Shown here piece after piece: positions 1-64,000 of a stretch of 64,000 bases of DNA. A model generated the notes under the pieces. It searched no databases, was not told where the DNA came from, and saw only the letters and a program-made list of their open reading frames with translations. The position numbers and the translations under genes were made by a program. How positions within the stretch are numbered: position 1 is the first letter of the stretch; each line of letters starts with the position of its first letter. The stretch comes from a virus. The stretch is from UHGV virus genome UHGV-1368455; one strand, written 5' to 3'.

Positions 1-1502
1 GAGCAACTGGAACAGTTATTCAATGGGGCGAAGTTCTACCATTAAATGGACGTGATGGTACTAATGGTAGAGACGGTCGTTATACTGAAATGAGATTTGC
101 AGTTAATACTAATAGAACTAAATATCCTACTATTGATAGAAGTGTTCGTACACCAAGTGGTTGGACTCTTGCAGCTCCAACTGTTAGCGATGGTCAATAT
201 CTTTGGATGACTACTGCTGTTGTTAATCCGAACGATACTCTTTATACTAATTGGAATATTCCTGTTTGCATCAGTGGTCCTCAAGGAGCTACTGGAGAAA
301 CAGGTCCTGCTGGTAATCCTGGTCAACCGGGTTCTCAAGGAGCTACTGGTATTCCTGGAGTTAGCTTTGAAATTAGATATTGTGAAGGAGATAAAAATGA
401 ACCTCAATTTCATGTAAATAATATTGATTATGAACAATATTGGCCTAAAAATATTAGTGACCTCGAATTAAATGAAAAATATCCTTATATTTGGTGTTGT
501 CAAGGTAGTAAAGTTTATTCAGATAATACAGGTACTAAATATACTATTAATTGGGGTACACCATTTAGGTTAAGTGGAACTAATGGAACTGATGGTGTTG
601 GTGCTGATGGTAAAAAAGGACAAATAATTTATCCTGCTGGCATTTATAATGTTAATACAGCATACGTTACTGATGAAAATAAAGCTCCTTATGTCCTCGA
701 TAATACTGATGGTAATTATTATGTACTTAATGCTATAATGAGTTGGAAAGGTACTGAACATGATAATCTTACTCCTTCTCAAGACTATGCTATTAATCAT
801 GGAAAGTATTGGCTTAAATTTGATGGATTTAATGCTGTATATGCTAAAATTGGAATTATAACTAATGGTCTTATTGGTTCTGCTGTATTTAATGGAGATT
901 GGATGTTTAGTCAACAAGGTATTAATCAAAGCGGTAGTTTATCTACTGACTATCAACTTTTTAATCCTAATTCTCCTTATTCTTCTGATAATCAATTTAG
1001 ACCAAATATAGCTATAAATTTTAAAACTGGTGAAGTATATATGGCTCATGATAACTTTTATTGTGATACGAATGGAAATGTTACAATAAAAGGTATCAAT
1101 GCTCAAGGCGGAGTATTTACAAATAGTGATGATAATATTACTTTACCAGAAGTTCCAGATAATACATCAGTTGTTCTAAGATATACTTTTGCTAATATTA
1201 CTCGTTTAGGAATTACTAAACATATTGTACTCGGAGATGCTCCTGATAAAATAATACAATCAAAATATGATTTTTCTAAAAAAGTAAATTATGCTAAAGT
1301 TGATACTGACAATACTGATTTAACATTGCCTCATGGTTATGGATACGTAGAATTTGTTGGTGTTAGAGCAGATTCTCAAACAGAATGGTATATAACGATA
1401 TATAATTTTGGTATGAAACTTGGTGCTACTAATAATATTAGTCCAGCTTATGTTCTTACTCCTTATATTAATGATACATACGTTGTAACTGCTAATACTT
1501 AA
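1..1502 (+). CDS. tail fibre protein with collagen-like Gly-X-Y repeats (5' partial; frame open to window start)
   Basis: ORF continues in frame from nt 3 with no stop. Gly-X-Y runs NGRDGTNGRDG (42..80) and GPQGATGETGPAGNPGQPGSQGATGIPG (276..359), typical of phage fibres. GC is higher than surrounding genes. Confidence 0.6.
   Translation, partial: ATGTVIQWGEVLPLNGRDGTNGRDGRYTEMRFAVNTNRTKYPTIDRSVRTPSGWTLAAPTVSDGQYLWMTTAVVNPNDTLYTNWNIPVCISGPQGATGETGPAGNPGQPGSQGATGIPGVSFEIRYCEGDKNEPQFHVNNIDYEQYWPKNISDLELNEKYPYIWCCQGSKVYSDNTGTKYTINWGTPFRLSGTNGTDGVGADGKKGQIIYPAGIYNVNTAYVTDENKAPYVLDNTDGNYYVLNAIMSWKGTEHDNLTPSQDYAINHGKYWLKFDGFNAVYAKIGIITNGLIGSAVFNGDWMFSQQGINQSGSLSTDYQLFNPNSPYSSDNQFRPNIAINFKTGEVYMAHDNFYCDTNGNVTIKGINAQGGVFTNSDDNITLPEVPDNTSVVLRYTFANITRLGITKHIVLGDAPDKIIQSKYDFSKKVNYAKVDTDNTDLTLPHGYGYVEFVGVRADSQTEWYITIYNFGMKLGATNNISPAYVLTPYINDTYVVTANT
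276..359 (+). repeat. collagen-like (GXY)9 coding repeat inside the tail fibre gene
   Basis: Translated GPQGATGETGPAGNPGQPGSQGATGIPG; periodic ggt/gga every third codon. Confidence 0.7.
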
Positions 1503-1506
1503 AAAT

Positions 1507-1815
1507 ATGGAACAAATAATTGCTCAATTAATAAACAATTTCGATTTCGCATTAATGCTAATATTAAATGTGATTACATATATAGCTATTAAGATATTAG
1601 ACGAAATAAATAAGGAAAAAAATGTTACTACTTGGCAAAAAAGACTTATATTTGTAGTGTCGGCTGTTATAGTCGGCACTATATACTATTTTGCTTCTGA
1701 TGTTAAGTTTATTAAAATTATTGATAGTATTATTATTGCTCCTGTTGCTTGGAGTTGGTTAGCTAAACCTATTGCCCATAAAATGGGTATTGATTATCGT
1801 AAAATATATAAATAA
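1507..1815 (+). CDS. small membrane protein (two predicted TM helices)
   Basis: 102 aa with two hydrophobic stretches (ALMLILNVITYIAIKIL; LIFVVSAVIVGTIYYF). Tightly packed after the fibre gene. Confidence 0.45.
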   Translation: MEQIIAQLINNFDFALMLILNVITYIAIKILDEINKEKNVTTWQKRLIFVVSAVIVGTIYYFASDVKFIKIIDSIIIAPVAWSWLAKPIAHKMGIDYRKIYK

Positions 1816-1818
1816 ATT

Positions 1819-2541
1819 ATGACTGAAGATTATCTTAAAACCATTGTCCAATACCTTATCAAAATAGTTAATAATAATGGTGTTTCTGATAAAGGTATTT
1901 CAGAAAAATTAGATGAAGTTATTACTGCTGTTTCTAATATTAAAATTTCAGCTGAAAGTGTCAATCTTAATACTGATGAGGTTGAAGCTAAATTAGATAC
2001 TCTTAATCAATCTATTATTAATAATGGAGATAACGCTGGCATTATAGAAAAACTTACAGATTTAGGAACAAAACTTGATACTATTAAAGCGACTATTGAT
2101 GTTCTTAAAACTAATATTGAATCTGTTGATACTCATATACAGTCGAATACACAAGCTCTTAATAATGCTGCTGGAGATATTAATACTCGTCTTGATAATA
2201 TTGATACACATATACAAAGTTTAACACAAGCTTTGAATAATGGCATTGGTGTTGTTAATGAGAAACAAGATGCAACTAATAATAATATAATTTCTATGTC
2301 TCAAAAGATGCTTGTATCAGGTATTATCAATCCTACTCATATAGCTGCTGTTGCCGCTGGTGATACAACATTTGACCAACATGTAGTTCTCTGTAATATT
2401 ACTAATGATAATATAAGTGTAACAATTATGGCAGCTGATGATAGTCAAAATACAACTATTATTCTTGCTCCTGGCTGGAATCCTGTTGTAGTTAAATCTA
2501 TTACTGGTGCCGTTGAAAATACTTTAGTTTATGGCTATTAA
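1819..2541 (+). CDS. tail fibre-like protein with tandem ~20-aa coiled-coil repeats
   Basis: Repeats IDTHIQSNTQALNNAAGDIN / IDTHIQSLTQALNNGIGVVN, encoded by imperfect tandem DNA repeat ~2128..2250. Confidence 0.45.
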   Translation: MTEDYLKTIVQYLIKIVNNNGVSDKGISEKLDEVITAVSNIKISAESVNLNTDEVEAKLDTLNQSIINNGDNAGIIEKLTDLGTKLDTIKATIDVLKTNIESVDTHIQSNTQALNNAAGDINTRLDNIDTHIQSLTQALNNGIGVVNEKQDATNNNIISMSQKMLVSGIINPTHIAAVAAGDTTFDQHVVLCNITNDNISVTIMAADDSQNTTIILAPGWNPVVVKSITGAVENTLVYGY

Positions 2542-3517
2542 TGCTATTTGTAATGGAATACCTTTTCCAAAAGGAGAAGGTATTTCTTCTTCAATTAAGA
2601 AGGCAATGGTTCTTTGGTATGACCTTAAAAGACAAGGTGCTACTAATGAAACAATGAAAGCTAATCCTAAACTTATAGATTTAAGTGGTAATGGACACGA
2701 TGCTACTTGTTATAATTTTGCTTGGAGTGGAATGAGTAGTATTGGTGGATATGTACAAGTAAATTTTGATGACACTCATACTATACAGAATAATGCAGGA
2801 TGGAAATATTTATTTTCTGTTGCCCAATATGTTCCACAAGAATTTCAAATGAAAGTAATTTGTAAAAATCCACCAATAAAAACAGTTAATATTATTGGAG
2901 CTTGGAATGAAGGATACGAGTCTTTTTCAGAAGTCATTACTACAATAAAAATAAATGAAGTACAAACTATTCCAATATTAAATCTTGACCCTAAATATAA
3001 AAAGATACATATCTCATATAATAATCTTATAGGATATGAAGTAACTACTAAACAAATTCCTGAATATCCTAACACTCTTGTAGCTGATGGTGTAGATGAT
3101 TATGCTTTATGTTCTACGTTACCTACTTTAGATGATTTTACCATTGTAGCGAAAAGGAAAATTTTGAATGATTCATTTTGTTTTGCTTCTGCATCAGATG
3201 TAGTAAATAAGGGGGCTTTTGTTCTTGAAAGTGATTATTCTACCCAATTTATGGTATATTCATTTGGAGCTGGTAATTCTACGTCCAGGGCAGTTGATGA
3301 TATTATTTATATGACACCTACTTCTTATAATGGTACTGCTATTACAAGAGGTACTAATAATGAGGGGAATAACTTAAATTTATTCCGAGTTAGGAATGGT
3401 GATAGCAGATATATGAAAGGTGTATTATACTCTTTCATTCTATTTAACCGTACTCTTACTACTAAAGAAATTAATTGGGTTAAACATAATCTTATTGAAG
3501 GAGATACTGAATTATGA
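2531..3517 (+). CDS. LamG/concanavalin-A-like lectin-fold domain protein (possible receptor-binding tail protein)
   Basis: C-terminal signature ...FRVRNGDSRYMKGVLYSFILFNRTLTTKEINW resembles laminin-G domain ending (F.G.ide+r+yNraLs..EI). Overlaps upstream gene by 11 nt. Confidence 0.45.
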   Translation: MAINAICNGIPFPKGEGISSSIKKAMVLWYDLKRQGATNETMKANPKLIDLSGNGHDATCYNFAWSGMSSIGGYVQVNFDDTHTIQNNAGWKYLFSVAQYVPQEFQMKVICKNPPIKTVNIIGAWNEGYESFSEVITTIKINEVQTIPILNLDPKYKKIHISYNNLIGYEVTTKQIPEYPNTLVADGVDDYALCSTLPTLDDFTIVAKRKILNDSFCFASASDVVNKGAFVLESDYSTQFMVYSFGAGNSTSRAVDDIIYMTPTSYNGTAITRGTNNEGNNLNLFRVRNGDSRYMKGVLYSFILFNRTLTTKEINWVKHNLIEGDTEL

Positions 3518-3780
3518 GATTTATAGTTATTCCTATTGAAGATATGAAAGTTATGTTTACTAAACAAGAACTTTCCACTATGAGAAAATCTATTGATGGT
3601 ACTAAAGTTATTGTTCATGAAGAAGTATTAATTGATAAAAGAAATACTCTTGGTCTTTCTACTTTGCCATCAGAAGATACTGGTATTATTGAATGGACTT
3701 ATCCTACTTATACTTATAATTCGAATGAGTTAAATAATTTATTAAATAGTAAAGAATGGTATAATGAAGTAAATATTTAA
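3514..3780 (+). CDS. hypothetical protein
   Basis: 88 aa; ATGA start/stop overlap with upstream gene (translational coupling). Confidence 0.4.
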   Translation: MRFIVIPIEDMKVMFTKQELSTMRKSIDGTKVIVHEEVLIDKRNTLGLSTLPSEDTGIIEWTYPTYTYNSNELNNLLNSKEWYNEVNI

Positions 3781-3783
3781 GTT

Positions 3784-4107
3784 ATGAACACAGTTGAAAT
3801 TAAAGCTAAACTTGAACATGTTTTTAAGTCATTTCCTATAAGTAGAGAACAGAAAGAAGCTCTATTTGATATTTATATTCAACTTATGAATGCTGCTCTT
3901 GAAGGAGTTAATCCTGACATGACACAGTATGCTAAAAAGACTGATATAAAAACTTATAATGCTGCTACAAAAGAAGCATTAGGACTTGTTAAACAAGCTG
4001 CTACTATTGCACCTCTCGAAGGTGAGGATGAAATTGCTACGGTAATAAGTACAGTTAATACTCTTATTGCTAATCTTAAAAGCGCAGGTATAATCTCAAA
4101 TTCATAA
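3784..4107 (+). CDS. hypothetical protein
   Basis: 107 aa; ATG 3 nt after upstream stop. Confidence 0.45.
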   Translation: MNTVEIKAKLEHVFKSFPISREQKEALFDIYIQLMNAALEGVNPDMTQYAKKTDIKTYNAATKEALGLVKQAATIAPLEGEDEIATVISTVNTLIANLKSAGIISNS

Positions 4108-4111
4108 AGTT

Positions 4112-4228
4112 ATGGGACGTCCAAATCGTGGTACAGGAACTGCTGGTCCAAAGAGACATTATAGTGGTTCAAATGAGAATAAAGAAAGTAATTCTCAAAG
4201 TTCTGAAAAGAAAGATAAGTCTAAGTGA
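4112..4228 (+). CDS. possible small basic protein (38 aa, MGRPNRGTGTAGPKRHYSGSNENKESNSQSSEKKDKSK)
   Basis: ATG 4 nt after upstream stop; below ORF-track size cutoff; followed by strong terminator. Confidence 0.2.
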   Translation: MGRPNRGTGTAGPKRHYSGSNENKESNSQSSEKKDKSK

Positions 4229-4599
4229 AACAATTATTCTTATTGTTAATAAAGTTCATACCCATCATTCAGTTGATGGGTATGCTTTTAAATAATATTT
4301 GTTATTATTTTAATCTTAATGATTATATTAGTTATACTTTTGATTTACTTGTTGGTAATTCTATTATTGTTATTATATTACTTTATGTGGCAAGTTATAC
4401 TTTTTATTTTTGTAAATGGCACAGATTAATTATTAGTGCTAATTTAAGTAATGTCATTATTGCTAATGTTGATATTTATTTTAGAATACCTATTACTGAT
4501 TTACAATTACTTATAGTTTATCATTTAATAGCTGCTATATTTATAATTGCAGCAACAATTTCACATATAAAAGAAAATAATCATGGACGTAAGACTTAA
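4225..4599 (+). CDS. questionable hydrophobic ORF (GTG start; may be non-coding AT-rich spacer)
   Basis: ORF-track 124 aa. It begins with GTG inside the preceding gene/terminator. Extremely AT-rich and very hydrophobic. First in-frame ATG is at 4279 inside the terminator stem. Confidence 0.2.
   Translation: MKQLFLLLIKFIPIIQLMGMLLNNICYYFNLNDYISYTFDLLVGNSIIVIILLYVASYTFYFCKWHRLIISANLSNVIIANVDIYFRIPITDLQLLIVYHLIAAIFIIAATISHIKENNHGRKT
4257..4290 (+). terminator. intrinsic terminator (11-bp perfect stem CATACCCATCA/TGATGGGTATG, 6-nt loop, then CTTTT)
   Basis: Read directly from sequence 4257..4284 plus T-rich tail. Confidence 0.5.
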
Positions 4600-4924
4600 A
4601 TTAATCAGAAAACTATTAGTTGAAGCTATAAATAAAATTGATAGTGGTAATAGTAATCATAATTCTGACGAACTCGATATTATAGTTAAAGATTTAACTA
4701 AGTTAAATAGAGGTATTAAACGTATTAGTAAACGTTATACTTGTGATAAAATTTTACATTGTAGTTCAAGCACGTTTGATAATTATCTCAAACTTGGTCT
4801 TATTCCTCCTGGTCATAAAGAAGTTGGTTTCAAAGAATTAAGTTGGAGCGAAAAAGATTTTGATGAAATGACTTTACATAAAATTGGTAAATATAGAGCA
4901 ACACGTGTTGGAGCAACCTTATAA
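4583..4924 (+). CDS. AlpA/Xis-like helix-turn-helix DNA-binding protein
   Basis: Segment YTCDKILHCSSSTFDNYLKLGLIPPGHKEVGFKELSWSEKDFDEM matches the AlpA/excisionase HTH_17 pattern (ll..sr.TiyrlvkeG.fP..ik.g.r.v.W...ei.eW). Confidence 0.45.
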   Translation: MDVRLKLIRKLLVEAINKIDSGNSNHNSDELDIIVKDLTKLNRGIKRISKRYTCDKILHCSSSTFDNYLKLGLIPPGHKEVGFKELSWSEKDFDEMTLHKIGKYRATRVGATL

Positions 4925-4951
4925 CTATTTCATAACCTAATTGATTGATAT

Positions 4952-4990
4952 ATGCGCACTTACAATTAAATTTGTAGGTGTGCATTTTTA
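4952..4990 (+). terminator. putative intrinsic terminator (ATGCGCAC ... GTGTGCAT stem with one G-T, then TTTTTATTT)
   Basis: Hairpin plus U-run directly after stop of 4583..4924. Confidence 0.4.
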
Positions 4991-5005
4991 TTTGCTATTC
5001 ATTCT

Positions 5006-5013
5006 TATCTTTG
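5006..5013 (+). promoter_or_regulatory. Bacteroidetes-type -7 promoter element TATCTTTG (TAnnTTTG) upstream of 5069 gene
   Basis: Exact match to TAnnTTTG 56 nt upstream of ATG; -33 TTTG spacing imperfect. Confidence 0.3.
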
Positions 5014-5068
5014 TGCTGTAATCGGTTACAAATAACTTAATTTATTAACTAATTAAAGTACAAATGTT

Positions 5069-6025
5069 ATGAGTGAAGCAAAAACTTATGTATTTGGACA
5101 GGACGCTAACAATGGCGTTCTTAATGCACTTATTCCTCTGCTTAATCAGCGAGGTATTGACCCCAATGTTCTTCTTGCTATGAACAATAATGACTTTGGA
5201 GGAAATAATGGTGGATGGTTCTTTTGGGTAATATTGCTGTTGTTGTTTGGCTGGAATCGTAACGGTTTTGGTGGTAATGGTGATGGAACTGCTTATCTTG
5301 GCAATATGCTTAATAATGATACTGGACGTGACTTGTTGATGCAAGCAATACAAGGAAATACAAGCCGTATAAGCGAATTAGCCCAAATGTTTAACTGCTC
5401 TACACAAACCATGCAAAATGCTATCTGCCAGCTGCAAACAGCTATTAACGGGGTCGGCAATCAGGTCGGAATGTCAGGTTTGCAGACCGTCAACGCCATA
5501 CAGGCCGGCAACGCTTCTCTTGCTTCTCAACTTGCTAAATGTTGTTGTGATAATCAGCTTGCTATGTGTCAGCAAACTAATACTCTTCAACAAGCTATTA
5601 ACGGTGTTAATATTGGTCAAGAACGTGGTTTCTCTCAACTTGGTCATGAGACACAGCGTCAAACTTGTGAACTGCGTGACGCTATACGTGAAAATACTGC
5701 ACAAGTACTTGCTGGTCAACGTTCTGCTGAAATGCGTGAAATGCAGAGGGAACTTGCTGAACGTGATAGGAAGATTGCTGAGCAAGCTGTTGTTATTAAC
5801 AACGGACAGCAAACTGCTGTATTCGGTCAGATGATACAACAAGCTACTGCACCTATTGCTGCTGCTGTTGCTGGTTTGCAAAAAGACGTTGATGGTGTTA
5901 AGTGTAAACTTCCTGAGACTACTACTATTCCTTACTCGCCAGTAGTAGGAGTTCCTACTTGTGTAGCTGCTCAATATGGTCTTGGTTTTGGTCTTGGTGT
6001 AAATCCTTTTGGTGCTTGGGGTTAA
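5069..6025 (+). CDS. membrane-anchored Gln-rich coiled-coil virion protein (hypothetical)
   Basis: 318 aa with N-terminal TM (GGWFFWVILLLLFGW) and Q/A-rich helical middle; preceded by own promoter-like element; higher GC. Confidence 0.55.
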   Translation: MSEAKTYVFGQDANNGVLNALIPLLNQRGIDPNVLLAMNNNDFGGNNGGWFFWVILLLLFGWNRNGFGGNGDGTAYLGNMLNNDTGRDLLMQAIQGNTSRISELAQMFNCSTQTMQNAICQLQTAINGVGNQVGMSGLQTVNAIQAGNASLASQLAKCCCDNQLAMCQQTNTLQQAINGVNIGQERGFSQLGHETQRQTCELRDAIRENTAQVLAGQRSAEMREMQRELAERDRKIAEQAVVINNGQQTAVFGQMIQQATAPIAAAVAGLQKDVDGVKCKLPETTTIPYSPVVGVPTCVAAQYGLGFGLGVNPFGAWG

Positions 6026-6044
6026 TTTTTAATATATAGAGGAT

Positions 6045-6374
6045 ATGTCTTTACTTAATCCTTTTATAATGGCTAACAGAAATGGTATTCCTCGTATTGA
6101 AGCTACTGGAGTAAATGTTAGTACTACTGCTGTTACTTTTAGTTTTCAGAGGAATGCTTTTTATAACAGAAATTTTGCTGGACTGATTATATTCAGACTT
6201 CCTGCTTATACAGCTCCTGCAACTGCCGTTCCTGTTATTTTTGATACCGATGGTGAAAGTCAAGCTGTTACTACTCTTGGTGGTGCTGCTGTTACTTCTG
6301 CTGAACTTAATCAATCTGGTATCTATCTTGGATTTTATGACGGAAATACTCTTCAACTTTTAACTGGTATTTAA
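6045..6374 (+). CDS. hypothetical structural protein
   Basis: 109 aa, compact spacing. Confidence 0.45.
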   Translation: MSLLNPFIMANRNGIPRIEATGVNVSTTAVTFSFQRNAFYNRNFAGLIIFRLPAYTAPATAVPVIFDTDGESQAVTTLGGAAVTSAELNQSGIYLGFYDGNTLQLLTGI

Positions 6375-6377
6375 TCT

Positions 6378-6869
6378 ATGTTTAATAATTTAGGCAAAAA
6401 TAGTGTATTCTATATCTTAGATAAGAATAATGAAAAACCTATTCTAAAAGTAGGTAAAGTTACTGATACTAAAATTAATCCTCAATTTTATGGACTTACT
6501 AATCAAGAAATGGAAATTAGTGCTGTTGCTGATGGACAAGAATATATATTTAAGAAAATTCCTACCAACATTTCTATTGTTAGTCCTTCTGCTGGCATTG
6601 TTATTTCTGACAATCCACAAGATATGATTAATGAATATGAAAGTATGGTATCTGTTAGTCAACAAGCTCTTAAGATGGTAGACTATAATAAAGCTGTTGT
6701 TGATAGTCGAGACGAAATTATGTCTATACTTAATCCTCGATTTGCTAAAGAAAAAGAACAAGAAAATAAACTAAATGCTCTTGAGGGTAGAGTTGGTAAT
6801 ATGGAACAAGGTATAGGTGATATAAAAACTATGTTGTCTAAACTTATTAACGTTAAACAAGGAGAATAA
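6378..6869 (+). CDS. hypothetical structural protein
   Basis: 163 aa, ATG 4 nt after upstream stop. Confidence 0.5.
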   Translation: MFNNLGKNSVFYILDKNNEKPILKVGKVTDTKINPQFYGLTNQEMEISAVADGQEYIFKKIPTNISIVSPSAGIVISDNPQDMINEYESMVSVSQQALKMVDYNKAVVDSRDEIMSILNPRFAKEKEQENKLNALEGRVGNMEQGIGDIKTMLSKLINVKQGE

Positions 6870-6873
6870 GATT

Positions 6874-7110
6874 ATGTATATGATAGAAATAAGCGAAGAT
6901 AAAATTGATAGTCTTGTTGAACACGTTTCTAAGAGTATCAAATGTCTCGGTAAAGTTGCCGAATGTCTTGAAGAAATGCGTAGTGAAGGCTATGAAGATG
7001 AAGATGAATATGACGAGCGAGACAAATACGCTGCCGGAGGTGGTAGAGAAATGTATCGTCGTGGAGGTCGCAGTCGTTATGCTCGCGGTGGTCGGTATAG
7101 TAATTATTAA
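6874..7110 (+). CDS. small acidic protein with C-terminal RGG/YRRGG box (nucleic-acid-binding-like)
   Basis: 78 aa: EDEDEYDERD segment then GGGREMYRRGGRSRYARGGRYSNY. Confidence 0.4.
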   Translation: MYMIEISEDKIDSLVEHVSKSIKCLGKVAECLEEMRSEGYEDEDEYDERDKYAAGGGREMYRRGGRSRYARGGRYSNY

Positions 7111-7119
7111 ACAGTAGGT

Positions 7120-7150
7120 AATAGGAGCTATAATGCTCCTATTACTTTTT
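7120..7150 (+). terminator. putative intrinsic terminator/attenuator (AATAGGAGC-tataat-GCTCCTATT then ACTTTTT)
   Basis: 9-bp perfect stem, 6-nt loop, U-run; ends 9 nt before ATG 7159. Confidence 0.4.
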
Positions 7151-7158
7151 ATAAAGCT

Positions 7159-7581
7159 ATGAAACATAATCCGTTAGACGCACATGATGATATGCCTGAT
7201 GGAATGAAAAGGTATATTAGTAATTATGGCTTTCACTTTAATAAAAAAGCATATAATTACGCTACTTCTTATATGACTAAACGTAATCCTAAAACTAATA
7301 AAGAAGAACATATAAAACCTTATACTAAAGAAGAAGTAGATAATCTATTAGATACATATAATATTGAACTTAAAAATAAAATAATGTATGACTATGTTTA
7401 TGCTGCTACTATGGCTAAAGCCGATTATTTAGGCTCTACTATTGAAGATGATTTACATTTAGCTCGTTACATTAAAGATACTATTGATGATGTGGATGCC
7501 AGCTCCGAAACTACATTTAGACGTTGGATGGCTACTATGATTGGAAATGGTATGCCCATTGATTGGTATGAAATTGTTTAA
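7159..7581 (+). CDS. hypothetical protein
   Basis: 140 aa. Confidence 0.5.
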   Translation: MKHNPLDAHDDMPDGMKRYISNYGFHFNKKAYNYATSYMTKRNPKTNKEEHIKPYTKEEVDNLLDTYNIELKNKIMYDYVYAATMAKADYLGSTIEDDLHLARYIKDTIDDVDASSETTFRRWMATMIGNGMPIDWYEIV

Positions 7582-7612
7582 GTTAATTGTGATAATAAAG
7601 TTTGTTTTTTAA

Positions 7613-7656
7613 TTGCAATAGTTAGTCGTGATGACTAAGCTATTGCAATTTTTTTG
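7613..7656 (+). terminator. strong intrinsic terminator (15/16-bp stem TTGCAATAGTTAGTC/GACTAAGCTATTGCAA, loop GTGAT, then TTTTTTTG)
   Basis: Read directly from the sequence. Confidence 0.7.
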
Positions 7657-7688
7657 TTTATTGACATTGTATAATTAAATAAATGTTT

Positions 7689-7696
7689 TATATTTG
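7689..7696 (+). promoter_or_regulatory. Bacteroidetes-type -7 element TATATTTG upstream of 7743 gene (ATTG at -33 position 7666..7669, 19-nt spacing)
   Basis: Matches TAnnTTTG; 46 nt upstream of ATG. Confidence 0.35.
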
Positions 7697-7742
7697 TAGT
7701 GATTATCGTATTACATTATTTATTAATTAAACTATTGTTATT

Positions 7743-8426
7743 ATGAGCAGTATTGCACAACTTGTTTCAGAGATTGCTCATTCCGTAAAGCAACCTGATA
7801 GTGTTCCTGTTCGTAGAGCTATTAAACTTGGTATAATTCATGCTCGAAACGAAGTCATAAGACGTAGTTTTGCTAATCATAATTATACTGACAAAGTTCT
7901 ACAACAACGTTTTAAACTTACTCTTATTGATGTTCCTGACGGTGACCTTTATGGTTCTGATAAAGTTGTTACATCTCAAGTTAAAAGAACTATTAATAAA
8001 GTTCCTCGTCCTGTAAGACTTACTAATAATCTTCCTTTTCATTCTGTTCGTACTGCTGGTGTACGAAATCCTATTGAAATAGCTTTTGTTAAAGAAGCTA
8101 CTGCTAAATATTATAATGCTCTACCTGGGTTTTGTCCTAATGTTAGTTATGATTATATTAACGAATATATCTATGTGAACTCCCCCGTAGAGGGACAACT
8201 TGCTTCAATTAGTGCTATTATTGTTGAATCTGTATTTGAATATCCTCATATTATAGAAACTGAAACTGTTGAAGGTAAACTTGATATAGATACTATTGAT
8301 GATAATGATGAATTTTTACTACCTGAAGATATGATTACTACTGTTAAACAACTTATTCTTTCTACTTGGAATCCAGATATTATTCGTGATACTAATGAAG
8401 TTCCTACTCCTAATATAGTACAATAA
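7743..8426 (+). CDS. hypothetical virion/tail protein
   Basis: 227 aa; contains in-frame motif copy (SPVEGQ). Confidence 0.55.
   Translation: MSSIAQLVSEIAHSVKQPDSVPVRRAIKLGIIHARNEVIRRSFANHNYTDKVLQQRFKLTLIDVPDGDLYGSDKVVTSQVKRTINKVPRPVRLTNNLPFHSVRTAGVRNPIEIAFVKEATAKYYNALPGFCPNVSYDYINEYIYVNSPVEGQLASISAIIVESVFEYPHIIETETVEGKLDIDTIDDNDEFLLPEDMITTVKQLILSTWNPDIIRDTNEVPTPNIVQ
8178..8197 (+). repeat. GC-rich dispersed motif copy 1 (AACTCCCCCGTAGAGGGACA)
   Basis: Inside CDS 7743..8426, translated SPVEGQ. Confidence 0.9.
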
Positions 8427-9355
8427 TGGTAGTAGATATTAAATTCAAAGACTTTTATCTTCAATTTATTGGTTCTATAAAAGAAAATATTAAAAAAAAT
8501 CAAGAAATAATAGAAGATACTACTAAAAAGCGTGATGAAATCTATAATGAAATTAATAACGCAAAAGATTTACTTAAAGATAAACTTAATATAGAATTAG
8601 ATAAATATACTGAATGGAAAGATAAAATTTATAATTCTACTCTTGCTTTATTCGGCGTTGCATATTATTATATAAATCGAACGAGTGATACAATTATTAA
8701 ACATCATCTCGGTAATATTATTCAGTTTACATATTGTCTAAAAAAGATTTATATGGCTGAACATCGTATTGAAATTAATAATAAAGCAAGTAAACTTACT
8801 TATCGTCAATATACTCTTATAGTAAGTAGTTATTACAATAAAGTTCATAAATTTCTTCTTAATGGTTATGGTTATAAATATCAAGGAGGTATTGGAACTT
8901 TTATTATTAATCATTGGAAATTTGATAATACTAAATCTAAACGTATGGTATTAGATTATAATGCTACTAATAAACGTAAAAAAGAACTTATAGCGAAAGG
9001 TCTAAAACCTTACGATGATAAAGAAGCCGCATGGTATAAAGCTCGTCATATTCCTTATGACGGAATTGATTATAAAGTATATCAAACTAATAGTAGTTAT
9101 TATGAATTTTGTTTTATTAAATCGAGTTTAGTTCATAGTAAACGCGGTTATGATTATAAACGTACTGAATATGTTTCTGCTAAATATAGAGGTATGAGTT
9201 ATCAAAAAATTGCTGATACTTTCGTTAAGAAAGATGAAGATGTTTATGATATGCAATTGGATATTAAATATAAACTTAATATACTTCTATATCGTAATCC
9301 CACAATATATCTAAACTTTGTTCGTAATGCAGAACAAAACCGTTACAAATATTGA
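8426..9355 (+). CDS. hypothetical virion/tail protein
   Basis: 309 aa; TAATG overlap with upstream gene. Confidence 0.55.
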   Translation: MVVDIKFKDFYLQFIGSIKENIKKNQEIIEDTTKKRDEIYNEINNAKDLLKDKLNIELDKYTEWKDKIYNSTLALFGVAYYYINRTSDTIIKHHLGNIIQFTYCLKKIYMAEHRIEINNKASKLTYRQYTLIVSSYYNKVHKFLLNGYGYKYQGGIGTFIINHWKFDNTKSKRMVLDYNATNKRKKELIAKGLKPYDDKEAAWYKARHIPYDGIDYKVYQTNSSYYEFCFIKSSLVHSKRGYDYKRTEYVSAKYRGMSYQKIADTFVKKDEDVYDMQLDIKYKLNILLYRNPTIYLNFVRNAEQNRYKY

Positions 9356-10169
9356 GCGTATAATTGCTAAAATAGACAATGATTTCAATCCTGATAATAG
9401 TGATTGGATTCCTCGTGTTGGAGCATGGTGTATTGACGCAATGTCTATGCTCGATTGTCTTTGTACTAAACGTACTAAGAAAACTATTACTGTTAAAAAC
9501 AGAATAGCTTATGTTGGTTGTCCTATTAATAATATGAATATCAAAATATATGATTCTAATGGTTGTGAAATAGAAGAAGCTAATAATAAGAAATGCGGAT
9601 GTAATAATCCCTCTACGGGGGAGGTTGAACAATCTACAACGACAAAAATTAGTACGGCAGTTAGTCGTTATGAAGCCAATGCGCCTATTACAAAAGCTCC
9701 TGATTATTTATTAGCTGAAACTCTTAATGATAAAGAATGGCCTGGACGTTATAGAATTAATGAATTTAATTATGTTAATGGACAACAAAATATTAATAAA
9801 AATTATGTTATTACTGGAAATGATAAAATAGAACTTAATTTTGATACTAAATGTATTACTCTCGAATATGATACTATTGAAACTGCTCAAACTCAATTTG
9901 GTTGCGAACTTCCAGTTATTCCTAACAATGGAATACTTATTGAAGCTCTAACTTATTATTGTATGTATAAGATGTTATGTAGAGGTTATAAACATCCTGT
10001 ATTTAATCTTGCAGCAAGTCAATATGGTACTAATCCTTATTATATATGGACACAACTTAAAGATGAAGCTAAACGTTCTGTTATAGCTAATAGAGTTGAT
10101 ACTGATGAAGATATTAGTAAAATGTTTCGTAGTGCTTTTTATATTGATACTTTTGACCCTCGTAGATAA
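9327..10169 (+). CDS. hypothetical virion/tail protein (Cys-rich N-terminus)
   Basis: ORF-track start 9318 is TTG; first ATG at 9327. Contains in-frame motif copy (NPSTGEVEQ). Confidence 0.5.
   Translation: MQNKTVTNIERIIAKIDNDFNPDNSDWIPRVGAWCIDAMSMLDCLCTKRTKKTITVKNRIAYVGCPINNMNIKIYDSNGCEIEEANNKKCGCNNPSTGEVEQSTTTKISTAVSRYEANAPITKAPDYLLAETLNDKEWPGRYRINEFNYVNGQQNINKNYVITGNDKIELNFDTKCITLEYDTIETAQTQFGCELPVIPNNGILIEALTYYCMYKMLCRGYKHPVFNLAASQYGTNPYYIWTQLKDEAKRSVIANRVDTDEDISKMFRSAFYIDTFDPRR
9606..9630 (-). repeat. motif copy 2, reverse orientation (AATCCCTCTACGGGGGAGGTTGAAC)
   Basis: Inside CDS 9327..10169, translated NPSTGEVEQ; 23 of 25 nt identical to copy 5. Confidence 0.9.
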
Positions 10170-13100
10170 TGGCACAAATAATTCCCAAACTTAATCTTAA
10201 CAAACATCCTTCAGAAGTACTTAATGGAAGTTTGATAGATGCTACTAATATTATTGTTAGTAACGACAATGCTGTTATACAAACTGAGCCTCAACTTGAT
10301 ACATCTGACATTAATAATCAACTAATAAATCTTATTGGTAGTCGTTCTTATTCTATTAAATATTGTATTAATTGTAATAAAGAATTAATTATATTTGTAT
10401 TATTTAATGATGATGCTGACAATATATCTTTATATAGATATAATGAAGATTATAATGAAATTAAATATGTTACTAAAACAGATTATCATGGAGGTGAATT
10501 ACTTGGAACTTTTACTTATAATTTTAATAATCTTATAATTGCTTTTAGCGAATACTTTGAAGATGATAGTAAGAACGTTCCATTAAAAACTATTAATCTT
10601 GGCAAGTGGAACGAAACTATAAATGATAATGATGTTAATCAATTAAATAATTCTAAAATACATCCTTGTAATCCTGAAGTTAAAATTCCTAATATTACTA
10701 CTTCTTATGTTAAAGGTAATTGTTATAAAGGATGGTATTTTATTTTTATTCGTTATAAAATTGATAGTAATACTTATACTCAATGGTTTAATACTAATGA
10801 ATATATTTTTATAGATACTTTTACTAATACTAATTTATATAAAAGTTATATCAGTTCTGATGTTAAAAATATTGGTAATAAGAAAAATACTTGGAACTCT
10901 TTTTATAATTATATATCTGATGATACTGATATAAGTTTAATTACATTACAATGTGATGTAACAAATAGGGATACTAAATATAAATATTATCAATTAGGTT
11001 TTGTTATTAATAGAAAAGATACAACTAAATGTTATCGAAGTGAAGATATTGATATTAATAATAGTACTTTTATATTTAATAATAATTTAGTTGTAGAAGA
11101 AGGTTTAATCAATATGATTAATACCTATACTAATTATTATAATGTTAAATCATTAACTGCTGTTGGAAATAGATTATTTATTGGAAACTATAAAGAAAAT
11201 AATTTTGAAAAAGATATTATTAATTCACTTAAAAATATTAATTTATCAGTTTCTTTTATTCCTTCTGAAAATAATACCGATACTCAAGATATAGAAACAA
11301 GAGCAGAACAAGAATTAACTTGTACTGTATATTGTACTAACAGAACAAGTAATAATCAAGTTAATCTTATTGCTAAACTTTGGAATAATCAACAAGATGG
11401 AATGATTTATTATACTGGTAGTCAAATGCCTCTTGTTAATAAAAATCATGACGATGTAGATATACATACTATGGGTCAATGTAAAATTAAATATCATTAT
11501 CAAGGTAAAGATGTTACTGAAATTGTTGATGCTAAAAATATTATAGTTGCTCCATTTGAAAATAAAGTTATTAACGGACAATCTAATCAAGGACGTATAT
11601 TTATTCTTAAAGATGGAGAACTTATAGAACATGAGCCAGATGGTCCAGATATAAATACTGTTAGTTTATTAAGTTTCTATACTAATAAAGTTTTTGGAGA
11701 AATAGCTATGTCTTATACTAATTGTGATTTTACTCATACAGAAGTTGGTGTTGATGGTGGAGAGATAGAATCTTCTACTAATATACTTAATACATCAGGT
11801 TTAAGACCTAATAATCCATATAACTTTTTTATTCATTTTATTGATAAATATGGATTATATACTGATGGTTTTAATATAAATAATTTTAATCTTAATACTT
11901 CTGAAAATAATTTTATTAATAATATAGGAGATAAAATTATTATTACTCCTAATGATGATAATTCATATATTGCTAAATTTGTTCTTGATAATATTCCTGA
12001 ACAATATGTTGGATGGTTTATTTCTTATGAAAAAATTGAACGTTATATTAAATATACAGGATTTATTGGAGGTAATGGTGAAATACAAGAAGATAGTGAA
12101 GATGCGAGTATTGAAATAAATAAAACTTCTTATATAGCTGAAGATATTAAAAGAGATTCTACTAATCCTTGGCAAGGAAAACGTGGCAATAATCAAAATT
12201 TTATTAGCAATGAACTTAATTTTCTTGATAGTATTATTACAGATTTTGATATTGCAAGATTTTATAATACTACTGTTACAAGAACAAAAGGAAATAATAA
12301 TATAGCAAAACTTACCTATAATAAAACTGATAATGCATATATAGATATTCCAATTATTAGTAAACATTTATTAGTTGCTGATAGTTATAATAATATTGGA
12401 GGTGAAACTAAATTTCAATTAGAGTTAAATGGTGTCGCTGAAGTTATTACTTATTCTTATATAGTTGAACTTATTAAAAGTGATAAAACTAATATTTATA
12501 ATAATATTAATAAAACATTAATTCCTTGTTCTGAAATTAAATATGAAACTGGAGAAATAAATGTAAATACTAAAGATTCTTTTCATAGTGAAATTCATGT
12601 TTACGACTACAAAGAAAGTACTTATTGGAATGATACTCTTAAATATTTTCAAAGTTCTGGTGATTCAAGACCTGTTATTCATCCTGTTTTTTGTAAAGTT
12701 CAACAAGCGTTTGTAGATATTCCTTGGGAAAGTTTACAAATTAATAATAAACCTGAAATTATATTTTTTCCTAATAAAGGACTTAATACTACTGATGAAT
12801 ATAAAAAATCATTTATAATCGGAACTATTATTGAAGCAAAAAATACTGTTGATTTATTTCAACAGAAAAATAATACTGTTTGGAATGCTTGTCCAAAAAC
12901 TATTACTAATTATTATGAAAGTAAAAACTACGCAAAAGATTATCCTAAAACTATTCGTCGTAGTAATATTATTCAAGATGAATCTCGTAATAATGCTTGG
13001 AGGCAATTTAAACTTGAACAATATAAAAATATTACTGAAAATAAAGGCGATGTAACCAAACTTATTGCTATCGGTTATTATTTTATTGTTCACTGTCAGC

Positions 13101-14053
13101 ATAGTATGTTCTTATTTAATGGTACTGATAGTATTGAAGCTAAAGAAAATAATATTCAACTTTCTTCTGTTGATTTTTGGGATACTCAATATAAAGAAAT
13201 TGTTACAAGCGATTTAGGTTATGCCGGACTGCAAAAAGAATACTCTGGTATAGTTGGTAGCTTTGGTTATATATTTTATGATTCTGATAGGCAGCGTTTT
13301 TATCGTTATGATAATGGTCAAGTAGCTTATATTGACGACGATATAAATAATTATATTCGTAAACTTAAAGGATATAATGTTCATCTGGTTGATGATAAAC
13401 GTCGTTATAGAATACTTATTAATTTTAATAAAAATGGTGAAAACGATATAGTTATAAGTTATAACTATCATACTAATACTTTTGTTTCTCGACATACGTA
13501 TAATTATGTTAGAGGATATAGTACTAAAGAAAATACTTATATAATTGGTAAGTATGATGATAATATTGGTAGAACTAATATCAATATTTATAAAGAAGCA
13601 TTATATTACAACTCTGTTGTTAATGTAATGCTTAATGCTAATTATATAAGTATGAAATATATTGAATACATACTTTATAAAGTTGCCAAAGTTACTCCCG
13701 TTGAACTTAACAATTACTCCCCCGTAGAGGGATTGAATGACCTTTATGCTGCTGATGGAGTTCGTGTATATAGTACTCATTGTGATACTGGTGTACTTGA
13801 TACTACTTTCAAAGATGCAACTATCGAAGTTAATAAAGTTATGAATTATGCTAAACCTTATTGGAGATTTGGTAATTGGCATCTTAATGCTCTTCGTAAT
13901 AGACTTGCTGAATATCTACAAAATAAATATGGGGATGATGAATGTAGTCGTATATTTGGTAATTGGTTTGTAGTTGAATTTCATATTAATTCTAACGAGC
14001 AAGTTGAGTTAGAAACTCTCGATGCAGTTTATAATAGTGCTGAAAATAAATGA
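10169..14053 (+). CDS. large tail/baseplate-like structural protein (1294 aa)
   Basis: Long Asn/Tyr-rich ORF in structural block; TAATG and ATGA couplings at both ends; contains motif copy (SPVEG). Confidence 0.65.
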   Translation: MAQIIPKLNLNKHPSEVLNGSLIDATNIIVSNDNAVIQTEPQLDTSDINNQLINLIGSRSYSIKYCINCNKELIIFVLFNDDADNISLYRYNEDYNEIKYVTKTDYHGGELLGTFTYNFNNLIIAFSEYFEDDSKNVPLKTINLGKWNETINDNDVNQLNNSKIHPCNPEVKIPNITTSYVKGNCYKGWYFIFIRYKIDSNTYTQWFNTNEYIFIDTFTNTNLYKSYISSDVKNIGNKKNTWNSFYNYISDDTDISLITLQCDVTNRDTKYKYYQLGFVINRKDTTKCYRSEDIDINNSTFIFNNNLVVEEGLINMINTYTNYYNVKSLTAVGNRLFIGNYKENNFEKDIINSLKNINLSVSFIPSENNTDTQDIETRAEQELTCTVYCTNRTSNNQVNLIAKLWNNQQDGMIYYTGSQMPLVNKNHDDVDIHTMGQCKIKYHYQGKDVTEIVDAKNIIVAPFENKVINGQSNQGRIFILKDGELIEHEPDGPDINTVSLLSFYTNKVFGEIAMSYTNCDFTHTEVGVDGGEIESSTNILNTSGLRPNNPYNFFIHFIDKYGLYTDGFNINNFNLNTSENNFINNIGDKIIITPNDDNSYIAKFVLDNIPEQYVGWFISYEKIERYIKYTGFIGGNGEIQEDSEDASIEINKTSYIAEDIKRDSTNPWQGKRGNNQNFISNELNFLDSIITDFDIARFYNTTVTRTKGNNNIAKLTYNKTDNAYIDIPIISKHLLVADSYNNIGGETKFQLELNGVAEVITYSYIVELIKSDKTNIYNNINKTLIPCSEIKYETGEINVNTKDSFHSEIHVYDYKESTYWNDTLKYFQSSGDSRPVIHPVFCKVQQAFVDIPWESLQINNKPEIIFFPNKGLNTTDEYKKSFIIGTIIEAKNTVDLFQQKNNTVWNACPKTITNYYESKNYAKDYPKTIRRSNIIQDESRNNAWRQFKLEQYKNITENKGDVTKLIAIGYYFIVHCQHSMFLFNGTDSIEAKENNIQLSSVDFWDTQYKEIVTSDLGYAGLQKEYSGIVGSFGYIFYDSDRQRFYRYDNGQVAYIDDDINNYIRKLKGYNVHLVDDKRRYRILINFNKNGENDIVISYNYHTNTFVSRHTYNYVRGYSTKENTYIIGKYDDNIGRTNINIYKEALYYNSVVNVMLNANYISMKYIEYILYKVAKVTPVELNNYSPVEGLNDLYAADGVRVYSTHCDTGVLDTTFKDATIEVNKVMNYAKPYWRFGNWHLNALRNRLAEYLQNKYGDDECSRIFGNWFVVEFHINSNEQVELETLDAVYNSAENK
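13716..13733 (+). repeat. motif copy 3 (ACTCCCCCGTAGAGGGAT); partial half-copy TTACTCCCG at 13693..13701
   Basis: Inside CDS 10169..14053, translated YSPVEGL. Confidence 0.9.
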
Positions 14054-14634
14054 AACGCAAGAAAGTTAAAAGAGACAAAGCCTTTTTAGGTGCAATCATT
14101 GGAGCTGTTGCTGGTCTTGCAGGCTCTGCGATTGGTGGTTCGATTAGTAATAATAAAGCTAAAGCTCAACTTCGTGCTCAACAACGAGCACAGAATAAAC
14201 AAGATACTCTCGCTATGGCTCAAAATCTTAGTGCAAGCTATGGTAATCAAGAGTATGTAGATGAATTTAATAAACGTGTAACTTTTAAGAATGGTGGTAA
14301 AATGAAAAAACGTAAATGTAGTGCTGGTACTAAAGTTTCTATTGCAAAAAGATTTGCTTGTGGAGGACGAAAGAAAGCCGAATGGGGAGCAAGCGATACT
14401 TCTGCTCTTATTAGCGGTCTTAGTAGAGGTCTTGGTAATATTGTTTCTGCTTCTTTGTCTGGCAATACCGGTATAGTAAAACAAGGAGATATGTTTGCAG
14501 GTACTCCTAAAGAACATCTTGAAAAACCTGATTATATTACTACTCCTGCTAATAATGTTTCTGATAATGACTATTTGTACCGTGTTGGTGGATGCAAACG
14601 CCGTAAGGCTAAATGTGGTACTAAAAAGAGCTAA
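14050..14634 (+). CDS. basic Gly/Lys-rich virion-internal (DNA-associated/cargo-like) protein
   Basis: 194 aa, MKRKKVKRDK..., GG/KK low complexity. Confidence 0.5.
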   Translation: MKRKKVKRDKAFLGAIIGAVAGLAGSAIGGSISNNKAKAQLRAQQRAQNKQDTLAMAQNLSASYGNQEYVDEFNKRVTFKNGGKMKKRKCSAGTKVSIAKRFACGGRKKAEWGASDTSALISGLSRGLGNIVSASLSGNTGIVKQGDMFAGTPKEHLEKPDYITTPANNVSDNDYLYRVGGCKRRKAKCGTKKS

Positions 14635-14656
14635 TATCAGCTCCATATTCCTATAT

Positions 14657-14664
14657 TAATTTTG
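14657..14664 (+). promoter_or_regulatory. possible -7 promoter element TAATTTTG upstream of 14749
   Basis: Matches TAnnTTTG; no clear -33. Confidence 0.2.
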
Positions 14665-14748
14665 CCCCGATTAATTTATCCAGCCATGATAATTTAACAT
14701 GGCACAGGGCATGAGAATGTTTCATAATAAATAATATTTTTTTTATTT

Positions 14749-16365
14749 ATGACTAAAGTTAAAAGACCTAATATAGTGCGTGGAGGAATTGCTGTTCCTC
14801 TTGGACGTAACTATTATTATATGCGAGGTAGAAAACATGAACAAGGTGGTATTGATATTGGTAAAAATCCTCGTACAGGACTTGAAGTTGAAGACGGTGA
14901 AGTTATGCACGTTGGTTCTAAAGATATTAAAATATTTAGTTCTCTTCCTTTTCTTAATGGTAAATCCCCAGCTCAAAGAGTTATGAGTGGTGAAAATTCT
15001 AATGCTGTTTTTAATGCTCAGGAACGTTTTAAGAAAAGAAATAAGATTAATGATGATGGTACTAAAAAGAAACGTATGGGAGGATTAAATAGAAGTAAAG
15101 ATTATGGTTCAAAATCTAAACCTTATCCTAATGTTAAGAAAAGCGATTTTGCTGGAGGTGGCAGAAGTTATCCTATTCCTACTAAAGCCGACGCTCGTGA
15201 CGCATTAAGACTTGCTGGACTACATCATAGACCTGATGTTAAAGCTAAAGTTTATCGTAAATATCCTGAACTTAGAAAGAAAGCTAAAGTTGGTGGTTTA
15301 TATTCTGTTACAGTTAATGGAGAAACAAAATTATATCAATATCCCTCTACGGGCAAGATAAAGAAGTCTAAAACGACTAAATCGGCTGGACGTTCTAAAT
15401 TTGCTGGAGGAGGTGATACTAAAGATAAAGATAAAGAAAAAGATAAAGTAAAAATTATAACTGCTAAAACTTTTCCTGAAGTTAATCCATTTACTTTTAC
15501 TGAAAATCCTCCTGCTACTACTCCTACCGAAAATGTTGAAGCAACTATTAATGCTAATGTTCCTCGTGCTTTTGCAAAACGTAATAGAGATATAACTGAC
15601 CCAGAAAAACTTAATATTGCTTATCAAAAAGCTTCAGGTACTTATCCTAATTGGTTTCAACGTACTTATAGAAATATAAGAAATTATGTTAATGAACACC
15701 CCGATACTGTCAATGAAGGTATTGGACTTGCAAGTAATGTTGTTTCTTCTCTTATAGGTAATAGTATAAATAGACGAGTGCTCAATAGTCTTCGTTATTC
15801 TCCTGCTCCTATTCCTCAACGTGCTGCAAAACTTAAAACTCGAATCAATATTAATCCTCAACTTGATAGAATGAGAGAAAGTCTTGCTGCTTATGAACGA
15901 GCTATCGATACAAATACTGGTAGTTCTCAAGTTGCTCTGGCTCGCAAACAGAGAGCAAGGTTAGCAAATGTTCTTTCTACTAATGAACTTTATGGTAATA
16001 AAGAAAATACTGAGACTTCTCTTATTAATCAAGATAGACTTAATCAACAAGAAGTTGCTAATAGAAATATTGATGCTTATAATACTTGGGCACAAGGTAA
16101 AGCTGATTTTGAAAATAGTATAAGACAACAAAAAGCTGAAAATAATATTGCTTTGATGAATAATCTTAATGCTGGAGTTCAAAATGTTATTAATAATATT
16201 CAGCAACGTAGAACTGAAGGAAGAAATATTAAAGCAATGCTTCTTGCTTATCCTGATTTACCTGCTGAACAACTTCTTGCTTCTGGTCTGATTACACAGA
16301 ACGAATACGATACTTATCGTAAAGGTTATCCTCTTAAACGTAAAAAGAATAATAATAACGAATAA
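14749..16365 (+). CDS. basic Lys-rich virion-internal (cargo-like) protein
   Basis: 538 aa with KKRNK, GGG, KDKDKEKDK stretches; contains weaker motif copy (PSTGK). Confidence 0.55.
   Translation: MTKVKRPNIVRGGIAVPLGRNYYYMRGRKHEQGGIDIGKNPRTGLEVEDGEVMHVGSKDIKIFSSLPFLNGKSPAQRVMSGENSNAVFNAQERFKKRNKINDDGTKKKRMGGLNRSKDYGSKSKPYPNVKKSDFAGGGRSYPIPTKADARDALRLAGLHHRPDVKAKVYRKYPELRKKAKVGGLYSVTVNGETKLYQYPSTGKIKKSKTTKSAGRSKFAGGGDTKDKDKEKDKVKIITAKTFPEVNPFTFTENPPATTPTENVEATINANVPRAFAKRNRDITDPEKLNIAYQKASGTYPNWFQRTYRNIRNYVNEHPDTVNEGIGLASNVVSSLIGNSINRRVLNSLRYSPAPIPQRAAKLKTRININPQLDRMRESLAAYERAIDTNTGSSQVALARKQRARLANVLSTNELYGNKENTETSLINQDRLNQQEVANRNIDAYNTWAQGKADFENSIRQQKAENNIALMNNLNAGVQNVINNIQQRRTEGRNIKAMLLAYPDLPAEQLLASGLITQNEYDTYRKGYPLKRKKNNNNE
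15341..15354 (-). repeat. motif copy 4, weaker (ATCCCTCTACGGGC)
   Basis: Inside CDS 14749..16365, translated YPSTGK. Confidence 0.6.
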
Positions 16366-16371
16366 ATTACT

Positions 16372-19059
16372 ATGGCTCAAGTACAATATATAACTCGTGA
16401 TTTTATACCTCGCGTAGACTTAACTACTCTTGGTAATACATTTAATACTCTTGAACAAGGTCATCAAGCTGCCGTACAGGCAGCTTCTGACCTTAAAGCT
16501 ACTATTGCTAAATTGCCGATGGATGCTCAAGAAGATGGTTTTAAAGAACAACTTGTTAATGAAATAAATCAAACTATTGATGATAATACTCTTTATGGTA
16601 ATTCTTATGGGGCTTTAGACAATCTTGTTACACAAATTGGAGATATTCAATCTGATGGTAGAATTATAGGTAGACTTCGTAATCATCAAGCTAAAGTTGA
16701 ATATGATGCTAAAGTAGATGCTATGGCTATTCCTGATGGAATGAAGCAAATGTATAAAGAAGAAAATCCTTATTATTATGAAGACGGAGAAGTTGATGCT
16801 AATACTGGACGTGTTCTTCCGGGTGAGATGTGGGAAGCTAAAACTAATCCTGTTACTACTGTTCCAGAAAATCAGATTCAAGCATATGCTTTACAAATAG
16901 CTGCTAAAGATGCTGGTAGTGGAGAAACTGTTAGTTTTCTTGACGTCAATGGCAATCCTACTACTGACCCAAATAAATCTGAAGACGGTTCTATGTACAA
17001 AAAAGTTGGAACTCGATGGGAACGTCTTAGTGAAGATAAAATTAGAGAAGCATATAGAGTAGCTATTAATAGTATTCCAGGAGCTAAAGATAGTCTCGAC
17101 CAAGATTATCGTTATGCTACTTGGCAATATGATAAACTTGTTAAAGATGCTGAAGCTAAAGGCGGGAATATCGCTCCTTATGTAAAAGGATATACTGATA
17201 AAAATGGTAATATTTATACAAGAGACCAATGGCTTAATAATAAAATAAATAATTTTGCTGATGTTGCTGCATATAATCATGTTTATAGTTCAGTAGATTT
17301 TGGTACTGCTTTACAAAATAGAAAAGCAAGACAATCTGCTGCATCTGCATCTGGAAGTGGAGGGCTTATAGGAGCTTTACAAGGAAATAATAGACAACTT
17401 GGAAATATTATTAGTGGTACTGAAGAGACTGAAAGCAATGCTTTTGCTGGAGTTACTAAAGCTAAAAATGATGCAAATAGAACTGGTCTTAATATAGCTA
17501 AAACTTTTGGAGGTAATCTTTTTAGAGAAGCTGATAGTATTAGCGATATTATTAGAACTGTTCGTCAAAGAGACCCATCTGTTAAAGGTCCAGGAGGTAC
17601 AGCTAATTATATTATTAGTCATTATGGCAAAAATATGACTCCACTTCAAAAGTCTCAACTTAGAAATGCTCTTGTTGGTTATGTTCAAGCTAACAAACAA
17701 TATAACCAAATGATTAAAAGTGCTGGTGGTAATGCTGATGGACTTAGATTTAGTGCCAATGCTGCTAATAATGAATATACTAATGACAATAAATATGGTA
17801 GAGCTGTTATTAGAGAATTAAATAATATATTTTCTAATAATAATAGTGTAGATTATGAAATAGGTTCTGATGTATTTTCAGCTCTTAAACATTTATATAA
17901 AACTGATGACCTTAGAAAAGTAGGTCTTAATTATTCTCGTAATGAAGATGGAAATTATATTGTTACTTTTACTCCTCAAAATAGAAATTTAATGCCTAAA
18001 TTTGACAGTCTTATAGCACAAGCTGATAGTCAAGTTGATGGTAGTTTTAGTGGATGGTTTAAAAAAGCATTTACGGGCAGAGCCGCTTCCGGTAATTATG
18101 TAGTTCATTTTCATAATAAGAATGGAAGAACTAATACAAGAAATATTAGTGGAGGAGGAGCTTTAGCCAATGCTTATGAAAATGGTAGTAATGCTGCTTC
18201 TAAAGCAGAAAGTAAAGCTGGAGTTGCTAAAGGAACTCGTAGTTTTAGTACTGGTAATTATGCAAGTTTTGGTGCTGCTTATGCTGCTATGCATCCAGAA
18301 ATAGCTCAACAAACAGGTGAAACTCTTCAACAGTTTATAGATAGACAAAATGAACAAGTTGATTTAGGTTTTGCTCAAGGTAATTTTGATTCTGGCCAAA
18401 TACAGTATCTTGATGAATCTGGTAGAGCTTTTATTGATATTTCTAAAAATCAAGATGCTAAAACTCTTATACAAAATATGTATGCTGATGATACTCAGCG
18501 TAAAAAAATAAAGAGAGCTATTAAAATTCCAACAGGTACTGAAGCTGGAGGAACACAAGGATATGTTCTTTCATTTACTGTACCTAAAGGATTTGGCAAT
18601 AAACATTTTAAAGAAGGACAAAAAGTAAATATAATTGTTAGTGGTGTTAGTGAAGAAGAAATTAATTTTAATCCTTCTATGAATCCATCTGTTCTTGCTT
18701 CTAATGCTATTGTTACAAGTAGAGCTACTGGAGGTCCTGTTGAAATTCAAGGTTATGACGCCAATCTTGGTAATACTGATTTAGTTCCTACTAAAAATGG
18801 AAAATATGCATCTACTTTTATGGGTAATGCAAAGAATATGACTCCTGAAGAAGCTGAATATTATATTACTCTTATGTACACTCTTCAACAATTCAAAGGA
18901 CAACTTGAAAGTGGAGCATATAATCTTGCTGACCCTAATCAAGTAACTCTCGTTAATAATAAATTTGACAATCTTGTAAATGAATTATCAAAAGTTACAG
19001 ATACAAGTAGAAATAGTGTTGCTACTGCTGTCTTTAATATGATTAAAAATGGAGAATGA
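16372..19059 (+). CDS. large virion protein (895 aa), likely ejected/cargo or tail component
   Basis: Precedes the two giant ORFs; 6-nt gap from upstream gene. Confidence 0.6.
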   Translation: MAQVQYITRDFIPRVDLTTLGNTFNTLEQGHQAAVQAASDLKATIAKLPMDAQEDGFKEQLVNEINQTIDDNTLYGNSYGALDNLVTQIGDIQSDGRIIGRLRNHQAKVEYDAKVDAMAIPDGMKQMYKEENPYYYEDGEVDANTGRVLPGEMWEAKTNPVTTVPENQIQAYALQIAAKDAGSGETVSFLDVNGNPTTDPNKSEDGSMYKKVGTRWERLSEDKIREAYRVAINSIPGAKDSLDQDYRYATWQYDKLVKDAEAKGGNIAPYVKGYTDKNGNIYTRDQWLNNKINNFADVAAYNHVYSSVDFGTALQNRKARQSAASASGSGGLIGALQGNNRQLGNIISGTEETESNAFAGVTKAKNDANRTGLNIAKTFGGNLFREADSISDIIRTVRQRDPSVKGPGGTANYIISHYGKNMTPLQKSQLRNALVGYVQANKQYNQMIKSAGGNADGLRFSANAANNEYTNDNKYGRAVIRELNNIFSNNNSVDYEIGSDVFSALKHLYKTDDLRKVGLNYSRNEDGNYIVTFTPQNRNLMPKFDSLIAQADSQVDGSFSGWFKKAFTGRAASGNYVVHFHNKNGRTNTRNISGGGALANAYENGSNAASKAESKAGVAKGTRSFSTGNYASFGAAYAAMHPEIAQQTGETLQQFIDRQNEQVDLGFAQGNFDSGQIQYLDESGRAFIDISKNQDAKTLIQNMYADDTQRKKIKRAIKIPTGTEAGGTQGYVLSFTVPKGFGNKHFKEGQKVNIIVSGVSEEEINFNPSMNPSVLASNAIVTSRATGGPVEIQGYDANLGNTDLVPTKNGKYASTFMGNAKNMTPEEAEYYITLMYTLQQFKGQLESGAYNLADPNQVTLVNNKFDNLVNELSKVTDTSRNSVATAVFNMIKNGE

Positions 19060-19062
19060 GAT

Positions 19063-22000
19063 ATGCCTAATAATGTAATTACAGGAAATTCTTTCGTAGA
19101 TAAAATACGTCCTTATATTCCTAATCCCGAATATAATCCTAAAACCAAGAAAGGTCGTGTTCAACCTCCTATTCTTGTTGATAGTTCTGCTCCAGCTATT
19201 AATGATAACTTTATGTCAAGAACTATGAATAGTGTTAATAGACTTACTTTTACTGGAAGAGAACTTGGTTTTACTAATGAAGAAATAGAGAGTGATGCCG
19301 ATTTAGGCATTACTCTTTCTCCGTATAATACTGTAGATGAACTTAATAAAGCAAGAGCAGATAGTCAATCTGCTCTTTCTCAGTTTGGTAACTTTCTTGC
19401 TCAAGCTGGTTTAGGTGAAGTTCTTGTTGGTACTATGGAAGGATTTGGTAATATCTTTGATGGAGCCAAACAATTTGTTACTGGAGACAATTATGAATCT
19501 TCTGCATGGACTCGTTTTTGGGAAGATATACATAATGATATTAAAGATAAATTTAAGATTTATCGTGAGAACCCTAACGCTGATTGGGACTTGTCTGACT
19601 TTGGTTGGTGGATGGATAATGCTGTCAGTGTTGCTACTACTGCTTCACTTATGATACCTGCTGCTGGTTGGGCAAGAGGTATTTCTATGCTTGGTCGTAT
19701 AGGTAAAATAGGAAAAGGAATTAATGCTGTAACTCGTTGGGCAAGTAAAGGTCTTAGTAATTGGAGCAAAGCCGCAAGAACTGGTAATAAGTATGCTCAA
19801 ATAAGAGCTGCAGCTTCTATTAATAAAACAATTAATAATGCCGCTGAAATAACTGGTACTGCTCTTCTTAGTAGAACAGGTGAAAACTATATGGAAGGTC
19901 GTCAAGTTTATGATGAAGTTTATACTAATAGTAAAGAGAATCTTGATAATATGCCAGATACTGAATTTCAGAAGTTTCTTGCTCGTCATCCTGAATTTAG
20001 AAACCAATCTAAAGATGACATTGCCAAAGAAATAGCTCGTCAATCTGCTAACGAAACTTTTTATAATGATTATTGGATGTTACTTATGGATATTCCTCAG
20101 TTCAAAGCTCTTGGTAGTTTATGGGGAAAACCTATGCAACGTGCTTCTAAAGCGTCTGAACGTATTGCTGCTGAAAATGTTAGACGTACTCTCGCTGGTA
20201 AAAAAGCTGAAGACCTTATAAAAAATAATCTTCTTAATAGAACAAAAGAAGGTTTCAAATATGCTTTCAAACATCCTACTAAAAGTGCTGTCATTACTCA
20301 ACTTGGTGAAGGCTTTGAAGAAATGTATCAAGGTATTCAAAGCGAAAAAGGAATGGAAGTTGCTACTAAATATTTTGACCCATCTTTTACTCCTCGTTCT
20401 CTTACTTCTTATTTTACTGACGGCAGTATATGGGAACAAGGATTTTGGGGTTGGATTGGTGGTATGGCTTTTACTCCTGCCGGACAAGCAATTCAAAAAG
20501 GCTCTCATGCTATTAAAGGTTTATATAATAAAAAACACATGACTGCCGAAGAATATGAACAATGGCAACGTGCTAATCGTAATATAGGAGCTGAAAAAAT
20601 TAATAATGTTACTATTACTGCAAAAGAATTTATTGACAATATGAATAAAATTAACGAAGGAAAAAATCCATTTAATTTTGTTGTCAATAAAGATACTGGT
20701 ACTAAGATTATTAAAGATGGTCAATTAGTTGAAGAAACTATTGACGATGAACAAAAAGAATTACTGAAACAAGAAGCTATTGATAAATTTGTAACAGATA
20801 CAGCTTTCGATGCTATTGATAGTGGTGTTTATCCACTTATGCAAGAAATACTTAATAGTTCTGAATTTGACCAATATCTTACTAAAAATGGTGCTACAGT
20901 TAACGGCAATGATAAAGCTATAAGCAAAGAAATTTCTAATCGTATGGAAGCTATTTCTGATATGTATCAGAACGAACTTCGTAACGTCAATAATCTTACC
21001 GATAAAGCAAATCCATTTGCAACCATTGCTGCTGCTCGTAGTTTAGTTAGAACTAAATTACAATTAGAAGATTATGAAAATCAGTTAGGTAATATCGCTG
21101 CTCGAATGGAAGAAGCTAACGATAACCAAACTGATTTTAATCCTTATATTGAACGTAGAAAATATAATTATGCTAAACGTCAATTAGATAATATTGAAAG
21201 ACAAGAACAAATTATTGCTACTCAATATGCCAATAAAGAAATTGGTGCATCTGCTCGTGACCAATATATGAAAGAACTTGATGCACAAAGAAAAGTATGG
21301 CAAGATTATATTATGAATAATACTTCTAAAGGTGCGATAGAAGAAACTATGAGAACTATTCAGGAAGATGAGAGTATTCCTGATAATATGAAAAAAGATT
21401 TTTATACTATTATGAGAAACTTGGATAAACAAATTGCTTCTGCTACTGAAGTGTCTATTCCAAGTGATACTATTAAAGAACTAATAGATGAAGAAATAAC
21501 TATTGAATCAAGACGTAATTATACGCAAGCTCAACTGCCATTAGATGAAGCTGATTATAAAAATGTTTATAATGAGTTTGCAATGGCTATGGACCAAATG
21601 TATCGTAAACGTATTGATGGAGATATTGATACTGTTAAAAATTATCTTAATAATGCTAAAGATTTAGATGAGGCTATTAATAATGTTCTATCTGAAAATA
21701 CAGGTATTAGTAAAGTCGATAACGCTCTTAAATCTATTCGTTATGGTTATTTTAATCAAAACAAAGATATGAGAGGTCAAATTACTAATAATCTTCAAAT
21801 GGAACTTATTATTGAAGAAGCTCGTAAAAATCGTAAAAAAGCTGAAAATTTACAAGCTGAAGCTGAACAAAGTGGTACTGTTCTTCCTGAAAGCGAAGCT
21901 GGTCAACAACAAGAGCAAGAAGAAGCTGCTATTAATCAACAAGAAACACAAGATGAGAATGGTAATCCCTCTACGGGGGAGGTTGAGCAAACAACAACAG

Positions 22001-25000
22001 CAAATACTGACACAACTATTGCAACAGATAATACTAATCTTGAACGTGCAGAATCTCAACAAGCACAAGCAACTGTTGGTGCTCCAGAGCAAGAAGTTGA
22101 AACTCGTCAAACAGGACATGAACATGATGTTAATCCTATGCAAGTTGATGTTGCACAAGATGAAGCAGAAGTACAACGCAAACTTGCTCAAACAATAGAT
22201 GCTAATTCTCTTAGAGCTGAACTTGCTGCTCGTAAATATGTTATGCAAATAGGTTTTAAAGAAGGTGCTAAACTTGATGCTATTACACAAGCTTTACAAA
22301 ATAAAGACGAAAGTAAACTTGCAGAGTTTATTCAAGAAATTACTGATTTCCTTACTAAACAAGGTTTTGATGATGATATTTCTAAAATAATGGCGCAACG
22401 TGCTCTTGTTAGTACTATAAATATGTATGGCGCTATGAATGAAAAAAGTGCATTTGGAAGACTTGCGACTCAATTAGCAATTGGTCTTAATGAAGCTGCT
22501 GCAAAAAAATATAGTGCTACTGAACTCATTAACGGAAAAGGTCTCGATGAAGTAGTTGATGCCTTTATGGAAGAGTTTGTTAAGGTTACTAATAATCTCA
22601 AACTTAGTAATGGCAAATATATTATTAATCTTAAAACATTATTTAATTATCTTATTCATAATGAAAGTATTGATGGCAAGACTGCTGTTCAAATTTATAA
22701 TAATCTTAATGAATATATAGCTTCGTCAGTTAATACTAAATATATATTTACAGGTTATGATACTAAACGCGGTCTTTATCAAACTGGTGAAGAGTTCATT
22801 CATCAAGTTGAAGAACAACGCAAACAAGAGATTTCTTCTCGCAATCAAATGCACATTCATCTTATTGAACCTGAACAAAGAAATAAAGAGTTCAATGATG
22901 CAATGCTTGCTGCTGCCAACGGCGCCCCATCGCATATTGAAGAACAAAGAAATAAAGCAGGCGAACTTACTAACTTAAATGTTATTGTTGATTGGGAAAA
23001 GAATGGTAAGAAAAAATCTACCAAAATAGGTATTCTTCGTACTGTTCATTATTCACAAGATGCTCGTAAGATATATCCTAATTCTCATTATAGCGGCTTC
23101 AGAAATGAAATTACAAGAAATGATGATGGTACTGTAAGTCTTGATTGTGATAATCTTTTCTATGCTATTTGTGATGCAACTACTACTGATGGATTTAATC
23201 TTCGTAATGCTATTGCTGATTATTTTGAAAAACGTTTAGCTTTACTTCAAGATGAAAGTCTTACTCCTGCCGGATTAAATAAAGCTCTTAATGCTCTTAT
23301 TACTCCTGAATTTATCAGTAGTATTGTAGATAATCCGCTTATTGAAGAACTTATTAATCAAGGTAGATATAAACCTTATGTTGAAGCTGAAGATATAGAA
23401 GATATACATGACGACGAGAAGAGTATGCGACGTCTTACTGCTATTCGTCTTGCCGAAGATATTTCTAAAGTACTTTTCTATGCTGATGGTTATGCTGAAA
23501 ATAATGTAGCTTCTGAAGTTAACGATTTCGCTGTTGATAGTTATACACTTCGCGAACGTTATAAAACATGGAAAGATAAAGTATATGATAATTATACTCA
23601 TACTTATGAACTTCAAAAAGCTATAAATAATAATGAAAATAAAAGTGCAACTATTAATGTTAATGTAGGTTTTGTTACTCGATTAAATGAAGCTCCAGAA
23701 GATTCTCAACCAAATATTGCCGACCAAGATTTTAATCCTATACCTAATACTGATGGATACACTCCATTTGTTTATTATAGTAATGGAAAACTTGTAGATG
23801 AATATGGTAACGATTATGGTTATGCTCCGTCTGGATTTGGTGATTATTCTATGGGTTTTATTGTTCATACTGATGGAGTTCAATCTTTTATAGCTGCTTG
23901 TAGAACAACTGCTAATGTTAAAAATACTAAAATGCATAAAGCTGTTATTGCCGAAGTAGCTGATATTATTACTGCTCAAATTAATAATATTAATAATTCT
24001 AATCATGCAGATAATTTTAATGTTGTCAAAGAAAGATTAGAAGAACTTTTTGGTCCTGGAGGTCTTTTCTATTTTGGTAATATTAATCTTGTTACTGATT
24101 CTAATGAACGATTTATTACTATACAATATAAACAAGGTAGAGGTAAAGATGCAAAATATACTAATATAACAACATTTCATTCTATTAATAAAGATGGAAT
24201 TACTCCAAGTAATGCCATAACTATATATGATAACGCCGGTAAAGTACTTACTAATATTACTTCTATTAATGCTGAAACTCAAGGAATACTTAATAAACTT
24301 ACTCAAACTTTGACTGATAATTTTGTTATTAATAGAAGTCAAATAGGCATGACCAAACAAACTAAATCTGGTGGTACTCCTCGAATATTTACTTGGAATG
24401 GCGAAAACTTTATTGTTCATCTTGGCGCTAAAGATTATACTTATAAAAATTATGGAGATTTTATTTTTCAAACTGCCGGTTTTACTACCAATCTTGTGAG
24501 TAAAAATGGTAGCTTTGTTACGAGATATATTGATACTCGTCATGTTACTATGGATACTCATATTAATAAAAAACAAAAAATTACTCAAAAAGCTAATACA
24601 GCTGTTTCTGATTATCTTTATAATGAACGTAATCCAAAACGTAAAACAGCCGATACCGAAGAAATACTTAAACGTGCTGGTGTTCCACAAGAAAAAATAG
24701 ATATACTTCTCGGTACTAATAGTAAAATTCCTTTTGTTACTAAACAAATATCTTTATCTAACGTTGATGATGGTAAGACTAATGCTTTTTATAATAAAAA
24801 AGATAAAAAGATATATATAACTCCTCGTGGAGCTTCCGTTATGAATGGTAGTTCTACTAATGCTATTCGTATTATATTACACGAAAATATACATAGATTA
24901 TTTAATAGTAGTAAATATACTAACGCTGAACGTCAACGAATTGTTACAGAACTTGAAGATGTTTATAATTTTGTTAGACAAAAATTTATCGAAGAACATG

Positions 25001-25776
25001 ATAATGGTAAAATTAATGATGCTTTTTTCAATTCTGTAAATAAAGTTCTCGATACTACACAAAGTTATGACAATCAACAAACTCGTATGGAAGAATTTGT
25101 TGTAGAATGTCTCACTCAACCATTATTTACTGAATGGCTTAATAATACTCAATATGATAATGAAAGTAGTGTTCAAGGTATTAAACAAAGCAAAAAATCT
25201 ATACTGCAAAAATTAATGGATATTTTGCTAAATTTATTTGGTATTAAAGACCGAAAAATAAATGATTTTAGTATCTTAGCACGTGAATATGTAATACTTG
25301 GTAAAGGTAATAATCCTACTACTAATAATGATTTATTTAGTCAACATCTGACTACAACATCGACTGCTGCAAATACTGTCGATACAGATAACACAAACTC
25401 CCCCGTAGAGGGACAGCCGGCATCTCCTACTGCTATTGATAATCAACCGCCTGCTATTAACCCTGCTACTGGTGAAAATGTAGAAACTACTACAAATGAT
25501 TATATTCCTATTGATGAAGACGGTGTATTTACTATGCCTGACGATGAAGATTATGACCCTGCTGATGGTCTTAAAGCTGCTACTGATTTGATTGAAAATA
25601 ATGATACTACTGCTGAAATATATTCTGTTCCTATTGCTGATGGTGCTGATATTAGCACATTTGGCGTTCGGACGGTTAACGATATGAGCGATTTTGTTAA
25701 TACGTTCCCGATGCAATATCGTGCCAATATTAAGCAAATACTGGCTTCTAATGAACTTAACTATACTTGTGCTTAG
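19063..25776 (+). CDS. giant virion protein (2237 aa) with HExxH zincin-like motif
   Basis: Uninterrupted 6.7-kb ORF. HENIH at 24880..24894 within ILHENIHRLF. Carries three motif copies (NPSTGEVEQ, NSPVEGQ). Confidence 0.75.
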   Translation: MPNNVITGNSFVDKIRPYIPNPEYNPKTKKGRVQPPILVDSSAPAINDNFMSRTMNSVNRLTFTGRELGFTNEEIESDADLGITLSPYNTVDELNKARADSQSALSQFGNFLAQAGLGEVLVGTMEGFGNIFDGAKQFVTGDNYESSAWTRFWEDIHNDIKDKFKIYRENPNADWDLSDFGWWMDNAVSVATTASLMIPAAGWARGISMLGRIGKIGKGINAVTRWASKGLSNWSKAARTGNKYAQIRAAASINKTINNAAEITGTALLSRTGENYMEGRQVYDEVYTNSKENLDNMPDTEFQKFLARHPEFRNQSKDDIAKEIARQSANETFYNDYWMLLMDIPQFKALGSLWGKPMQRASKASERIAAENVRRTLAGKKAEDLIKNNLLNRTKEGFKYAFKHPTKSAVITQLGEGFEEMYQGIQSEKGMEVATKYFDPSFTPRSLTSYFTDGSIWEQGFWGWIGGMAFTPAGQAIQKGSHAIKGLYNKKHMTAEEYEQWQRANRNIGAEKINNVTITAKEFIDNMNKINEGKNPFNFVVNKDTGTKIIKDGQLVEETIDDEQKELLKQEAIDKFVTDTAFDAIDSGVYPLMQEILNSSEFDQYLTKNGATVNGNDKAISKEISNRMEAISDMYQNELRNVNNLTDKANPFATIAAARSLVRTKLQLEDYENQLGNIAARMEEANDNQTDFNPYIERRKYNYAKRQLDNIERQEQIIATQYANKEIGASARDQYMKELDAQRKVWQDYIMNNTSKGAIEETMRTIQEDESIPDNMKKDFYTIMRNLDKQIASATEVSIPSDTIKELIDEEITIESRRNYTQAQLPLDEADYKNVYNEFAMAMDQMYRKRIDGDIDTVKNYLNNAKDLDEAINNVLSENTGISKVDNALKSIRYGYFNQNKDMRGQITNNLQMELIIEEARKNRKKAENLQAEAEQSGTVLPESEAGQQQEQEEAAINQQETQDENGNPSTGEVEQTTTANTDTTIATDNTNLERAESQQAQATVGAPEQEVETRQTGHEHDVNPMQVDVAQDEAEVQRKLAQTIDANSLRAELAARKYVMQIGFKEGAKLDAITQALQNKDESKLAEFIQEITDFLTKQGFDDDISKIMAQRALVSTINMYGAMNEKSAFGRLATQLAIGLNEAAAKKYSATELINGKGLDEVVDAFMEEFVKVTNNLKLSNGKYIINLKTLFNYLIHNESIDGKTAVQIYNNLNEYIASSVNTKYIFTGYDTKRGLYQTGEEFIHQVEEQRKQEISSRNQMHIHLIEPEQRNKEFNDAMLAAANGAPSHIEEQRNKAGELTNLNVIVDWEKNGKKKSTKIGILRTVHYSQDARKIYPNSHYSGFRNEITRNDDGTVSLDCDNLFYAICDATTTDGFNLRNAIADYFEKRLALLQDESLTPAGLNKALNALITPEFISSIVDNPLIEELINQGRYKPYVEAEDIEDIHDDEKSMRRLTAIRLAEDISKVLFYADGYAENNVASEVNDFAVDSYTLRERYKTWKDKVYDNYTHTYELQKAINNNENKSATINVNVGFVTRLNEAPEDSQPNIADQDFNPIPNTDGYTPFVYYSNGKLVDEYGNDYGYAPSGFGDYSMGFIVHTDGVQSFIAACRTTANVKNTKMHKAVIAEVADIITAQINNINNSNHADNFNVVKERLEELFGPGGLFYFGNINLVTDSNERFITIQYKQGRGKDAKYTNITTFHSINKDGITPSNAITIYDNAGKVLTNITSINAETQGILNKLTQTLTDNFVINRSQIGMTKQTKSGGTPRIFTWNGENFIVHLGAKDYTYKNYGDFIFQTAGFTTNLVSKNGSFVTRYIDTRHVTMDTHINKKQKITQKANTAVSDYLYNERNPKRKTADTEEILKRAGVPQEKIDILLGTNSKIPFVTKQISLSNVDDGKTNAFYNKKDKKIYITPRGASVMNGSSTNAIRIILHENIHRLFNSSKYTNAERQRIVTELEDVYNFVRQKFIEEHDNGKINDAFFNSVNKVLDTTQSYDNQQTRMEEFVVECLTQPLFTEWLNNTQYDNESSVQGIKQSKKSILQKLMDILLNLFGIKDRKINDFSILAREYVILGKGNNPTTNNDLFSQHLTTTSTAANTVDTDNTNSPVEGQPASPTAIDNQPPAINPATGENVETTTNDYIPIDEDGVFTMPDDEDYDPADGLKAATDLIENNDTTAEIYSVPIADGADISTFGVRTVNDMSDFVNTFPMQYRANIKQILASNELNYTCA
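21964..21988 (-). repeat. motif copy 5, reverse orientation, near-identical 25-mer to copy 2
   Basis: Inside CDS 19063..25776, translated NPSTGEVEQ. Confidence 0.9.
25396..25414 (+). repeat. motif copy 6 (AACTCCCCCGTAGAGGGACA)
   Basis: Inside CDS 19063..25776, translated NSPVEGQ; shares 20 nt with copy 1. Confidence 0.9.
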
Positions 25777-25807
25777 TGATTAATCAACTATATATACTAA
25801 ATGGATT

Positions 25808-28800
25808 GTGGGGCTAATAACAGCTTTCACAATCCATAATATTTTTTCAAAACAACAAATTCAAACTATTGTTCATTATAGTGATGAATCTTATAACGGA
25901 GATAGTAATATGAATTGTACAATTAATGACCTTAATTTATCATTTGATAAAGATAATCGGCTTCGTACCACAATTGGACGTGTGGCTGGTTGGAGTGTTG
26001 ATAAGGCTTATGTCCTTGCAAGTTTTCTTCAAGATGAAAGTTTTAAGAAGTATCTTTCTAAAATGCTTACAGATAAAGATATTATAGGAGGTGCTGCTAT
26101 TGACTTGAAGAATATAACCGATAACGATTATATAAATATTAATCAGAATAAACTTGGTAGTCTGCTTAATGTTTATTATATTGACCATTATCATAGTGTA
26201 AATAATAGTAAAACTAATAAAGCTCTTGGTAGACTCAATGGCTTTAGTAGTGGTACAGCTAAAACTGTGGGCTTAAATTATACAGCCGACCGTATTATTG
26301 ATAAATACTATGACGAATTTGGTAAAGCTAAACCTAAAAAATCACAAGAAATAATTGCTGAAGTTATTAATGATATTGAGCATGAACTTTATAAGCAAGT
26401 TAATTTATTTGCAAATAATGTTATTAGTAGCGATAAATATTCTAAAGCAGCTCGTGATTATGCTCAAAAATTTATAGATATTATTAAACGTATTGAAGAA
26501 AATAATAATAAAATAAAAGAAACTACTATTTTCGCCAATGCTAATAAAAATCAACTTCGTCAATATAATGGTAAAAAAGTTACTGAAGAAGAAAAATCTA
26601 TAATTAAACGACTTACCGATATTGATAAACAATATAAAGAAGAACTCGCTTCGCTTGGTAAAGATAATGCTCGCGCCGCGTTAGACCGTTATGTTATTGC
26701 ACAAAACTTAGTTAATCTTTATGCAAACAATGTTGATGGTGCTTTGAATAAACGTCTTCGTAACTTTGCTAATCTTGTTGCTCAAATGAAAGGAGATACA
26801 AATGGTTGGTTCTTTCAAGTTATGAATACTAAACGTATGACTTCTATTGTTAAAGAATTTAATAATATTGGTGACATAGAAGAATATATTGAACAACAAG
26901 ACGAAAATAATGACAATATTATTGATAAATATAATGGTCAAGATGTAGACCAAACTACTAAATCTTGGGAAGATAGTCTTTATAAATCTTTTAATTCTGC
27001 CATTAGCGGAAAGATGAGAATTATACTTTCTCGTGTTCCTAAACTTTCTTCTCCTTTTAATCCTACTGCTGAAATACAATCGCTTGATACAGAAAATGAA
27101 CTTGGAGTTAAAACCTATATGGATGCTCAATTTATTACTGTTCAAATGTTTAGCTTTGGTGATTTCAGTGATATTGAATCTATGGTTAGAAGCATTGAAC
27201 GTAGAGCCAATACTGTTGAAGAACTTTATGGTATTGGAATGCTTGTTAATCAAATGAAACAAGATAAAGTTTTTGCTAATTATATGTATGCCAATTTCGC
27301 TAAACCTCTTGTTAATAAAACAATGTGTGTTATTAGCGATTTAACTAAAGAAAGTGGTATTACTTTTAATTATAGTAATGCTAATGCTTTCTATTCTACT
27401 AAAATGGCATTTGATATGATGAATAAACTTCGTGCTTCTTATAATACTCAATATGATATTAACGATTATAAAACTATTCAAGCCCTTGGTAATAAACTTC
27501 GCAATCCTAAACTACCAATAGAATTTGATGATACTGAAATTATTTACAATACTTTACTTAAATATTTTCCTAATATTAAACGTGAAGTTTATGATAATTT
27601 TTTACGTGGAATTAAAGATGATAAACGCAATGCTTTAATTAATTTTACTCAAAATCTTATAGCTATTATTAATGGCGCTGGTGCTCTTAAAACTAAAATT
27701 AACACTGCTATTGAAGAATCTAATAGAAAATATAATAATGCTAAGAAAAAGTTTAATCAAGATTATAATGCCTATTTGGAAGCTGGAGATACTCAAGCTG
27801 TTAAGCAAATGAAGTATCCAACTTATCAAGGAGTTGATTATACTGAATATGATTTAGACCCTAATACTCTTAAAGCTGTTATTAGACTTGCAGAAAATCT
27901 TTCAGATTATTCTGCTTCTAAAGCTCGTCTTAATACTGCTAACGCTGAGGGCAATACTGCTTCTGATGTAACTAAAAACTGTTATATAACACGTTTCTTT
28001 GAACAAATTAATGCTGGTACAGAAGAAGATTCTAATGCTGGCCTTCATGCTTTATTAGATTATATAACACAAGGTACTGAAAATGGTAAAGAAAATCAAT
28101 ATTCTAATAATCCTCTTTTCTTTGGTGTTAAAGATGAAAATGGAAGAGTAATTATACCTGGCATGTTTACTCGTGTCGGAGATATATTTAATATTAATAA
28201 AAACGCTAAAGAAATACTTAATTATAGTCTATTTGACGGTACAAAGAATACTCAAAGCGGAAATGGTAGTGGATATGCTTCTATGTCTAAACTTGATTTC
28301 TTTGTTACTCAATATATAGCTTATGCTAATAGCGTTGGAGATATTAATGAGAATGGTATAAATAAGAAAATAGGTAATCTTGACAGTTCTGTTTATGCTA
28401 TGCGTATTGGCAGTGATGCACCTAAAATTTATATGATACGCGCTCCTCGTTATAATTATCGCCAACTTCAATATGCTTTCTATAATCATCTTATGGATGA
28501 ACTTAATATGTATGTTAATAGTCTTAATAAGATATTTAGAAAGAATAATGCTGGAGAATATAAACTTATTACTACTACTAATGGTCTTTATGGTAGAGCA
28601 TTCTTTGATGAAGGTGCTGCTGATAATCTTCGTAAAGACGGAAAGAAAGATATGTCTAAAGCATTTGTTGAAGAAAATAATGGTAGACTTCAACTTGCTG
28701 GTAAAATGTTTAAGTTTCTACGTCTATTTGATGCTAATGGACATAGTGCAGCAACAGATATTGAAACTGTACTATCTCTCTACGGGGGAGTTGATGCGAA

Positions 28801-31800
28801 TGCAACGTCGTTATTTATCAAAGACGGCAGAACTAAACTTAAACTTAATAAAGATTATATTAATAGTGAAAATGGTTTTATTAAAGAATTAACTGATGAA
28901 CAAGGTACTCGTTTTGTACTTGATTTAGGTGCTACTCAAAAGAAAGCTCTTTTGAACATTGTCGATAATTGGATGAAAGATGTTCTTCAAGAATCTACTG
29001 CGAGAACAAGTGATTTCGTTCAAGCTATGGAACATAATAATATTCAATATACTCAACCTATGATTCAAAGTTTTATTCTTAACGCTTTGAATATGAATAT
29101 GAATTATGATGATATGTTTGAAGGAGATTTTAAGTTTTATAATAATGCTCGTGATTTCCTTAAACGTACAAAAGAAAGTCAAGCTGGAGGAGATGGTTGT
29201 AGCGGTTATAGATTAACGGAACTCCCCCGTAGAGGGATAACTGAGAATACTTATTTTGGCGAGCCTGAAATTATAAATGTTAAGACTGCTAAAAATACAG
29301 AAGCTGGGACTTATATTGTTCCTACTTATGATAATGGTAGTATTGTTAACAAGCCTATGACTGCTCGTAATGGTTTTAGAGCTGTTACTATTCATAATAC
29401 TATTAAACCTTCTGATGTTGCTATGGACTTGCAAGAAACTCTTGAAGAGGAATTTATTTCTCAAGGTATGAGTAAAGAGGACGCTCATGCACGTTCAGTT
29501 AAAATCGCTGGAGGTTATTTTGCTCAAACAAAAGTTAATGATGCGCAGTCATTTATTACTCTTGAAGAATTTATACGTCGTAAATATGCTGATGGTACTA
29601 TTGGCAATTATCAAGATTTAATTGCTCAACTTCTTGACCCGAATGTTAAAGCTGAAGATATTGATGTAGACGCTGTTAATGCTCGTATTCAAGTTCAAAA
29701 GAACTTCTATTTTGATAAGCAATTCGACCCTTATACTGGAACTTTTGTTCCTCGTCAAATTAAAAACGCTGAATTTGTACTTATTCCTAAATTGCTTCCA
29801 CAAGATAGCGATTTAATAAAAGTTTATGAGTGGATGCGTGCTAATGATATTGGACAGCTTAATACAGCTGAAACTGATAAAGCCGCTAAGAAAAATATAT
29901 TTACTATATGGAGTGAAGATACAGGTGAATTTATTGACCCTCGAAATAATAAAAAATTTAGAGAAGATTATATTCAAAATTATTATTATCAATATCTTTA
30001 TAAACAACAAGATGTTCCTCAACACATGATTAATGAGGAAAATAAACTTGGAGCACAAATTCAAAAGAAGATTATTGATAATGTTTCTACTGCATCTAAA
30101 CAAGTTCAAGATTGGGCTAATGAATATCAAGAAGCTCTTGTTGAAAATATTAGAGAAGATTATATTAGATTTCTTGATAGAATGGGATGGGAATATGATT
30201 CTGAATCTGGTCATATTGTCAACAGCGAATATGCTACAAAAGATGCAAATGGCAATCCTCTTCCTGCCGAAGTTATTAAATCGAATAGAGAAACATTAAA
30301 TCTTACTGATTTTTATACTCGTGCTCGTGAAGAAGCCGCTCGTTTAGGTATGGATAGTAATTTTATAGAATATCTTATTCCCAACGAATTTGGTGTTACT
30401 ACTATGCCTAACTTAATGAATAATGTTGCTTCTAAACTTGAAAGTGTAGCACAAGCTTTATTTAATAGAACTGTTACTCGTCAAACTATGCCTGGATGGC
30501 ATGCTGCTCAAGTTACTGATGTTGGTTATAGTCGTCGTCTTCTTAAATTTGACCCTAAAACTGGCGTTATGGAAGTTTATCTTCCTCGTTGGAGTAATCT
30601 TCTTCCTAAACCTAAAAATGCTGAAGAAGAAAAGAAACTTCTTGAACAAATAGCTAAAGAAGGACTTGATATACATCTCGGTTATCGTATTCCTACTGAA
30701 GGTAAACAATCTATATCTGTTCTTAGAGTAGTAGGTTTTACTAACGATGCGCTTGGTTCTACAATAATTGTTCCAGAAGAATGGGTTACTCAAACTGGTT
30801 CTGACTTTGACGTTGATAGTATATATGGTATTAGTTATGAAATATATGCTAAGAAAGATAAGAAAGGTAACATAACTGTTTATAAAATACCTTGTGAAGA
30901 AGATAAAGTAGATAACGACAATCTATATATTAACTATGTAAACTCTCGTCTTGAAGATAAAGTTAAACGTAGCGATATAGGTGAAGAAATTGAATCTCGT
31001 ATTAAAGAACTTCGCGATAGTCTTAAAGCTCAAATTGGAGATAAACTTAATTCTAATAACGCTGCATTTGTTGCAGTTGATACTCAACGAAATGAATTAT
31101 TTAATAAACTTCCTGCTTGGGCACGTGGTATTATAGTTAATGAGCAAACAAAAGCTAAACGTGTTGCTAAGAAAGATAAAGTAAGTGTTGATTTGCGTGG
31201 TGAATATCAAGTGATTAATAAATTGTTTGATGAACAACTTACTAAACGTAACTTAGATGATGCTACTGCCGATATTATTAAACAATATATGGACTATCAA
31301 ACTTCGTTGATTAATATAATGAACGAACAAGATGGTATTACTACTTTTGATAAAGACGAATATATTAGTTCTAAAAAAGATATAATTGCTACTGCTGTTG
31401 AGAATGCTCGAAAAGAACAAGTTAAACTTTGCGAAAGTAAAGCTAATGAAGTCGGGTTAATGAGTTATGACGACTTTATTAAACAACCTCTTATTAAACG
31501 TCTTTCTCGTAAAGCTCGCAATAATTATATTCTTGATAGAATGATTAATATTATGAACGATAGAAGTTCTCGTGAAGAACAGTATGGTCGTTCACAATTT
31601 GAAGGTATTGCTGGTGAAGAAACTTCTGCTAATGATATTATTAATAAAATAAGTGGTCAATCTAAACGTAGTTATAGTCCTTATAATCCTCTTGACCAAC
31701 TCGATTACTTTGAAGATGCAATGGGGGGCGCTCGTCTTAAAGCTCTTTCTGTAAATTGGGATACATTTGTTAGTAAATGTAATAGAACTCATCCAATTCT

Positions 31801-34800
31801 TAGTGAAGAAGATGCTGTTGAGTTTGTACTTCCCGATGAACACATAGAAGATAGCGCTATTGATTATGATATTAAATCTATAAAGAAAGCATATCCTGAT
31901 GCTATTAGGAAAAAAGAAATTAAATATGATACTTCTAATATAAACATAAATTATAATACTATTAGTATTGATGACGCTTATAAGATTTTTGAAAATTTAA
32001 GATGGACTGATGAAAATGGTAAACATCATTCTTTATATATGAATTTCAAAGATGATACAATAAGTCTTCAAGAAGCTATTACTTGTGCAAAAGCTATGGC
32101 GTATAGTACTATTAATGGAAATTATAGCGATACTGTTGTTAGAAATATTTGGTTACATAAATATAATAATGAACAATTAGTTAATCTTGAAAAAGCTCTT
32201 AAAGTTGGCGATGATATAGGTGCTCAAGCCGATGAATGGCCTGCTATTAGAGAAAAGGTTATTGATACTTTTAAAGAAGCTGCTAATAAACAATTTAGCC
32301 CTAAAAGAGAATCTACTGCTCGTAAACAAACTATATTTACAGCTAATAAAATAGGTTGGTCAGATACTAATAAAAATCTTGTAGGTGATTTTGTTACTAC
32401 TTATACAGCTCAAACTACTGCTCATCATCTTGACGCTGTTAAACAAGGGTCTATTCCTAATGTTAATGAATATACTTTTCATGTATATAAATTCCTTACT
32501 ACTATTGGTCTTGACCATGAAACTTCTGTAGGTTTTATTCGTCAGCCTGCTATTACTAAACTTGTTGCCAACAATAATCTTATTAATTCTGTATTCTTTA
32601 GTAGCAAAAATGATGCTGTTAAAATGACTTTAGCTGATATTGCTACAAGATTGGGTCGTAAAGCTAAAGGAAAATATGATATAACTCATAATACTTCTCT
32701 CGGAGTTATATTGAATAGTCTTAAAGAAGATGGATGGTTTGTAGAAGAGTTCAAATATCAAACAGGTATTGATATTACTAAAGTAAATAATAATAAAATT
32801 CTTAAACTTAGAATACCTCTTAATAAAGCTGATATATTTAAACGTATTAAAGATGAAGCTACTAAAACTGGAGATGTATATGAAAATGCTGTTCAAGACG
32901 TTATAGTTCTTATTCAATTTAGTCAATATAAACGTACTACTGATAAACTTAATGAGTATATACAAGCTCTCAATGCTGACAAGATAGGTGCTGCTCCAAG
33001 TATTCGAGAAACACGTCAAATGAGAGACAGAATTAATAAACTTCGTCAAGATTCAACTCTTACTATTGATGGAGAATCTATGATTAATAAAATTTATCCT
33101 GCTGATAAATATAATTCAAATGCTATTAAAGTAGATGAATCTGTATATGCTCCTATTGCTGCTGTTTATTCTATGGCTACTCTTCCAAGTATTGAAGTTG
33201 GTGGTAAAATCTTTACTATGGAAAATGAAGATTTTGCTATTGCTGAAGAAACAGTCCAACAAACTATTCATAAAAGATTAAATATCGAAGAGTATAAAGA
33301 GTATAAACGTTATGCCGTCGCCACATTATATAATACGATTAGCAAGCTATTGACGCCTTTGACGGTTGATGAACGAGGACGCATTATACCTTATTCAGAA
33401 GAGATAGTTAATGAGGACACAGAGCTAAAAACAGCTTCACCATACTGGGATAGAGAACGTTCTCGTATTGTTGGTTATGGTATTACTGATGAAGGTAATT
33501 TCAAATGTGCTAATGTTAATGCTCCTACTGCTGATGAAATTAAAGAATATCTTAAACTTACTCCTGCACAAAAAATTATATTTATACAACGTAATTTCTC
33601 TGATAATCAAGGAGTATTTAATAATATAAAAGTTACTCTTATTAATAATACTGACGTTCGTAATAAAGGTATTAGTAGACAATATCTTAATTATGATGAC
33701 CAAGTTGATAGTATTGAGGATTTGTTTAGTATGTTTGAAAATAGTTTTAGTAATCATAATCCTCTCATTAAACTTGCCGCTGTTGATTTAATTAAATACG
33801 CTTTTATAGCTGAAGGATTTAATTTTAAGTCTGGTTATATTACTAAGATAATTCCTAACGATACTCTTTACTCTGATATTAATGACGGAGGTATGGATAT
33901 TATTGAAGATATTAAAACTAAAGGCGAAGCCTTATATCATATTATTCAAAGTGAAGAATTTATTAATAATTTTATGCGCAGTCATAGCGGACTTGCTCCG
34001 CTTTTTACTTTAAGTCCAAAAGATAAAACTACTAATATATTTATATCTTGTAGTAATATTGATGGACTTGTTTCTTTCGATATGACTACTGAAAATACTC
34101 AAGCTACATGGTTGCATAGTCAGCTTATGCTTCAACGTTATATTGATGGTTATATAAGAGTTACACATCCTGTTGGAGAAAATAAAACTCCTGTTACTAC
34201 TTTATATAAAGTTCTTGGACGAAATGAAATTACTGACGAAAATGGATTTGTTAAAGGTTATAAAGACATATATCTTGTTCCTCTTAATCTACTCGATAAA
34301 TATGAAAGTTATGATATAAGTTATAATCAAAACTATAATCAATTTAATGATTATTCTTATTATGTAGACAGAGTAGATAATCTTGCTAATGAAACCGAAA
34401 GTTATCGTTCTTATAATATTAATAAATTTCAGGAATATAAGGAAAAAATGCTTACTACTGATAAAAATGATATTAATACTCGTGCTCAATATTCTAAAAT
34501 GTCAGAACAATATTTACGTGAAAGTCAACGAGCAAGAAGTAAAGCTATTGATAAATATCCTGGCAAATCTAATCCTATTGGTAAGTTTAATCCTACTACT
34601 AATAAAACTTTTAACAATCCTAATGCTTTAATGGAACTTGCTGAAAGTTCTGATAAATATTTAGCTGGTGCTGTATCTAAATTTATTAATGATATTAATC
34701 AAGCATTTATTTCTAAACTTGCAAGTGGAGATAATATTGGTATGTTTGTTGTTAATAATTCATATCAACTTAATAATCTTATACCTGCTGGCACATTTAT

Positions 34801-37800
34801 AATACAAGATTTTACTAATGAAGATGGAGATATTGTTAGATTGCAAATCGGTCATACTCCTACTAAAAATTTACTTAAAACTATTTATAATATTACTCAT
34901 GGCAAAAATGATAGTAACATAAATCTTAAATATGCTATTAAACAACTTGCAGAAACTAATACTCGACCAAATGCTGCTAATTATTTCTATATAACACAAG
35001 TTCCTCTTACTAATGAAGAAGCTGAAGAAAGATTAAATGCAGCAACCGATTTAATTGCTGATGATTCTGTCGTTGAAGACGCTGGGCTACCCCGTAGAGG
35101 GACATCTCGTGTCAATATTGATGTTGTTAGTGCTTCTGTTATGAAACAAATTCAATATGAAGCTCTTAAAAACAATAATGCTATTGCAAGACGTTTTATT
35201 CAAACTATGGAACGTCGTGGTATTAATAGAAATTATCGTAGTTCTCTTGCTGAACACCGTAAAGATATTTATCGTGCTGCCGCAAGATATTATCAATCTG
35301 CTGCAAATAGTCTTATTAATGCTCTTAATGGTTATGAAATAGCTGGACAAACACTTCGTATGGATAGTCCTGAGTTCTTTGAAGAACTTGCTAAACATGA
35401 TGAAGAATTTAATAAAGTAGCTAAAATTATTCTCGACGCTGTTACTTTTGGCAATCGTATAGCTCCTATTATGCAACTTGATATTGCCGCTGAAGATAAA
35501 GAAACTAAAGAAGGTATTCAATCTATTCAAAATAGTATTAATTCTATTAGAACTAATACAGGATTTAAGACCGCTCTTGCTAATATGTTTAATATATATT
35601 TCAAAAAATATTCTACAAATCCTGACATTAGTGATGGTATTCTTAATCTTCGTGACCAATTTGGTGATATAGATACCATCGTTGCTCTTATTTCTGACCC
35701 TGCTGAAATTAATAATAATGAAGTTCAAGTTATTCTTAAAAACATTTATAGTATGTTTAGTAAAGCAGAAATGTTTGATACTGAACGTAATATAAAAGAA
35801 TGGAAAGAACAACTTACTAAAATTGATGCTATGACTGAAAGTCTTGATATGGATAAAATTATAGATTCTGAACACGGTATGCTTCGTCAAGACTATAATG
35901 ATAAATACCTTGAAGATAAACAAAAAGTTATTGATGATTTTAATGAGGCTCGCAAATATAAAGATGAAAGTCAAGAAGCATTTACTAAATATATTAAAGC
36001 TAAATATGCTCGTGATGAATTTATGTATAAACATCAACATCAACTAATTGTTGATGATTATTATAAAGAAGATTTGGCTATGCGTAAAGAAGTTATGGAT
36101 AAAGCCAAAGATTTATATTATGAGTATATGCGTTATATTACTGAACTTTATAATTTGAATACTGGAGAAGATGAAGATAATGAAGATGTTAAGAAACGTA
36201 AAACAGAACTTATCAATCATATTACTGCAATACGTGCTGACAACGATATAACAGGAGAACTTAAACCTATTCAGCAACGTATGAAAGTTAAAGCACTTAA
36301 TGATTATATTACTAAACATAGAGAACTTGCTCATAAATATTTTAATACACAAGAATATGATGGTTTTCAAGAAGACTATAATCGTTATAATGATTATATT
36401 AAATATCATGATAAAACTCATAAACGTTTAAGTCTTGAAGAAAAACTTGATGACCCAGAATATCGTGAAGCATATAATTGGATTAAAAATAATGGTAAAC
36501 TTAGATATACTGATGAAGCCGCTGTTAAAATTGCAAACGCTTTTGATGTATTAACTAAACGTCAAACTGCTATTTCTAATAAGACTTTGCATGCTATTCG
36601 TAAAATGGAAGGTGTTATTGATGATAATGGTATTATTGATGGACGTAAGTTAACAAATGAACAAATTGCTCAACTTCGTGAAGAAGAAATGGATGAACTT
36701 GCTACTAAATATGAGAATGGAAATGGAGAAATGATGCTTATCAAAATGATTTCCGTTCGTCCTCCTATTATGAATAGTCGTCCAAAGGATGATGAAAGTA
36801 AAAAAATACTTATGGATTTACAATATAAAGATAATAAACTTAAATTTAAGATTATTCAAAATATTAACGAAATACTAATGAAAGCTGTTGACGCTGATAC
36901 AGGAGAAGTCAATATGGTTTATTTATTTAATAATAATTATGTTACTAATGAAGATAGAGAAGAACTTGCTGAACTTTATAATCAATTACGTTCTTTAAGA
37001 AGTGAATCTCTCCGTAAGTTTAAGAAGAGAAAAAACAAAGTTTATGAAGATATTATTGACAATAATGCTTATAATAAAGCTAAAATATTTTATGATACTC
37101 TTCCAAAAGGTTCTATTCAAGCCAAACAATGGCTTAATATATTTACTGAATTAGATGCAGACGGCAATCTTGTTCCTAACAGTAATTTATTTGGTTATCA
37201 TCAAGCTAAAGAAGATTTTATTGACCATGATAAAACTAATGCAAGAGATTTTATATTTGATAATATAGAGTTTGTTCCTAATGAATATTATTGGTTAGCT
37301 GCTGAAGAACATAAAGAAAAAGGTGATTATGATGAATGGTTTAGACAAAATAATGTTTATAATCCTTATACTCATAAATATGAGCCTTTGAAAATATGGA
37401 CTACAATGCAAGCTAAACCTGATAGCGAACTTGCTAAATCTATTGAATATGTGCCTACGTTTGATAATATGGAACGTAGTGTTAAAGAAGAATATATCAA
37501 TACTAATTTCAAAGAATTTAGTCCTAATTATAAGAAAGGTGATTCTAAATATGATACTAATATTAAACTTAATCTTAAAGAACAAGCACTAAAAGATTTA
37601 ATTCAACAAACGTTGAATAAATATGCTACTACTTATCAAGGACGTAAATTTGTCGGACGTGGATTTTTACCTCGTTCTCGTTCTGTACAAATTAATCCTC
37701 GTTGGGCTGGTGGTCAATTAATGTCTTTATTTGGTGTTAGTTGGCATAGTGGTGCCGATAGTGATAGTTTCCATGATATTGTTGACTATTCTCATGATAG

Positions 37801-39976
37801 AGAAGCTGATATGAAAATGCTTTCTCTTCTTAAAGGTAAAGGTACTAAAGATTATATTCCGTCGCCTAAACGAATGGAATATAAAACAGCTGAAGAATAT
37901 GAAAAAGCTGTTGAAGAAGTTCGTAAACAAAATCATGAGATTTATCTTCAAAATCTTGCTATTGATAATAAAAATCTTAATCGTAATTGGCGTAAAGTAA
38001 TGGAAGACTTTGTTTATAACGCTACTATATTTAATTCTCGTCAAGCTGCCAAACCTTATCTTTATCTTCTTCTTGAAGACTTAAAGAATAATGATGCTTA
38101 TAAGATTAAAGGTATGTGGAATAAACGTCTTCTTAAAGATGTTGATACATCTACAAAAGATGACCCTCAATATCAAAGACAAGCGCAAACTCGTACTCAG
38201 CAACTTATTCATAATCTTGCTCGTCGTTTATTATTTGACCAATATCATGAAAATAGTGTTGCTCGTTCTGTTGCCAATCTTCTGCAAAATATTACTTCTG
38301 CTAAATATATGGTATTTAACTTATATGGCGGTGTTGCTAATATTACCACAGGTAAAGTTAATATTCGTGCTGAAGAATTTGCTAATGAATATTTTGGTTT
38401 TAGAGAACTTAAAACTGCCGAAAAAGAATATCTTACTAATATATGTGCGTTCTTAGCTTCTCGTTTTACTGATAAATCTCCTACTCTTGCAGCTGCATTT
38501 ATTAAACAATTCCATGTTGTAGACTTTGACCAAGTTCTACAATTTGCTGCTAATGAAGGAGAACTAAATACTAAGGTTAGAGAATTTAGAGATTTTCTTT
38601 ATAGTTTCCAATCTATGGGCGAGCACTATATGCAAAATACTGTTTTATTTGCTATGCTTAAATCTAATAGACTTTATACTGATACTAATGGAGTTATGCG
38701 TATTGGTGATTTCAAAGATTTTACTTGGGATGTTGAAAAAACTGCTATGCGTAATATTCTTGCTGAATATCCAGAAGTTGCTACTGATTATGAAATGTAT
38801 ATAAAAGGAATACGTGAATACGATATTGAAACTAAACTTGATATTTCAACAGGTCGTAAAAATCTTAATCGTAATTTCCTTTATTCTATTAGAGATAATA
38901 CTAATCAATATAGTCAAGCTTTATATAAAGAAATTGCTACTAAATATCATACAGAAGTTAAGAAACTTATGAAAGAAGCAAAACAACAATTCATGACTAA
39001 TCCAACTGTTGAAAGTCTTTATGAATTTGTTGATGGACGCGCTGAACTTAAAAAAGAATATAAAGATAAAGTTCCTACTGATAATAAAATTGGAGATTTA
39101 GAAACTCTTATTGCTCAGTTCAAAGAAAAAGTTAAATCTGTTAATAAAAAGATACACGGTGTATATGATAAAGATGGAGCTGCTCAAATAGAAAGTAAAT
39201 GGTGGGGTAGTCTTGTAGCACAATATCATAAACATCTTCCTACTGGTATTTGGAAACGTTGGCGTCGTAAAGGTTATTATTCTGAATTTAGAGGTTCTCG
39301 CGAACGTGGTTCTTATCAAACTTTTATTGATTTTATGGGAACTGAATTTACTAATTTTAATAAACGTATTAAACAACAATCTGCTGATACTAATATAGCA
39401 CTTGCATCTATTCAAGTTACATTTAAGTCTATTATTAACACTCTTACTAATTTACAATTTAATTATAATAATCTTGCTCCTTGGGAGAAAGCTAATATGC
39501 GTCGTAATCTTGGAGATTTAAGCGGTATTCTTATTGCTTGTCTTGTAGTTGCCGCTTTATATGGATTATCTGATGATGACGATATTAAGGATGATAAATT
39601 TAAGGCTTCTCTACTTTATCTTGCAGATAGACTTTATAGTGATAGCTCAATGTATAGTCCTGTTGGTCTTGTTAGCGAATATAAGACAGCTTGGAGCAGT
39701 CCTATTGCTTCTGCTAATGGTCCAAGTGATCTTATGAAAGCTATGACTATTATTCCTCAATATCTATTTGACCCAGATTATGATAAAGAATATACTACTG
39801 GACTTTATAAAGGACAAGATAAACTTATGGTTCTTCTTAGACGTAACCTTCCTGGTATTCGTCCTTGGGATAGAATACAAATGATTACTCGTAATAATAA
39901 TTATTATAAGATTGATAGTTCACAAATAGGAATTAGTATTGCTAAAGATTTTGGTGAACTTCTTGCTGGTGAGTAA
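25808..39976 (+). CDS. giant virion protein (4722 aa), candidate virion-packaged multisubunit-like RNA polymerase (crAss-like gp66-type)
   Basis: 14.2-kb uninterrupted ORF. GSDFDVDS at nt 30803..30817 resembles the double-psi beta-barrel (DPBB) catalytic loop NADFDGD. Start uncertain: GTG at 25808, first ATG at 25910. Confidence 0.75.
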   Translation: MGLITAFTIHNIFSKQQIQTIVHYSDESYNGDSNMNCTINDLNLSFDKDNRLRTTIGRVAGWSVDKAYVLASFLQDESFKKYLSKMLTDKDIIGGAAIDLKNITDNDYININQNKLGSLLNVYYIDHYHSVNNSKTNKALGRLNGFSSGTAKTVGLNYTADRIIDKYYDEFGKAKPKKSQEIIAEVINDIEHELYKQVNLFANNVISSDKYSKAARDYAQKFIDIIKRIEENNNKIKETTIFANANKNQLRQYNGKKVTEEEKSIIKRLTDIDKQYKEELASLGKDNARAALDRYVIAQNLVNLYANNVDGALNKRLRNFANLVAQMKGDTNGWFFQVMNTKRMTSIVKEFNNIGDIEEYIEQQDENNDNIIDKYNGQDVDQTTKSWEDSLYKSFNSAISGKMRIILSRVPKLSSPFNPTAEIQSLDTENELGVKTYMDAQFITVQMFSFGDFSDIESMVRSIERRANTVEELYGIGMLVNQMKQDKVFANYMYANFAKPLVNKTMCVISDLTKESGITFNYSNANAFYSTKMAFDMMNKLRASYNTQYDINDYKTIQALGNKLRNPKLPIEFDDTEIIYNTLLKYFPNIKREVYDNFLRGIKDDKRNALINFTQNLIAIINGAGALKTKINTAIEESNRKYNNAKKKFNQDYNAYLEAGDTQAVKQMKYPTYQGVDYTEYDLDPNTLKAVIRLAENLSDYSASKARLNTANAEGNTASDVTKNCYITRFFEQINAGTEEDSNAGLHALLDYITQGTENGKENQYSNNPLFFGVKDENGRVIIPGMFTRVGDIFNINKNAKEILNYSLFDGTKNTQSGNGSGYASMSKLDFFVTQYIAYANSVGDINENGINKKIGNLDSSVYAMRIGSDAPKIYMIRAPRYNYRQLQYAFYNHLMDELNMYVNSLNKIFRKNNAGEYKLITTTNGLYGRAFFDEGAADNLRKDGKKDMSKAFVEENNGRLQLAGKMFKFLRLFDANGHSAATDIETVLSLYGGVDANATSLFIKDGRTKLKLNKDYINSENGFIKELTDEQGTRFVLDLGATQKKALLNIVDNWMKDVLQESTARTSDFVQAMEHNNIQYTQPMIQSFILNALNMNMNYDDMFEGDFKFYNNARDFLKRTKESQAGGDGCSGYRLTELPRRGITENTYFGEPEIINVKTAKNTEAGTYIVPTYDNGSIVNKPMTARNGFRAVTIHNTIKPSDVAMDLQETLEEEFISQGMSKEDAHARSVKIAGGYFAQTKVNDAQSFITLEEFIRRKYADGTIGNYQDLIAQLLDPNVKAEDIDVDAVNARIQVQKNFYFDKQFDPYTGTFVPRQIKNAEFVLIPKLLPQDSDLIKVYEWMRANDIGQLNTAETDKAAKKNIFTIWSEDTGEFIDPRNNKKFREDYIQNYYYQYLYKQQDVPQHMINEENKLGAQIQKKIIDNVSTASKQVQDWANEYQEALVENIREDYIRFLDRMGWEYDSESGHIVNSEYATKDANGNPLPAEVIKSNRETLNLTDFYTRAREEAARLGMDSNFIEYLIPNEFGVTTMPNLMNNVASKLESVAQALFNRTVTRQTMPGWHAAQVTDVGYSRRLLKFDPKTGVMEVYLPRWSNLLPKPKNAEEEKKLLEQIAKEGLDIHLGYRIPTEGKQSISVLRVVGFTNDALGSTIIVPEEWVTQTGSDFDVDSIYGISYEIYAKKDKKGNITVYKIPCEEDKVDNDNLYINYVNSRLEDKVKRSDIGEEIESRIKELRDSLKAQIGDKLNSNNAAFVAVDTQRNELFNKLPAWARGIIVNEQTKAKRVAKKDKVSVDLRGEYQVINKLFDEQLTKRNLDDATADIIKQYMDYQTSLINIMNEQDGITTFDKDEYISSKKDIIATAVENARKEQVKLCESKANEVGLMSYDDFIKQPLIKRLSRKARNNYILDRMINIMNDRSSREEQYGRSQFEGIAGEETSANDIINKISGQSKRSYSPYNPLDQLDYFEDAMGGARLKALSVNWDTFVSKCNRTHPILSEEDAVEFVLPDEHIEDSAIDYDIKSIKKAYPDAIRKKEIKYDTSNININYNTISIDDAYKIFENLRWTDENGKHHSLYMNFKDDTISLQEAITCAKAMAYSTINGNYSDTVVRNIWLHKYNNEQLVNLEKALKVGDDIGAQADEWPAIREKVIDTFKEAANKQFSPKRESTARKQTIFTANKIGWSDTNKNLVGDFVTTYTAQTTAHHLDAVKQGSIPNVNEYTFHVYKFLTTIGLDHETSVGFIRQPAITKLVANNNLINSVFFSSKNDAVKMTLADIATRLGRKAKGKYDITHNTSLGVILNSLKEDGWFVEEFKYQTGIDITKVNNNKILKLRIPLNKADIFKRIKDEATKTGDVYENAVQDVIVLIQFSQYKRTTDKLNEYIQALNADKIGAAPSIRETRQMRDRINKLRQDSTLTIDGESMINKIYPADKYNSNAIKVDESVYAPIAAVYSMATLPSIEVGGKIFTMENEDFAIAEETVQQTIHKRLNIEEYKEYKRYAVATLYNTISKLLTPLTVDERGRIIPYSEEIVNEDTELKTASPYWDRERSRIVGYGITDEGNFKCANVNAPTADEIKEYLKLTPAQKIIFIQRNFSDNQGVFNNIKVTLINNTDVRNKGISRQYLNYDDQVDSIEDLFSMFENSFSNHNPLIKLAAVDLIKYAFIAEGFNFKSGYITKIIPNDTLYSDINDGGMDIIEDIKTKGEALYHIIQSEEFINNFMRSHSGLAPLFTLSPKDKTTNIFISCSNIDGLVSFDMTTENTQATWLHSQLMLQRYIDGYIRVTHPVGENKTPVTTLYKVLGRNEITDENGFVKGYKDIYLVPLNLLDKYESYDISYNQNYNQFNDYSYYVDRVDNLANETESYRSYNINKFQEYKEKMLTTDKNDINTRAQYSKMSEQYLRESQRARSKAIDKYPGKSNPIGKFNPTTNKTFNNPNALMELAESSDKYLAGAVSKFINDINQAFISKLASGDNIGMFVVNNSYQLNNLIPAGTFIIQDFTNEDGDIVRLQIGHTPTKNLLKTIYNITHGKNDSNINLKYAIKQLAETNTRPNAANYFYITQVPLTNEEAEERLNAATDLIADDSVVEDAGLPRRGTSRVNIDVVSASVMKQIQYEALKNNNAIARRFIQTMERRGINRNYRSSLAEHRKDIYRAAARYYQSAANSLINALNGYEIAGQTLRMDSPEFFEELAKHDEEFNKVAKIILDAVTFGNRIAPIMQLDIAAEDKETKEGIQSIQNSINSIRTNTGFKTALANMFNIYFKKYSTNPDISDGILNLRDQFGDIDTIVALISDPAEINNNEVQVILKNIYSMFSKAEMFDTERNIKEWKEQLTKIDAMTESLDMDKIIDSEHGMLRQDYNDKYLEDKQKVIDDFNEARKYKDESQEAFTKYIKAKYARDEFMYKHQHQLIVDDYYKEDLAMRKEVMDKAKDLYYEYMRYITELYNLNTGEDEDNEDVKKRKTELINHITAIRADNDITGELKPIQQRMKVKALNDYITKHRELAHKYFNTQEYDGFQEDYNRYNDYIKYHDKTHKRLSLEEKLDDPEYREAYNWIKNNGKLRYTDEAAVKIANAFDVLTKRQTAISNKTLHAIRKMEGVIDDNGIIDGRKLTNEQIAQLREEEMDELATKYENGNGEMMLIKMISVRPPIMNSRPKDDESKKILMDLQYKDNKLKFKIIQNINEILMKAVDADTGEVNMVYLFNNNYVTNEDREELAELYNQLRSLRSESLRKFKKRKNKVYEDIIDNNAYNKAKIFYDTLPKGSIQAKQWLNIFTELDADGNLVPNSNLFGYHQAKEDFIDHDKTNARDFIFDNIEFVPNEYYWLAAEEHKEKGDYDEWFRQNNVYNPYTHKYEPLKIWTTMQAKPDSELAKSIEYVPTFDNMERSVKEEYINTNFKEFSPNYKKGDSKYDTNIKLNLKEQALKDLIQQTLNKYATTYQGRKFVGRGFLPRSRSVQINPRWAGGQLMSLFGVSWHSGADSDSFHDIVDYSHDREADMKMLSLLKGKGTKDYIPSPKRMEYKTAEEYEKAVEEVRKQNHEIYLQNLAIDNKNLNRNWRKVMEDFVYNATIFNSRQAAKPYLYLLLEDLKNNDAYKIKGMWNKRLLKDVDTSTKDDPQYQRQAQTRTQQLIHNLARRLLFDQYHENSVARSVANLLQNITSAKYMVFNLYGGVANITTGKVNIRAEEFANEYFGFRELKTAEKEYLTNICAFLASRFTDKSPTLAAAFIKQFHVVDFDQVLQFAANEGELNTKVREFRDFLYSFQSMGEHYMQNTVLFAMLKSNRLYTDTNGVMRIGDFKDFTWDVEKTAMRNILAEYPEVATDYEMYIKGIREYDIETKLDISTGRKNLNRNFLYSIRDNTNQYSQALYKEIATKYHTEVKKLMKEAKQQFMTNPTVESLYEFVDGRAELKKEYKDKVPTDNKIGDLETLIAQFKEKVKSVNKKIHGVYDKDGAAQIESKWWGSLVAQYHKHLPTGIWKRWRRKGYYSEFRGSRERGSYQTFIDFMGTEFTNFNKRIKQQSADTNIALASIQVTFKSIINTLTNLQFNYNNLAPWEKANMRRNLGDLSGILIACLVVAALYGLSDDDDIKDDKFKASLLYLADRLYSDSSMYSPVGLVSEYKTAWSSPIASANGPSDLMKAMTIIPQYLFDPDYDKEYTTGLYKGQDKLMVLLRRNLPGIRPWDRIQMITRNNNYYKIDSSQIGISIAKDFGELLAGE
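28776..28794 (-). repeat. motif copy 7, variant (TCTCTCTACGGGGGAGTTG)
   Basis: Inside giant CDS, translated LSLYGGVD. Confidence 0.8.
29219..29240 (+). repeat. motif copy 8 (GAACTCCCCCGTAGAGGGATAA)
   Basis: Inside giant CDS, translated ELPRRGIT. Confidence 0.9.
35087..35104 (+). repeat. motif copy 9 (CTACCCCGTAGAGGGACA)
   Basis: Inside giant CDS, translated GLPRRGTS. Confidence 0.85.
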
Positions 39977-40002
39977 GTTTATATAATTACTCAAAACTTG
40001 TT

Positions 40003-40050
40003 AAAAAAAGGCTCGCGAAGCGGTTATTAAACCACTCCACGAGCCTTTTC
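40003..40050. terminator. bidirectional intrinsic terminator between convergent gene blocks (AAAGGCTCG ... CGAGCCTTT stem flanked by A-run and T-run)
   Basis: 9-bp stem with ~24-nt loop; AAAAAAA on left and TTTTC on right, so it serves both strands. Confidence 0.65.
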
Positions 40051-40077
40051 TTGTTGTTGCCGAAGCAAATGTTTTAA

Positions 40078-40545
40078 TTAATCATTGTGTTTAGGATGTG
40101 CCACAGGTTTAGCAACCTTATGCGGACGGCTGCTATTTTTAGCTGTTATTAGCTTTGTATTACATTTATTTATTTGAGCTGATAACTTATCCAACTGAAT
40201 AACTATATCGCTTGTATGCTCATAATTTGAGTGCAACTTATCTTTAATTTCATTATGATTATTAGCAATATATTCATTAATATTTTTAATTAATTGAAGA
40301 GTAGCATTTATAGTAGTATCTGCACCTTTAATATAATTATGAATTATATTTATAACACTATTTAATACACAAATATTGCTATCAATCTGTTCACAATTAC
40401 TTTTAATAGTATCAATATCTTTATCTATTTCTTTATAAGTATCATAAACATTATTATTTAATTCGATTATCTTTTTCTCTAATCGCATTAACGTAATAGC
40501 CATTATTATAACTATTACTAATATTGTTCCTATTAAAAAATACAT
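40078..40545 (-). CDS. membrane-anchored coiled-coil protein (hypothetical)
   Basis: ORF-track start at 40551 is TTG; ATG at 40545. N-terminal TM (YFLIGTILVIVIIMAITL) then helical region. Confidence 0.5.
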   Translation of the reverse strand: MYFLIGTILVIVIIMAITLMRLEKKIIELNNNVYDTYKEIDKDIDTIKSNCEQIDSNICVLNSVINIIHNYIKGADTTINATLQLIKNINEYIANNHNEIKDKLHSNYEHTSDIVIQLDKLSAQINKCNTKLITAKNSSRPHKVAKPVAHPKHND

Positions 40546-40570
40546 AATCAATCACAATTAAAGTGCATCC

Positions 40571-40594
40571 ATCCCTATACGGGGGAGTTCGACG
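40571..40594 (-). repeat. motif copy 10, reverse orientation, intergenic (ATCCCTATACGGGGGAGTTCGACG)
   Basis: Left arm of inverted pair in gap 40546..40704. Confidence 0.85.
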
Positions 40595-40655
40595 ATTAAT
40601 ACCGACAATAACAATAGTATTAATCGCCGTAATAGCACTAGACGTTATTGACGTT

Positions 40656-40678
40656 GGGCTACCCCGTAGAGGGATAAA
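40656..40678 (+). repeat. motif copy 11, intergenic (GGGCTACCCCGTAGAGGGATAAA)
   Basis: Right arm of inverted pair; 61-bp interior. Confidence 0.9.
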
Positions 40679-40704
40679 TAAAGTCAATTTGTTATTTATA
40701 GCTT

Positions 40705-41076
40705 TTAATCAATATTTGCGCCTTTGGGATTACGAGCTTTATCAATACATTCATCATCATAATGAATAATATCAAGCCCATAACTTGCGGCAGCCCTATA
40801 TTCTACAAGACAGCCGCGAGCAAATTCCCAACCTTTACAGAAATAAACTGCATCACAAGTAGACATTTTAGCAAGAGACTGAGCAAGAAAATAAAGAGGA
40901 ATATTTTGAACTCCAATATTTCTAAGACTCTCAGGCTTATCGAAATCATCACCAAAATAAGTATTAACTATTTCATATCCTTTTTCTTTAAGGACTTTAA
41001 CAGCTTTAGCTTTTTCAGCTAAAATTTCTTCTTCTGTTTTACCAGCCATAGGCTGACTAATCATTGCTTTCTTCAT
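40705..41076 (-). CDS. nucleoside 2-deoxyribosyltransferase-like (DUF4406-like) protein
   Basis: Motif CKGWEFARGCLVEYRAAASYGLDII fits the family pattern W..S.G...E...A..G. Confidence 0.35.
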   Translation of the reverse strand: MKKAMISQPMAGKTEEEILAEKAKAVKVLKEKGYEIVNTYFGDDFDKPESLRNIGVQNIPLYFLAQSLAKMSTCDAVYFCKGWEFARGCLVEYRAAASYGLDIIHYDDECIDKARNPKGANID

Positions 41077-41109
41077 AATTTAATCCTTTCTAAATTTAAC
41101 AATAAAATA

Positions 41110-41559
41110 TTACTTAGATAATCCATTTTTAGCCCATTGAAGAACAAAACCAAGATAACTCCAAAGATTACTTTTAATTGTTTCAAGAGCATACTTTTCT
41201 CCAAGTTCTTGAGAATAATTCTTAGGGTCTACACAAGCAGAAGCATTAACCATATCGAAACCTGTAACAGTAGTAGCAAGAACAACAGTAGTTTTAGGTC
41301 CTAATGTAGAAGTAACGTGAGATTTAAGAAAATTATCTACGTCAGCTTCATCAATCTTAGAACCATCATTGTTTTCATTAAGCTTAAAATAAGCTTTATC
41401 AGCAACATCTTTAGGACACCAAGATTTATATCCATCAGGATAAGTTACTTCGTATCCTTCATCGTTACCTTCATGACCATTAGTTTTATAACCTTTAAAC
41501 TGAGCTGCTCCTGCAAGCATAGGAGTAAGTTCAACCATTTTAATTCCAATCGCTTTCAT
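41110..41559 (-). CDS. hypothetical protein
   Basis: 149 aa. Confidence 0.5.
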   Translation of the reverse strand: MKAIGIKMVELTPMLAGAAQFKGYKTNGHEGNDEGYEVTYPDGYKSWCPKDVADKAYFKLNENNDGSKIDEADVDNFLKSHVTSTLGPKTTVVLATTVTGFDMVNASACVDPKNYSQELGEKYALETIKSNLWSYLGFVLQWAKNGLSK

Positions 41560-41598
41560 ATTAGTTTTATTTATTTAATTATTTATTTTTATAACATA

Positions 41599-42138
41599 TT
41601 ACTTTCCTGTAGAACCAAAACCACCAACTCCACGTTCTGTATTACCAAGTTCTTCTTGAGTTTCAACTTCGTCCCAAACTATACGTTCACGTCTACAAAC
41701 AAGTATTTGAGCGACTCTATCTCCAACTTTATATTCGGCACAAGAATTTGTTGGGTCATCTATCTGACGATGAACAATCATAAGTTCACCACGGTAACCT
41801 TCGTCAAGAGTACCGGGAGCATTTTGCATAAGAGCAAGAGTTTTAGTAATACTGCTACGAGGACGAATTTTCATTTCGTAATCTTCAGGAAGAGCAAAAT
41901 GAAGTCCAGTATGATAAACTACTCGACCATCATCTTTATACTCAATTTTATGAACATAAACGTCCATACAAGCATCACCGTCTTTTCCATAAGTAGGAAG
42001 TTTAACAGTATCGTCTTCACGCCAAACTTTAACTTTACACTCGTCAAGTTGGCTAAGAATACCACACGCTTCTTCTACATTATTGTTGTAATGAAGAGTG
42101 CGAAGTGCTTCTGAAATTATTTCTACAACTTTACTCAT
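41599..42138 (-). CDS. dut: dUTP diphosphatase (trimeric dUTPase)
   Basis: All five dUTPase motifs present: DACMDV, IRPRSS, GTLDEGYRGEL, GDRVAQIL and RGVGGFGSTGK. Confidence 0.85.
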   Translation of the reverse strand: MSKVVEIISEALRTLHYNNNVEEACGILSQLDECKVKVWREDDTVKLPTYGKDGDACMDVYVHKIEYKDDGRVVYHTGLHFALPEDYEMKIRPRSSITKTLALMQNAPGTLDEGYRGELMIVHRQIDDPTNSCAEYKVGDRVAQILVCRRERIVWDEVETQEELGNTERGVGGFGSTGK

Positions 42139-42139
42139 A

Positions 42140-43180
42140 TTATTTACCTAAAATTAGATTACCTGCAAGTTCAATTTTACGTGCTTTATCTCCATAAAGA
42201 AGACTATCCATACGCTTAGTACCTTCTGAATTATCTCTATTTGAATAATAACCATTAACGGCGTTATAAACACCATATCCAGTACCAAGATGTTGTTTTT
42301 GTCCAATACCTCCGAAATAATAAGCATTCATTTCATTAAGAATATTTACTTTTTTCATACTAATACCACTATCATTAATGGCGTTAACATCTTTCATGAT
42401 AATTTGTTGTATAGTATGACCAGTATTACCTATACTCAATTCTTCACTTTCAGTAAGAACAACATTAGCAAATAATTTTTGTGCTTCATTATCAGTAAAT
42501 TTAATTTCACTCATTTGTTTAAGAGCTTCTTCAAAGTATTCGATTTTCTTTTCACTAATACCAAGAATTTCGTGAGCAATATCTAATTTATTATGTACAG
42601 TAGCAGTATGCCGAATACTAATATAATTAGTAGCACCTTGTATGGCGGCATTGAGAGTATTTTGACAAACAACTCTAATAGGAGTGAAAAGAATTTTAAC
42701 GCCAGAAGTTCCATCATGAGAAGTAGTAAAGACAAGATAATTTTCAACAGGGTCGCCATTTACAAGAATATTTTTAGGAAGTTTAGCGCTAACAAATATA
42801 CGTTCACCATTACCAAAATATCCAGCAGTTTGCCATATAGCACTATTTTTACCAATAGCTGTATCAAAGAACTTAAAAGCTTCAATATTTTGAACTGGAG
42901 TATAACGGTCTTTTACAATACCAAGAGGAATATTATAATCAGTACGATATGTAGCAAAAGCATTTGCACATTCAGTATAAACATTTGACCCATGGATAAA
43001 TCCACCATTACCTATATTATCATTAATCATAGGCATTTCTGCAACAAGTTTACATTTAGCCACAGTCCAATTAAGACCGGCTTTTGTCATAACTTCTCGT
43101 GAAGTATTACAATCTTCTACATTTTTAGCACCTTGAAAATTCCAAGGTTTGCCTTTGGCAACATAACCATAAATAGCCAT
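42140..43180 (-). CDS. hypothetical protein (346 aa)
   Basis: No recognisable motif; 1-nt spacing to dUTPase gene. Confidence 0.5.
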   Translation of the reverse strand: MAIYGYVAKGKPWNFQGAKNVEDCNTSREVMTKAGLNWTVAKCKLVAEMPMINDNIGNGGFIHGSNVYTECANAFATYRTDYNIPLGIVKDRYTPVQNIEAFKFFDTAIGKNSAIWQTAGYFGNGERIFVSAKLPKNILVNGDPVENYLVFTTSHDGTSGVKILFTPIRVVCQNTLNAAIQGATNYISIRHTATVHNKLDIAHEILGISEKKIEYFEEALKQMSEIKFTDNEAQKLFANVVLTESEELSIGNTGHTIQQIIMKDVNAINDSGISMKKVNILNEMNAYYFGGIGQKQHLGTGYGVYNAVNGYYSNRDNSEGTKRMDSLLYGDKARKIELAGNLILGK

Positions 43181-43183
43181 ATC

Positions 43184-43915
43184 TTAAAACTTTTTGAATT
43201 TACGAATATCAATATTAAGTTTGTTTATTTCTTCACTATAATTAATAGGAACATGATAAAATTCTTTAAGAACTTTAAGTTTAGGTTCACGATGGTCAAC
43301 AGTAAGTATTATTTCAATGCCTTTGCCATAAATAGCAGATACAGGAATACTAACTGTACTTTGAATAGTATAACAATGTTTATCAACTATTTCTGGACGA
43401 ATACGACATATATCAATATGTTCACCAGTAATTTTACCTCCTTTATTAATGAATATAGTAGGACAAAGATTAAATTCTTTTTGAGTAATTTGCGTTTGAG
43501 AATTATAATTATAATCATATTGTTTTCTAACAATAGCTTTATAAGCACTACGATTATAAATTATATATTTTCCATCTTTATCGACAGTATTAGACTTATA
43601 AATATTATAATATCGTAAATTATTAGCAATACCGTTAAGATTAAACTCGCTAAATTCATCATCATTAAGAGTAAGAGGACTTAAAATACCTTTATCCCAT
43701 ATAGTATTAATAATATTAAGAACAGAATCAACTTCTTCTTGATTTTGAGGTTCAATAGAATCAATAACTTTAGCTATTCTAATAGCATTTTGACAATCAT
43801 AGAAAGTTTTAGTTCTTTCTTCATTATTAGAAAGAGAAGCTAACTTAATATTAGCTTCTCTTTTAAGTAAAGTAGTTAAACTACCATCTTCTCTTCCAAT
43901 AACAAAATTTTTCAT
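43184..43915 (-). CDS. hypothetical protein, paralogue of 45365..46180 (shared PLTL[NK]DDEF segment)
   Basis: 243 aa; ...SPLTLNDDEFSEF... versus ...APLTLKDDEFHFIY... in the 271-aa protein. Confidence 0.5.
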   Translation of the reverse strand: MKNFVIGREDGSLTTLLKREANIKLASLSNNEERTKTFYDCQNAIRIAKVIDSIEPQNQEEVDSVLNIINTIWDKGILSPLTLNDDEFSEFNLNGIANNLRYYNIYKSNTVDKDGKYIIYNRSAYKAIVRKQYDYNYNSQTQITQKEFNLCPTIFINKGGKITGEHIDICRIRPEIVDKHCYTIQSTVSIPVSAIYGKGIEIILTVDHREPKLKVLKEFYHVPINYSEEINKLNIDIRKFKKF

Positions 43916-44677
43916 TTATTTAATCTGAAGATTATCTTTATATTTAACCGCAGCAATAGTAGGAATACTTGTATTATATTCTTTTGCAATTTGAAATTTA
44001 GTTTTCCAATCATCAAGAGGAGTATCTTCTTTCATAGTAGTATGAAGAGGCTCTTTACCATAAAGATTAAGAGCACCACCTCTACGAAACAAATCATATA
44101 CAGATGCAGTTTGACTAATAGTAATTTTCATAGTAGTCAAATCTGCAATAGTAAAACATTCAAACTCATCACCATACATAGCCGCGCAATTAGCATTAAT
44201 AGCGTCAAGTATTCCTTGAACATCAACGTCTTCGCCTGTATATATAACACCAGAGTCAACAAGTTCACGAACATAACGTTCAAATTCATTCATAAAAGCA
44301 GTAACTCTAACTTTATCAACTTCAACAGATGCAGAAGAACGAGTTGATAAACGACAAGTAGGAAGCTCAATAAATTTATTAGTTTTGCCTTGTTCTCCAA
44401 ATTCAATAACTGCATTAAGAACAGCATATTTAAGACGTTCTACGCGATTTTTATAAACATTTTGTCTGTCGTTAATGCGTTTCTTTTCATCTTTACAAAG
44501 ATTAGCATCACTTTCAAATTCTTTTATAGCTTTAACATATCCTTCAAGTTTGGTCTTTAATTCATCTTGACGAATAGTAAGTTGTTCGTATTGTTCATCT
44601 GTAATTTCTCCGTCATTAGCTTCCACATCTGCAAAGATACGGAGTATATCTTCTGATATATTATATAAACTTGCCAT
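43916..44677 (-). CDS. hypothetical protein (253 aa)
   Basis: Directly abuts upstream gene. Confidence 0.5.
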   Translation of the reverse strand: MASLYNISEDILRIFADVEANDGEITDEQYEQLTIRQDELKTKLEGYVKAIKEFESDANLCKDEKKRINDRQNVYKNRVERLKYAVLNAVIEFGEQGKTNKFIELPTCRLSTRSSASVEVDKVRVTAFMNEFERYVRELVDSGVIYTGEDVDVQGILDAINANCAAMYGDEFECFTIADLTTMKITISQTASVYDLFRRGGALNLYGKEPLHTTMKEDTPLDDWKTKFQIAKEYNTSIPTIAAVKYKDNLQIK

Positions 44678-44689
44678 AGTTTTGTTATT

Positions 44690-44935
44690 TTATTTATTTA
44701 ATAATTTAATAGGAGTAACAGAAATAGTATCAGGTATTTTATTTCCAACTTTAATATTAAAAGCAAAAGCAGATTTATGAATTTCATATTCACCATTCAT
44801 AACTTTATCAATAATAGTTTGAATAGAATATCTTTTATCACAAGGAATATAATTAGGCGTACCAACACATTCATCATATCCTTGTCTATTATTAGTGCGC
44901 TGATAGTAAACTATCCAATATTGAGATTTGCTCAT
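44690..44935 (-). CDS. hypothetical protein (81 aa)
   Basis: ATGA overlap with upstream small ORF. Confidence 0.4.
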   Translation of the reverse strand: MSKSQYWIVYYQRTNNRQGYDECVGTPNYIPCDKRYSIQTIIDKVMNGEYEIHKSAFAFNIKVGNKIPDTISVTPIKLLNK

Positions 44936-45099
44936 AATCTATAATCAACAGTTTCAACACGCTTGGTAGAAATTTTACCGCAATGTTTACAACGACTAAT
45001 AATAATAGTACCAATTTGATTACCTTTTACATTAAGATAAGGCTCTTCTTTATAAACTTCAAATTCATGAAGTCCAAATTTACATTTAATATTATTCAT
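44932..45099 (-). CDS. small zinc-ribbon-like protein (55 aa, MNNIKCKFGLHEF...CKHCGKIST...)
   Basis: Not in ORF track (<60 aa). ATG at 45099..45097; stop overlaps next ATG (TTATGA). Has C-x4-H ... CxxC pattern. Confidence 0.35.
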   Translation of the reverse strand: MNNIKCKFGLHEFEVYKEEPYLNVKGNQIGTIIISRCKHCGKISTKRVETVDYRL

Positions 45100-45102
45100 A
45101 GC

Positions 45103-45348
45103 TTAACGTCTTTTACGAGGTTCTGCATAACGATATTTAGGAGAAAGATATTCGCAACCTTTTATATTTTCTCTATTTTGATTAAGATGTACTTTAACAA
45201 ATTTATAACCACCACCAAAATAGACTAAACGCATAGAACTATCACGTTTATGTTCTTGTTCTCTACGAGAAAGTTTAGGACGAACATACATAGCTTTTTT
45301 TGCCATCAATTTCATCATCTCTTTGTTTAATTCAAATGTCTTTTTCAT
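45103..45348 (-). CDS. basic hypothetical protein (81 aa)
   Basis: Lys/Arg-rich. Confidence 0.4.
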   Translation of the reverse strand: MKKTFELNKEMMKLMAKKAMYVRPKLSRREQEHKRDSSMRLVYFGGGYKFVKVHLNQNRENIKGCEYLSPKYRYAEPRKRR

Positions 45349-45364
45349 ATTCTTTATTATTTAA

Positions 45365-46180
45365 TTAATTATGTTTATTTTTAAGTTCTTCTTCTGCTTC
45401 ATTCACATCATTAGGAATAATATTAAAAGCGCTTTTACCAACAATACTTTCTATTTTAATAAGATTGAGTTTATACTTTTGGCTAAGTTTAATAAATTCA
45501 GCACTATCATCTCGTGTAAAAGTAATAAATCCATTAATTCCGTCATCAGAACCTATTTCATAACAATCAAGTATAATAGTATTCTTTGGAGCATATTTAT
45601 GTTCATCAATATTTACTTGTTTTATTTGACAGCAACTTAAATAATCTCCTGTAAAACGAAGATTAGCATCAACAAGCCAAGTACCTCCAGACCAAGTAGT
45701 ATTATTACCTTGTATAAAATTAGTATCATTCCAACCTTTATGATATTTAATACGTTTACTAAACGAATCAATATCCTCTATAATAACAGTACCATCTTCA
45801 TTAATACGTTTGAATATACTACTTTTTCTCTTGTTTTGATAATTTTTTCTTCCTTTATCATCTTTATAAATAAAATGAAATTCATCATCCTTAAGAGTAA
45901 GAGGGGCAATAGGTTCAAACTTACAAAGTTTTTGAACAAGATTAATTTCAAAAGGAGCACTAAAACCTCTATTACCATGACTACTGAAAACAGCAAGAGC
46001 TTCCATTACTTGTTCATACATCCAACTATTTGGATTATCTTTTTGTCCAGGTTTATAACCAGCAAGACGGAGTTCATAATCTCCATGTCTACAAATATTA
46101 CTATGAGCGATAATATATTGAAGAGCTTTCTTATTAATAAGACATTTACGCATCTTCTTATCTTTTCTTCTACTTACCAT
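45365..46180 (-). CDS. hypothetical protein, paralogue of 43184..43915
   Basis: 271 aa; shared PLTLKDDEF block. Confidence 0.5.
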   Translation of the reverse strand: MVSRRKDKKMRKCLINKKALQYIIAHSNICRHGDYELRLAGYKPGQKDNPNSWMYEQVMEALAVFSSHGNRGFSAPFEINLVQKLCKFEPIAPLTLKDDEFHFIYKDDKGRKNYQNKRKSSIFKRINEDGTVIIEDIDSFSKRIKYHKGWNDTNFIQGNNTTWSGGTWLVDANLRFTGDYLSCCQIKQVNIDEHKYAPKNTIILDCYEIGSDDGINGFITFTRDDSAEFIKLSQKYKLNLIKIESIVGKSAFNIIPNDVNEAEEELKNKHN

Positions 46181-46183
46181 AAT

Positions 46184-46381
46184 TTAATAATTATAAAGTG
46201 TTACACCCTGTCCATCTGTAAGAATATCTTTAACAATATAACAAATACCTCTACTATCAGGAAGATAGTCTTCTTCATCTATGTCCATATCAACTATTAC
46301 GTTTCCATGTCCAATTTCTTGTCTAATAGCTTGAAGTTTATCTATAACTTCATCTAAAGTCATTGGTTTATTAGATGTCAT
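46184..46381 (-). CDS. hypothetical acidic protein (65 aa)
   Basis: ATG at 46381..46379. Confidence 0.35.
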   Translation of the reverse strand: MTSNKPMTLDEVIDKLQAIRQEIGHGNVIVDMDIDEEDYLPDSRGICYIVKDILTDGQGVTLYNY

Positions 46382-47234
46382 AACTTAAAGCGTTAAGTTC
46401 AGTTTTAATCATGCCAGCAATAATCTTAGCGTTAGGATGAGGATTACCAGTAGTACCATAATAACGAAGGTCAAGAATAGCACGCCATTCATCTATAGAA
46501 TAAGTATATACAACTTCTGTTGCAGTATCAAGAGGAAGTACACCACGAGCATCTTGACGAAGCATACCATTATCTACAAGAAGTTTATATTTATTAAAAG
46601 AATCATTACAACTATCTCTAAAAATAGATGCTTTTTTATGAGAATCGCACCATTCTTCAAAAATAGGTTCATTATTTAAATAATTTACTTCTTCGTCAGT
46701 CATCCAATAAGGACGACAAATAGTACCATCTTCATAAACATATCTTGTAGACTGTTCAGCAATATTGTTAGGACTTACTCTATTTAGTTCTCTACTTGTA
46801 CTAATTTGAGTTGTAATCTTAAAAGTATATCGCATCATATTCCATGCCATAAAACAAGCATTAGCGAATACTTCATCTTCAAGTTGATAATCAAGAATAG
46901 TATAAATTAAACATCGATGGTCAAGATTCCAATTACCATTAGTAACAACATAATAATAATTAGAATCAATCTTAATATCGATTCCTATTATGTTAGCTTC
47001 ATTTCGAATAGCTATATAATAATATCTAACCCAATCTGGAACTTTAATTCTTGGAACAATAAAATAATATGTAGCATGACGAAACATACTCCAATGTTTG
47101 TTTTTAAGAAGATTATTATAAGTAACTTCATCATTGCCAGTTTCTTTTTTATAACAAACTCTTGCACAACGGACAATATGTTTAGCTATATCATTTTGTT
47201 CCCAATATTCAACGTTTGGTTTTATTATTTTCAT
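46371..47234 (-). CDS. divergent ThyX-like (flavin-dependent thymidylate synthase family) protein
   Basis: N-terminus ARVCYKK...HWSMFRHATYYFIV resembles ThyX aaRvSysk...HgSplEHasftFei. The RHRxxS catalytic motif is not seen. ORF-track start at 47243 is TTG; ATG at 47234. Confidence 0.3.
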   Translation of the reverse strand: MKIIKPNVEYWEQNDIAKHIVRCARVCYKKETGNDEVTYNNLLKNKHWSMFRHATYYFIVPRIKVPDWVRYYYIAIRNEANIIGIDIKIDSNYYYVVTNGNWNLDHRCLIYTILDYQLEDEVFANACFMAWNMMRYTFKITTQISTSRELNRVSPNNIAEQSTRYVYEDGTICRPYWMTDEEVNYLNNEPIFEEWCDSHKKASIFRDSCNDSFNKYKLLVDNGMLRQDARGVLPLDTATEVVYTYSIDEWRAILDLRYYGTTGNPHPNAKIIAGMIKTELNALSYDI

Positions 47235-47982
47235 ATCTTGCAATTATATTTTGATAAACGTCCAAAACTTTATAAAATAAATTAAATAAAGTAGTATTAT
47301 TAGTAATAGTATATTCGCAATCAATATCAATTTGTTCAGATATATGTATGGAATTGTCATCGTTGTGATTATTTTTTTCACGAGTGACCATAATAACTCC
47401 CCCGTAGAGAGGATGTTGTTGTATGGTTTTAGCTTCATTCGTAAATCTAACATCTGGAATAAGACAAATACCATACAAACGATTAATATTGTCAACTTTA
47501 TTCATAGTAGCTCGTATCCAAATGTCGTCACCAAGATATTTTCTACATATATCAGTTCCAAAAAATTGTAATATAGTTCTAATTTTTATAACACGAAGTT
47601 TTTTAGTATTTTCTAATTGATAACTAAAATATTCAGGAGAATTAACAAGAGAACTATATTCAATAATCTTATAAACTTCTTGATGATGAATTACATCTTT
47701 ACAATCATAAAATTTGCAATTATCAATACAAAAGAAAGAATTATCTTTATAGTATTCATCATCAAGATATTCTCTTGGTATATTATAAATAGCAGATACA
47801 CAATCTCTAAGAGCGTCGGCAAAATGAACAGATTTACGTTTAGCTCTATCTTTATTAGAAACTCTATTAGCAATCCATTCTTGATAATTAGCTTTAGTAA
47901 CTCCAACAGTGTGTATATAAGCAATCATATTAGCAATGGTATCTTTGCCAGATTGTTTTTTACCACATATTCCAATAATCAT
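47209..47982 (-). CDS. P-loop dNMP kinase-like protein (T4 gp1-like)
   Basis: Walker A GICGKKQSGKDTIANMI matches the T4 dNMP kinase SGVKRSGKDT. Carries motif copy encoding HPLYGGVIM. Confidence 0.5.
   Translation of the reverse strand: MIIGICGKKQSGKDTIANMIAYIHTVGVTKANYQEWIANRVSNKDRAKRKSVHFADALRDCVSAIYNIPREYLDDEYYKDNSFFCIDNCKFYDCKDVIHHQEVYKIIEYSSLVNSPEYFSYQLENTKKLRVIKIRTILQFFGTDICRKYLGDDIWIRATMNKVDNINRLYGICLIPDVRFTNEAKTIQQHPLYGGVIMVTREKNNHNDDNSIHISEQIDIDCEYTITNNTTLFNLFYKVLDVYQNIIARYENNKTKR
47395..47414 (+). repeat. motif copy 12, variant (AACTCCCCCGTAGAGAGGAT)
   Basis: Inside minus-strand dNMP kinase-like gene, read as HPLYGGVIM. Confidence 0.85.
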
Positions 47983-47985
47983 AAC

Positions 47986-48309
47986 TTAATTTTTAGAAGC
48001 AAATTGAAAACTTAATTTAGGCTGTTTATCTTTTATAATAATATCTTTATTACGATTTTGACCATGATTGAGATGAAATTTAATCATATCACGACATTGA
48101 TTAATAGCGTCATTACATCCTTCAATAAAATACTTATGAACAGTTTTATTAATATCATTACGAATAGGAACAGGACTATCTACAAAATTAATTTGTGTCA
48201 TAAGTTCTTCAAGATGTTCAATAGCAATAGAATAAGACTGAACAATATCTACTTCATCAGTCATACTTTCAATATTCCATTTAATATTTGTTATATCCAT
48301 AATTAACAT
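47986..48309 (-). CDS. hypothetical protein (107 aa)
   Basis: Preceded by 213-bp non-coding gap. Confidence 0.45.
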   Translation of the reverse strand: MLIMDITNIKWNIESMTDEVDIVQSYSIAIEHLEELMTQINFVDSPVPIRNDINKTVHKYFIEGCNDAINQCRDMIKFHLNHGQNRNKDIIIKDKQPKLSFQFASKN

Positions 48310-48326
48310 TTTATGTTAGGTTGGCA

Positions 48327-48334
48327 CAAATATA
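48327..48334 (-). promoter_or_regulatory. possible -7 promoter element (TATATTTG on minus strand) for 47986..48309 operon
   Basis: Reverse complement of CAAATATA; 18 nt upstream of ATG. Confidence 0.25.
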
Positions 48335-48522
48335 TAAAATTTTTCTGTAATCACAATAGAAAAATGTGAATTATTTTAAGGCAAAATAAAGCTGTTTTAA
48401 GCCCTCATTATCAATTTGCGATTAACAATACAACTGCCACAGACAAAACGAACAGAGAGCTAAAAACAGCTTTTAATGGTAAAAAGACAGAATAGTGTAC
48501 CGGCTATTTAAGCGGCCGACCA

Positions 48523-48870
48523 CTATGTAATAATATAAACATCATAAGTATTAGCACTTTCAAGATATTCAACATTAACATTGCCACGAGTTTTACATTC
48601 ATTTTTAATATAACTATCTATTTCTCCATGAGTTCTAAGATGTAGACGACCATATTCATCCACTTTACATTTACGACAATGCTCATCAAACTCAATAGAA
48701 CTAAATAGAAAAAAGTATTCTCGATTTAATGTAATACTATTATATCTTGCAGCTTCAATATAGTATTTATAATCAGTACGAGTATTAGGAATAACAAACT
48801 CTCCTCGTTTATTATAATGTGGAAGAGTTTTAACAGTTTTAGGATTAATTACTTCATATTGATAAATCAT
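48523..48870 (-). CDS. hypothetical protein (115 aa)
   Basis: 4-nt overlap with ligase gene. Confidence 0.45.
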   Translation of the reverse strand: MIYQYEVINPKTVKTLPHYNKRGEFVIPNTRTDYKYYIEAARYNSITLNREYFFLFSSIEFDEHCRKCKVDEYGRLHLRTHGEIDSYIKNECKTRGNVNVEYLESANTYDVYIIT

Positions 48871-50081
48871 ACAAATCTTGTAGTTTTAATATGCCATGGG
48901 AGTTGATTAACTCCACTTCTTTCGCCATACTCTACAAATACTTTCTTGCCAATATAATGATTCTTTGCTTTAAGTATAGATTTTTGATAAGATTGAGTAC
49001 CACCAATATGTATTTCAAAAGTAGCATCATTAATATCATTTCTACATACAAGAAGAGGAATATCTGGACGTTTAATACCTTCGGGTTTAATATCAATTAC
49101 CTCAAATATACCATCAGTAGATTTTTTATACTTAATCATTATATTAGCAGAACGTTTACCAAAAGCATATTCGGCATCTGGATTACGAAGAATAAGACCT
49201 TCAAATCCACAATTAATATTATTATTACGAGCAATTAATGCTTCAGTAGGAGTAGAAACTTCAACATGAGGAAGAACAACTAATCTTTCAGTATTAGCTA
49301 AATGTTCTTCTTTATTAACAAAGGGTTTAACAAACCAACTCAATTTAGCTTCAAGTATTTCAGTACGATAATATTGTAGTATATCTTCAACAGCTAAATC
49401 ATAACACCAAAATTGAATAAATTTATTTTCTTTACAATAAGGGTCTTTAATAAAATGATTCAGCTGATTAACAGTATAACCGGGAATATATAATTCGCCA
49501 TCAAGAACTATATTTTCAGAAGCCATACGAGCAAGAAAATCTTTTGGCATAATTTCGAGAAGATAATCTTCAAGATAAGTAAGACTATTCCAAAATGTTC
49601 CTTCACGAGATTGAAAACGAAGTCCAATAGGCTTAAATAAACTACTTCCAATAAGATGAGCACTAATAAAACATCTAAGACCATTAATTTTATATTGTCC
49701 TATATAAGAACTACAACGGTCAAAGACTTTATCATCATAAACTTTAGCAAGCATAGCAAGTAAAGTATCATTAGCTCCAGCACGATTATAAGGCAGATAT
49801 TTATCAAGATAAGATAACAATTCTTCCTCTACGGGGTAGTTCGTATTATCTTTAATATCAGCAAGAGTACGATAACCAGTTTTAATCTTTGCTTTTATAC
49901 GTGAGCTAATTTCATCTTCAACTTTACGTCGAGTGGCAACTACTTCATCAAGCATAGTTTTACCTATAATACCATGACGAATATGTATAAAATGGTCATC
50001 TCGTTTAACAGCTTCCCATACACATATTTGTCCATAATTATTACGACGATAAAGAGCAGTTAAATAATTAAACGGATACAT
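48867..50081 (-). CDS. ATP-dependent ligase-like nucleotidyltransferase (motif I KINGLR, unusual KxNG)
   Basis: YKINGLRCF fits KxDGxR of DNA ligases/capping enzymes with D replaced by N. Size (404 aa) and position in replication block fit a ligase. Carries motif copy (NYPVEEELL). Confidence 0.45.
   Translation of the reverse strand: MYPFNYLTALYRRNNYGQICVWEAVKRDDHFIHIRHGIIGKTMLDEVVATRRKVEDEISSRIKAKIKTGYRTLADIKDNTNYPVEEELLSYLDKYLPYNRAGANDTLLAMLAKVYDDKVFDRCSSYIGQYKINGLRCFISAHLIGSSLFKPIGLRFQSREGTFWNSLTYLEDYLLEIMPKDFLARMASENIVLDGELYIPGYTVNQLNHFIKDPYCKENKFIQFWCYDLAVEDILQYYRTEILEAKLSWFVKPFVNKEEHLANTERLVVLPHVEVSTPTEALIARNNNINCGFEGLILRNPDAEYAFGKRSANIMIKYKKSTDGIFEVIDIKPEGIKRPDIPLLVCRNDINDATFEIHIGGTQSYQKSILKAKNHYIGKKVFVEYGERSGVNQLPWHIKTTRFV
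49823..49843 (-). repeat. motif copy 13, variant (CTTCCTCTACGGGGTAGTTCG)
   Basis: Inside minus-strand ligase-like gene, read as NYPVEEE. Confidence 0.75.
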
Positions 50082-50681
50082 TTATTCTTTCTTTTTGAAA
50101 CTAAACGTCATAGAACTAAGTGGCACAGTACTTTTCTTAATAGCTTTATTGATTTTACGAGCATTAAGTTCTTTAAGTTTATCGCCATCTTTACTTTCAA
50201 TATGTTCGCCAGTTTTAGGATTATCATAATAATATATCTTTTCGCCAGTAAACATATCAATAGTAGTTTGCTTAAAAAACTTATTAGGTTTAGCACGTTT
50301 AGGTTTACGCTTAGGATTCTCAATATTAGCTACACAAGGATTTTCGTGTTCAAATATAAGATTATCTATATGACGTTTAATAAGCTTGTTTATGTATTGA
50401 TTATAAATAAATTGATTAACAAGTTTAATAACAAACCAAAAATAAAAAGTACCATAAATACTATAAATAGGATATGTAGTCATCATAGGACGACCAGAAC
50501 TATATTCTTTAGTACAATCCATATAAACAAGATATTTATCAAGTATATCGGTAATATCTTTATCGCTATTATAATCAGGAGTTTGTTTCCATTTCTGATA
50601 ATTAATTATAGGATATTGAATAACTAATCTACTATGTTCATTAGTTATAGGATTATCAAAGTTTATCTTTAATATCATCAT
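50082..50681 (-). CDS. hypothetical protein with Lys-rich C-terminus (199 aa)
   Basis: Directly abuts ligase gene. Confidence 0.45.
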   Translation of the reverse strand: MMILKINFDNPITNEHSRLVIQYPIINYQKWKQTPDYNSDKDITDILDKYLVYMDCTKEYSSGRPMMTTYPIYSIYGTFYFWFVIKLVNQFIYNQYINKLIKRHIDNLIFEHENPCVANIENPKRKPKRAKPNKFFKQTTIDMFTGEKIYYYDNPKTGEHIESKDGDKLKELNARKINKAIKKSTVPLSSMTFSFKKKE

Positions 50682-51174
50682 GTTTAAGTCTATGTTTACC
50701 TGTTTTATAAACTATAATACGTTTAGGTTTACCAATAAGACAATGACAATAAGCAAACCAAAGAATTGCATCCCATGTTTGAAACATTTTAGGTTTTCTA
50801 TCAATAGTAGTAGCAATACCAGTTTCATAATCAAAATTAGAATAAATCCAATTACCACGTTCATCAACAAGATTGAATTTTTCAATAATATCTAAATCGT
50901 CATCACTATCCAAATCTATTTCTCCATACATATAAATATCTTTTTGATTTATGATAGTACCATCTTTTCTTTCATAACGAGTAACACCAAAATATTTAGA
51001 CGATTTATCTATCCTATTTTCTTCTTCTTCGGTAATTGCTTCCATAACAACAGTAAAAGCGACTTTATTATCATTAGAACGGCAAAGAGTTATTGTTCCC
51101 GTCCGTATCCCTAACAGGTTTATTGTCTTCTCTTTTACTTTGTAATTCATTCGTTTTAATATATTTGATAGCAT
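50656..51174 (-). CDS. hypothetical protein (172 aa; start uncertain, alternative ATG at 51150)
   Basis: Overlaps the 3' end of the primase ORF by ~77-100 nt in another frame. Confidence 0.4.
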   Translation of the reverse strand: MLSNILKRMNYKVKEKTINLLGIRTGTITLCRSNDNKVAFTVVMEAITEEEENRIDKSSKYFGVTRYERKDGTIINQKDIYMYGEIDLDSDDDLDIIEKFNLVDERGNWIYSNFDYETGIATTIDRKPKMFQTWDAILWFAYCHCLIGKPKRIIVYKTGKHRLKHDDIKDKL

Positions 51175-52300
51175 CTATTATTAGTTCATAAACATTATTA
51201 ATAGGAATAGATTTAACTAAATCAGCAAAATCTTTTGCTTTATATTTTTTATTAATAAGAAAAGGCTCGATTCCAAAATTACGTTTAAGCCAAATAGCTT
51301 CACGTTTACCAGTACTATCATTATCCATTAAAGATACAATACTTCCATTGATAGATTTATTTTTAAGCCAATCATATTCATTTTGACGAAGACGATAAGT
51401 TTCATGAGGAATATTTATAACTCCAACTCGCATCTTATCAATATAGCCGATATTGTCAATACGAACTCCCCCGTAGAGGGATAATGCTTGCTTTATTGTG
51501 CATCCTAAGCTAACTCTATCTTTTGTAGACTTAGTAAGTACAATAATATCATAATCATTTCTGTTAAGATTATAAATACCTTCGAGATGATTACAATTAG
51601 TTATAAATCTATCTTGACCTTTCTTACGTTTAGGAAAATATAATTTAATATTATATATACCATTTCTATCAATACCAAGGTTATAACCATAACAAGGGTC
51701 TTTTATGGTATAATAATATTTAGGTTCTGGATTAACTTTTCGATTAATATAATATTGTTCAACAGGATAAATAAAATTAATATTAAGAAAAGAAATAGAA
51801 ACATTAAATTGTTTCCAATATTCTATATCTTGATTATTCCAATCTCTAACAACAAGTTCTATTACTGGCTTTTTACGTTTAATATTTGCAATAGCAGTAT
51901 TAATGGAATTAATAAGAGTAATGTCTTTTTCTTGTCCATAAAATATATCCTTAAATGTAAAAGTAATATGCCTAAGAACTTTAATAAAATCATTTTTATT
52001 AGATATATCATAAGGTTTACTATACATTTCAGACATAATATAAGCAACAGTATCAAAACAATCGCCCCAAAATCCATCATTACCAAAATCCTTAAATTTA
52101 AGTTTTCCTTTATTATTATATCTAAAACCAGCAGTAGGATGAACGTCTACACGAAGAGGATTACAAATAAGTTCTCCAGTATCTATACAACGTTGTATTT
52201 GTTCAATAGGAATACCAAGATATGTAGCAAAAATATTAACTTGTGATACTTTTTCAAGTATCATTTGTTTAGTAAGTCGAGAACTATTTATATTTCTCAT
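51074..52300 (-). CDS. DNA primase with TOPRIM domain (DnaG-like)
   Basis: TOPRIM DxD motif in LMDNDSTGKREAIW. ORF-track start 52372 is TTG and would overlap the upstream terminator, so ATG at 52300 (MRNINSS...) is preferred. Carries motif copy (ALSLYGGVRI). Confidence 0.5.
   Translation of the reverse strand: MRNINSSRLTKQMILEKVSQVNIFATYLGIPIEQIQRCIDTGELICNPLRVDVHPTAGFRYNNKGKLKFKDFGNDGFWGDCFDTVAYIMSEMYSKPYDISNKNDFIKVLRHITFTFKDIFYGQEKDITLINSINTAIANIKRKKPVIELVVRDWNNQDIEYWKQFNVSISFLNINFIYPVEQYYINRKVNPEPKYYYTIKDPCYGYNLGIDRNGIYNIKLYFPKRKKGQDRFITNCNHLEGIYNLNRNDYDIIVLTKSTKDRVSLGCTIKQALSLYGGVRIDNIGYIDKMRVGVINIPHETYRLRQNEYDWLKNKSINGSIVSLMDNDSTGKREAIWLKRNFGIEPFLINKKYKAKDFADLVKSIPINNVYELIIDAIKYIKTNELQSKREDNKPVRDTDGNNNSLPF
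51462..51484 (+). repeat. motif copy 14 (CGAACTCCCCCGTAGAGGGATAA)
   Basis: Inside minus-strand primase gene, read as LSLYGGVR. Confidence 0.9.
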
Positions 52301-52306
52301 CGGTAC

Positions 52307-52354
52307 AAATAAAAAAATAGGGAGCAACCGCATCCGAAGATACAGCCACTCCCT
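52307..52354 (-). terminator. intrinsic terminator/attenuator after SSB-like gene (GGGAG...CTCCC outer stem, inner 5-bp stem with UUCG tetraloop, then UAUUUUUUUAUUUG)
   Basis: Read on the minus strand of 52307..52354; U-run ends 6 nt before primase ATG. Confidence 0.5.
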
Positions 52355-52374
52355 TAATTTAAGCACTAACAATA

Positions 52375-53340
52375 TTAGAATGGCATATCATCTCCAGCCT
52401 CATTCGCAATAGCATCATAGCCTGTACCAAGACCAGAAGCTCCACCTGCCATCATTGGGTCAACAGGAATACCGCCAGCCATAGGACCGCCAACACCAGC
52501 ACCAGCAGTTGGCATATTAGGAGCCTTAGCTTTCTCAATATTCTTAGGAATAATACATTCTTTAATAGCGTCAAGTTTGATAGATGGTAAAGCGTTCTGA
52601 ACATAACGTTCTACACAGCCTTCACCAACAAATGTAGGAAATGCAAGTTCACCATTATTAACTGGTTGCCAACCTTTCTTGTTGTTCTTGATATAACGAA
52701 TAAGTTTAATCCACACAGGAATAAACTTTCCATTTTTATCTTTGTAAATACAAACACCATCTTTTCCGCCACGATTCATAATATTTTCGAAAGCTTCAAA
52801 GAGACTTGTCCAACCAGCAATAACAGTTTCAGGCTCAATAGGTACATAATTACCATCTTCATCAAAGTCTTCAAATGACAAAGAAAGAGCATTAGCTTCA
52901 TCTTCGGTCAATTCACGGCCTTTAAGATAATAAACATTAAGAAGATGTTTAAGCCAATCAAATACAGCATTGACTTTCCATTCATCTTTGCCTCCAGGAA
53001 TGGTGTTAGCGTTTGACTCAACAGCATTGAAAGAAAGATTAACATAATGACGTTTATTTACATCTTCCTCATTTGAAGCAAATGTTAATACAAGACGAGG
53101 AATATCCATACCATTAAAACTTGGCATACCAGTTGTATCTTCTCCAATAGTAATGGTAGAAAGAGTAACACTTTCTAAATGACCAATAAACAAACCATTA
53201 GGACGAGCAAGTTCATGACTGAATTTAAGTCTTGAAGTACCACGAGCACTTCCAATACCTCTACGAGTTACTTTCTTTGGTTGGTTCTCTGTTTGAGCAG
53301 CAGTTGCGCTTGTTGCTGCATTAACATTTTCTTTTGTCAT
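52375..53340 (-). CDS. single-stranded DNA-binding protein-like (SSB-type acidic C-terminal tail)
   Basis: Gly/Pro/Met-rich linker then terminal ...NEAGDDMPF, compare E. coli SSB ...DDDIPF. High GC and Ala-rich like a highly expressed gene. Flanked by terminators. Confidence 0.5.
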   Translation of the reverse strand: MTKENVNAATSATAAQTENQPKKVTRRGIGSARGTSRLKFSHELARPNGLFIGHLESVTLSTITIGEDTTGMPSFNGMDIPRLVLTFASNEEDVNKRHYVNLSFNAVESNANTIPGGKDEWKVNAVFDWLKHLLNVYYLKGRELTEDEANALSLSFEDFDEDGNYVPIEPETVIAGWTSLFEAFENIMNRGGKDGVCIYKDKNGKFIPVWIKLIRYIKNNKKGWQPVNNGELAFPTFVGEGCVERYVQNALPSIKLDAIKECIIPKNIEKAKAPNMPTAGAGVGGPMAGGIPVDPMMAGGASGLGTGYDAIANEAGDDMPF

Positions 53341-53370
53341 GATAAATAATTTTTTAATTTAACGTTAAAC

Positions 53371-53417
53371 TATAAAATAAAAGTCGGGAGAATAACCTTA
53401 ACGATTACTCCCCCGAC
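53371..53417 (-). terminator. intrinsic terminator after 53452..54255 gene (GUCGGGGGAG...CUCCCGAC stem then UUUUAUUUUAU on minus strand)
   Basis: Imperfect 8-10 bp GC stem plus U-run. Confidence 0.45.
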
Positions 53418-53451
53418 CATTAAGTTGAATAGCCAGATGAACAGAAGTCGA

Positions 53452-54255
53452 TTATTCAGCAGACTTACCAATACGAGCAGGCTCTTTATCAGTATAGTCA
53501 CCGAGTATTATAGCCTTAACAGTAACGTCTTTATAACCATCGTTTATAACAACATCTTGCAGGTCTTCAACGTCAACGTCATAAACACGATTGAACTTTT
53601 CAGCATCGTCACCAAGGTCAACTTTAAGCTGTTTCCAAACATTAGAATCAGTAAAGTTCAAAGAAGTACCAATACCTGTAAGACCGGCAGGATTAGCAAC
53701 CTTAGAACCCTTAAACTTCGGCAGCTCGCGAGGAGTAACAAATGCGGTTAGAATTTCCATCTGTTCCTCTTTGGTAACACCGTCACGAGAAAGAGCGTCC
53801 TTAGTAGCGTCATCAGCTTGTTCGAGAGCAGCTGCAAGCATTTCATCAAAATTCTGTGCAATAAACTTCAACTTATCGTTCTTAGTCAGACGTTCGGTGA
53901 TAGACTTAACATTACCTTTGGTATCAAATTCCTTAACACCCTTAGCAATAGCGAAAGCGTCAAACTCTTTATGGATTGCAATAGCAGCTTCAGCACTTCC
54001 GAGTTCAAGCTCATTAGCTTTACAGAACTCAACAATCTGCGGGTCTTTCTGAGCAATAGCTGCGTCAATGTTGTCAACATTGCTAAGAAACATAACATAC
54101 TCACCGTTAGCAATACCAAGAGCACGAGAAACAGGAGCAGTCATACGGAAGTTACCTTCTGTACTAACAGCAATAACCTGAGGTTCAACACTTACATTAC
54201 GCTGACCAGCATTAACAGCACTAAAACCGAAATTCAAACTCTTAACAGTTTTCAT
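53452..54255 (-). CDS. hypothetical Ala-rich protein (267 aa), likely abundant early/replication protein
   Basis: Higher GC, GCT/GCA codon-rich; followed by terminator. Confidence 0.5.
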   Translation of the reverse strand: MKTVKSLNFGFSAVNAGQRNVSVEPQVIAVSTEGNFRMTAPVSRALGIANGEYVMFLSNVDNIDAAIAQKDPQIVEFCKANELELGSAEAAIAIHKEFDAFAIAKGVKEFDTKGNVKSITERLTKNDKLKFIAQNFDEMLAAALEQADDATKDALSRDGVTKEEQMEILTAFVTPRELPKFKGSKVANPAGLTGIGTSLNFTDSNVWKQLKVDLGDDAEKFNRVYDVDVEDLQDVVINDGYKDVTVKAIILGDYTDKEPARIGKSAE

Positions 54256-54327
54256 AATGATTAAATTTTTAATTGTGAAACAAATTTGTTTTTTATAAAA
54301 ATTAATAGTACGAATACTAATTAAATA

Positions 54328-55299
54328 CTAAACATCTATAACATCTGCATCTTCAAAAGAAGAAATGTCGGCAGGAGAAAGGTCTTTACCATTAACTATT
54401 TTAAGTTCGGTAGTTTCCATAACTCCCATAAGAATATCTGATGCAATATCTCTTGCTCCAAGAGTAAAAGCTCTATGAGAAATAAGAACTCGTGGGTATT
54501 TTTTATAAGTATCTTTTTCAAACATATCAGCTTGAACTGCATCAGAATATGTAAATCGAGAAGTAGCAGTCATTGTTTTACCATTAACAACTCTCTCGAA
54601 CTTATATTCAGTAATATAATCAACAGGTTTATTAGGAATACGATATACAGGTATCTTACCAGTTTTAGCTACTTCATTGGCTTGAAGACGATTAACAACA
54701 ATAGTAAATTGTTTAGTATTAAGTTGATAATCTTTATAAAGATTGCCATTAAAATCTTGATACCACTTAACAGGCCAAACATAAACTATGTCATCATCTT
54801 TATTAGCTTCTTGTTTCGCTTTTGCATCTGCATGATTAGTACATCGTTTAACATAATCAGGAAAATTATTGTCAATATAAGCATTAAATCCATCTGTATA
54901 TTCATACAGAGGAGTATAATCTTTTGTACAATCCCAAGTAACTCCTGCCTTTGAAAGTAATGCTTTGACAATATGAACATCAATACCCGTTTTACCATTA
55001 ATAACATGAATATGCTCAATACAAGTACTAAAAGGTAGTCCTAAATCTTGCGCTCTCATAAGAACAGCAAGACCATCGTTAACACTTTTAATTCCACCTT
55101 TCTCACTACGCATAACTTTAGTTAAAAAGTTTTCAGCAGCAGCAAGTTGTTTTTCATCAAAGAAATTAATAGTATTAATACCACCGTTAATGCTTTGAAT
55201 ATTAGCAAGTTCATGCTTTTGAACAGGTTTGACTTCTTGGTGTTGAATAGGATTGTTAGCTTCAACATCAACATTAGGTTTAATCGTTTCTTCTGTCAT
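54328..55299 (-). CDS. possible RecT-like single-strand annealing protein
   Basis: AVLMRAQDLGLPFSTCIEHIHVINGKTGIDVHIVKALLSKAGV loosely resembles RecT QLGLEP...IGYRGMIDLARRSG. GTG at 55302, ATG at 55299. Confidence 0.3.
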   Translation of the reverse strand: MTEETIKPNVDVEANNPIQHQEVKPVQKHELANIQSINGGINTINFFDEKQLAAAENFLTKVMRSEKGGIKSVNDGLAVLMRAQDLGLPFSTCIEHIHVINGKTGIDVHIVKALLSKAGVTWDCTKDYTPLYEYTDGFNAYIDNNFPDYVKRCTNHADAKAKQEANKDDDIVYVWPVKWYQDFNGNLYKDYQLNTKQFTIVVNRLQANEVAKTGKIPVYRIPNKPVDYITEYKFERVVNGKTMTATSRFTYSDAVQADMFEKDTYKKYPRVLISHRAFTLGARDIASDILMGVMETTELKIVNGKDLSPADISSFEDADVIDV

Positions 55300-55356
55300 C
55301 ACTATTTCAAAGAGCGGTTAATAATTACACTGCAAATATAGGAATAATTATATAAA

Positions 55357-56733
55357 CTACAAAACAATACCGTTAATATTTTCATCATAATCAAAATTAT
55401 TTTCTGTTTCATCTATATAATTGACAAACGGCAAAGGTTTATCCTTATTAATCTTTACTTGTTCGATAGTATTATTACAATAAACACGATAAGTTTGTAG
55501 AGTTCCAGCACCAAAATTAATATTAGTAAAACGTAGCTTCAAATCTCTAATCGAATGACATAATGCTGATGTAAAAATAACGCAATTACAAGCTATATTT
55601 AGCTTTGTATCGGACGCTTCTTTGATAGATAAGGCATTGATAATCTGATTGTTAAATAGCCGTTCATTAAGCGTGGACTGGGCAGCCGATTTAATAATCT
55701 TTGGTTTACCCTTATTAACTCCACTCTTATAAAGCATAACATTACCAGTCATATCAGTAACAATAGCATCCTCAATACAATCATGATAATCTCCACATTT
55801 TATTTGTGTTTGATTATCATTGATATATTTAGTAATTTTAGCAGCATATTCTCCTCGCTTAGAAACTATGAGTATCTGTTTATCAAGATTAGCAAGTACA
55901 ATATCTAATATAGTTTGAAATTTAGCTTCATTATCGCTAACAAAATCTCTTCGTTTTTTAGCTATATTAAAGAAATTATACGCTTTCTCGTAAAGAGCAT
56001 TAGGATTGTAAGTATCATCAATTTGTTTAATAAAATCAATATTAGTATCAAGAGTTTCATTCCATCCATTTTGTTTAGCAAAACTATCTCTAAATTCAGC
56101 AGCACTTATTCCAAGATTAGGAACACCAACTTTACATTTTTCAATAACATCTAAACTACCAAATATAGAAATACAATTAGTAATATAATCGTCATATTTA
56201 CTATATTGTTCTGCATCATCAATAGACAAATCAACCCCATACCGATGTTCCTCTACGGGAGAGGTCAAACGGTCAACAGCAACAGTAGCAGAAATATCTG
56301 TTACCATTATATTTGGTAATATAGAACGAACATTATTAATAAATTCATTATTCATAATATTTTGAGTAAGAATACAAAGAGTAAATTTACTTTCATCAGT
56401 AAGATGCTTAATAATATCATAGTTATTAACTCCGATTATAATAGTAAAATGATAAGTATAGTGATACCTACCATTAATAAATTGTTCAGTAAGTAACTTA
56501 ATATTAGTCATATTAAGACTTTTATCTTTAAGATAACCTACTAAACGCATTCGCATTCGATAATCATTAAGAACTATAAATGTATTAGCATTCGGAGTTT
56601 TATTTAATATTTTAGTAATAGCATTGTAAACAAGTTCAAATACAACTTCATCATCAAAACAATAAAGACTTGATTTACCTTTATTATTTCGAAAACTATC
56701 GAGAACTTGTGTAAAATATGTATTTCGGTTCAT
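55357..56733 (-). CDS. hypothetical replication-associated protein (458 aa)
   Basis: No Walker A seen; carries motif copy (LTSPVEEHRY). Confidence 0.5.
   Translation of the reverse strand: MNRNTYFTQVLDSFRNNKGKSSLYCFDDEVVFELVYNAITKILNKTPNANTFIVLNDYRMRMRLVGYLKDKSLNMTNIKLLTEQFINGRYHYTYHFTIIIGVNNYDIIKHLTDESKFTLCILTQNIMNNEFINNVRSILPNIMVTDISATVAVDRLTSPVEEHRYGVDLSIDDAEQYSKYDDYITNCISIFGSLDVIEKCKVGVPNLGISAAEFRDSFAKQNGWNETLDTNIDFIKQIDDTYNPNALYEKAYNFFNIAKKRRDFVSDNEAKFQTILDIVLANLDKQILIVSKRGEYAAKITKYINDNQTQIKCGDYHDCIEDAIVTDMTGNVMLYKSGVNKGKPKIIKSAAQSTLNERLFNNQIINALSIKEASDTKLNIACNCVIFTSALCHSIRDLKLRFTNINFGAGTLQTYRVYCNNTIEQVKINKDKPLPFVNYIDETENNFDYDENINGIVL
56247..56271 (-). repeat. motif copy 15, variant (GTTCCTCTACGGGAGAGGTCAAACG)
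   Basis: Inside minus-strand 458-aa gene, read as TSPVEEH. Confidence 0.7.
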
Positions 56734-56735
56734 AG

Positions 56736-59090
56736 TTAATCGAAGTCTTCATCATCAAAAAGAGATTGATATTGACCACTCATTTGTTTAAGGAGTGCTT
56801 TACCACTTTTAGTACCTTTATTTTTATCTCCTTTCATATTAGGAGAAATACGTAGTTTGATAGGGTCAATAATTTTAAGAGCTTCTTTATAATAATAATT
56901 ATAATTAATATTTCTAAACTCTATTCGCTTATCATCGAGAGAATTAAGAATTTGAACTTTTTGTCCAGCACATAAACCATTCTTAGCAAAACTATCATTG
57001 TGAACTTTATAAATAAATCCACCTTGACTAGAAGCATAAAATCTTACATATCTTTGCATAGGAATAATTTTAGTACCTTCAATATATTCAACATGAAATT
57101 GCTTACCAACATTTTGTGTAAGACAAAAATCAAGAATATTCTTACTATTATAAAGAGTTTCAAGTACAGGAATACCTTTGAAATAATTAACAACAGCACG
57201 AGCAACAATTGGCATAGAATAACCTTTTGATAAATCTTTAAGATACATAAATTCATTTAATGCACCTTTCGCATCAGTTTTACCATTAAGTTCTTCTACA
57301 AAATAGTTATTAATATCTCTATTAATATAATAAAGATATTCTTCACTATCTGCATCAAGACCAGTTAATTTCTTCCAATCAGCGGCAATTTTATCAAAAG
57401 TATCTTTTTTAGATTTATATAGTTTCACAACTATACCATCTGTATTAGCACTTATAACTTCAATACCATTAAGCTCAAGTTCTTCACATAGCATCATAAT
57501 CATTAACTGACCATTAATAGTAACTTTGAGAGTGGCCATTCTATCAAATAAATCCCCTTTCTCAAAACCAAATTTACCATAAATAGAATTAATGACAATT
57601 TTTAATACTTGAGCAAGCACATCAGATGGAATACCATCAATAGGTTCATTACTATGTTTAGCTTTAATACGAGTATCTTTAATCCAAGTTACAAGTTTAG
57701 TAAAAACACTTTCAATCATGTGTTTAGGAGCAATATGATATACAGACATAATAGAAGGATAAAAGCTACTTATATCCCAATGTACATAAATATAACTATC
57801 ATCAGCAATATGTTCCCAAATACTGTCGTTCTTGTTCGTAGCAATCTCTCTAATTCGTTCTATCTCCCCCGTAGAGGGATAATCGGTGAACATTATTTTA
57901 CTTTTGAGTTCTCTTGGCGTATCTTGACTATGTAAACCGCCAGTTGCAATAGTATAAGTAAGATTACCTAATTTTACTTCACGAATGAACGCATCTTTAC
58001 CAACACTATATACAACAACTTTCTTCATATCTGCAAGCAAATCTTGAAGAGGTTTAGTCTTAAATTGAATAAACGGAAAAATAACACGTTTGAAAGCCAT
58101 AGCAGTACGTTCAGTCTTTTGTCCACGCCATTGTTCAGGAGCAAGACCACTAAACTCACTGTAAAACTTAATAAACATTTTATCCGCAATATTACTTCGA
58201 GAACTACTAAGAACATCTATTTTATAAGCACGAGAAATACTATAACGCAATTTAATTTCATCCATGTAAAGTCTAATCATTTCGCATACAATGAAAACAT
58301 CATTTGCATTATAATACATAGTAGGTTCAATCCATTCGTCGATAATATATCTATCCCACTTTTCAACAAGTCTATTAACTTTATCTGCAGGAAGACCTTT
58401 TAATGTAAGATTATTTTGATATAAATGAATATCTTTATCGCTAATTGGAGGAAGCTCATATTCAAGAATTTCATACCATTGTAAATTAATAGAAGTCTGT
58501 TTAAGACCTTTACCAAAATAAATAGTATCTCCTTTCTGATTTTTACCTTTACCAACTTTATTAAGTGCAAAGATAGTCATAATATCAATATCTACATAAG
58601 GTAGCTTATTCTTTTTAAGATTGGCAAGAAGATAATCATGACGAGCAAGTTCTTCATTATCTTGCATACTAATAATATGTTTACTCAACTCATATAATTT
58701 AGTAATAAGTTCTTTTGTTGAATTAACTTGATTAGCCCACATAAGTAAACCACTAACCATAAGTTTATCATATTTAGAACTATTATAACCAAACATATCA
58801 GTACGAATAGCTTTTCCATCATCATCAACAAATGGACGCATATTATTAATAGTTGCAAGCATTTGAAGTAATTGACTATCGTCTTTATCAGTAATATAAA
58901 AAGAACAACGTTTAACAATAGCAAGTCGTTCTTTAATTTCTTTTACAGTAAGTTTTTGAACGAGAGGAATAGGTTTACCTTTCTCGTTTACACAATCAGC
59001 AAATACTCTTAGATAATCATTAACATCAGTAATAGTAATGCTAAAGAAGTTAGGTAAAACTTCAACATCGTAAGAACGAGAAAGTATCAT
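56736..59090 (-). CDS. polB: family B DNA polymerase with 3'-5' exonuclease
   Basis: Exo I YDVEV; motif A DISSFYPSIM; motif B KIVINSIYGKFG; motif C ISANTDGIVV. Carries motif copy (DYPSTGEIERI). Confidence 0.9.
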   Translation of the reverse strand: MILSRSYDVEVLPNFFSITITDVNDYLRVFADCVNEKGKPIPLVQKLTVKEIKERLAIVKRCSFYITDKDDSQLLQMLATINNMRPFVDDDGKAIRTDMFGYNSSKYDKLMVSGLLMWANQVNSTKELITKLYELSKHIISMQDNEELARHDYLLANLKKNKLPYVDIDIMTIFALNKVGKGKNQKGDTIYFGKGLKQTSINLQWYEILEYELPPISDKDIHLYQNNLTLKGLPADKVNRLVEKWDRYIIDEWIEPTMYYNANDVFIVCEMIRLYMDEIKLRYSISRAYKIDVLSSSRSNIADKMFIKFYSEFSGLAPEQWRGQKTERTAMAFKRVIFPFIQFKTKPLQDLLADMKKVVVYSVGKDAFIREVKLGNLTYTIATGGLHSQDTPRELKSKIMFTDYPSTGEIERIREIATNKNDSIWEHIADDSYIYVHWDISSFYPSIMSVYHIAPKHMIESVFTKLVTWIKDTRIKAKHSNEPIDGIPSDVLAQVLKIVINSIYGKFGFEKGDLFDRMATLKVTINGQLMIMMLCEELELNGIEVISANTDGIVVKLYKSKKDTFDKIAADWKKLTGLDADSEEYLYYINRDINNYFVEELNGKTDAKGALNEFMYLKDLSKGYSMPIVARAVVNYFKGIPVLETLYNSKNILDFCLTQNVGKQFHVEYIEGTKIIPMQRYVRFYASSQGGFIYKVHNDSFAKNGLCAGQKVQILNSLDDKRIEFRNINYNYYYKEALKIIDPIKLRISPNMKGDKNKGTKSGKALLKQMSGQYQSLFDDEDFD
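57861..57885 (+). repeat. motif copy 16 (TATCTCCCCCGTAGAGGGATAATCG)
   Basis: Inside minus-strand polB, read as DYPSTGEI. Confidence 0.9.
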
Positions 59091-59099
59091 AACTATTAC

Positions 59100-60563
59100 T
59101 TAATTACCATAAGAAATAATAAGCTGATTGTGAGCGCGAGAACAAGCAACATATAATCTACGAAGCATATCATCCATGTCAGGATAAATACGTCCTCGTT
59201 TATCAAAAACAATATCATTCATATCAACAAAGACAATGTCATAAGTACTACCTTGTGATTTATGACTTGTTATAGCAAAACCATAATCAATATCACGAGG
59301 ATATATAATTTTTCCAGCTCTATCAATTATATTGGCAGCCATAAGATATTTCTTTTTGAAAGAATAGTATTGTTTCCATTTAGCAGTACGAGTATTACCA
59401 ACAGCTTTACGAGCCTCAGTAATAAGATTAGTGATAGTTTTATGATACATTTGAATAGTATATCTATCACGATGGTCTATAATAAACAAAGGCTTAGTAA
59501 CACCGCCGCCATGCACCATTTGGAATTTAACAAGAAAACCTTTGAAAGAATATTTATCGTCAGTATAATCAACAATATCATTAATAATATATTCTTCACT
59601 GTTATTAATAACAGTATCAAGAAAATCATCAACAATAGTTTCATATGACATAATAAGGTCATTCTTGGTAATTATATTCTTATCGGCGTCTTTAATAATA
59701 CTATTACGAATATAATTATTCCAATTTGCTACACAAGCATTTGTATAAGCAATAATACGGTACATATCAATGTTCTTAGTATATTCTTCATTGTGAAACG
59801 ACCTATCAATAATATTTTGAAACTCAGTTTTACCACAAATACTAAAACCTTCGTTTATATCATTATATGAATCAATACCTTTATGAGTAGAAACATATTG
59901 AATAAATGAAGTAGTTTTATGGTCTATATCATATCTAAGCATTTCAAGAATATTAGTAATAGGATTAGTTGCACCTTGTCGAACAATCTCTCGCAATTCA
60001 TAACGTTCAAAACATCTATCAAATGCAATGGAACGTTTTTCATTAACAGGAGCAAGCTGATGGTCATCACCTATAAATATAAGTTTGATAAATTGTTCTT
60101 TACAAATCTTACAAATATAAGTAACAAGTTTAGCAGGTATCATAGAAGCCTCATCAATAATTAAAACTCTGGTATTCTCATATATTTTAGGTTTACCAAG
60201 AGGATTAAATTGAGGATGTTTAGGGTCAAAATCTTCAAGTCTTAAATCAAGTCTTAATCCAAGAACACTTTGAACAGTATTAACTTCTTTTCCACCAATA
60301 GCTTGACTAAATACACGACACGCTTTATGAGTAGGAGAAGCACAAACAATTGCGCTATTACTATATTTACAGTTACGTATAATATAGTTAGTAACAAATG
60401 TCTTACCAGTACCGCCAGCACCAATTAACCCCACTATATATTTAGTGGGGTCAAAAGGTTTGGCAATAAAACTGATAATATTATCAACGGCATTTTGTTG
60501 GTCGTTGGTAAATTTAACATTACTTTTTATAGTTCTGTCTTTACCAATATTATCAAGTTCCAT
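59100..60563 (-). CDS. SF1 DNA helicase, Dda/RecD/Pif1-like
   Basis: Walker A GLIGAGGTGKTFV; motif II VLIIDEASMI; C-terminal ITSHKSQGSTYD. Confidence 0.85.
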   Translation of the reverse strand: MELDNIGKDRTIKSNVKFTNDQQNAVDNIISFIAKPFDPTKYIVGLIGAGGTGKTFVTNYIIRNCKYSNSAIVCASPTHKACRVFSQAIGGKEVNTVQSVLGLRLDLRLEDFDPKHPQFNPLGKPKIYENTRVLIIDEASMIPAKLVTYICKICKEQFIKLIFIGDDHQLAPVNEKRSIAFDRCFERYELREIVRQGATNPITNILEMLRYDIDHKTTSFIQYVSTHKGIDSYNDINEGFSICGKTEFQNIIDRSFHNEEYTKNIDMYRIIAYTNACVANWNNYIRNSIIKDADKNIITKNDLIMSYETIVDDFLDTVINNSEEYIINDIVDYTDDKYSFKGFLVKFQMVHGGGVTKPLFIIDHRDRYTIQMYHKTITNLITEARKAVGNTRTAKWKQYYSFKKKYLMAANIIDRAGKIIYPRDIDYGFAITSHKSQGSTYDIVFVDMNDIVFDKRGRIYPDMDDMLRRLYVACSRAHNQLIISYGN

Positions 60564-61020
60564 TATTTATAAAATTTAGAAAATTAGCTTTGATTTCATC
60601 ATAATTACGACGATAATATTCAAGAGCTTCATGAGATTCTGCGTCAGTTAAATCTATAAATATCTTTTTGACATCAAATAATTCTCGATTATCAATAAGT
60701 ATAAGATTACCACTAACGATACATCCAGCAGCAAATGGACACCAATATCGAGTATCAAGTTCTCCTTTGTCTTCAGCACCACGAACAAGACAATATCTAT
60801 TCCTGTCTTTGAAAGTATGAAAAACAAATTGTCTATCTTTACAAGAAAAACTTTCATTAGTAAATTGATAAACTTTACCAAAAACTTTAACATAATATGT
60901 TGCGTTACGATTTACCCATACAACACCAGCAACATCTTTCTCTATAATTTGACTTGATAGAGGATTTTTATTTTTCTTCTTAGTCGCTTTTTTCTGAAGA
61001 GAAAAGTCAAAATATGGCAT
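60553..61020 (-). CDS. hypothetical protein (155 aa)
   Basis: 11-nt overlap with helicase gene. Confidence 0.45.
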   Translation of the reverse strand: MPYFDFSLQKKATKKKNKNPLSSQIIEKDVAGVVWVNRNATYYVKVFGKVYQFTNESFSCKDRQFVFHTFKDRNRYCLVRGAEDKGELDTRYWCPFAAGCIVSGNLILIDNRELFDVKKIFIDLTDAESHEALEYYRRNYDEIKANFLNFINNGT

Positions 61021-61029
61021 AAAAACATA

Positions 61030-61341
61030 TTATTTAGATTTAACACGTTTCATAGCATTTTTAGCCATAGCAGCCATATTAAGTTTTCTTGATTTCTTAA
61101 CGTCACGATAAGTTTGTCCATCATTATCATCAACAATTGAAGATTTAACAGTAGAAGTAGTAAAAACTACATGATAGCCATGTACATGACGAAGATAATC
61201 AATTTTACCCCAAGAGCCATTTCCTACATCAGTAGCACCTTTTTTAATTTCAATCCGCATGAGAGAAGGACTAACACGAATACTACTTTTGCGAGAAAGA
61301 GAACGAGCAACACTCACTTCATCATAATGTTTTTTAGCCAT
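61030..61341 (-). CDS. basic hypothetical protein (103 aa)
   Basis: Lys/Ser-rich; possibly nucleic-acid binding. Confidence 0.4.
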   Translation of the reverse strand: MAKKHYDEVSVARSLSRKSSIRVSPSLMRIEIKKGATDVGNGSWGKIDYLRHVHGYHVVFTTSTVKSSIVDDNDGQTYRDVKKSRKLNMAAMAKNAMKRVKSK

Positions 61342-61392
61342 AATTTTACGTAAGTTTTAATGTTTAACAAAATAATAAATGATAACACTTAA

Positions 61393-61644
61393 TTAGATAG
61401 TAATTTCACGTTTTTGAACAAATGTAAGTTTACCATGATAACCTCTACAAGCAAGTTCTTCCATTAATTCACGAGGAGTAAACTCAGCAAGTTTAGGATT
61501 ACCATCCTTACCTTTGGCTTTACAAGCATCGCAAACATGGCAATGACCATCTTTACTACGTGGGTCAATTCTAAAAGCACTAAACGGAAGAAGTTGACCA
61601 CAACTTTTGCAACGTTTAGTTGCAATTTGCTTTTCATCACACAT
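61393..61644 (-). CDS. zinc-finger/zinc-ribbon protein (83 aa; CKSCG ... HCHVCDAC)
   Basis: Two CxxC-type pairs; first gene after AT-rich non-coding region. Confidence 0.45.
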   Translation of the reverse strand: MCDEKQIATKRCKSCGQLLPFSAFRIDPRSKDGHCHVCDACKAKGKDGNPKLAEFTPRELMEELACRGYHGKLTFVQKREITI

Positions 61645-61907
61645 AATTTTAATTGTTTAATTGTTATTTATAAATATAATCCAAAGTATAATTTGTAGTA
61701 GTAATGCAATAATAAATATAATTATACTATCTTTATTATAATGATTATCCATAAATAAATAATATTTAATTATTAATATTCGATATAACAAGCGTAAGCT
61801 GTATAGTAGTATAAGTCATCAGCTATCATATATAAATACAATATAAAGCTAATAACAGCTTAAATATCGAATGTGTTGGTGCAGTCCAGTATCGGACAAA
61901 TATAAAA

Positions 61908-61990
61908 TCGCCATGACGACATTATTTGCGGCAACATTAAAAGCATAAGTTGGAAAGCTATTTGCGACAAGATAAATATCATCATGGCGA
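61908..61990. repeat. imperfect 15-bp inverted repeat (TCGCCATGACGACAT / ATATCATCATGGCGA) enclosing direct repeat TATTTGCG[G/A]CAA, in AT-rich non-coding region next to tRNA
   Basis: 12 of 15 complementary positions; direct repeats at ~61924 and ~61958. Confidence 0.4.
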
Positions 61991-62134
61991 ACGATAAAAC
62001 AAATCTATTAAAATGACTGCAATATACATAATAATTATTATCACAATAATCATTATATACAATATGATTATATTTCACAATATAAGCATATTTTAGAATT
62101 AGCATTGTAAATATAAAACCAACACAAAAACAAG

Positions 62135-62205
62135 TTGGAGTAAGAGGATTCGAACCTCTACTAACAGAATCAAAATCTGTGGTGCTACCGTTACACTATA
62201 CTCCA
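62135..62205 (-). tRNA. tRNA-Gln (anticodon UUG)
   Basis: Minus-strand sequence TGGAGTATAGTGTAACGGTAGCACCACAGATTTTGATTCTGTTAGTAGAGGTTCGAATCCTCTTACTCCA. 7-bp acceptor stem; D arm GTGT/GCAC; anticodon stem ACAGA/TCTGT with loop TTTTGAT; T arm AGAGG-TTCGAAT-CCTCT. Confidence 0.75.
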
Positions 62206-62376
62206 ATATTATCATCTATATTACTTAATACACCATACATTAACAATAACATATTTAGTATCATGATATGACGTTCAAAAAACATAATTAGACTTTATAG
62301 AAAGTTGCATACAAAGGCATTTAGTAGCAACAAGACTAAATAGTCTACATTTCATATAGATGATAATAGTAATATC

Positions 62377-62841
62377 TTATTTACGATTTCTAAGAAGAGC
62401 AATGAGTTCTTCTTTGCTCATAGTATCATAATCGTCAGAGGGTTTAGCAGCAAGAGCTTTTTGACATTTATCAGATGTGCATTTCAATGTAGCATTAATC
62501 ATACGATAAAAACGCATATTATCATTTATAATGCTTTTAAGCTCATCTTTACTCAAATTACTAATATTATTATCGTCTCTATTAAAGACAATTAAATTAC
62601 GAATGACAGCTTTACAAATATCGCTCCAAGTGTCAACTTTATCATATTTACTATTATTGGCAAGCCAATCAACACAAGCATGATGTTCTTTAACAAAACG
62701 ATGATTATCACTGGATAATGTACCAGCAAGCATCTCTTCTAAAATATCAAATATATTCTTTTTCATATTAATATCCAAATTCATTGGCAGCTTCTTCATC
62801 ATTATCACCTTCAATAACTTGTGGTTCAAAACCGATTTCAT
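62377..62841 (-). CDS. hypothetical protein (154 aa; alternative start ATG at 62766)
   Basis: Preceded by the motif inverted pair. Confidence 0.45.
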   Translation of the reverse strand: MKSVLNHKLLKVIMMKKLPMNLDINMKKNIFDILEEMLAGTLSSDNHRFVKEHHACVDWLANNSKYDKVDTWSDICKAVIRNLIVFNRDDNNISNLSKDELKSIINDNMRFYRMINATLKCTSDKCQKALAAKPSDDYDTMSKEELIALLRNRK

Positions 62842-62920
62842 CTAAATCAGTATCAAAGGCTTCACTATGAATAGCAATACCATCATCTTCATAAATGTTA
62901 TTCATACGAGATAGAATTAA

Positions 62921-62940
62921 ATACCCCGTAGAGAAGATAA
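62921..62940 (+). repeat. motif copy 17, variant, intergenic (ATACCCCGTAGAGAAGATAA)
   Basis: Left arm of second inverted pair in gap 62842..63023. Confidence 0.75.
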
Positions 62941-63000
62941 CTGTGTTTATTGCAACTTTACTAATAATAGTATGGCACTAAGCAACAACTAAACATTAAT

Positions 63001-63022
63001 AATCCCTCTACGGGGTAGATTT
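63001..63022 (-). repeat. motif copy 18, reverse orientation, intergenic (AATCCCTCTACGGGGTAGATTT)
   Basis: Right arm of second inverted pair; 60-bp interior; ends 1 nt before stop of 63024..63632. Confidence 0.9.
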
Positions 63023-63023
63023 A

Positions 63024-63632
63024 TCAATCTACATCAGCAGTTGCGTTATCATCTGTCGCAACAGAAGAAGTAGCATTACGTTCATTAAGTTCAACAATGT
63101 TATCAACCTCGTCTTGGTCAACAGCTTTTGTAATACCAACGCTCATTTCTTTATGACAGAAAGCGTCGATAGTGCGTTGAGCAGAAGCACTGAAAGAACT
63201 AAATGAAGCAACAAGTGCATTAAGAAAGAAAGGCTCATTGTAAGAATACTCACGCATAAGACCGTTACACTTAACAGCAAATTTATTCCACTTAAAGGTA
63301 ACATAACGATGTTCACCACGTATTTCACCTTTTTGCAGAAGATAATTAAGAATACCAAGAGCAGTGAATCGACGAATCTCTGCATTATTCTTAATAAGCA
63401 GAGCAATATTCACATAATGCTCAGGATAATTCTTAGCCGTATCAGGAATACCAGCTTTCTTACTCTTACGAGTAGGAGCTTGTGCTGGTTCAGCAGGAGC
63501 AGTAGCTTCTTCTGGATTAGCAACCTGTGCTGTTTCAACAGCATTTTCTTTGTTAGCACTTGCTGCAAGAGCAGCTTTCTTTGCTGCATAACGGCTACGT
63601 GCAGCAACACCATTTTTCTTTAATTCAGTCAT
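63024..63632 (-). CDS. hypothetical protein with Ala/Lys-rich histone-like N-terminus (202 aa), first gene after upstream AT-rich leader
   Basis: N-terminus AARSRYAAKKAALAASANKE...; higher GC; 370-bp non-coding region upstream. Confidence 0.5.
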   Translation of the reverse strand: MTELKKNGVAARSRYAAKKAALAASANKENAVETAQVANPEEATAPAEPAQAPTRKSKKAGIPDTAKNYPEHYVNIALLIKNNAEIRRFTALGILNYLLQKGEIRGEHRYVTFKWNKFAVKCNGLMREYSYNEPFFLNALVASFSSFSASAQRTIDAFCHKEMSVGITKAVDQDEVDNIVELNERNATSSVATDDNATADVD

Positions 63633-63702
63633 GACTGTAAGATTTTAATTGTTAGTATAATTATTATTACTAAGAGCAATATTACTATCACTCTTACATT
63701 TG

Positions 63703-63734
63703 CAAAGATATAATAATATTATTATATAGCCAAA
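63703..63734 (-). promoter_or_regulatory. putative Bacteroidetes-type promoter on minus strand: TTTG (63734..63731), 20-nt spacer, TATCTTTG (63710..63703)
   Basis: Reverse complement of CAAAGATA and CAAA with consensus spacing; ~70 nt upstream of ATG 63632. Confidence 0.35.
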
Positions 63735-64000
63735 TAATTAACAAAATAATTTCGACTAATAACAATTATATTGCCGATAATAACTATAAAATTAGCTATT
63801 TTAATACCAGCAGTAATAACTTTAATAATATTGTTATTAATAGTGTTCATAATCAAACTATATATTATATTTGTCCTCCAAAATTAGAATGAACAAGTAT
63901 TTTTAATTGATAATATAGTTGAGAATGAAATTTAGAACGTACAACAGGTGTAAGATGCAGCTGTTGGCAATATTTACAATATAACTCATATTGATGATTA

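Follow-up and report, generated by a model that had tools for sequence, protein, structure and literature searches.

A family-wide 14-bp DNA motif dispersed with regular same-strand spacing through crAss-like phage genomes

Motif copies in the analysed window

The DNA analysed here (the window, the whole 64-kb stretch) comes from an Intestiviridae crAss-like phage. It carries among others genes for a tail tubular protein, a giant RNAP, a DNA ligase, a primase-like protein, an SNF2 ATPase and a family B DNA polymerase (Table 1), and has a G+C content of ~30%, as given in the initial annotation. Dispersed over these genes and the gaps between them we found 18 copies of A.CTCCCCCGTAGAGGGAT, 10 on the plus and 8 on the minus strand, where 0 are expected. 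The set is defined by matches to the core CCCCGTAGAGGG on both strands with at most 2 mismatches, and agrees in number and orientation with the at least 18 copies (10 forward, 8 reverse) noticed initially. Exact matches to CCCCGTAGAGGG number 11, against 0.00 expected from 100 dinucleotide shuffles of the window, and the extreme enrichment that had been claimed thus holds over composition-matched sequence. The exact matches comprise all ten positions previously called exact and in addition 63004 on the minus strand. Positions previously given for variants were right to within 2–5 bp, the "variant" at 63001 being in fact the exact copy at 63004. In a position-weight scan the 18 sites score 20–39 bits and the next best matches 8.9 and 8.6 bits, leaving a clean gap below 20 bits. 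Positions beside the core are conserved among the window copies as well, with A at −5 in 15, C at −3 in 17, T at −2 in all 18 and A at +12 in 16 copies. An extended 55-bp element (upstream TTG.CG.T.TAGAT and T at +27, 17/18 window copies) was considered and rejected, as neither part is kept family-wide.

Regarding the position of the motif relative to genes, 14 of the 18 copies lie within long ORFs. Seven of them are sense and seven antisense, in line with the earlier remark that orientation is not tied to the direction of transcription. The in-gene copies are translated in four frames, as SPVEG, LPRRG, PSTGE and S/PLYGG.

Table 1. Motif copies, inverted pairs and the primase-like gene in the window (p-crAssphage, prototype crAssphage)
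Feature	Position	Strand	Context
Motif copy	8178..8198, core 8183-8194	+	Sense, gp52-like gene, read SPVEG; 38.7 bits
Motif copy	9605..9625, core 9609-9620	-	Antisense, gp50-like tail tubular gene; orthologous p-crAssphage 58727
Motif copy	13715..13735, core 13720-13731	+	Sense, gp49-like gene; lineage-specific, no indel vs p-crAssphage
Motif copy	15339..15359, core 15343-15354 GCCCGTAGAGGG	-	Antisense, gp47-like gene; orthologous p-crAssphage 51406
Motif copy	21963..21983, core 21967-21978	-	Antisense, gp45-like gene; orthologous p-crAssphage 44953
Motif copy	25396..25416, core 25401-25412	+	Sense, close to 3' end of gp45-like gene
Motif copy	28772..28792, core 28776-28787 (...GAGAG)	-	Antisense, giant RNAP gene (SLYGG); orthologous L009, p-crAssphage 39092
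Motif copy	29220..29240, core 29225-29236	+	Sense, RNAP gene (LPRRG); missing in L009 and p-crAssphage, length unchanged
Motif copy	35085..35105, core 35090-35101	+	Sense, RNAP gene; common to L009, not p-crAssphage
Inverted pair	40569..40677: 40573-40584(-), 40662-40673(+)		153-bp gap, ORFs 40078-40551 / 40705-41076
Possible decayed copy AACTTTCTCGTAGAGAA	45259..45270	-	8.6 bits; inside longest minus-strand gap; weak, may be chance
Motif copy	47395..47415, core 47400-47411	+	Antisense, dNMP-kinase-like gene; position common to locus L004
Motif copy	49821..49841, core 49825-49836	-	Sense, DNA ligase gene; orthologous p-crAssphage 18157
Divergent DNA primase-like gene	51074..52372	-	PHROG 12622, E 8.5e-75; no Pfam or PDB match
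Motif copy	51464..51484, core 51469-51480	+	Antisense, primase-like gene; orthologous p-crAssphage 16626 and L014
Possible decayed copy AAGTAACTCGTAGAGGT	53257..53268	-	8.9 bits; weak, may be chance
Motif copy	56245..56265, core 56249-56260 TCCCGTAGAGGA	-	Sense, SNF2 ATPase gene; orthologous p-crAssphage 11765
Motif copy	57862..57882, core 57867-57878	+	Antisense, family B DNA polymerase gene; orthologous p-crAssphage 10169, 45/51 related loci
Convergent inverted pair	62919..63020: 62924-62935(+), degenerate, 20 bits; 63004-63015(-)		Intergenic gap 62842-63023, downstream of gp06-like gene; 63004 orthologous p-crAssphage 3335

Conservation across crAss-like phages

Family-wide occurrence, many orthologous positions and a regular same-strand spacing add to what the initial annotation had noticed. 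The prototype crAssphage (p-crAssphage) carries ~32 copies of the family core YYCCCCGTAGAGGA (18 plus, 14 minus), the cultured crAss002 ~31 copies of the variant TCCCCCRTARAGG (14 plus, 17 minus), and 51 related metagenomic loci contain 316 sites, one per 3.3 kb. A different word, CTTCTGGAG, is found in crAss001, which like crAss002 infects Bacteroides. The ~14 bp of YYCCCCGTAGAGGA are the whole conserved extent across the phage family; the flank conservation initially described is real in the window genome and does not extend to the family, where the flanks differ among phage lineages.

Positional conservation in orthologous genes had been named as a point worth checking, and 9 of the 18 window sites indeed match p-crAssphage positions in the same orientation, at a protein identity of 30–55%. 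At these nine pairs an 11–12-nt core is ~100% identical, whereas the flanks are 30–38% identical, which is the random level. The site in the DNA polymerase gene is kept in 45 of the 51 loci although its flanks are unalignable. Since four frames are used, and since degenerate codon positions inside the core do not vary although the flanks have been randomised, the motif is a DNA-level signal and not a codon or peptide effect. A peptide or codon artefact is likewise rejected by the use of four frames together with both orientations, and the codon or amino-acid bias in relatives that had been put forward as a trivial explanation does not apply: the density there is comparable, yet the conservation is at the DNA level and not at the peptide level. 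The orthologous positions predate genus-level divergence.

The motif is phage-specific. Bacterial genomes are not enriched for it, a 17-mer giving 18 singleton matches across 185,579 species genomes, and a host-derived repeat or host Chi was rejected for this 17-mer, as the bacterial matches are single and at chance level. Two AT-rich bacterial matches (L021 and L036) appear to be phage contigs that were mis-binned. Together with flanks that vary by phage lineage, the lack of bacterial enrichment favours one of the earlier suggestions, a recognition site for something phage-specific; the flank variants of the individual lineages further suggest co-evolution between the reader and the phage. 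A description of the motif was absent from the full-text literature searched, with the sequence itself included as a query.

Another of the earlier suggestions was a miniature selfish element, and insertion into genes by an element of the MITE, REP, yeast mitochondrial GC cluster or Rickettsia palindromic element type would suit a GC-rich word read in several frames of an AT-rich genome, where some pairs resemble terminal repeats ~100 bp apart. Present and absent copies, however, differ by substitutions in colinear alignments and not by insertion; neither the window site at 29225 (LPRRG) compared with L009 nor PVED in p-crAssphage compared with PLIK in the window involves a length change. Nor would such an element be expected to be evenly spaced or to occupy positions orthologous since before genus-level divergence, and we found no target-site duplications and no transposase among 20 window proteins scanned. 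This origin is largely refuted and hardly credible. An intragenic inverton between close inverted pairs is not supported either, as window 28776–29225 is colinear with L009 and no antisense ORF runs across it.

Same-strand spacing and intergenic pairs

Copies on the same strand are regularly spaced, ~5–7 kb apart. The CV of same-strand gaps is 0.26–0.50 on five of six strands (P≤0.005 each; random placement ~0.83–0.93), where the three genomes tested are related and share many orthologous sites, so that the tests are not fully independent. The individual values are 0.36 and 0.26 for the window, 0.31 and 0.50 for p-crAssphage and 0.40 for the minus strand of crAss002; gaps on the crAss002 plus strand are not significantly regular (CV 0.74). 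With both strands pooled the spacing is less regular (CV 0.68), and therefore strand identity matters. Of the extended 55-bp element all that survives is a pyrimidine bias: a pyrimidine-rich tract begins to show 5–40 nt downstream of the motif, on its own strand. The window has this tract (0.589 vs 0.508, P=1e-4), and so do the 51 loci, at sense and antisense sites alike; it is absent in p-crAssphage.

Strand-specific, conserved and regularly spaced sites could mark programmed single-strand interruptions of the packaged genome, such as T5, phiKMV-like and tf-like phages have in their virions, and play no part in priming. Nick-associated motifs, whose function is unknown, are likewise short, dispersed in coding and non-coding DNA and conserved family-wide; WACTRTGAC, for instance, has 13 sites and is conserved in ~60 Pseudomonas phages (PMC11780129). 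But the nick sites described are all on one strand (PMC11780129), whereas here both are used (plus/minus 10/8 in the window, 18/14 in p-crAssphage, 14/17 in crAss002), and nicks at convergent pairs 27–120 bp apart would give staggered double-strand breaks. We consider it unlikely that the motif serves as a nick mark of this kind only.

The even cover of each strand, the use of both orientations and the high copy number are also what a Chi-like "self" signal would need, read by a translocating phage helicase-nuclease or recombination machine. The copies on each strand would halt or alter an enzyme that moves in one direction, and would either protect phage DNA or stimulate recombination at breaks. 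RecT, a Gam-like inhibitor and SNF2 and DnaB-like helicases are among the phage's gene products, and a dimorphic 130-bp patch starts exactly at the DNA polymerase site in phages that are otherwise ~97% identical. Chi, however, is a word of 5–8 nt over-represented in the host, while the motif has 10–14 nt and is phage-specific, crAss001 and crAss002 use different words on Bacteroides, and a RecBCD- or AddAB-like enzyme was not identified. Divergence near the sites is not raised either: comparing close relatives by reference-based BLAST, we obtained 1.10x the mean within ±100 bp of sites and 0.99 ± 0.17 for random positions (P=0.26), a result that does not support a recombination hotspot. A Chi-like role therefore appears rather improbable.

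In p-crAssphage 11 of 32 copies are intergenic, a fivefold enrichment given that non-coding DNA makes up 6.6% of the genome (P=4e-6); in the window alone intergenic enrichment is not significant. The p-crAssphage copies within genes are again balanced (10 sense, 11 antisense). Intergenic copies often form convergent inverted pairs, with 27–120 bp between the copies, close to gene-orientation switch points. Two p-crAssphage pairs are located at both such switch points, immediately upstream of two RepL genes, and the window and crAss002 each have one pair adjoining a convergent switch. The window pair 40573/40662 is ~600 bp from the switch, has its positional counterpart at p-crAssphage 28077/28173 and ends 22 bp upstream of ORF 40078–40551.

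The last distance, the occasional bivalent inverted pairs just upstream of genes, the fivefold intergenic enrichment and an asymmetric word of 12–14 bp with ~30 copies per genome would all be in keeping with a dispersed operator or roadblock array, bound by a phage-encoded regulator as a monomer and controlling transcription globally. Against this, orientation is unrelated to transcription in the window (7 sense, 7 antisense) and p-crAssphage (10 and 11), most copies lie deep within genes at conserved positions, and regular same-strand spacing would be unexpected. In addition, no HTH or repressor family was seen among the 20 proteins scanned in the window, which is part of the genome. Global transcriptional control by the motif is, in our estimate, doubtful.

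Folded as single-stranded DNA, the pair 40573/40662 gives a long-range stem of −26.5 kcal/mol (z = −5.1) and the pair 62924/63004 a long stem of −23.1 kcal/mol (z = −5.6), and p-crAssphage 22901/22928 forms a near-perfect 14-bp stem between two genes. At three intergenic p-crAssphage copies a small hairpin (3-nt loop) lies ~15 nt upstream. Single copies, with folding energies of −0.2 to −3.4 kcal/mol, are no more stable than shuffled sequence, and the lengths of the C-run and G-run do not covary; the mini-hairpin initially proposed for the unit has to be dropped. The strong folding of the intergenic pairs (z about −5), including the p-crAssphage stem, would suit pairs that act as hairpins in transcripts, be it as terminators, processing sites or stabilisers, with single copies as relics. 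Yet most window copies (14 of 18) are solitary and lie within genes, with sense and antisense equally frequent, single copies are conserved as long as pairs, no T-runs follow the pairs, and Rfam finds nothing except a tRNA, which makes an RNA-level element very improbable. An N4-type virion-RNAP hairpin promoter was rejected because a hairpin is lacking in the core and antisense sites make up half of the total; promoters of this type have a 5–7 bp stem and a 3-nt loop and are located upstream of early genes in sense orientation. Early transcripts of phi14:2 have no common upstream motif (bioRxiv 10.1101/2020.03.07.982082).

A possible start signal for DNA synthesis and its relation to known systems

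The initial annotation listed several explanations without settling on one, and its overall reading is partly supported. We tentatively favour, with a probability of roughly 0.3, that the motif acts in cis as a strand-specific signal which a phage-encoded factor recognises, most plausibly at start points of DNA synthesis by priming or nicking. The reader, presumably a protein of the phage, would tell the two strands apart, and purifying selection would maintain ~30 copies per genome in whatever protein loops or intergenic gaps can accommodate them, in an arrangement that gives each strand one per 5–7 kb. Each copy would act as a strand-specific start signal for the stretch of its own strand next to it, either as a sequence-specific priming site for the atypical primase of the lineage or as a site-specific nick giving a 3'-OH, the transaction serving replication in both cases. 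The convergent intergenic pairs near switch points may then be bidirectional origin-like sites.

The divergent primase-like protein (Table 1) is a candidate for the reader. Several points count against priming: for Okazaki initiation, one copy per ~6 kb on each strand is a low density, known primases read 3–5 nt and not 10–14 nt, and the ssi signals known from plasmids are hairpins, whereas motif copies on their own do not fold. RepL was considered as reader and is a weak candidate; both p-crAssphage RepL genes follow an inverted pair, but window ORF 40078–40551, which adjoins a pair, is not RepL, so that the adjacency does not generalise, and tblastn found no RepL in the window.

A broader proposition, possible in our view though short of probable, is that Intestiviridae and at least crAss001, with CTTCTGGAG as its dialect, carry a genome-wide, strand-specific and evenly spaced "punctuation code" running through genes and read by a phage machine, for example one that initiates DNA synthesis at sites programmed in the sequence or nicks both strands in a programmed manner. 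If true, these phage genomes would follow an organising principle without described counterpart. The crAss-like phages are the most abundant human gut viruses, and to our knowledge next to nothing is known of the signals for their replication, transcription and packaging. A 14-bp word held at orthologous places amid randomised codons, every 5–7 kb per strand, thus gives tangible access to one of their core DNA transactions, and its role is directly testable because the cultured crAss002 has ~31 copies. The motif is also a practical signature for recognising Intestiviridae contigs. Should the sites be nick or priming sites, the 50-year-old puzzle of nicked phage genomes would extend to a two-strand, evenly spaced system.

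Among known systems, REP/BIME sequences with their RAYT transposases are extragenic palindromes abundant in the host chromosome. The motif resembles them in GTAG/GTGG content and in intergenic inverted pairs that can form stems, and differs in that 14 of 18 copies are intragenic, single copies are non-palindromic and bacterial genomes are not enriched. Chi and KOPS are host-genome words of 5–8 nt, skewed with replication direction and read one-way by a translocating machine; they share with the motif that selected oligonucleotides are tolerated in genes in several frames at about one per few kb, but our word has 10–14 nt, is phage-specific and is not skewed. The stoperators of cluster A mycobacteriophages and the C1 operators of P1 are asymmetric sites of 13–17 bp, ~20–30 per genome, bound by one phage protein and in part arranged as bivalent inverted pairs, and the motif is similarly asymmetric with ~30 dispersed copies and some inverted pairs. 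Those operators, in contrast, are intergenic, oriented with transcription and occur in temperate phages whose repressor is known, while our copies are mostly intragenic, independent of transcription and regularly spaced. RSF1010 has two strand-specific starts per replicon, ssiA and ssiB, which are ~40-nt hairpins read by the replicon-encoded RepB'; their opposite-strand placement at the origin resembles the intergenic inverted pairs at switch points, and the regular spacing on each strand would also fit such signals, whereas single copies of the motif are unstructured 14-mers numbering ~30 per genome. Finally, a location on one strand and physically demonstrated nicks characterise the nick motifs of T5, phiKMV-like and tf/Rembedalsseter-like phages, whereas our motif is a longer word of 10–14 nt, occupies both strands in equal numbers and forms close inverted pairs; in both cases, however, a short word is present in a dozen or more copies in coding and non-coding DNA, family-wide and in a strand-specific manner (PMC11780129).

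A dispersed GC-rich word in the window and related phages

By its sequence, the window can be assigned to a crAss-like phage: it shows patchy nucleotide identity of ~70% to Carjivirus communis BK010471 (prototype crAssphage, p-crAssphage) and is syntenic with gp57 to gp06 of that genome in reversed orientation. Its GC content is ~30%, and genes run on the plus strand until ~40 kb and on the minus strand beyond. The 12-mer CCCCGTAGAGGG is present in 11 exact copies, against 0.00 expected from dinucleotide shuffles, which removes the concern that the count might not exceed a shuffle. Allowing ≤2 mismatches gives 18 copies (10 plus, 8 minus), the same split as in the initial annotation, whose site coordinates are correct within a few bases; the copy it listed at 63001 exists, but is an exact copy at 63004 and not a variant. 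A position-weight matrix built from the 18 sites scores them at 20-39 bits, with runners-up at only 8.9 and 8.6 bits. The conserved unit within this genome is ~20 bp long (A.CTCCCCCGTAGAGGGATA), in line with the ~20-22 bp unit with conserved flanks noticed before.

A search of related genomes, as had been proposed, revealed the word at comparable density: CCCCGTRGAGG occurs 32 times in p-crAssphage (consensus GAC(C/T)CCCCGT(A/G)GAGGATGGA), TCCCCC(G/A)TA(A/G)AGG about 31 times in the cultured Bacteroides phage crAss002 (TCCCCCRTARAGG sites), which belongs to the Intestiviridae as do the window and p-crAssphage, yet to another subfamily, and 316 sites (one per 3.3 kb) lie in 51 IMG/VR loci, the surroundings of DNA polymerase genes with 53-68% identity. 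After removal of near-duplicates only the columns YYCCCCGTAGAGGA are conserved, and the flanks form dialects specific to each lineage. The motif is a genuine DNA signal, shared across the family and under strong selection.

The Intestiviridae word is absent from crAss001 (Steigviridae, MH675552). This phage carries its own dispersed intragenic 9-mer, CTTCTGGAG, on both strands, with 14 exact matches within the initial 50 kb versus 0.5 expected (~27 per 100 kb) and regular minus-strand spacing (CV 0.47, P=0.001). Read on the complementary strand, it shares the core CTCCA(G/C) with the p-crAssphage variant CCTCCACGGGG; it is not enriched in the window.

Conservation of sites at the DNA level

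Nine window sites have counterparts in the same gene and orientation in p-crAssphage (gp50, gp47, gp45, the giant RNAP, ligase, primase-like, SNF2 and DNA polymerase genes, and the gap after gp06), so that the suggested check for positional conservation in orthologous genes was positive. The paired sites lie 0-14 columns apart in multiple alignments. Anchored on the core they are essentially identical across 11-12 nt, while identity over 50 nt on each side is 30% and 38%, the level of unrelated AT-rich DNA. The DNA polymerase site is kept in 45 of the 51 loci with unalignable flanks. Judged by these alignments, the orthologous positions are under DNA-level selection; the sites map to protein loops that are variable and rich in indels, as though the word had been put where the protein tolerates it.

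Eight related loci (L043, L046, L048, L050, L052, L059, L065, L067), otherwise ~97% identical, show a dimorphic ~130 bp patch with a 33-bp indel directly adjoining the motif copy about 1.3 kb into the DNA polymerase gene. The patch resembles a conversion tract bounded on one side by the motif site; a general test for such a trend at motif sites found none. In ~19 of the 51 loci (L043, L046, L050, L052, L060, L062, L064, L065 and others) the polymerase match extends over ~3.3-3.5 kb rather than ~2.3-2.4 kb, which suggests that an insertion of ~1 kb (intron, intein or homing endonuclease) lies on the downstream side of the motif.

Fourteen window copies lie within long ORFs, seven sense and seven antisense, which agrees with the earlier remark that orientation is unlinked to transcription. 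Intragenic copies are translated in four frames (SPVEG, LPRRG, PSTGE, S/PLYGG); together with both orientations this rules out a peptide origin, and with the DNA-level conservation of orthologous cores it speaks against the codon or amino-acid bias considered in the initial annotation. A miniature selfish element, also considered there, is largely refuted, as is any insertion: lineage-restricted copies align to motif-free relatives without length change, for example LPRRG in the window versus IINNK in the related locus L009, or PVED in p-crAssphage versus PLIK in the window. The suspected mini-hairpin could not be upheld either, since C-run and G-run lengths lack stem-type covariation (C6 occurs with G2, C3 with G3) and the folding of single copies is no stronger than that of shuffled sequences. 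RNA hairpins would account for the intergenic pairs only, and an Rfam search of the window yielded a tRNA and no other RNA family. A host origin is rejected for the 17-mer, a longer motif query, by the host-genome search that had been advised, in which it gave only 18 singleton, chance-level matches across one genome each for 185,579 bacterial and archaeal species. Two matching contigs in 'Bacilli' MAGs (L021, L036; 26% GC, 38-42 kb), carrying an exact 17-mer plus a second copy, are probably mis-binned crAss-like phages.

Same-strand spacing and intergenic pairs

The regular spacing of sites on the same strand is a new observation, missed by the initial annotation.

Spacing of motif copies on each strand
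Genome	Strand	Gaps	CV	P
Window	+	3.8-6.7 kb, one double gap besides	0.36	0.002
Window	-	5.7-9.3 kb, one double gap besides	0.26	0.001
p-crAssphage	+	2.1-8.4 kb	0.31	<5e-5
p-crAssphage	-	1.9-14.3 kb	0.50	0.005
crAss002	-	2.0-10.9 kb	0.40	<5e-5
crAss002	+	0.8-20.9 kb	0.74	0.21 (n.s.)

P values refer to random placement, for which the CV is about 0.83-0.93; the tests are not fully independent, the genomes having common ancestry. With strands pooled, spacing is far less regular (CV 0.68), hence strand identity matters, and as a consequence of same-strand regularity the strands tend to alternate (13/17 and 21/31 transitions). Only about half of the sites are orthologous; where they differ, the same-strand series is offset between the two genomes.

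Of the 32 copies in annotated p-crAssphage, 11 lie between genes, in a genome of which only 6.6% is non-coding (P=4e-6). Intergenic copies often form inverted pairs, mostly convergent and 27-120 bp apart, which could fold into a long stem. Two p-crAssphage pairs coincide with the two points where gene orientation switches and directly precede the two RepL genes. Read on the motif strand, the core is followed by 35 nt rich in pyrimidines in the window (P=1e-4); the 51 loci show this too, at sense as well as antisense sites, and p-crAssphage lacks it.

Coordinates of intergenic pairs, extended copies and neighboring genes
Genome	Position	Strand	Feature
Window	40573/40662		Motif pair adjoining convergent switch; ORF beside it not RepL
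crAss002	64739/64776		Motif pair adjoining convergent switch
p-crAssphage	28077, 93667, 95865; also 6022, 44953, 58727		GC-rich 30-nt upstream extension, GACCCGCT...CGCTA.ACT, of CGCT-type repeats; 4-6 bp stem with 3-nt loop in three intergenic copies
Window	25808-39976	+	One 4722-aa ORF, homologue of crAssphage fused virion RNAP gene gp44; ~650 aa longer than p-crAssphage counterpart
Window	40705-41076	-	Pfam DUF4406 match (E 2e-6), between intergenic pair and N4 gp49-like gene
Window	43184-43915	-	ORF neighboring 45365-46180, weak match of the Tad3 kind (5.8e-4); candidate anti-defence gene, replication module
Window	45365-46180	-	271-aa ORF, Pfam Tad3 (type I Thoeris inhibitor), E 7.5e-29; candidate anti-defence gene, replication module
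Window	62135-62205	-	Single tRNA gene (Rfam 67.4 bits), ~700 bp from intergenic motif pair

A possible role in DNA synthesis

The word is asymmetric and phage-specific with lineage-specific flanks, strand numbers are equal and independent of transcription, positions are long conserved and each strand is evenly covered; taken together, this suggests a cis signal whose reader would be a phage-encoded, co-evolving, strand-discriminating factor. An operator array of the stoperator type is at odds with motif orientation and intragenic location, and a Chi-like signal for a phage translocase with the lack of excess divergence near sites. Selection yields even coverage if no part of a strand can do without a nearby site, and therefore strand-specific initiation of DNA synthesis is favoured, a tentative reading to which we assign a probability of about 0.3. 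Each site would start synthesis on its own strand by sequence-specific priming or nick-priming, and paired sites at switch points would be origin-like. Programmed nicks with no priming role are a rival, although the phage nick motifs described so far all lie on one strand (PMC11780129).

The primase of this lineage is atypical: for the primase-like protein of the window (51074-52372) a PHROG family is the sole match, with no relative in Pfam or the PDB. For phage phi14:2, early transcripts were reported to lack a common upstream motif, and its virion RNAP to prefer single-stranded DNA (bioRxiv 10.1101/2020.03.07.982082).

The mechanism is directly testable in crAss002. Full-text literature searches, including a query by the sequence itself, returned no description of the motif, which is no proof that it was never noticed. 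Among known systems it comes closest to phage nick motifs, dispersed operator arrays and Chi-type words, and it departs from each of them in a defining feature that was tested.

Follow-up and report, generated by a model that had tools for sequence, protein, structure and literature searches.

A conserved DNA motif placed evenly on each strand of crAssphage-family genomes, unlike a jumping insertion

The window analyzed here, 64 kb of the UHGV virus genome UHGV-1368455, comes from a crAss-like gut phage and carries one short DNA word inside gene after gene. Has this word spread as a very small mobile element, as an earlier note on this DNA proposed, or is it a fixed DNA site that the proteins tolerate? 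We describe it as an evenly spaced, conserved motif of the crAssphage family that is unlike a jumping insertion; no description of the Intestiviridae motif was found in the searchable literature.

Copies of the motif in the window

The recurrence noticed earlier is real. The core, CTCTACGGGG, occurs exactly 15 times in the 64 kb, where 0.01 occurrences are expected, and with up to one mismatch it occurs 18 times (15 exact and 3 one-mismatch copies) against 0.27 expected. The consensus can be written as tTCC-CTCTACGGGG-GAGTT, a word of 16-20 bases in which 10 positions are essentially invariant; within a genus, 16-30 nt are conserved. Counted for a 15-mer, mismatches fall into a bimodal spectrum: 17 copies in the window have two or fewer and none has three, while four mismatches give 3 copies (0.8 expected) and five give the chance level. 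The copies are as follows, with the position by which some are cited below in parentheses.

8179..8195 (8183), minus strand: exact core in ORF 7743-8426, peptide NSPVEGQ; private to the window lineage
9608..9624 (9611), plus strand: in ORF 9318-10169, tail tubular-like, peptide NPSTGEV
13716..13732, minus strand: in ORF 10169-14053, stabilization-protein-like, peptide YSPVEGL
15342..15358, plus strand: one mismatch, CTCTACGGGC, in ORF 14749-16365, peptide YPSTGK
21966..21982 (21969), plus strand: in the 2237-aa ORF, peptide NPSTGEV
25397..25413, minus strand: in the 2237-aa ORF near its C-terminus, peptide NSPVEGQ
28775..28791, plus strand: in the giant 4722-aa ORF, RNAP-like, peptide LSLYGGV
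29221..29237 (29225), minus strand: in the giant 4722-aa ORF, peptide ELPRRGI; lineage-specific
35086..35102 (35090), minus strand: in the giant 4722-aa ORF, peptide GLPRRGT; then T, not G
40572..40588 (40575), plus strand: one mismatch, CTATACGGGG, intergenic; left arm of an inverted pair
40658..40674 (40662), minus strand: intergenic; right arm of the same pair
47396..47412, minus strand: in the dNMP-kinase-like ORF 47209-47982, peptide PLYGGV
49824..49840, plus strand: in the ligase ORF 48867-50081, peptide NYPVEEE
51465..51481, minus strand: in the primase ORF 51074-52372, peptide LSLYGGV
56248..56264, plus strand: one mismatch, CTCTACGGGA, in the 458-aa ORF 55357-56733, peptide TSPVEEH
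57863..57879, minus strand: in PolB 56736-59090, variable linker, peptide DYPSTGE
62920..62936 (62924), minus strand: intergenic, between ORFs 62377-62841 and 63024-63632; arm of an inverted pair
63003..63019 (63006), plus strand: intergenic, between the same two ORFs; other arm of that pair

Most copies lie inside genes because the genome is almost wholly coding: 14 of the 18 are genic, in 11 ORFs (the earlier count was at least 12 genes), and the other four are intergenic, forming two inverted pairs (40575/40662 and 62924/63006).

Reading frames and encoded peptides

The peptides listed in the earlier note are all correct, namely PSTG four times (ORFs 9318-10169 and 14749-16365, the 2237-aa ORF and PolB), (S/Y)PVE five times (ORFs 7743-8426 and 10169-14053, the 2237-aa ORF, the ligase and the 458-aa ORF), LYGG three times (the giant ORF, the dNMP kinase and the primase) and LPRRG twice, both in the giant ORF. 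Four of the six frames are in use, where three had been counted. The frame that reads TAG indeed holds no copy, an absence that carries no information, because the standard code demands it of every in-gene copy. The fifth open frame (PLRG) is empty in the window and is used at the PolB site by a relative, P0076; by our estimate one empty frame among five open ones is unremarkable for 14 copies.

The repeated unit is a DNA element and not a protein motif, as had been supposed: the motif codons make up 1.6-5% of their synonymous sets (the probability of the codons given the peptide is ~2e-5), and P0076 carries the same DNA at the same position of PolB in the other frame, giving SPLRGS. The peptides PSTG, SPVE, LYGG and PRRG are restricted to motif-encoded sites in 13 of 14 occurrences. 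Flanking conservation is below the mean of the protein concerned at all 14 genic copies, and gap rates are raised at 10 of them. In PolB the copy encodes residues 401-410, which are coil with a pLDDT of ~55 in the AlphaFold model, and most of 120 homologues read xS-TG at this site, within an indel-rich stretch. The poorly conserved flanks at all 14 copies and the PolB coil support the fallback idea of the earlier note, a functional DNA site tolerated only where it spells a flexible loop; the encoded peptides would be by-products of fixed DNA.

Orthologous copies and lineage specificity

Most of the copies have an orthologous counterpart in relatives at ~70% nucleotide identity, in cr3_1 and in the prototype p-crAssphage, across three genera. 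At least 12 of the 14 genic copies are orthologous in relatives and at least 7 are common to cr3_1 and/or p-crAss; orthologous copies are unchanged base for base where the flanking protein is only 30-55% identical. The 9611 copy has orthologues in IMG/VR relatives, cr3_1 (14360) and p-crAss (58727). At 13716..13732 the DNA is identical in relatives despite protein flanks only 37-42% identical, with a cr3_1 copy at 19021, and the one-mismatch site 15342..15358 has the exact motif in relatives and a p-crAss copy at 51406. PPSTGGV of relative L013 aligns to the 21969 site, and the second copy in that ORF (25397..25413) is kept in L013, L055 and L058 (flank identity 47-55%). In the giant ORF, 28775..28791 is kept in seven relatives (flank identity 32-48%) and 35090 partly in L037 and L062 (LPRR, FPRR). 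The kinase copy (47396..47412) is kept in five relatives and lies at 49828 in cr3_1. At the ligase site relatives have LPVEG, encoded by GCCCGTAGAGGGA, and cr3_1 has a copy at 52316; a p-crAss ligase copy at 18157 is paired by gene position only, with no confirmation from the automatic map. The primase copy recurs in cr3_1 (53853), p-crAss (16627), Rudgehvirus (65984), L108 and L109, and that of the 458-aa ORF in cr3_1 (58633), p-crAss (11765) and L109.

The motif is family-wide in Intestiviridae (the window, Diorhovirus cr3_1, the prototype crAssphage, crAss002 and Rudgehvirus). The same motif family supplies the top over-represented 10-mers of four of these genomes (the window, cr3_1, p-crAss and Rudgehvirus) and, with a lower fold excess, those of crAss002. 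At orthologous sites its flanks differ genus by genus, and they are homogenised within each genome; in Rudgehvirus an A replaces the first G of the G-run at ~20 of 24 sites. Steigviridae have a different motif, CTTCTGGWG, and Kehishuvirus tikkala and Rudgehvirus jaberico, which have one host species, carry different motifs. Among 596 Gb of bacterial genomes the 17-mer gave 22 scattered single matches, which is the chance level, with no enrichment in Bacteroidales. The motif tracks phage lineage, not host.

Private copies and the question of mobility

The earlier note held that the copies arose by DNA-level spread (transposition, templated insertion or gene conversion) into genes, with selection retaining frame-compatible copies that add loops, and it suggested aligning orthologues for lineage-specific insertions. 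We consider such a very small mobile or templated element highly improbable. New copies do appear (8183 and 29225), flanks are homogenised as just described, and the intergenic inverted doublets recall REPINs; some pairs of copies are also alike over longer stretches, 35090 and 40662 having CCCTCTACGGGGTAGCCCArCGTC in common. The 25-mers at 9606-9630 and 21964-21988 are near-identical, as reported, with a match of 24/25 and not 23/25, and the corresponding copies (9611 and 21969) are identical over a 24-nt run and at 37 of 50 positions, which is only marginally above their shared consensus (column-shuffle P ~0.03). However, both private copies substitute sequence with no change of length: relatives have AATATTCCAGAAAATAGTAAA (NIPENSK) at the place of 8183, and 29225 shows no indel against L062 and L058, a result that rests on these two copies, the older ones lying in indel-rich stretches. 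Near 29225, relatives have a minus-strand copy of their own ~28 codons away in another frame, and in L064 YSPVEGK lies further downstream; two lineages have independently gained a minus-strand copy in the giant ORF, in different frames and within ~90 nt of each other. Orthology across genera holds for most copies, the bimodal mismatch spectrum leaves no population of decayed copies, and random insertion predicts neither even spacing on each strand nor the absence of long gaps (below). A scan of 16 window proteins detected no transposase-like protein or domain, and most copies are solitary, apart from the two intergenic inverted pairs.

The comparison with Rickettsia palindromic elements and organellar GC clusters fails on the same points of orthology, indels and decay. 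Like these and REP/REPIN sequences, the motif is a GC-rich repeat in an AT-rich genome, with some in-frame genic copies and some intergenic inverted doublets; unlike it, they are insertions of tens to ~150 bp, non-orthologous and decaying. We found neither insertion relative to orthologues nor non-orthologous placement with relics.

Spacing, strand and orientation

Spacing was analyzed in five genomes of Intestiviridae, including two from cultured phages (the window, cr3_1, p-crAss, crAss002 and Rudgehvirus). Copies on the same strand lie ~4-7 kb apart, typically ~6 kb, and are far more even than chance: the coefficient of variation (CV) is 0.33-0.46 in the window, cr3_1 and p-crAss against ~0.9 expected (P <= 5e-5), and 0.38 in crAss002 and 0.43 in Rudgehvirus, where none of 10,000 random placements was as even. 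The largest gaps are below the chance expectation (P <1e-4 to 0.03) and copy orientation alternates (P 0.003-0.04); as with the spacing values, these per-genome P values are not independent, since the genomes have orthologous sites in common. The spacing is regular per strand and much less so when strand is ignored. Plus and minus copies number 8:10 in the window, 16:15 in cr3_1, 14:18 in p-crAss, 16:11 in crAss002 and 12:12 in Rudgehvirus. Relative to transcription, the window has 9 sense and 9 antisense copies, which excludes a simple promoter or terminator. Spacing is only weakly regular in the Steigviridae phage DAC15 (CV 0.67, P 0.046), with no alternation of orientation, which counts against the explanation favoured below.

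Inverted pairs and folding

In an RNA fold (-48.5 kcal/mol, z -5.5) the 40575/40662 pair closes a palindrome that is long and imperfect, and the 62924/63006 pair folds as a hairpin (-41.8 kcal/mol, z -5.8). A further inverted pair lies at 22901/22929 of p-crAss, the pairs in p-crAss and the window being 28-90 bp apart, and DAC15 has one within each terminal repeat, ~0.5 kb from the ends. Single copies have a small hairpin potential of 4-6 bp, with modest z-scores and little stability as DNA (-0.1 to -4.3 kcal/mol). Positions -3 and +13 are paired at 0.71 vs 0.45 for the control, a covariation mostly between genera and confounded by phylogeny.

Resemblance to uptake sequences

The motif shares much with the DUS of Neisseria and USS of Pasteurellaceae: a short invariant core with weaker flanks, dispersed on both strands and over-represented a hundred- to thousand-fold, with genic copies in tolerated frames and less constrained parts of proteins, and intergenic copies as hairpin-forming inverted pairs. 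All of these features were found here, whereas enrichment in a competent bacterium was not (22 single matches in the 596 Gb). DUS and USS are features of competent bacteria, whose uptake machinery recognises them, and uptake bias is believed to account for their accumulation; the carrier of the window motif, in contrast, is a virulent phage, and its copies are positionally conserved across genera and even per strand.

Possible functions

Enriched, orthologous, constrained at the DNA level, evenly spaced on each strand and specific to lineage, the motif is probably a strand-specific cis-acting DNA signal under purifying selection, common to Intestiviridae, and not a mobile insertion. The phage would need about one copy per 4-7 kb on each strand, and genic copies would occupy protein stretches that tolerate any peptide spelled, whichever frame is open. 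From the asymmetry of the signal and the independent coverage of the strands we infer reading in one polarity, by what would be a phage-encoded enzyme travelling along DNA that is most likely unwound or single-stranded. At orthologous sites the flanks shift together between genera, as does a core base in one genus, which points to a co-evolving reader.

As to mechanism, our tentative preference is a priming site at which the phage's DnaG-like primase, or its replisome, would preferentially initiate on the strand that serves as lagging or displaced template. Single-strand initiation and primase signals (the G4 origin, RSF1010 ssiA/ssiB, DnaG trinucleotides) are likewise strand-specific and read on single strands, as the motif may be, with ssiA and ssiB, one on each strand, forming an inverted pair like the intergenic pairs of the window. 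Known ssi signals are, however, hairpin structures of 40-140 nt that occur once or twice per replicon, and we know of no case of ~30 evenly spaced long priming signals. Several further points tell against priming: known primase sites span 3 nt, far less than the 10-30 nt here; equal coverage of the strands demands the assumption that forks cross every region both ways; the single-copy hairpin is weak as DNA and its covariation has the phylogenetic confounding noted above; and close inverted pairs with long palindromes are not required by the model.

Nearly as likely as priming, if somewhat doubtful, is a Chi-like stop or switch signal, at which a helicase-nuclease of phage or host entering from DNA ends would be attenuated or switched to recombination in a polarity-dependent way; even coverage of both strands would then protect the genome, or mark it as self, at any break or permuted end. 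Two-sided end processing predicts the equal, even and gap-free coverage seen on the two strands. The density of ~1 per 6 kb per polarity is similar to that of active-orientation Chi in E. coli, and like the Chi sites of RecBCD/AddAB the motif is dispersed, with a G-rich recognised strand, and would be polar, its use depending on coverage in the right orientation, which the even per-strand spacing fits; the Steigviridae sequence CTTCTGGTG(G) resembles E. coli Chi, GCTGGTGG, as a resemblance only. Headful packaging with permuted ends is reported for crAss002 (PMC8042965, PMC10136315), so that ends fall anywhere in the genome. The DAC15 pairs near the ends also fit, these phages encode a RecD/Dda-like SF1 helicase, and annotations of relatives include a PD-(D/E)XK exonuclease, RecT and Gp157. 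Chi sites, however, are 5-8 nt long, host-defined and enriched in the host chromosome, whereas this motif has 10 near-invariant positions and 16-30 nt conserved within a genus, varies by phage genus and differs between phages of the same host. Because the motif follows phage lineage and the 17-mer is not enriched in bacterial genomes, the host's RecBCD or AddAB is an unlikely reader, and to our knowledge there is no phage-encoded nuclease that reads Chi. The strict positional conservation across genera also exceeds what would be expected of Chi-type sites that are individually weak.

Less probable are sites bound in duplex DNA by a phage protein with an architectural or regulatory role, or a promoter-like element from which the giant RNA polymerase would make antisense or primer transcripts; we regard these as unlikely. 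Each genome has ~25-32 asymmetric sites of 16-30 nt, with genus-specific versions at orthologous positions, much as the promoters of T7, T3 and SP6 co-vary with their polymerases. The stoperators of Cluster A mycobacteriophages are ~24-36 asymmetric sites of ~13 bp, whose variants are specific to the phage and evolve together with the protein that binds them. In number and length stoperators are similar to the motif (PMC9283540). A virion RNA polymerase is encoded throughout Crassvirales (PMC10136315), a further point for this reading. Yet stoperators are mostly intergenic repressor sites of temperate phages in one orientation relative to transcription, whereas neither fixed orientation nor mostly intergenic placement, expected also of phage promoters, was found here: with 14 of 18 copies intragenic and 9:9 sense to antisense, the motif fits neither promoters of annotated genes nor polar transcription blocks, and the carrier phages are not known as temperate. 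A duplex-binding protein would also leave the regularity per strand unexplained.

Nick sites of the type in T5, phiKMV and the Pseudomonas phages tf and Rembedalsseter, at each of which a phage nickase would cut one strand, seem quite unlikely. The nick motif WACTRTGAC, of unknown function, has 13 genic and non-genic copies in ~45 kb, all on one strand in Rembedalsseter, and has been retained in 61 phages that are little alike at the nucleotide level (PMC11780129). It leaves the same kind of footprint as the window motif, nick motifs being clade-specific and short, with ~10-13 copies in and out of genes (PMC11780129). The one-strand, clustered placement of nick motifs is at odds with the even 8:10 distribution here and the ~1:1 ratio in every genome; nicking at inverted pairs 28-90 bp apart would make fragile double-strand breaks, and cr3_1 has no annotated HNH, GIY-YIG or homing endonuclease. 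The nick motifs of T5 are likewise all on one strand. Some relatives do encode HNH or GIY-YIG enzymes, nicking or homing-type enzymes for which asymmetric sites of 16-30 nt are typical.

Returning to the strand-specific signal, we raise as a speculative extension that Crassvirales may have a family-specific punctuation code (CCTCYACGGGG-type in Intestiviridae, CTTCTGGWG in Steigviridae), a long asymmetric word set every ~6 kb per strand, essential genes included, and read by a co-evolving, strand-tracking phage enzyme that would start DNA synthesis or distinguish phage from host DNA as nucleases act. If so, the genomes of the most abundant human gut phages would be organised at a level not recognised before, and a DNA signal would be setting the local sequence of the proteins of about a dozen genes. 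Some weak leads for priming can be added: the hairpin covariation, the DnaG-like primase that all these phages encode and that is divergent between families, and the presence of YTA in the invariant centre of the motif and of CTG in the Steigviridae motif, both of them DnaG initiation trinucleotides.

Copies of the motif in the window

The window is a crAss-like phage segment of 30% GC. Its genes form two blocks, on the + strand for the first 40 kb and on the - strand for the rest, up to 64 kb. Its closest phages in GenBank align over short stretches only, at ~77% identity, and its gene order is that of Diorhovirus cr3_1 and prototype crAssphage (p-crAssphage), both of the Crudevirinae within the Intestiviridae. 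The motif core CTCTACGGGG has 15 exact copies in the window (0.01 expected), and allowing one mismatch raises the count to 18 (0.27 expected); their alignment yields (t)tTCC-CTCTACGGGG-(G/T)AG-TT as the consensus. Fourteen copies are genic, spread over 11 long ORFs rather than the 12 or more genes of an earlier note, and four are intergenic, forming two inverted pairs (40575/40662 and 62924/63006). On the coding strand the genic copies encode (S/Y)PVE (five), PSTG (four), LYGG (three) or LPRRG (two). The earlier list of peptides was correct; the frames used number four of six, not three. The PLRG and TAG frames hold none of the 14; disuse of the TAG frame had been remarked on already and is real, but for genic copies such avoidance is forced. 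The window is free of copies on both strands from 1 to 8178, a stretch exceeding the typical same-strand gap. A 318-aa antisense ORF within the giant gene (35087-36043, - strand), whose TAG stop is made by the copy at 35090, is probably spurious.

Selection on DNA rather than peptide

The codons imposed by the motif are rare in the window (CCC, 4.8% of Pro; ACG, 3.3% of Thr; GGG, 2.7% of Gly; TCC, 1.6% of Ser), and, for the peptides as they stand, such a choice of codons has a probability of ~2e-5. PSTG, SPVE, LYGG and PRRG occur 14 times among the window proteins, and 13 of these occurrences are motif-encoded. A relative's PolB (P0076, locus L108) has CTCTACGGGGGAG at the linker position of the window copy, translated there as S-P-L-R-G-S, in the frame that has no copies in the window. 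Selection acts on the DNA and not on the encoded peptide; the rare codons, the lack of these peptides elsewhere in the proteome and the other-frame reading of the same DNA rule out protein-level convergence. This is a clean case of non-coding constraint overriding protein sequence, of relevance to annotation, to dN/dS analyses of crAssphage genes and to the design of recoded phages.

Flanking conservation falls below the protein's mean at all 14 genic copies, and gap rates are raised at 10 of them. Among 120 aligned PolB homologues, the stretch that follows IPRELKSK and holds the PolB copy is a hypervariable linker rich in indels, and a few lineages lack the copy. In the AlphaFold model of the window PolB (mean pLDDT 78.7), residues 405-408 are coil and pLDDT averages 56 across residues 401-410. 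All of this supports the fallback proposal of the earlier note, a functional DNA site tolerated only in flexible segments. At 56736-60563 the window has PolB and, directly after it, a Dda/RecD-like helicase gene; the two are separated in cr3_1, p-crAssphage and Rudgehvirus by a gene for uracil-DNA glycosylase, and that of Rudgehvirus contains a motif copy.

Orthologous sites and turnover

The exact 15-mer was found in multiple copies in IMG/VR only in contigs of 30% GC, and those alignable to the window do so at ~70% identity. At protein-aligned positions these relatives carry identical motif DNA at 12 of the 14 genic sites, with flanks just 30-55% identical; when relatives' copies were mapped back to the window by blastn, only 10 alignments spanned a site, the copies lying in variable DNA. 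Of the window's sites, cr3_1 and/or p-crAssphage have at least seven in common with it.

Proteins with motif sites common to the window and cr3_1 and/or p-crAssphage
PolB
458-aa ATPase-like protein
Primase
Ligase
gp47-like protein
Tail tubular protein
Stabilization protein

Two copies are private to the window lineage, and in both other sequence was replaced with length unchanged: NIPENSK became NSPVEGQ at 8183, and EKFNPTLHD became ELPRRGITE at 29225. Near the latter, another lineage has its own - strand copy 28 codons off in a different frame, each lineage being without the other's copy; the location is kept while the sites around it turn over. Alignment to relatives had been proposed as a check for lineage-specific insertions, and for these two datable gains the absence of any indel rules out an insertion origin. 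Mismatch counts against the 15-mer are bimodal, with 17 copies at two or fewer, none at three and background resuming at four to five; the window shows no trail of decaying copies. Recent copy-to-copy conversion was rejected as no more than marginally supported: the two near-identical 25-mers cited for it are indeed alike, matching at 24 of 25 positions rather than 23, which is scarcely more than the shared consensus gives (P ~0.03). Given orthologous copies, indel-free gains and no decay trail, spread as a mobile in-frame insertion is very improbable.

Family-specific motifs in Crassvirales

Related words were found in other Intestiviridae, including two cultured phages.

Motif copies and consensus words
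cr3_1: 31 copies, TTC-CTCTACGGGG-GAAC or GAGC
p-crAssphage: 32 copies, TCCATC-CTC(T/C)ACGGGG-GGTCtAC or AGTATA
crAss002 (cultured): 27 copies, cTC-CTYTAYGGGG-GAA
Rudgehvirus jaberico (cultured; L103 and L104): 24 copies, ~28-nt word CTCCTYTAC(A/G)GGGGWGWTTACAnCAATA

In ~20 of the 24 Rudgehvirus copies, A replaces the first G of the G-run. The downstream part of that word (TTACAnCAATA) is strongly conserved and has a faint echo in the window, an ATC ~10 nt downstream; the signal may be bipartite. Flanks at orthologous sites match the genus consensus, so the sites have been rewritten in place together.

The Intestiviridae-type motif has no copies in crAss001, of the Steigviridae. Its first 100 kb (L077 and L078) carry a dispersed 9-mer of their own, CTTCTGGAG, in 27 copies against ~0.4 by chance, with alternating orientation (P 0.003) and a same-strand spacing CV of 0.61 (P 0.004). 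DAC15, also of the Steigviridae (L105 and L106), has 24 copies of CTTCTGGTG, including an inverted pair within each 1842-bp terminal repeat; here spacing regularity is weak. The Steigviridae word resembles E. coli Chi (GCTGGTGG). A link of the motif to headful as opposed to fixed-end packaging was discarded, as crAss001 and DAC15, with terminal repeats, also have their own. One host species supports phages with both words, Kehishuvirus tikkala (L107) having the Steigviridae type and Rudgehvirus jaberico the Intestiviridae type, and the window 17-mer occurs at chance level only in 596 Gb of bacterial genomes. These two results, the second obtained with the 17-mer, argue against a host-genome signal and show that the signal tracks phage lineage. 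The genus-specific variants are possible lineage markers, and covariation could help find the reader protein.

Spacing and orientation

Copies are split ~1:1 between strands, and in the window 9:9 relative to transcription, which rules out promoters or terminators for annotated genes. Same-strand spacing is much more even than the CV of ~0.9 expected. The CVs of the window (0.33), cr3_1 (0.43) and p-crAssphage (0.46) each have P <= 5e-5, and for crAss002 (0.38) and Rudgehvirus (0.43) none of 10,000 random placements was as even; the tests are not independent across genomes owing to shared sites, of which p-crAssphage, crAss002 and Rudgehvirus have few in common. Gaps between same-strand copies reach 10-14 kb at most, where 21-24 kb would be expected, and orientation alternates above chance (P 0.003-0.04). 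Spacing is far less regular when strand is ignored.

Possible functions

These results show the motif to be a conserved, asymmetric cis-acting DNA signal. Copies would be required at intervals of ~4-7 kb on each strand, and the signal is written through coding sequence at places that the proteins can accommodate. Since the two strands are covered independently, an enzyme travelling along the DNA may read the signal in one polarity, and lineage specificity with concerted change suggests that the reader is phage-encoded.

We tentatively favour a signal at which the DnaG-like primase and replisome would prime or initiate. The window primase, which had no match in Pfam, NCBIfam or PDB, is a distant homologue of those in all other crAss-like phages and is therefore non-discriminating as a special link to the motif. 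Close behind priming comes a putative Chi-like signal controlling a nuclease, itself a rather doubtful assignment. Putative nick sites are unlikely in view of the use of both strands and the close inverted pairs (compare PMC11780129), and there is a similarly small chance that the copies are duplex-binding or promoter-like sites. The 2023 Crassvirales review describes the replication mode of crAss-like phages as unknown (PMC10136315). Within the searchable literature library there was no occurrence of the literal motif strings and nothing specific to crAss-like phages on promoters, nicks or evenly spaced motifs, and neither the crAss002 description (PMC8042965) nor the 2023 Crassvirales review (PMC10136315) mentions such a motif. 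The signal has ~30 copies in prototype crAssphage and likewise in crAss002 and Rudgehvirus jaberico, two relatives in culture. Evenly spaced and strand-specific, it offers a concrete way into replication, recombination or self-recognition, testable in cultured systems.

Structural leads

The core can be written as (N)TCCTY-YAYR-GGGGA(N'), forming a stem of 4-6 bp in which one T.G pair is invariant. Its outer -3/+13 pair covaries between genera (71% paired versus 45% in the control). RNA folds of the forward strand range from -4.8 to -11.3 kcal/mol, those of the reverse strand from -1.9 to -4.7; the hairpin is weak as DNA. Each intergenic pair bounds a long imperfect palindrome, which self-pairs in its interior as well, with RNA folds of -48.5 (40560-40685) and -41.8 kcal/mol (62915-63025), z ~-5.5; a simple terminator scan called neither. 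Similar pairs in relatives are 43-120 bp apart, and a T-run comes after one of them (L039, 6935-7000). We treat stem, covariation and palindromes as leads only. The sole known RNA family with an Rfam or ARAGORN match in the window was a tRNA:

62134-62205, - strand, tRNA-Gln (anticodon TTG)

The + and - gene blocks meet head-on at an inverted repeat of high GC (GGCTCGCGAAGCGG...CCACGAGCC, 40005-40055) with A-runs and T-runs on its flanks; it looks like a bidirectional terminator with no relation to the motif.

Follow-up and report, generated by a model that had tools for sequence, protein, structure and literature searches.

The composite element at positions 40571-40678 of the window (the whole 64-kb stretch of phage DNA that was analyzed, from a genome roughly 30 kb longer) is not a stand-alone unit. 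Its two arms are copies of a motif that occurs genome-wide in this phage and family-wide among its relatives, a point that an earlier sequence-only reading of the same DNA had missed. The phage is a gut crAss-like phage of the family Intestiviridae. From the distribution and conservation of the motif, its copies are probably strand-specific recognition sites for a phage-encoded DNA-metabolism factor, and the composite would represent a tight convergent pair of such sites.

The composite is approximately 105 bp long and consists of two facing motif copies, ATCCCTATACGGGGGAGTT on the plus strand from 40571 and an inverted copy on the minus strand from 40678, with 61 bp between them. It occupies a 153-nt gap with the minus-strand ORFs 40078-40551 and 40705-41076 on either side, and it lies ~20 nt from the start of the former. 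The sequence-only reading had described the element as an inverted motif pair around a 61-bp interior between two minus-strand genes; both sequence and coordinates proved exact, and the 68-aa plus-strand ORF that it listed (40563-40769) is indeed present and overlaps the composite. Only the arms recur within the 64-kb window, the interior being unique. As in a MITE, inverted repeats mark both ends of a short non-coding stretch. No target-site duplication was found, since the flanks (...GTGCATCC / unit / ATAAAGTC...) contain no direct repeat, and the window holds no further copy of the whole unit (arms plus interior).

The composite folds strongly. Its arms form 13 Watson-Crick pairs (6 + 7) with one A/C mismatch, and in the minus-strand RNA the outer helix reaches 18 pairs when G-U pairs are counted. 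The minimum free energy of this RNA is -47 kcal/mol versus -27.6 kcal/mol for shuffled sequences (z = -5.9), a value that none of 200 shuffles attains; when folded as DNA, the composite scores similarly (z = -6.0). In the earlier picture a ~12-bp stem closes a 60-nt loop; the interior is more than a simple loop, since it contains a 14-bp inner hairpin of its own (GATTAATAC/GTATTAATC) in the RNA fold. Based on these models, the inverted copies are predicted to form an intercistronic hairpin in a polycistronic minus-strand mRNA, or a cruciform in DNA, in addition to any function as motif copies. The mismatch between the arms is uncompensated; thus, pairing of the two copies is not under strict selection. 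Like an intrinsic terminator, the composite is a GC-rich stem-loop, but a canonical intrinsic terminator is ruled out because no U-tract is present 3' of the stem, where GGAUGCACUUUAAUUGUG comes next, and a terminator consensus scan of 40550-40700 gave no terminator-like match. An Rfam scan of the whole window matched a tRNA at 62135-62205 and nothing at the composite.

The motif is asymmetric and may be written as (A/T)T-CCCTCTACGGGG-(G/T)AGTT, with a length of 16-20 nt, a 12-nt core, and 16-24 informative positions. The window holds 18 matches to CCCTMTACGGGG with two or fewer mismatches, compared to an expectation of 0.52, and 0 of 100 shuffles reach this count. Besides the composite arms there are 16 further copies, mostly single and inside ORFs (Table 1). 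The density in this phage and its relatives is about 1 per 3 kb, again mostly intragenic. Fourteen of the 18 window copies are within ORFs, where they are read in four frames, seven in the sense and seven in the antisense orientation, and the resulting peptides differ with frame and strand (NPSTGE, SLYGGV, NSPVEG, LPRRG). A similar balance was observed for four full genomes, with 72-81% of sites in ORFs and a pooled count of 46 sense to 42 antisense. From the four frames and the equal use of both orientations, it is clear that the motif is a nucleic-acid signal in DNA with no mRNA-strand preference, and not a peptide or mRNA signal.

Table 1. Coordinates of the composite element, its neighboring genes, and the other motif copies in the window.
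Feature	Position	Strand	Description
Composite, left arm	40571-40594	+	ATCCCTATACGGGGGAGTTCGACG; core CCCTATACGGGG at 40573-40584, one mismatch to consensus; GAGTT 3' flank
Composite, interior	40595-40655		61 bp; own inverted repeat GATTAATAC 40594-40602 / GTATTAATC 40617-40625
Composite, right arm	40656-40678	-	GGGCTACCCCGTAGAGGGATAAA; core at 40662-40673, exact CCCTCTACGGGG; TAGCCCAACG 3'-flank subtype, common to copy at 35090
Downstream gene	40078-40551	-	157 aa; last gene of minus-strand module; N-terminal hydrophobic segment, then coiled-coil-like region
Upstream gene	40705-41076	-	123 aa; DUF4406 / nucleoside 2-deoxyribosyltransferase-like
gp41-like gene	41110-41559	-	N4 gp49 / Sf6 gp66 family, phrog_9467; anchor for finding the orthologous pair in relatives
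Solo copy	8183-8194	-	ORF 7743-8426, antisense; NSPVEG
Solo copy	9609-9620	+	ORF 9318-10169, sense; NPSTGE; orthologous to p-crAssphage site 58727
Solo copy	13720-13731	-	ORF 10169-14053, antisense
Solo copy	15343-15354	+	ORF 14749-16365, sense; orthologous to p-crAssphage site 51406
Solo copy	21967-21978	+	ORF 19063-25776, sense
Solo copy	25401-25412	-	ORF 19063-25776, antisense
Solo copy	28776-28787	+	Giant RNAP-like ORF 25808-39976, sense; SLYGGV; orthologous to p-crAssphage site 39092
Solo copy	29225-29236	-	Giant RNAP-like ORF 25808-39976, antisense; LPRRG; missing in p-crAssphage
Solo copy	35090-35101	-	Giant RNAP-like ORF 25808-39976, antisense; LPRRG
Solo copy	47400-47411	-	dNMP kinase gene 47209-47982, sense
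Solo copy	49825-49836	+	DNA ligase gene 48867-50081, antisense; orthologous to p-crAssphage site 18157
Solo copy	51469-51480	-	Primase gene 51074-52372, sense; orthologous to p-crAssphage site 16625
Solo copy	56249-56260	+	ORF 55357-56733, antisense; orthologous to p-crAssphage site 11765 in SNF2-like gp17
Solo copy	57867-57878	-	Family B DNA polymerase gene 56736-59090, sense, ~aa 405; matches p-crAssphage site 10168 in gp16, likewise ~aa 405
Second tight pair	62921-63022		Divergent, tail-to-tail; flanked by ORFs 62377-62841 and 63024-63632
Second pair, left copy	62924-62935	-	Degenerate, TTCTCTACGGGG
Second pair, right copy	63004-63015	+	Exact copy

A single copy of the motif does not depend on a fold. 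The self-hairpin energy ranges from -0.4 to -5.2 kcal/mol across lineage-specific variants of the motif (dialects), and in p-crAssphage and crAss002 it is no better than that of shuffled sequences. Since this hairpin is not conserved, the motif is read as sequence and not as structure; a self-hairpin resembling the promoters of the N4 virion RNAP was rejected for the same reason. Some copies share more than the motif. Within the window, five pairs of copies match at 14 or more of 22 flanking positions where 0.14 pairs are expected (families D8 and D14), and the copy at 35090-35101 resembles the composite's right arm over 46 nt (family D14). Extended flanks of this kind speak for gene conversion or a copy-paste process, which is characteristic of selfish repeats.

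The dialects are lineage-specific around a common core, CCTYYAYGGGG, at ~30 copies per genome. There are 32 copies of ccaTCCTCYACGGGGRGT in p-crAssphage, 32 motif copies in cr3_1, ~30 in the cultured crAss002, and 13 in the first 50 kb of 'Rudgehvirus jaberico', which is also cultured. IMG/VR relatives that are only ~70% identical to the window repeatedly carry the exact 16-mer. The first 50 kb of crAss001 (Steigviridae) contain no motif analogue; an excess of the k-mer CTCCAGAAGGAG in this region was rejected as an analogue since it looks like coding bias. The 16-mer was also searched in 185,579 species genomes, giving at least 120 loci. Among the matches listed, none is a multi-copy bacterial genome, and the 16-mer occurs singly per genome, mostly in high-GC genomes. 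A host-derived REP origin was rejected on these grounds.

Half of the coding sites in the window (7 of 14) lie within 60 nt of a p-crAssphage site with identical gene-relative orientation. At shared sites the identity of the core is 0.83-0.99, as opposed to 0.43-0.65 for the flanking ±40 nt. The sites fall in indel-rich protein loops. Lineage-specific sites arise without indels or a change in length, and there the core is more diverged than its flanks; the copy at 8183-8194, for instance, has no counterpart in any of the 7 relatives aligned with it, and no indel accompanies its absence. Such indel-free sites could reflect either selection or short-patch conversion. Taken together, these comparisons show a motif that is kept at orthologous positions while its flanks diverge, and that changes in concert within each lineage to give the dialects.

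Copies of the same orientation follow each other at about one per 5.5-7.5 kb per strand, while copies of opposite orientation may be as close as 26-130 bp. Same-strand spacing has a coefficient of variation of 0.26-0.50, where copies placed at random would give ~0.9; of the 8 strand/genome tests, 7 reach P <= 0.005. With a minimum-distance model, the spacing is still too even in 3 of 8 tests. Mutual avoidance of direct repeats reproduces the even spacing in part, which could reflect deletion avoidance and not function. Orientation alternates at 83 of 109 neighboring copies, and tight pairs of less than 130 bp number 8 where ~2.4 are expected by arithmetic from the site counts. Convergent neighbors are closer in a pooled Mann-Whitney test (P = 0.009); however, a circular-shift test of plus/minus coupling was not significant in any genome (P = 0.18-0.69). 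On the latter result, coupling was rejected and the plus and minus series were treated as independent.

A tight inverted pair adjoins the gp41-like gene in 89 of 122 related loci, 20 of them convergent (79-137 bp) and 69 divergent (32-44 bp). By the anchor (neighboring) protein, the closest relatives among the matches listed were 73% identical in viral contigs and 64% in metagenomes. In an alignment of 11 convergent pairs, the arms alone are conserved and the interior is not. The suggestion that the composite is a MITE-like unit is not supported, given that the pair recurs across loci with an unconserved interior, that only the arms are repeated, and that a target-site duplication is lacking. 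In a related lineage that has no motif, an unrelated 12-bp perfect inverted repeat is found at the spot of the composite. A hairpin-forming inverted repeat thus seems to be wanted for its own sake at this intergenic position, which makes it plausible that the composite acts locally as a hairpin, in RNA or in DNA. To this extent the proposal of a processing or termination structure is retained, short of a canonical terminator. The second tight pair of the window, with which the sequence-only reading had proposed to compare the composite, is real and folds (z ~ -5.8), but its arrangement is the opposite one, its left copy is degenerate, and its interior is unrelated. Two of the three p-crAssphage pairs closer than 130 bp sit 274 and 546 nt upstream of two RepL genes. 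The same adjacency was rejected for the pairs of the window, as their flanking ORFs, including 40078-40551, are not RepL. Contig ends fall at motif copies in 3 of 54 cases, which is about chance; all three are at the palindromic tight pair and are likely an assembly effect.

Other explanations may be considered against this evidence. If the composite were an RNA structure only, namely an intercistronic minus-strand hairpin serving as a terminator, attenuator, processing site, or stabilizer, then the similarity of its arms to the motif would be incidental. The strength of the fold, the conserved position shortly before the small gene that ends the module, and the unrelated inverted repeat in the motif-less lineage all agree with this explanation. 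It is nonetheless rather unlikely: the arms are identical to a motif found 16 more times, mostly as single copies in ORFs with no bias between sense and antisense, and lineages differ in whether the pair is convergent or divergent. The uncompensated mismatch, the unconserved interior, the missing U-tract, and the empty terminator and Rfam scans also count against it. A comparably low probability is given to selfish micro-elements (REP/REPIN-, MITE-, or RPE-like) that would have spread through transposition or gene conversion, with permissive protein loops merely tolerating their presence. The inverted-pair architecture, the indel-rich loops, the subfamilies with common flanks, the concerted homogeneity within genomes, and the lineage-specific gain and loss of copies are consistent with such elements, as is a GT(A/G)G tetranucleotide inside the motif core, of the kind found in REP heads. 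Against them stand the orthology of half of the coding sites across genera with a core conserved over diverged flanks, the even per-strand spacing, the appearance of new sites without length change, and the recurrent position of the pair in relatives. Neither a target-site duplication nor a whole-unit copy was observed, the window yielded neither a transposase nor a RAYT, and among the matches listed (at least 120 loci) there was no multi-copy bacterial genome.

The asymmetric ~20-nt motif, its dialects, its roughly even spacing, and its conserved positions would also suit promoters or terminators that serve the phage RNA polymerase in the manner of the T7 group, with antisense copies driving or stopping antisense or priming transcripts. 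The phage encodes a giant RNAP, and the crAss-like virion RNAP favors single-stranded templates and has no known early promoter motif (10.1101/2020.03.07.982082). Half of the copies, however, are antisense to 40-kb unidirectional gene modules, and copies lie deep within giant ORFs, which makes this function quite improbable. Recombination linkers, with the conserved islands providing short homologies or sites of site-specific crossover when co-infecting phages exchange modules, are a very improbable explanation. Islands of identity in genomes that are otherwise 60-70% identical and the RecT-type recombinase annotated in relatives speak for them, but no step in the identity profile was found at motif copies in seven pairwise comparisons of relatives (76-92% identical), and inverted copies within one genome would be expected to cause lethal inversions. 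A repeated peptide motif (e.g. SLYGGV or LPRRG) selected at the protein level has next to no probability. Most copies are translated, but their common DNA sequence is used in four different frames and from either strand, which refutes a peptide function, and there are intergenic copies too.

With the copies regarded as strand-specific recognition sites, phage nick motifs are one of the closest known systems. The nick-associated motif TACTRTGAC of the Pseudomonas phages tf and Rembedalsseter is asymmetric, enriched over chance, and conserved across a phage family with little nucleotide similarity, where it has no assigned function (PMC11780129). In a nanopore-sequenced tf-like phage, 13 nicks were associated with the motif, which occurs on both strands with ~88% of its copies in CDS (PMC11780129). 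The crAss motif is likewise asymmetric, enriched, family-wide, and present on both strands, mostly in CDS. It differs in that it is longer, has dialects, and is evenly spaced per strand rather than clustered towards one genome end. The nick sites of phiKMV and T5 belong to the same group of localized single-strand interruptions.

Signals for priming offer a further parallel. The ssi signals (G4-type priming sites, and ssiA/ssiB of the RSF1010 oriV) are strand-specific DNA signals that direct priming, and the two copies of RSF1010, one on each strand, together make up a large palindrome within its intergenic origin. The crAss tight pairs are also opposite-strand sites that form an intergenic palindrome. 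The ssi signals, however, are hairpin structures of 40-100 nt that occur once or twice per replicon, whereas the crAss motif has ~30 copies, needs no fold as a single copy, and forms pairs in the window without a nearby RepL. The DUS of Neisseria, the USS of Haemophilus, and Chi are genome-wide oligomers by which a genome marks itself, found in both orientations, often in ORFs at permissive frames and loops, and with lineage dialects; intergenic inverted pairs of them also act as hairpins or terminators. The crAss motif is likewise genome-wide, present in both orientations and mostly in ORFs, divided into dialects, and found as intergenic inverted pairs that fold. These are host-cell systems with signals of 5-12 nt; DUS and USS are much denser, and Chi has a replication-oriented skew. 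We know of no signal of this type that is evenly spaced per strand or that occurs in a phage. Chi is moreover 5-8 nt long, set by the host RecBCD or AddAB, and common to the genomes of one host. The crAss motif, with its 16-24 informative positions, differs in dialect among phages of Bacteroides hosts.

REP/BIME/REPIN and Rickettsia palindromic elements resemble the motif as short repeats that are single or in inverted doublets and that have species-specific consensus sequences. REP elements lie outside genes, form palindromes, and are associated with a RAYT transposase, while Rickettsia palindromic elements are insertions of 100-150 bp placed in frame in genes. The crAss unit is only 16-20 nt long and predominantly intragenic, its single copies are not hairpin-forming palindromes, and its new sites arise without indels; no RAYT (Y1/HUH) transposase was identified in the replication module of the window. 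T7-group promoters are asymmetric, ~20 nt (23 bp) in length, number ~17 per 40 kb with some inside upstream genes, and have dialects that co-evolve with the polymerase. The crAss motif matches them in length, asymmetry, and lineage-specific dialects. T7 promoters, however, all share the orientation of the genes, whereas sense and antisense crAss copies are about equally frequent.

Under the recognition-site explanation, each motif copy would be recognized on DNA, in a strand-specific way, by a phage-encoded factor that co-evolves with the motif in its specificity, and the factor would act in a DNA transaction that is symmetric for both strands. Site-specific nicking or priming of DNA synthesis is the first choice for this action, although it is proposed only tentatively, and a Chi-like control of an exonuclease would be the second. 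The composite may then be a place where a site of the plus series and a site of the minus series coincide in one of the few intergenic gaps. In Neisseria, pairs of uptake sequences double as terminators. By analogy, the hairpin ~20 nt upstream of the last minus-strand gene probably has a secondary local role, which may be attenuation, processing, or stabilization. Searches of the replication module against Pfam, PHROGs, and NCBIfam gave no nickase, HUH protein, or relaxase that might read the motif. Typing of the primase found no match among PDB sequences, in Pfam, or in NCBIfam; its assignment follows relatives, whose primase carries a DnaG-family annotation and which also have annotated SSB genes.

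A broader proposal, and a doubtful one at present, is that Intestiviridae possess a genome-punctuation code in which a lineage-specific asymmetric signal of 16-20 nt, placed approximately every 6 kb per strand irrespective of genes, would be read by a co-evolving phage protein for DNA synthesis or processing, perhaps as dedicated priming or nicking sites, with the tight inverted pairs as bidirectional initiation points. To our knowledge, a system of this kind has no described counterpart in phages. Sequence-string and topical literature searches, including the p-crAssphage culturing preprint, returned no description of the motif. The crAss-like virion-RNAP preprint describes only a different, host-type middle-promoter motif (10.1101/2020.03.07.982082).

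The presence of the motif in the prototypical crAssphage and in the cultured crAss002 and 'Rudgehvirus jaberico' makes direct tests possible. No viruses of the human gut are more abundant than the crAss-like phages, yet very little is known about how they replicate and handle their genomes. The ~30 copies per genome, the orthology across genera, the even strand spacing, and the cost in codon freedom together imply a strong cis-acting requirement that is invisible to annotation pipelines. Since each dialect is specific to its lineage, the motif is a compact lineage marker and could be targeted by probes or in engineering. It also accounts for several repeats and "spurious" ORFs that stand out on a naive reading of this DNA.

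Very probably, the composite element at 40571-40678 consists of two copies of a cis-element that is under selection and found genome-wide, rather than being a MITE or an independent RNA gene. Its arms lie where the sequence-only reading had placed them, around a 61-bp interior and within a 153-nt gap between two minus-strand ORFs, and the 68-aa plus-strand ORF that had been noted does run across both. Arm pairing comprises 13 Watson-Crick pairs and a single mismatch, which is not compensated. In the minus-strand RNA, counting G-U pairs brings the outer helix to 18 pairs. While the proposed stem was recovered, the 60-nt loop that it was thought to close is not plain since the interior forms its own 14-bp hairpin. 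The RNA fold has an MFE of -47 kcal/mol versus -27.6 ± 3.3 for shuffled sequences (z = -5.9), and folding as DNA gives z = -6.0. A termination structure had also been suggested; no U-tract follows the stem and no terminator-like site was called there. The second pair put forward for comparison is real and folds as well as the composite; its left copy is degenerate, its copies are tail-to-tail and its interior is unrelated. A tRNA gene is located approximately 700 nt from this second pair.

Features of the window and of related phages, with the motif versions (dialects) and their copy numbers
Feature	Coordinates	Details
Composite, left arm	40571-40594	ATCCCTATACGGGGGAGTTCGACG
Composite, right arm	40656-40678	GGGCTACCCCGTAGAGGGATAAA
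ORFs flanking the composite (-)	40078-40551, 40705-41076	
68-aa ORF (+)	40563-40769	
Second pair	62921-63022	
tRNA gene (-)	62135-62205	Rfam RF00005, 67 bits
Second block of subfamily copies	9630-9645, 21990-22003, 63025-63038, 15365-15378	
Intermodular sequence	40003-40030	AAAAAAAGGCTCGCGAAGCGGTT; GCGAAGC at 40015-40021
Tad3-like ORF (-)	45365-46180	271 aa; PF25185, E = 7.5e-29
ORF with weak Tad3 match (-)	43184-43915	sub-threshold
Inverted similarity	40137-40196, 61805-61864	60 nt, 82% complementary
Repeat units in motif-less relative L246	754-1100	five units, CCACAGTAGAAGCATGGGGTAATGCCACAGTG
p-crAssphage pairs <130 bp	28077(-)/28172(+), 95745(-)/95864(+), 22901(-)/22927(+)	
p-crAssphage (BK010471) dialect		ccaTCCTCYACGGGGRGT; 32 copies
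cr3_1 (Diorhovirus) dialect		gtgtTCCTYTACGGGGGARC; 32 copies
crAss002 (cultured, Churivirinae) dialect		cTCCTTTAYGGGGGAA; about 30 copies
'Rudgehvirus jaberico' (cultured) dialect		TCCTYTACRGGGG; 13 copies, first 50 kb

With up to two mismatches, CCCTMTACGGGG occurs 18 times in 64 kb versus 0.52 expected (8 plus, 10 minus), and the aligned copies give the consensus (A/T)T-CCCTCTACGGGG-(G/T)AGTT, informative from -1 to +16. No copy falls within 1-8182, and the mean spacing elsewhere is approximately 3.2 kb. Fourteen of the 18 copies lie within ORFs, and translation of this one sequence yields NPSTGE, SLYGGV, NSPVEG or LPRRG, using four of the six frames, one of the two unused frames containing a TAG stop; a peptide motif is thus excluded. 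Since seven of these copies are sense and seven antisense, a signal read on the mRNA strand alone is excluded as well. Within the terminase-portal-capsid region of crAss002, cr3_1 and p-crAssphage, runs of copies are found in the gene-sense orientation only. The copies at 9609, 21967, 63004 and 15343 have in common a second block, roughly ATCTACAACGAC, some 22–26 nt 3' of the core start, and in p-crAssphage TCTAC recurs 11 nt downstream (TCTACGGGGGGTCTAC); both are hints of a bipartite or iterated recognition unit.

Across the Intestiviridae, the motif has an invariant core, CCTYYAYGGGG, and flanks that vary by lineage. Shuffled genomes contain approximately one copy or fewer. In IMG/VR contigs that share only ~70% identity with the window, the exact 16-mer is present as many as about 15 times per contig, and no motif was found in the first 50 kb of crAss001 (Steigviridae). 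Single copies have no reproducible fold across dialects; the motif is hence read as a sequence and not as a hairpin.

Copies on each strand are evenly spaced. The per-strand mean is 4.9–7.8 kb, same-orientation copies are almost never less than 2 kb apart, and the CV of their spacing is 0.26–0.50 versus approximately 0.9 expected (P ≤ 0.005 in seven of eight tests on four genomes). 'Rudgehvirus jaberico' is likewise even (CV 0.32 and 0.38). A pure minimum-distance model accounts for part of the evenness, and an excess remains in three of eight cases (P = 0.002–0.004). As a result of the even spacing, orientation alternates in 83 of 109 neighbouring copies, a pooled count whose observations are not independent because the genomes share sites; no phase-locking was detected between the plus and minus series. 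Eight opposite-orientation pairs closer than 130 bp, all in intergenic DNA, were found in the four genomes versus the ~2.4 expected by our own arithmetic from per-genome site counts.

Sequence comparison argues that the motif is under purifying selection at orthologous positions. Half of the window's coding sites (7/14) have a p-crAssphage counterpart no more than 60 nt away and oriented alike with respect to the gene, and the PolB site is at approximately aa 405 in both, while the proteins with shared sites are only 24–64% identical. Compared with relatives, the 12-nt core of shared sites is 83–99% identical and the ±40-nt flanks 43–65%. Sites fall in poorly conserved, indel-rich protein loops. 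Lineage-specific sites (8183; L010 column 2216) have the same length as motif-less homologues, their cores having diverged more than their flanks. Five copy pairs in the window share extended flanks (at least 14 of 22 matches; 0.14 pairs expected), and the composite right arm matches the copy at 35090 over 46 nt at 78%. The repeat families D8 and D14 and the inverted repeats I7 and I9 likewise share extended flanks between copies. From such sharing, existing motif copies seem on occasion to serve as templates for new ones, with all copies in a genome drifting together.

A tight inverted pair adjoins the gp41-like gene in 89 of 122 related loci (at least 5 kb, anchored on this gene), 20 convergent (79–137 bp) and 69 divergent (32–44 bp). 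In the window and in the two relatives with ORFs listed (L185, L225), the pair is directly upstream of the module's last small gene. Among 11 convergent pairs compared, conservation is limited to the arms. Their interiors vary in both size and sequence, and the first position of the core shifts in step with the dialect on the two arms at once. At the same locus, a perfect inverted repeat of unrelated sequence, TATTCTCGCGCG...CGCGCGAGAATA, is present in a motif-less lineage, from which a hairpin there seems useful in itself. Upstream of the gp41-like gene in L246, the repeat units are 48–168 nt apart, mostly in multiples of 48. Three metagenomic contigs (L193, L256, L282), of which two approach genome length, terminate precisely within the tight divergent pair, probably because assembly broke at the palindrome; a physical DNA end at the pair is a possible explanation.

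Two of the three p-crAssphage pairs closer than 130 bp are 546 and 274 nt upstream of its two RepL (PF05732) genes, gp43 and gp88. Both are followed on their 3' sides by tandem GCGNA pentamers (GAGCGTAGCGAAGCGGAGCG) and GCGNAGC mini-hairpin repeats, and may mark replication origins. GCGNAGC matches the sequence of the d(GCGAAGC) mini-hairpin, which is very stable. These heptamers are nearly restricted to the 50-nt stretch on the 3' side of motif copies, with 9/10 located there in p-crAssphage, 6/10 in crAss002 and 2/10 in cr3_1 (~0.1 expected), and 0/5 in the window.

The motif is a DNA-level, asymmetric signal, strand-symmetric overall and independent of transcription direction, with purifying selection at orthologous positions, lineage dialects and even per-strand spacing. 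These properties fit a site that a phage-encoded factor would recognise in a strand-specific manner during replication, repair or processing; they fit neither a gene-expression signal nor a free-living mobile element. No reader protein for such a site was found in profile scans of the window's replication module. Palindromic pairs of priming (ssi) signals occur as ssiA/ssiB, and priming is mechanistically attractive because the motif pairs resemble these and because two of the three close p-crAssphage pairs lie upstream of RepL genes. A function in nicking or priming is the leading candidate, if less likely than not. Among documented cases, tf-like Pseudomonas phages offer the nearest precedent in their nick-associated motif (PMC11780129). 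A description of the motif was absent from the freely accessible papers searched by sequence string and topic; it is absent from the text of the p-crAssphage culturing preprint, and the sole motif described in the virion-RNAP preprint (10.1101/2020.03.07.982082) is a different, host-type middle-promoter motif.

The window derives from a crAss-like phage, with ~70% nucleotide identity to parts of p-crAssphage relatives and the gene order of the family. The plus strand up to 39976 holds the genes for structure and tail together with an RNAP-like ORF of 4,722 aa. Next comes a minus-strand replication/nucleotide module, with genes for dUTPase, DUF932, a Gam-like protein, ThyX, a dNMP kinase, ligase, primase, PolB and a RecD-like helicase. 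The intermodular sequence, in the 100-nt gap where the two modules converge, is a candidate bidirectional terminator and adjoins no motif copy. With its match to Tad3, a domain that inhibits Thoeris, the 271-aa ORF may represent an anti-defence gene carried by a crAss-like phage. The two segments of inverted similarity are 21.6 kb apart, one towards the 3' side of the 157-aa gene adjoining the composite and the other in an apparently non-coding stretch of the early region; since both would be part of minus-strand transcripts, pairing between the two RNAs is possible.
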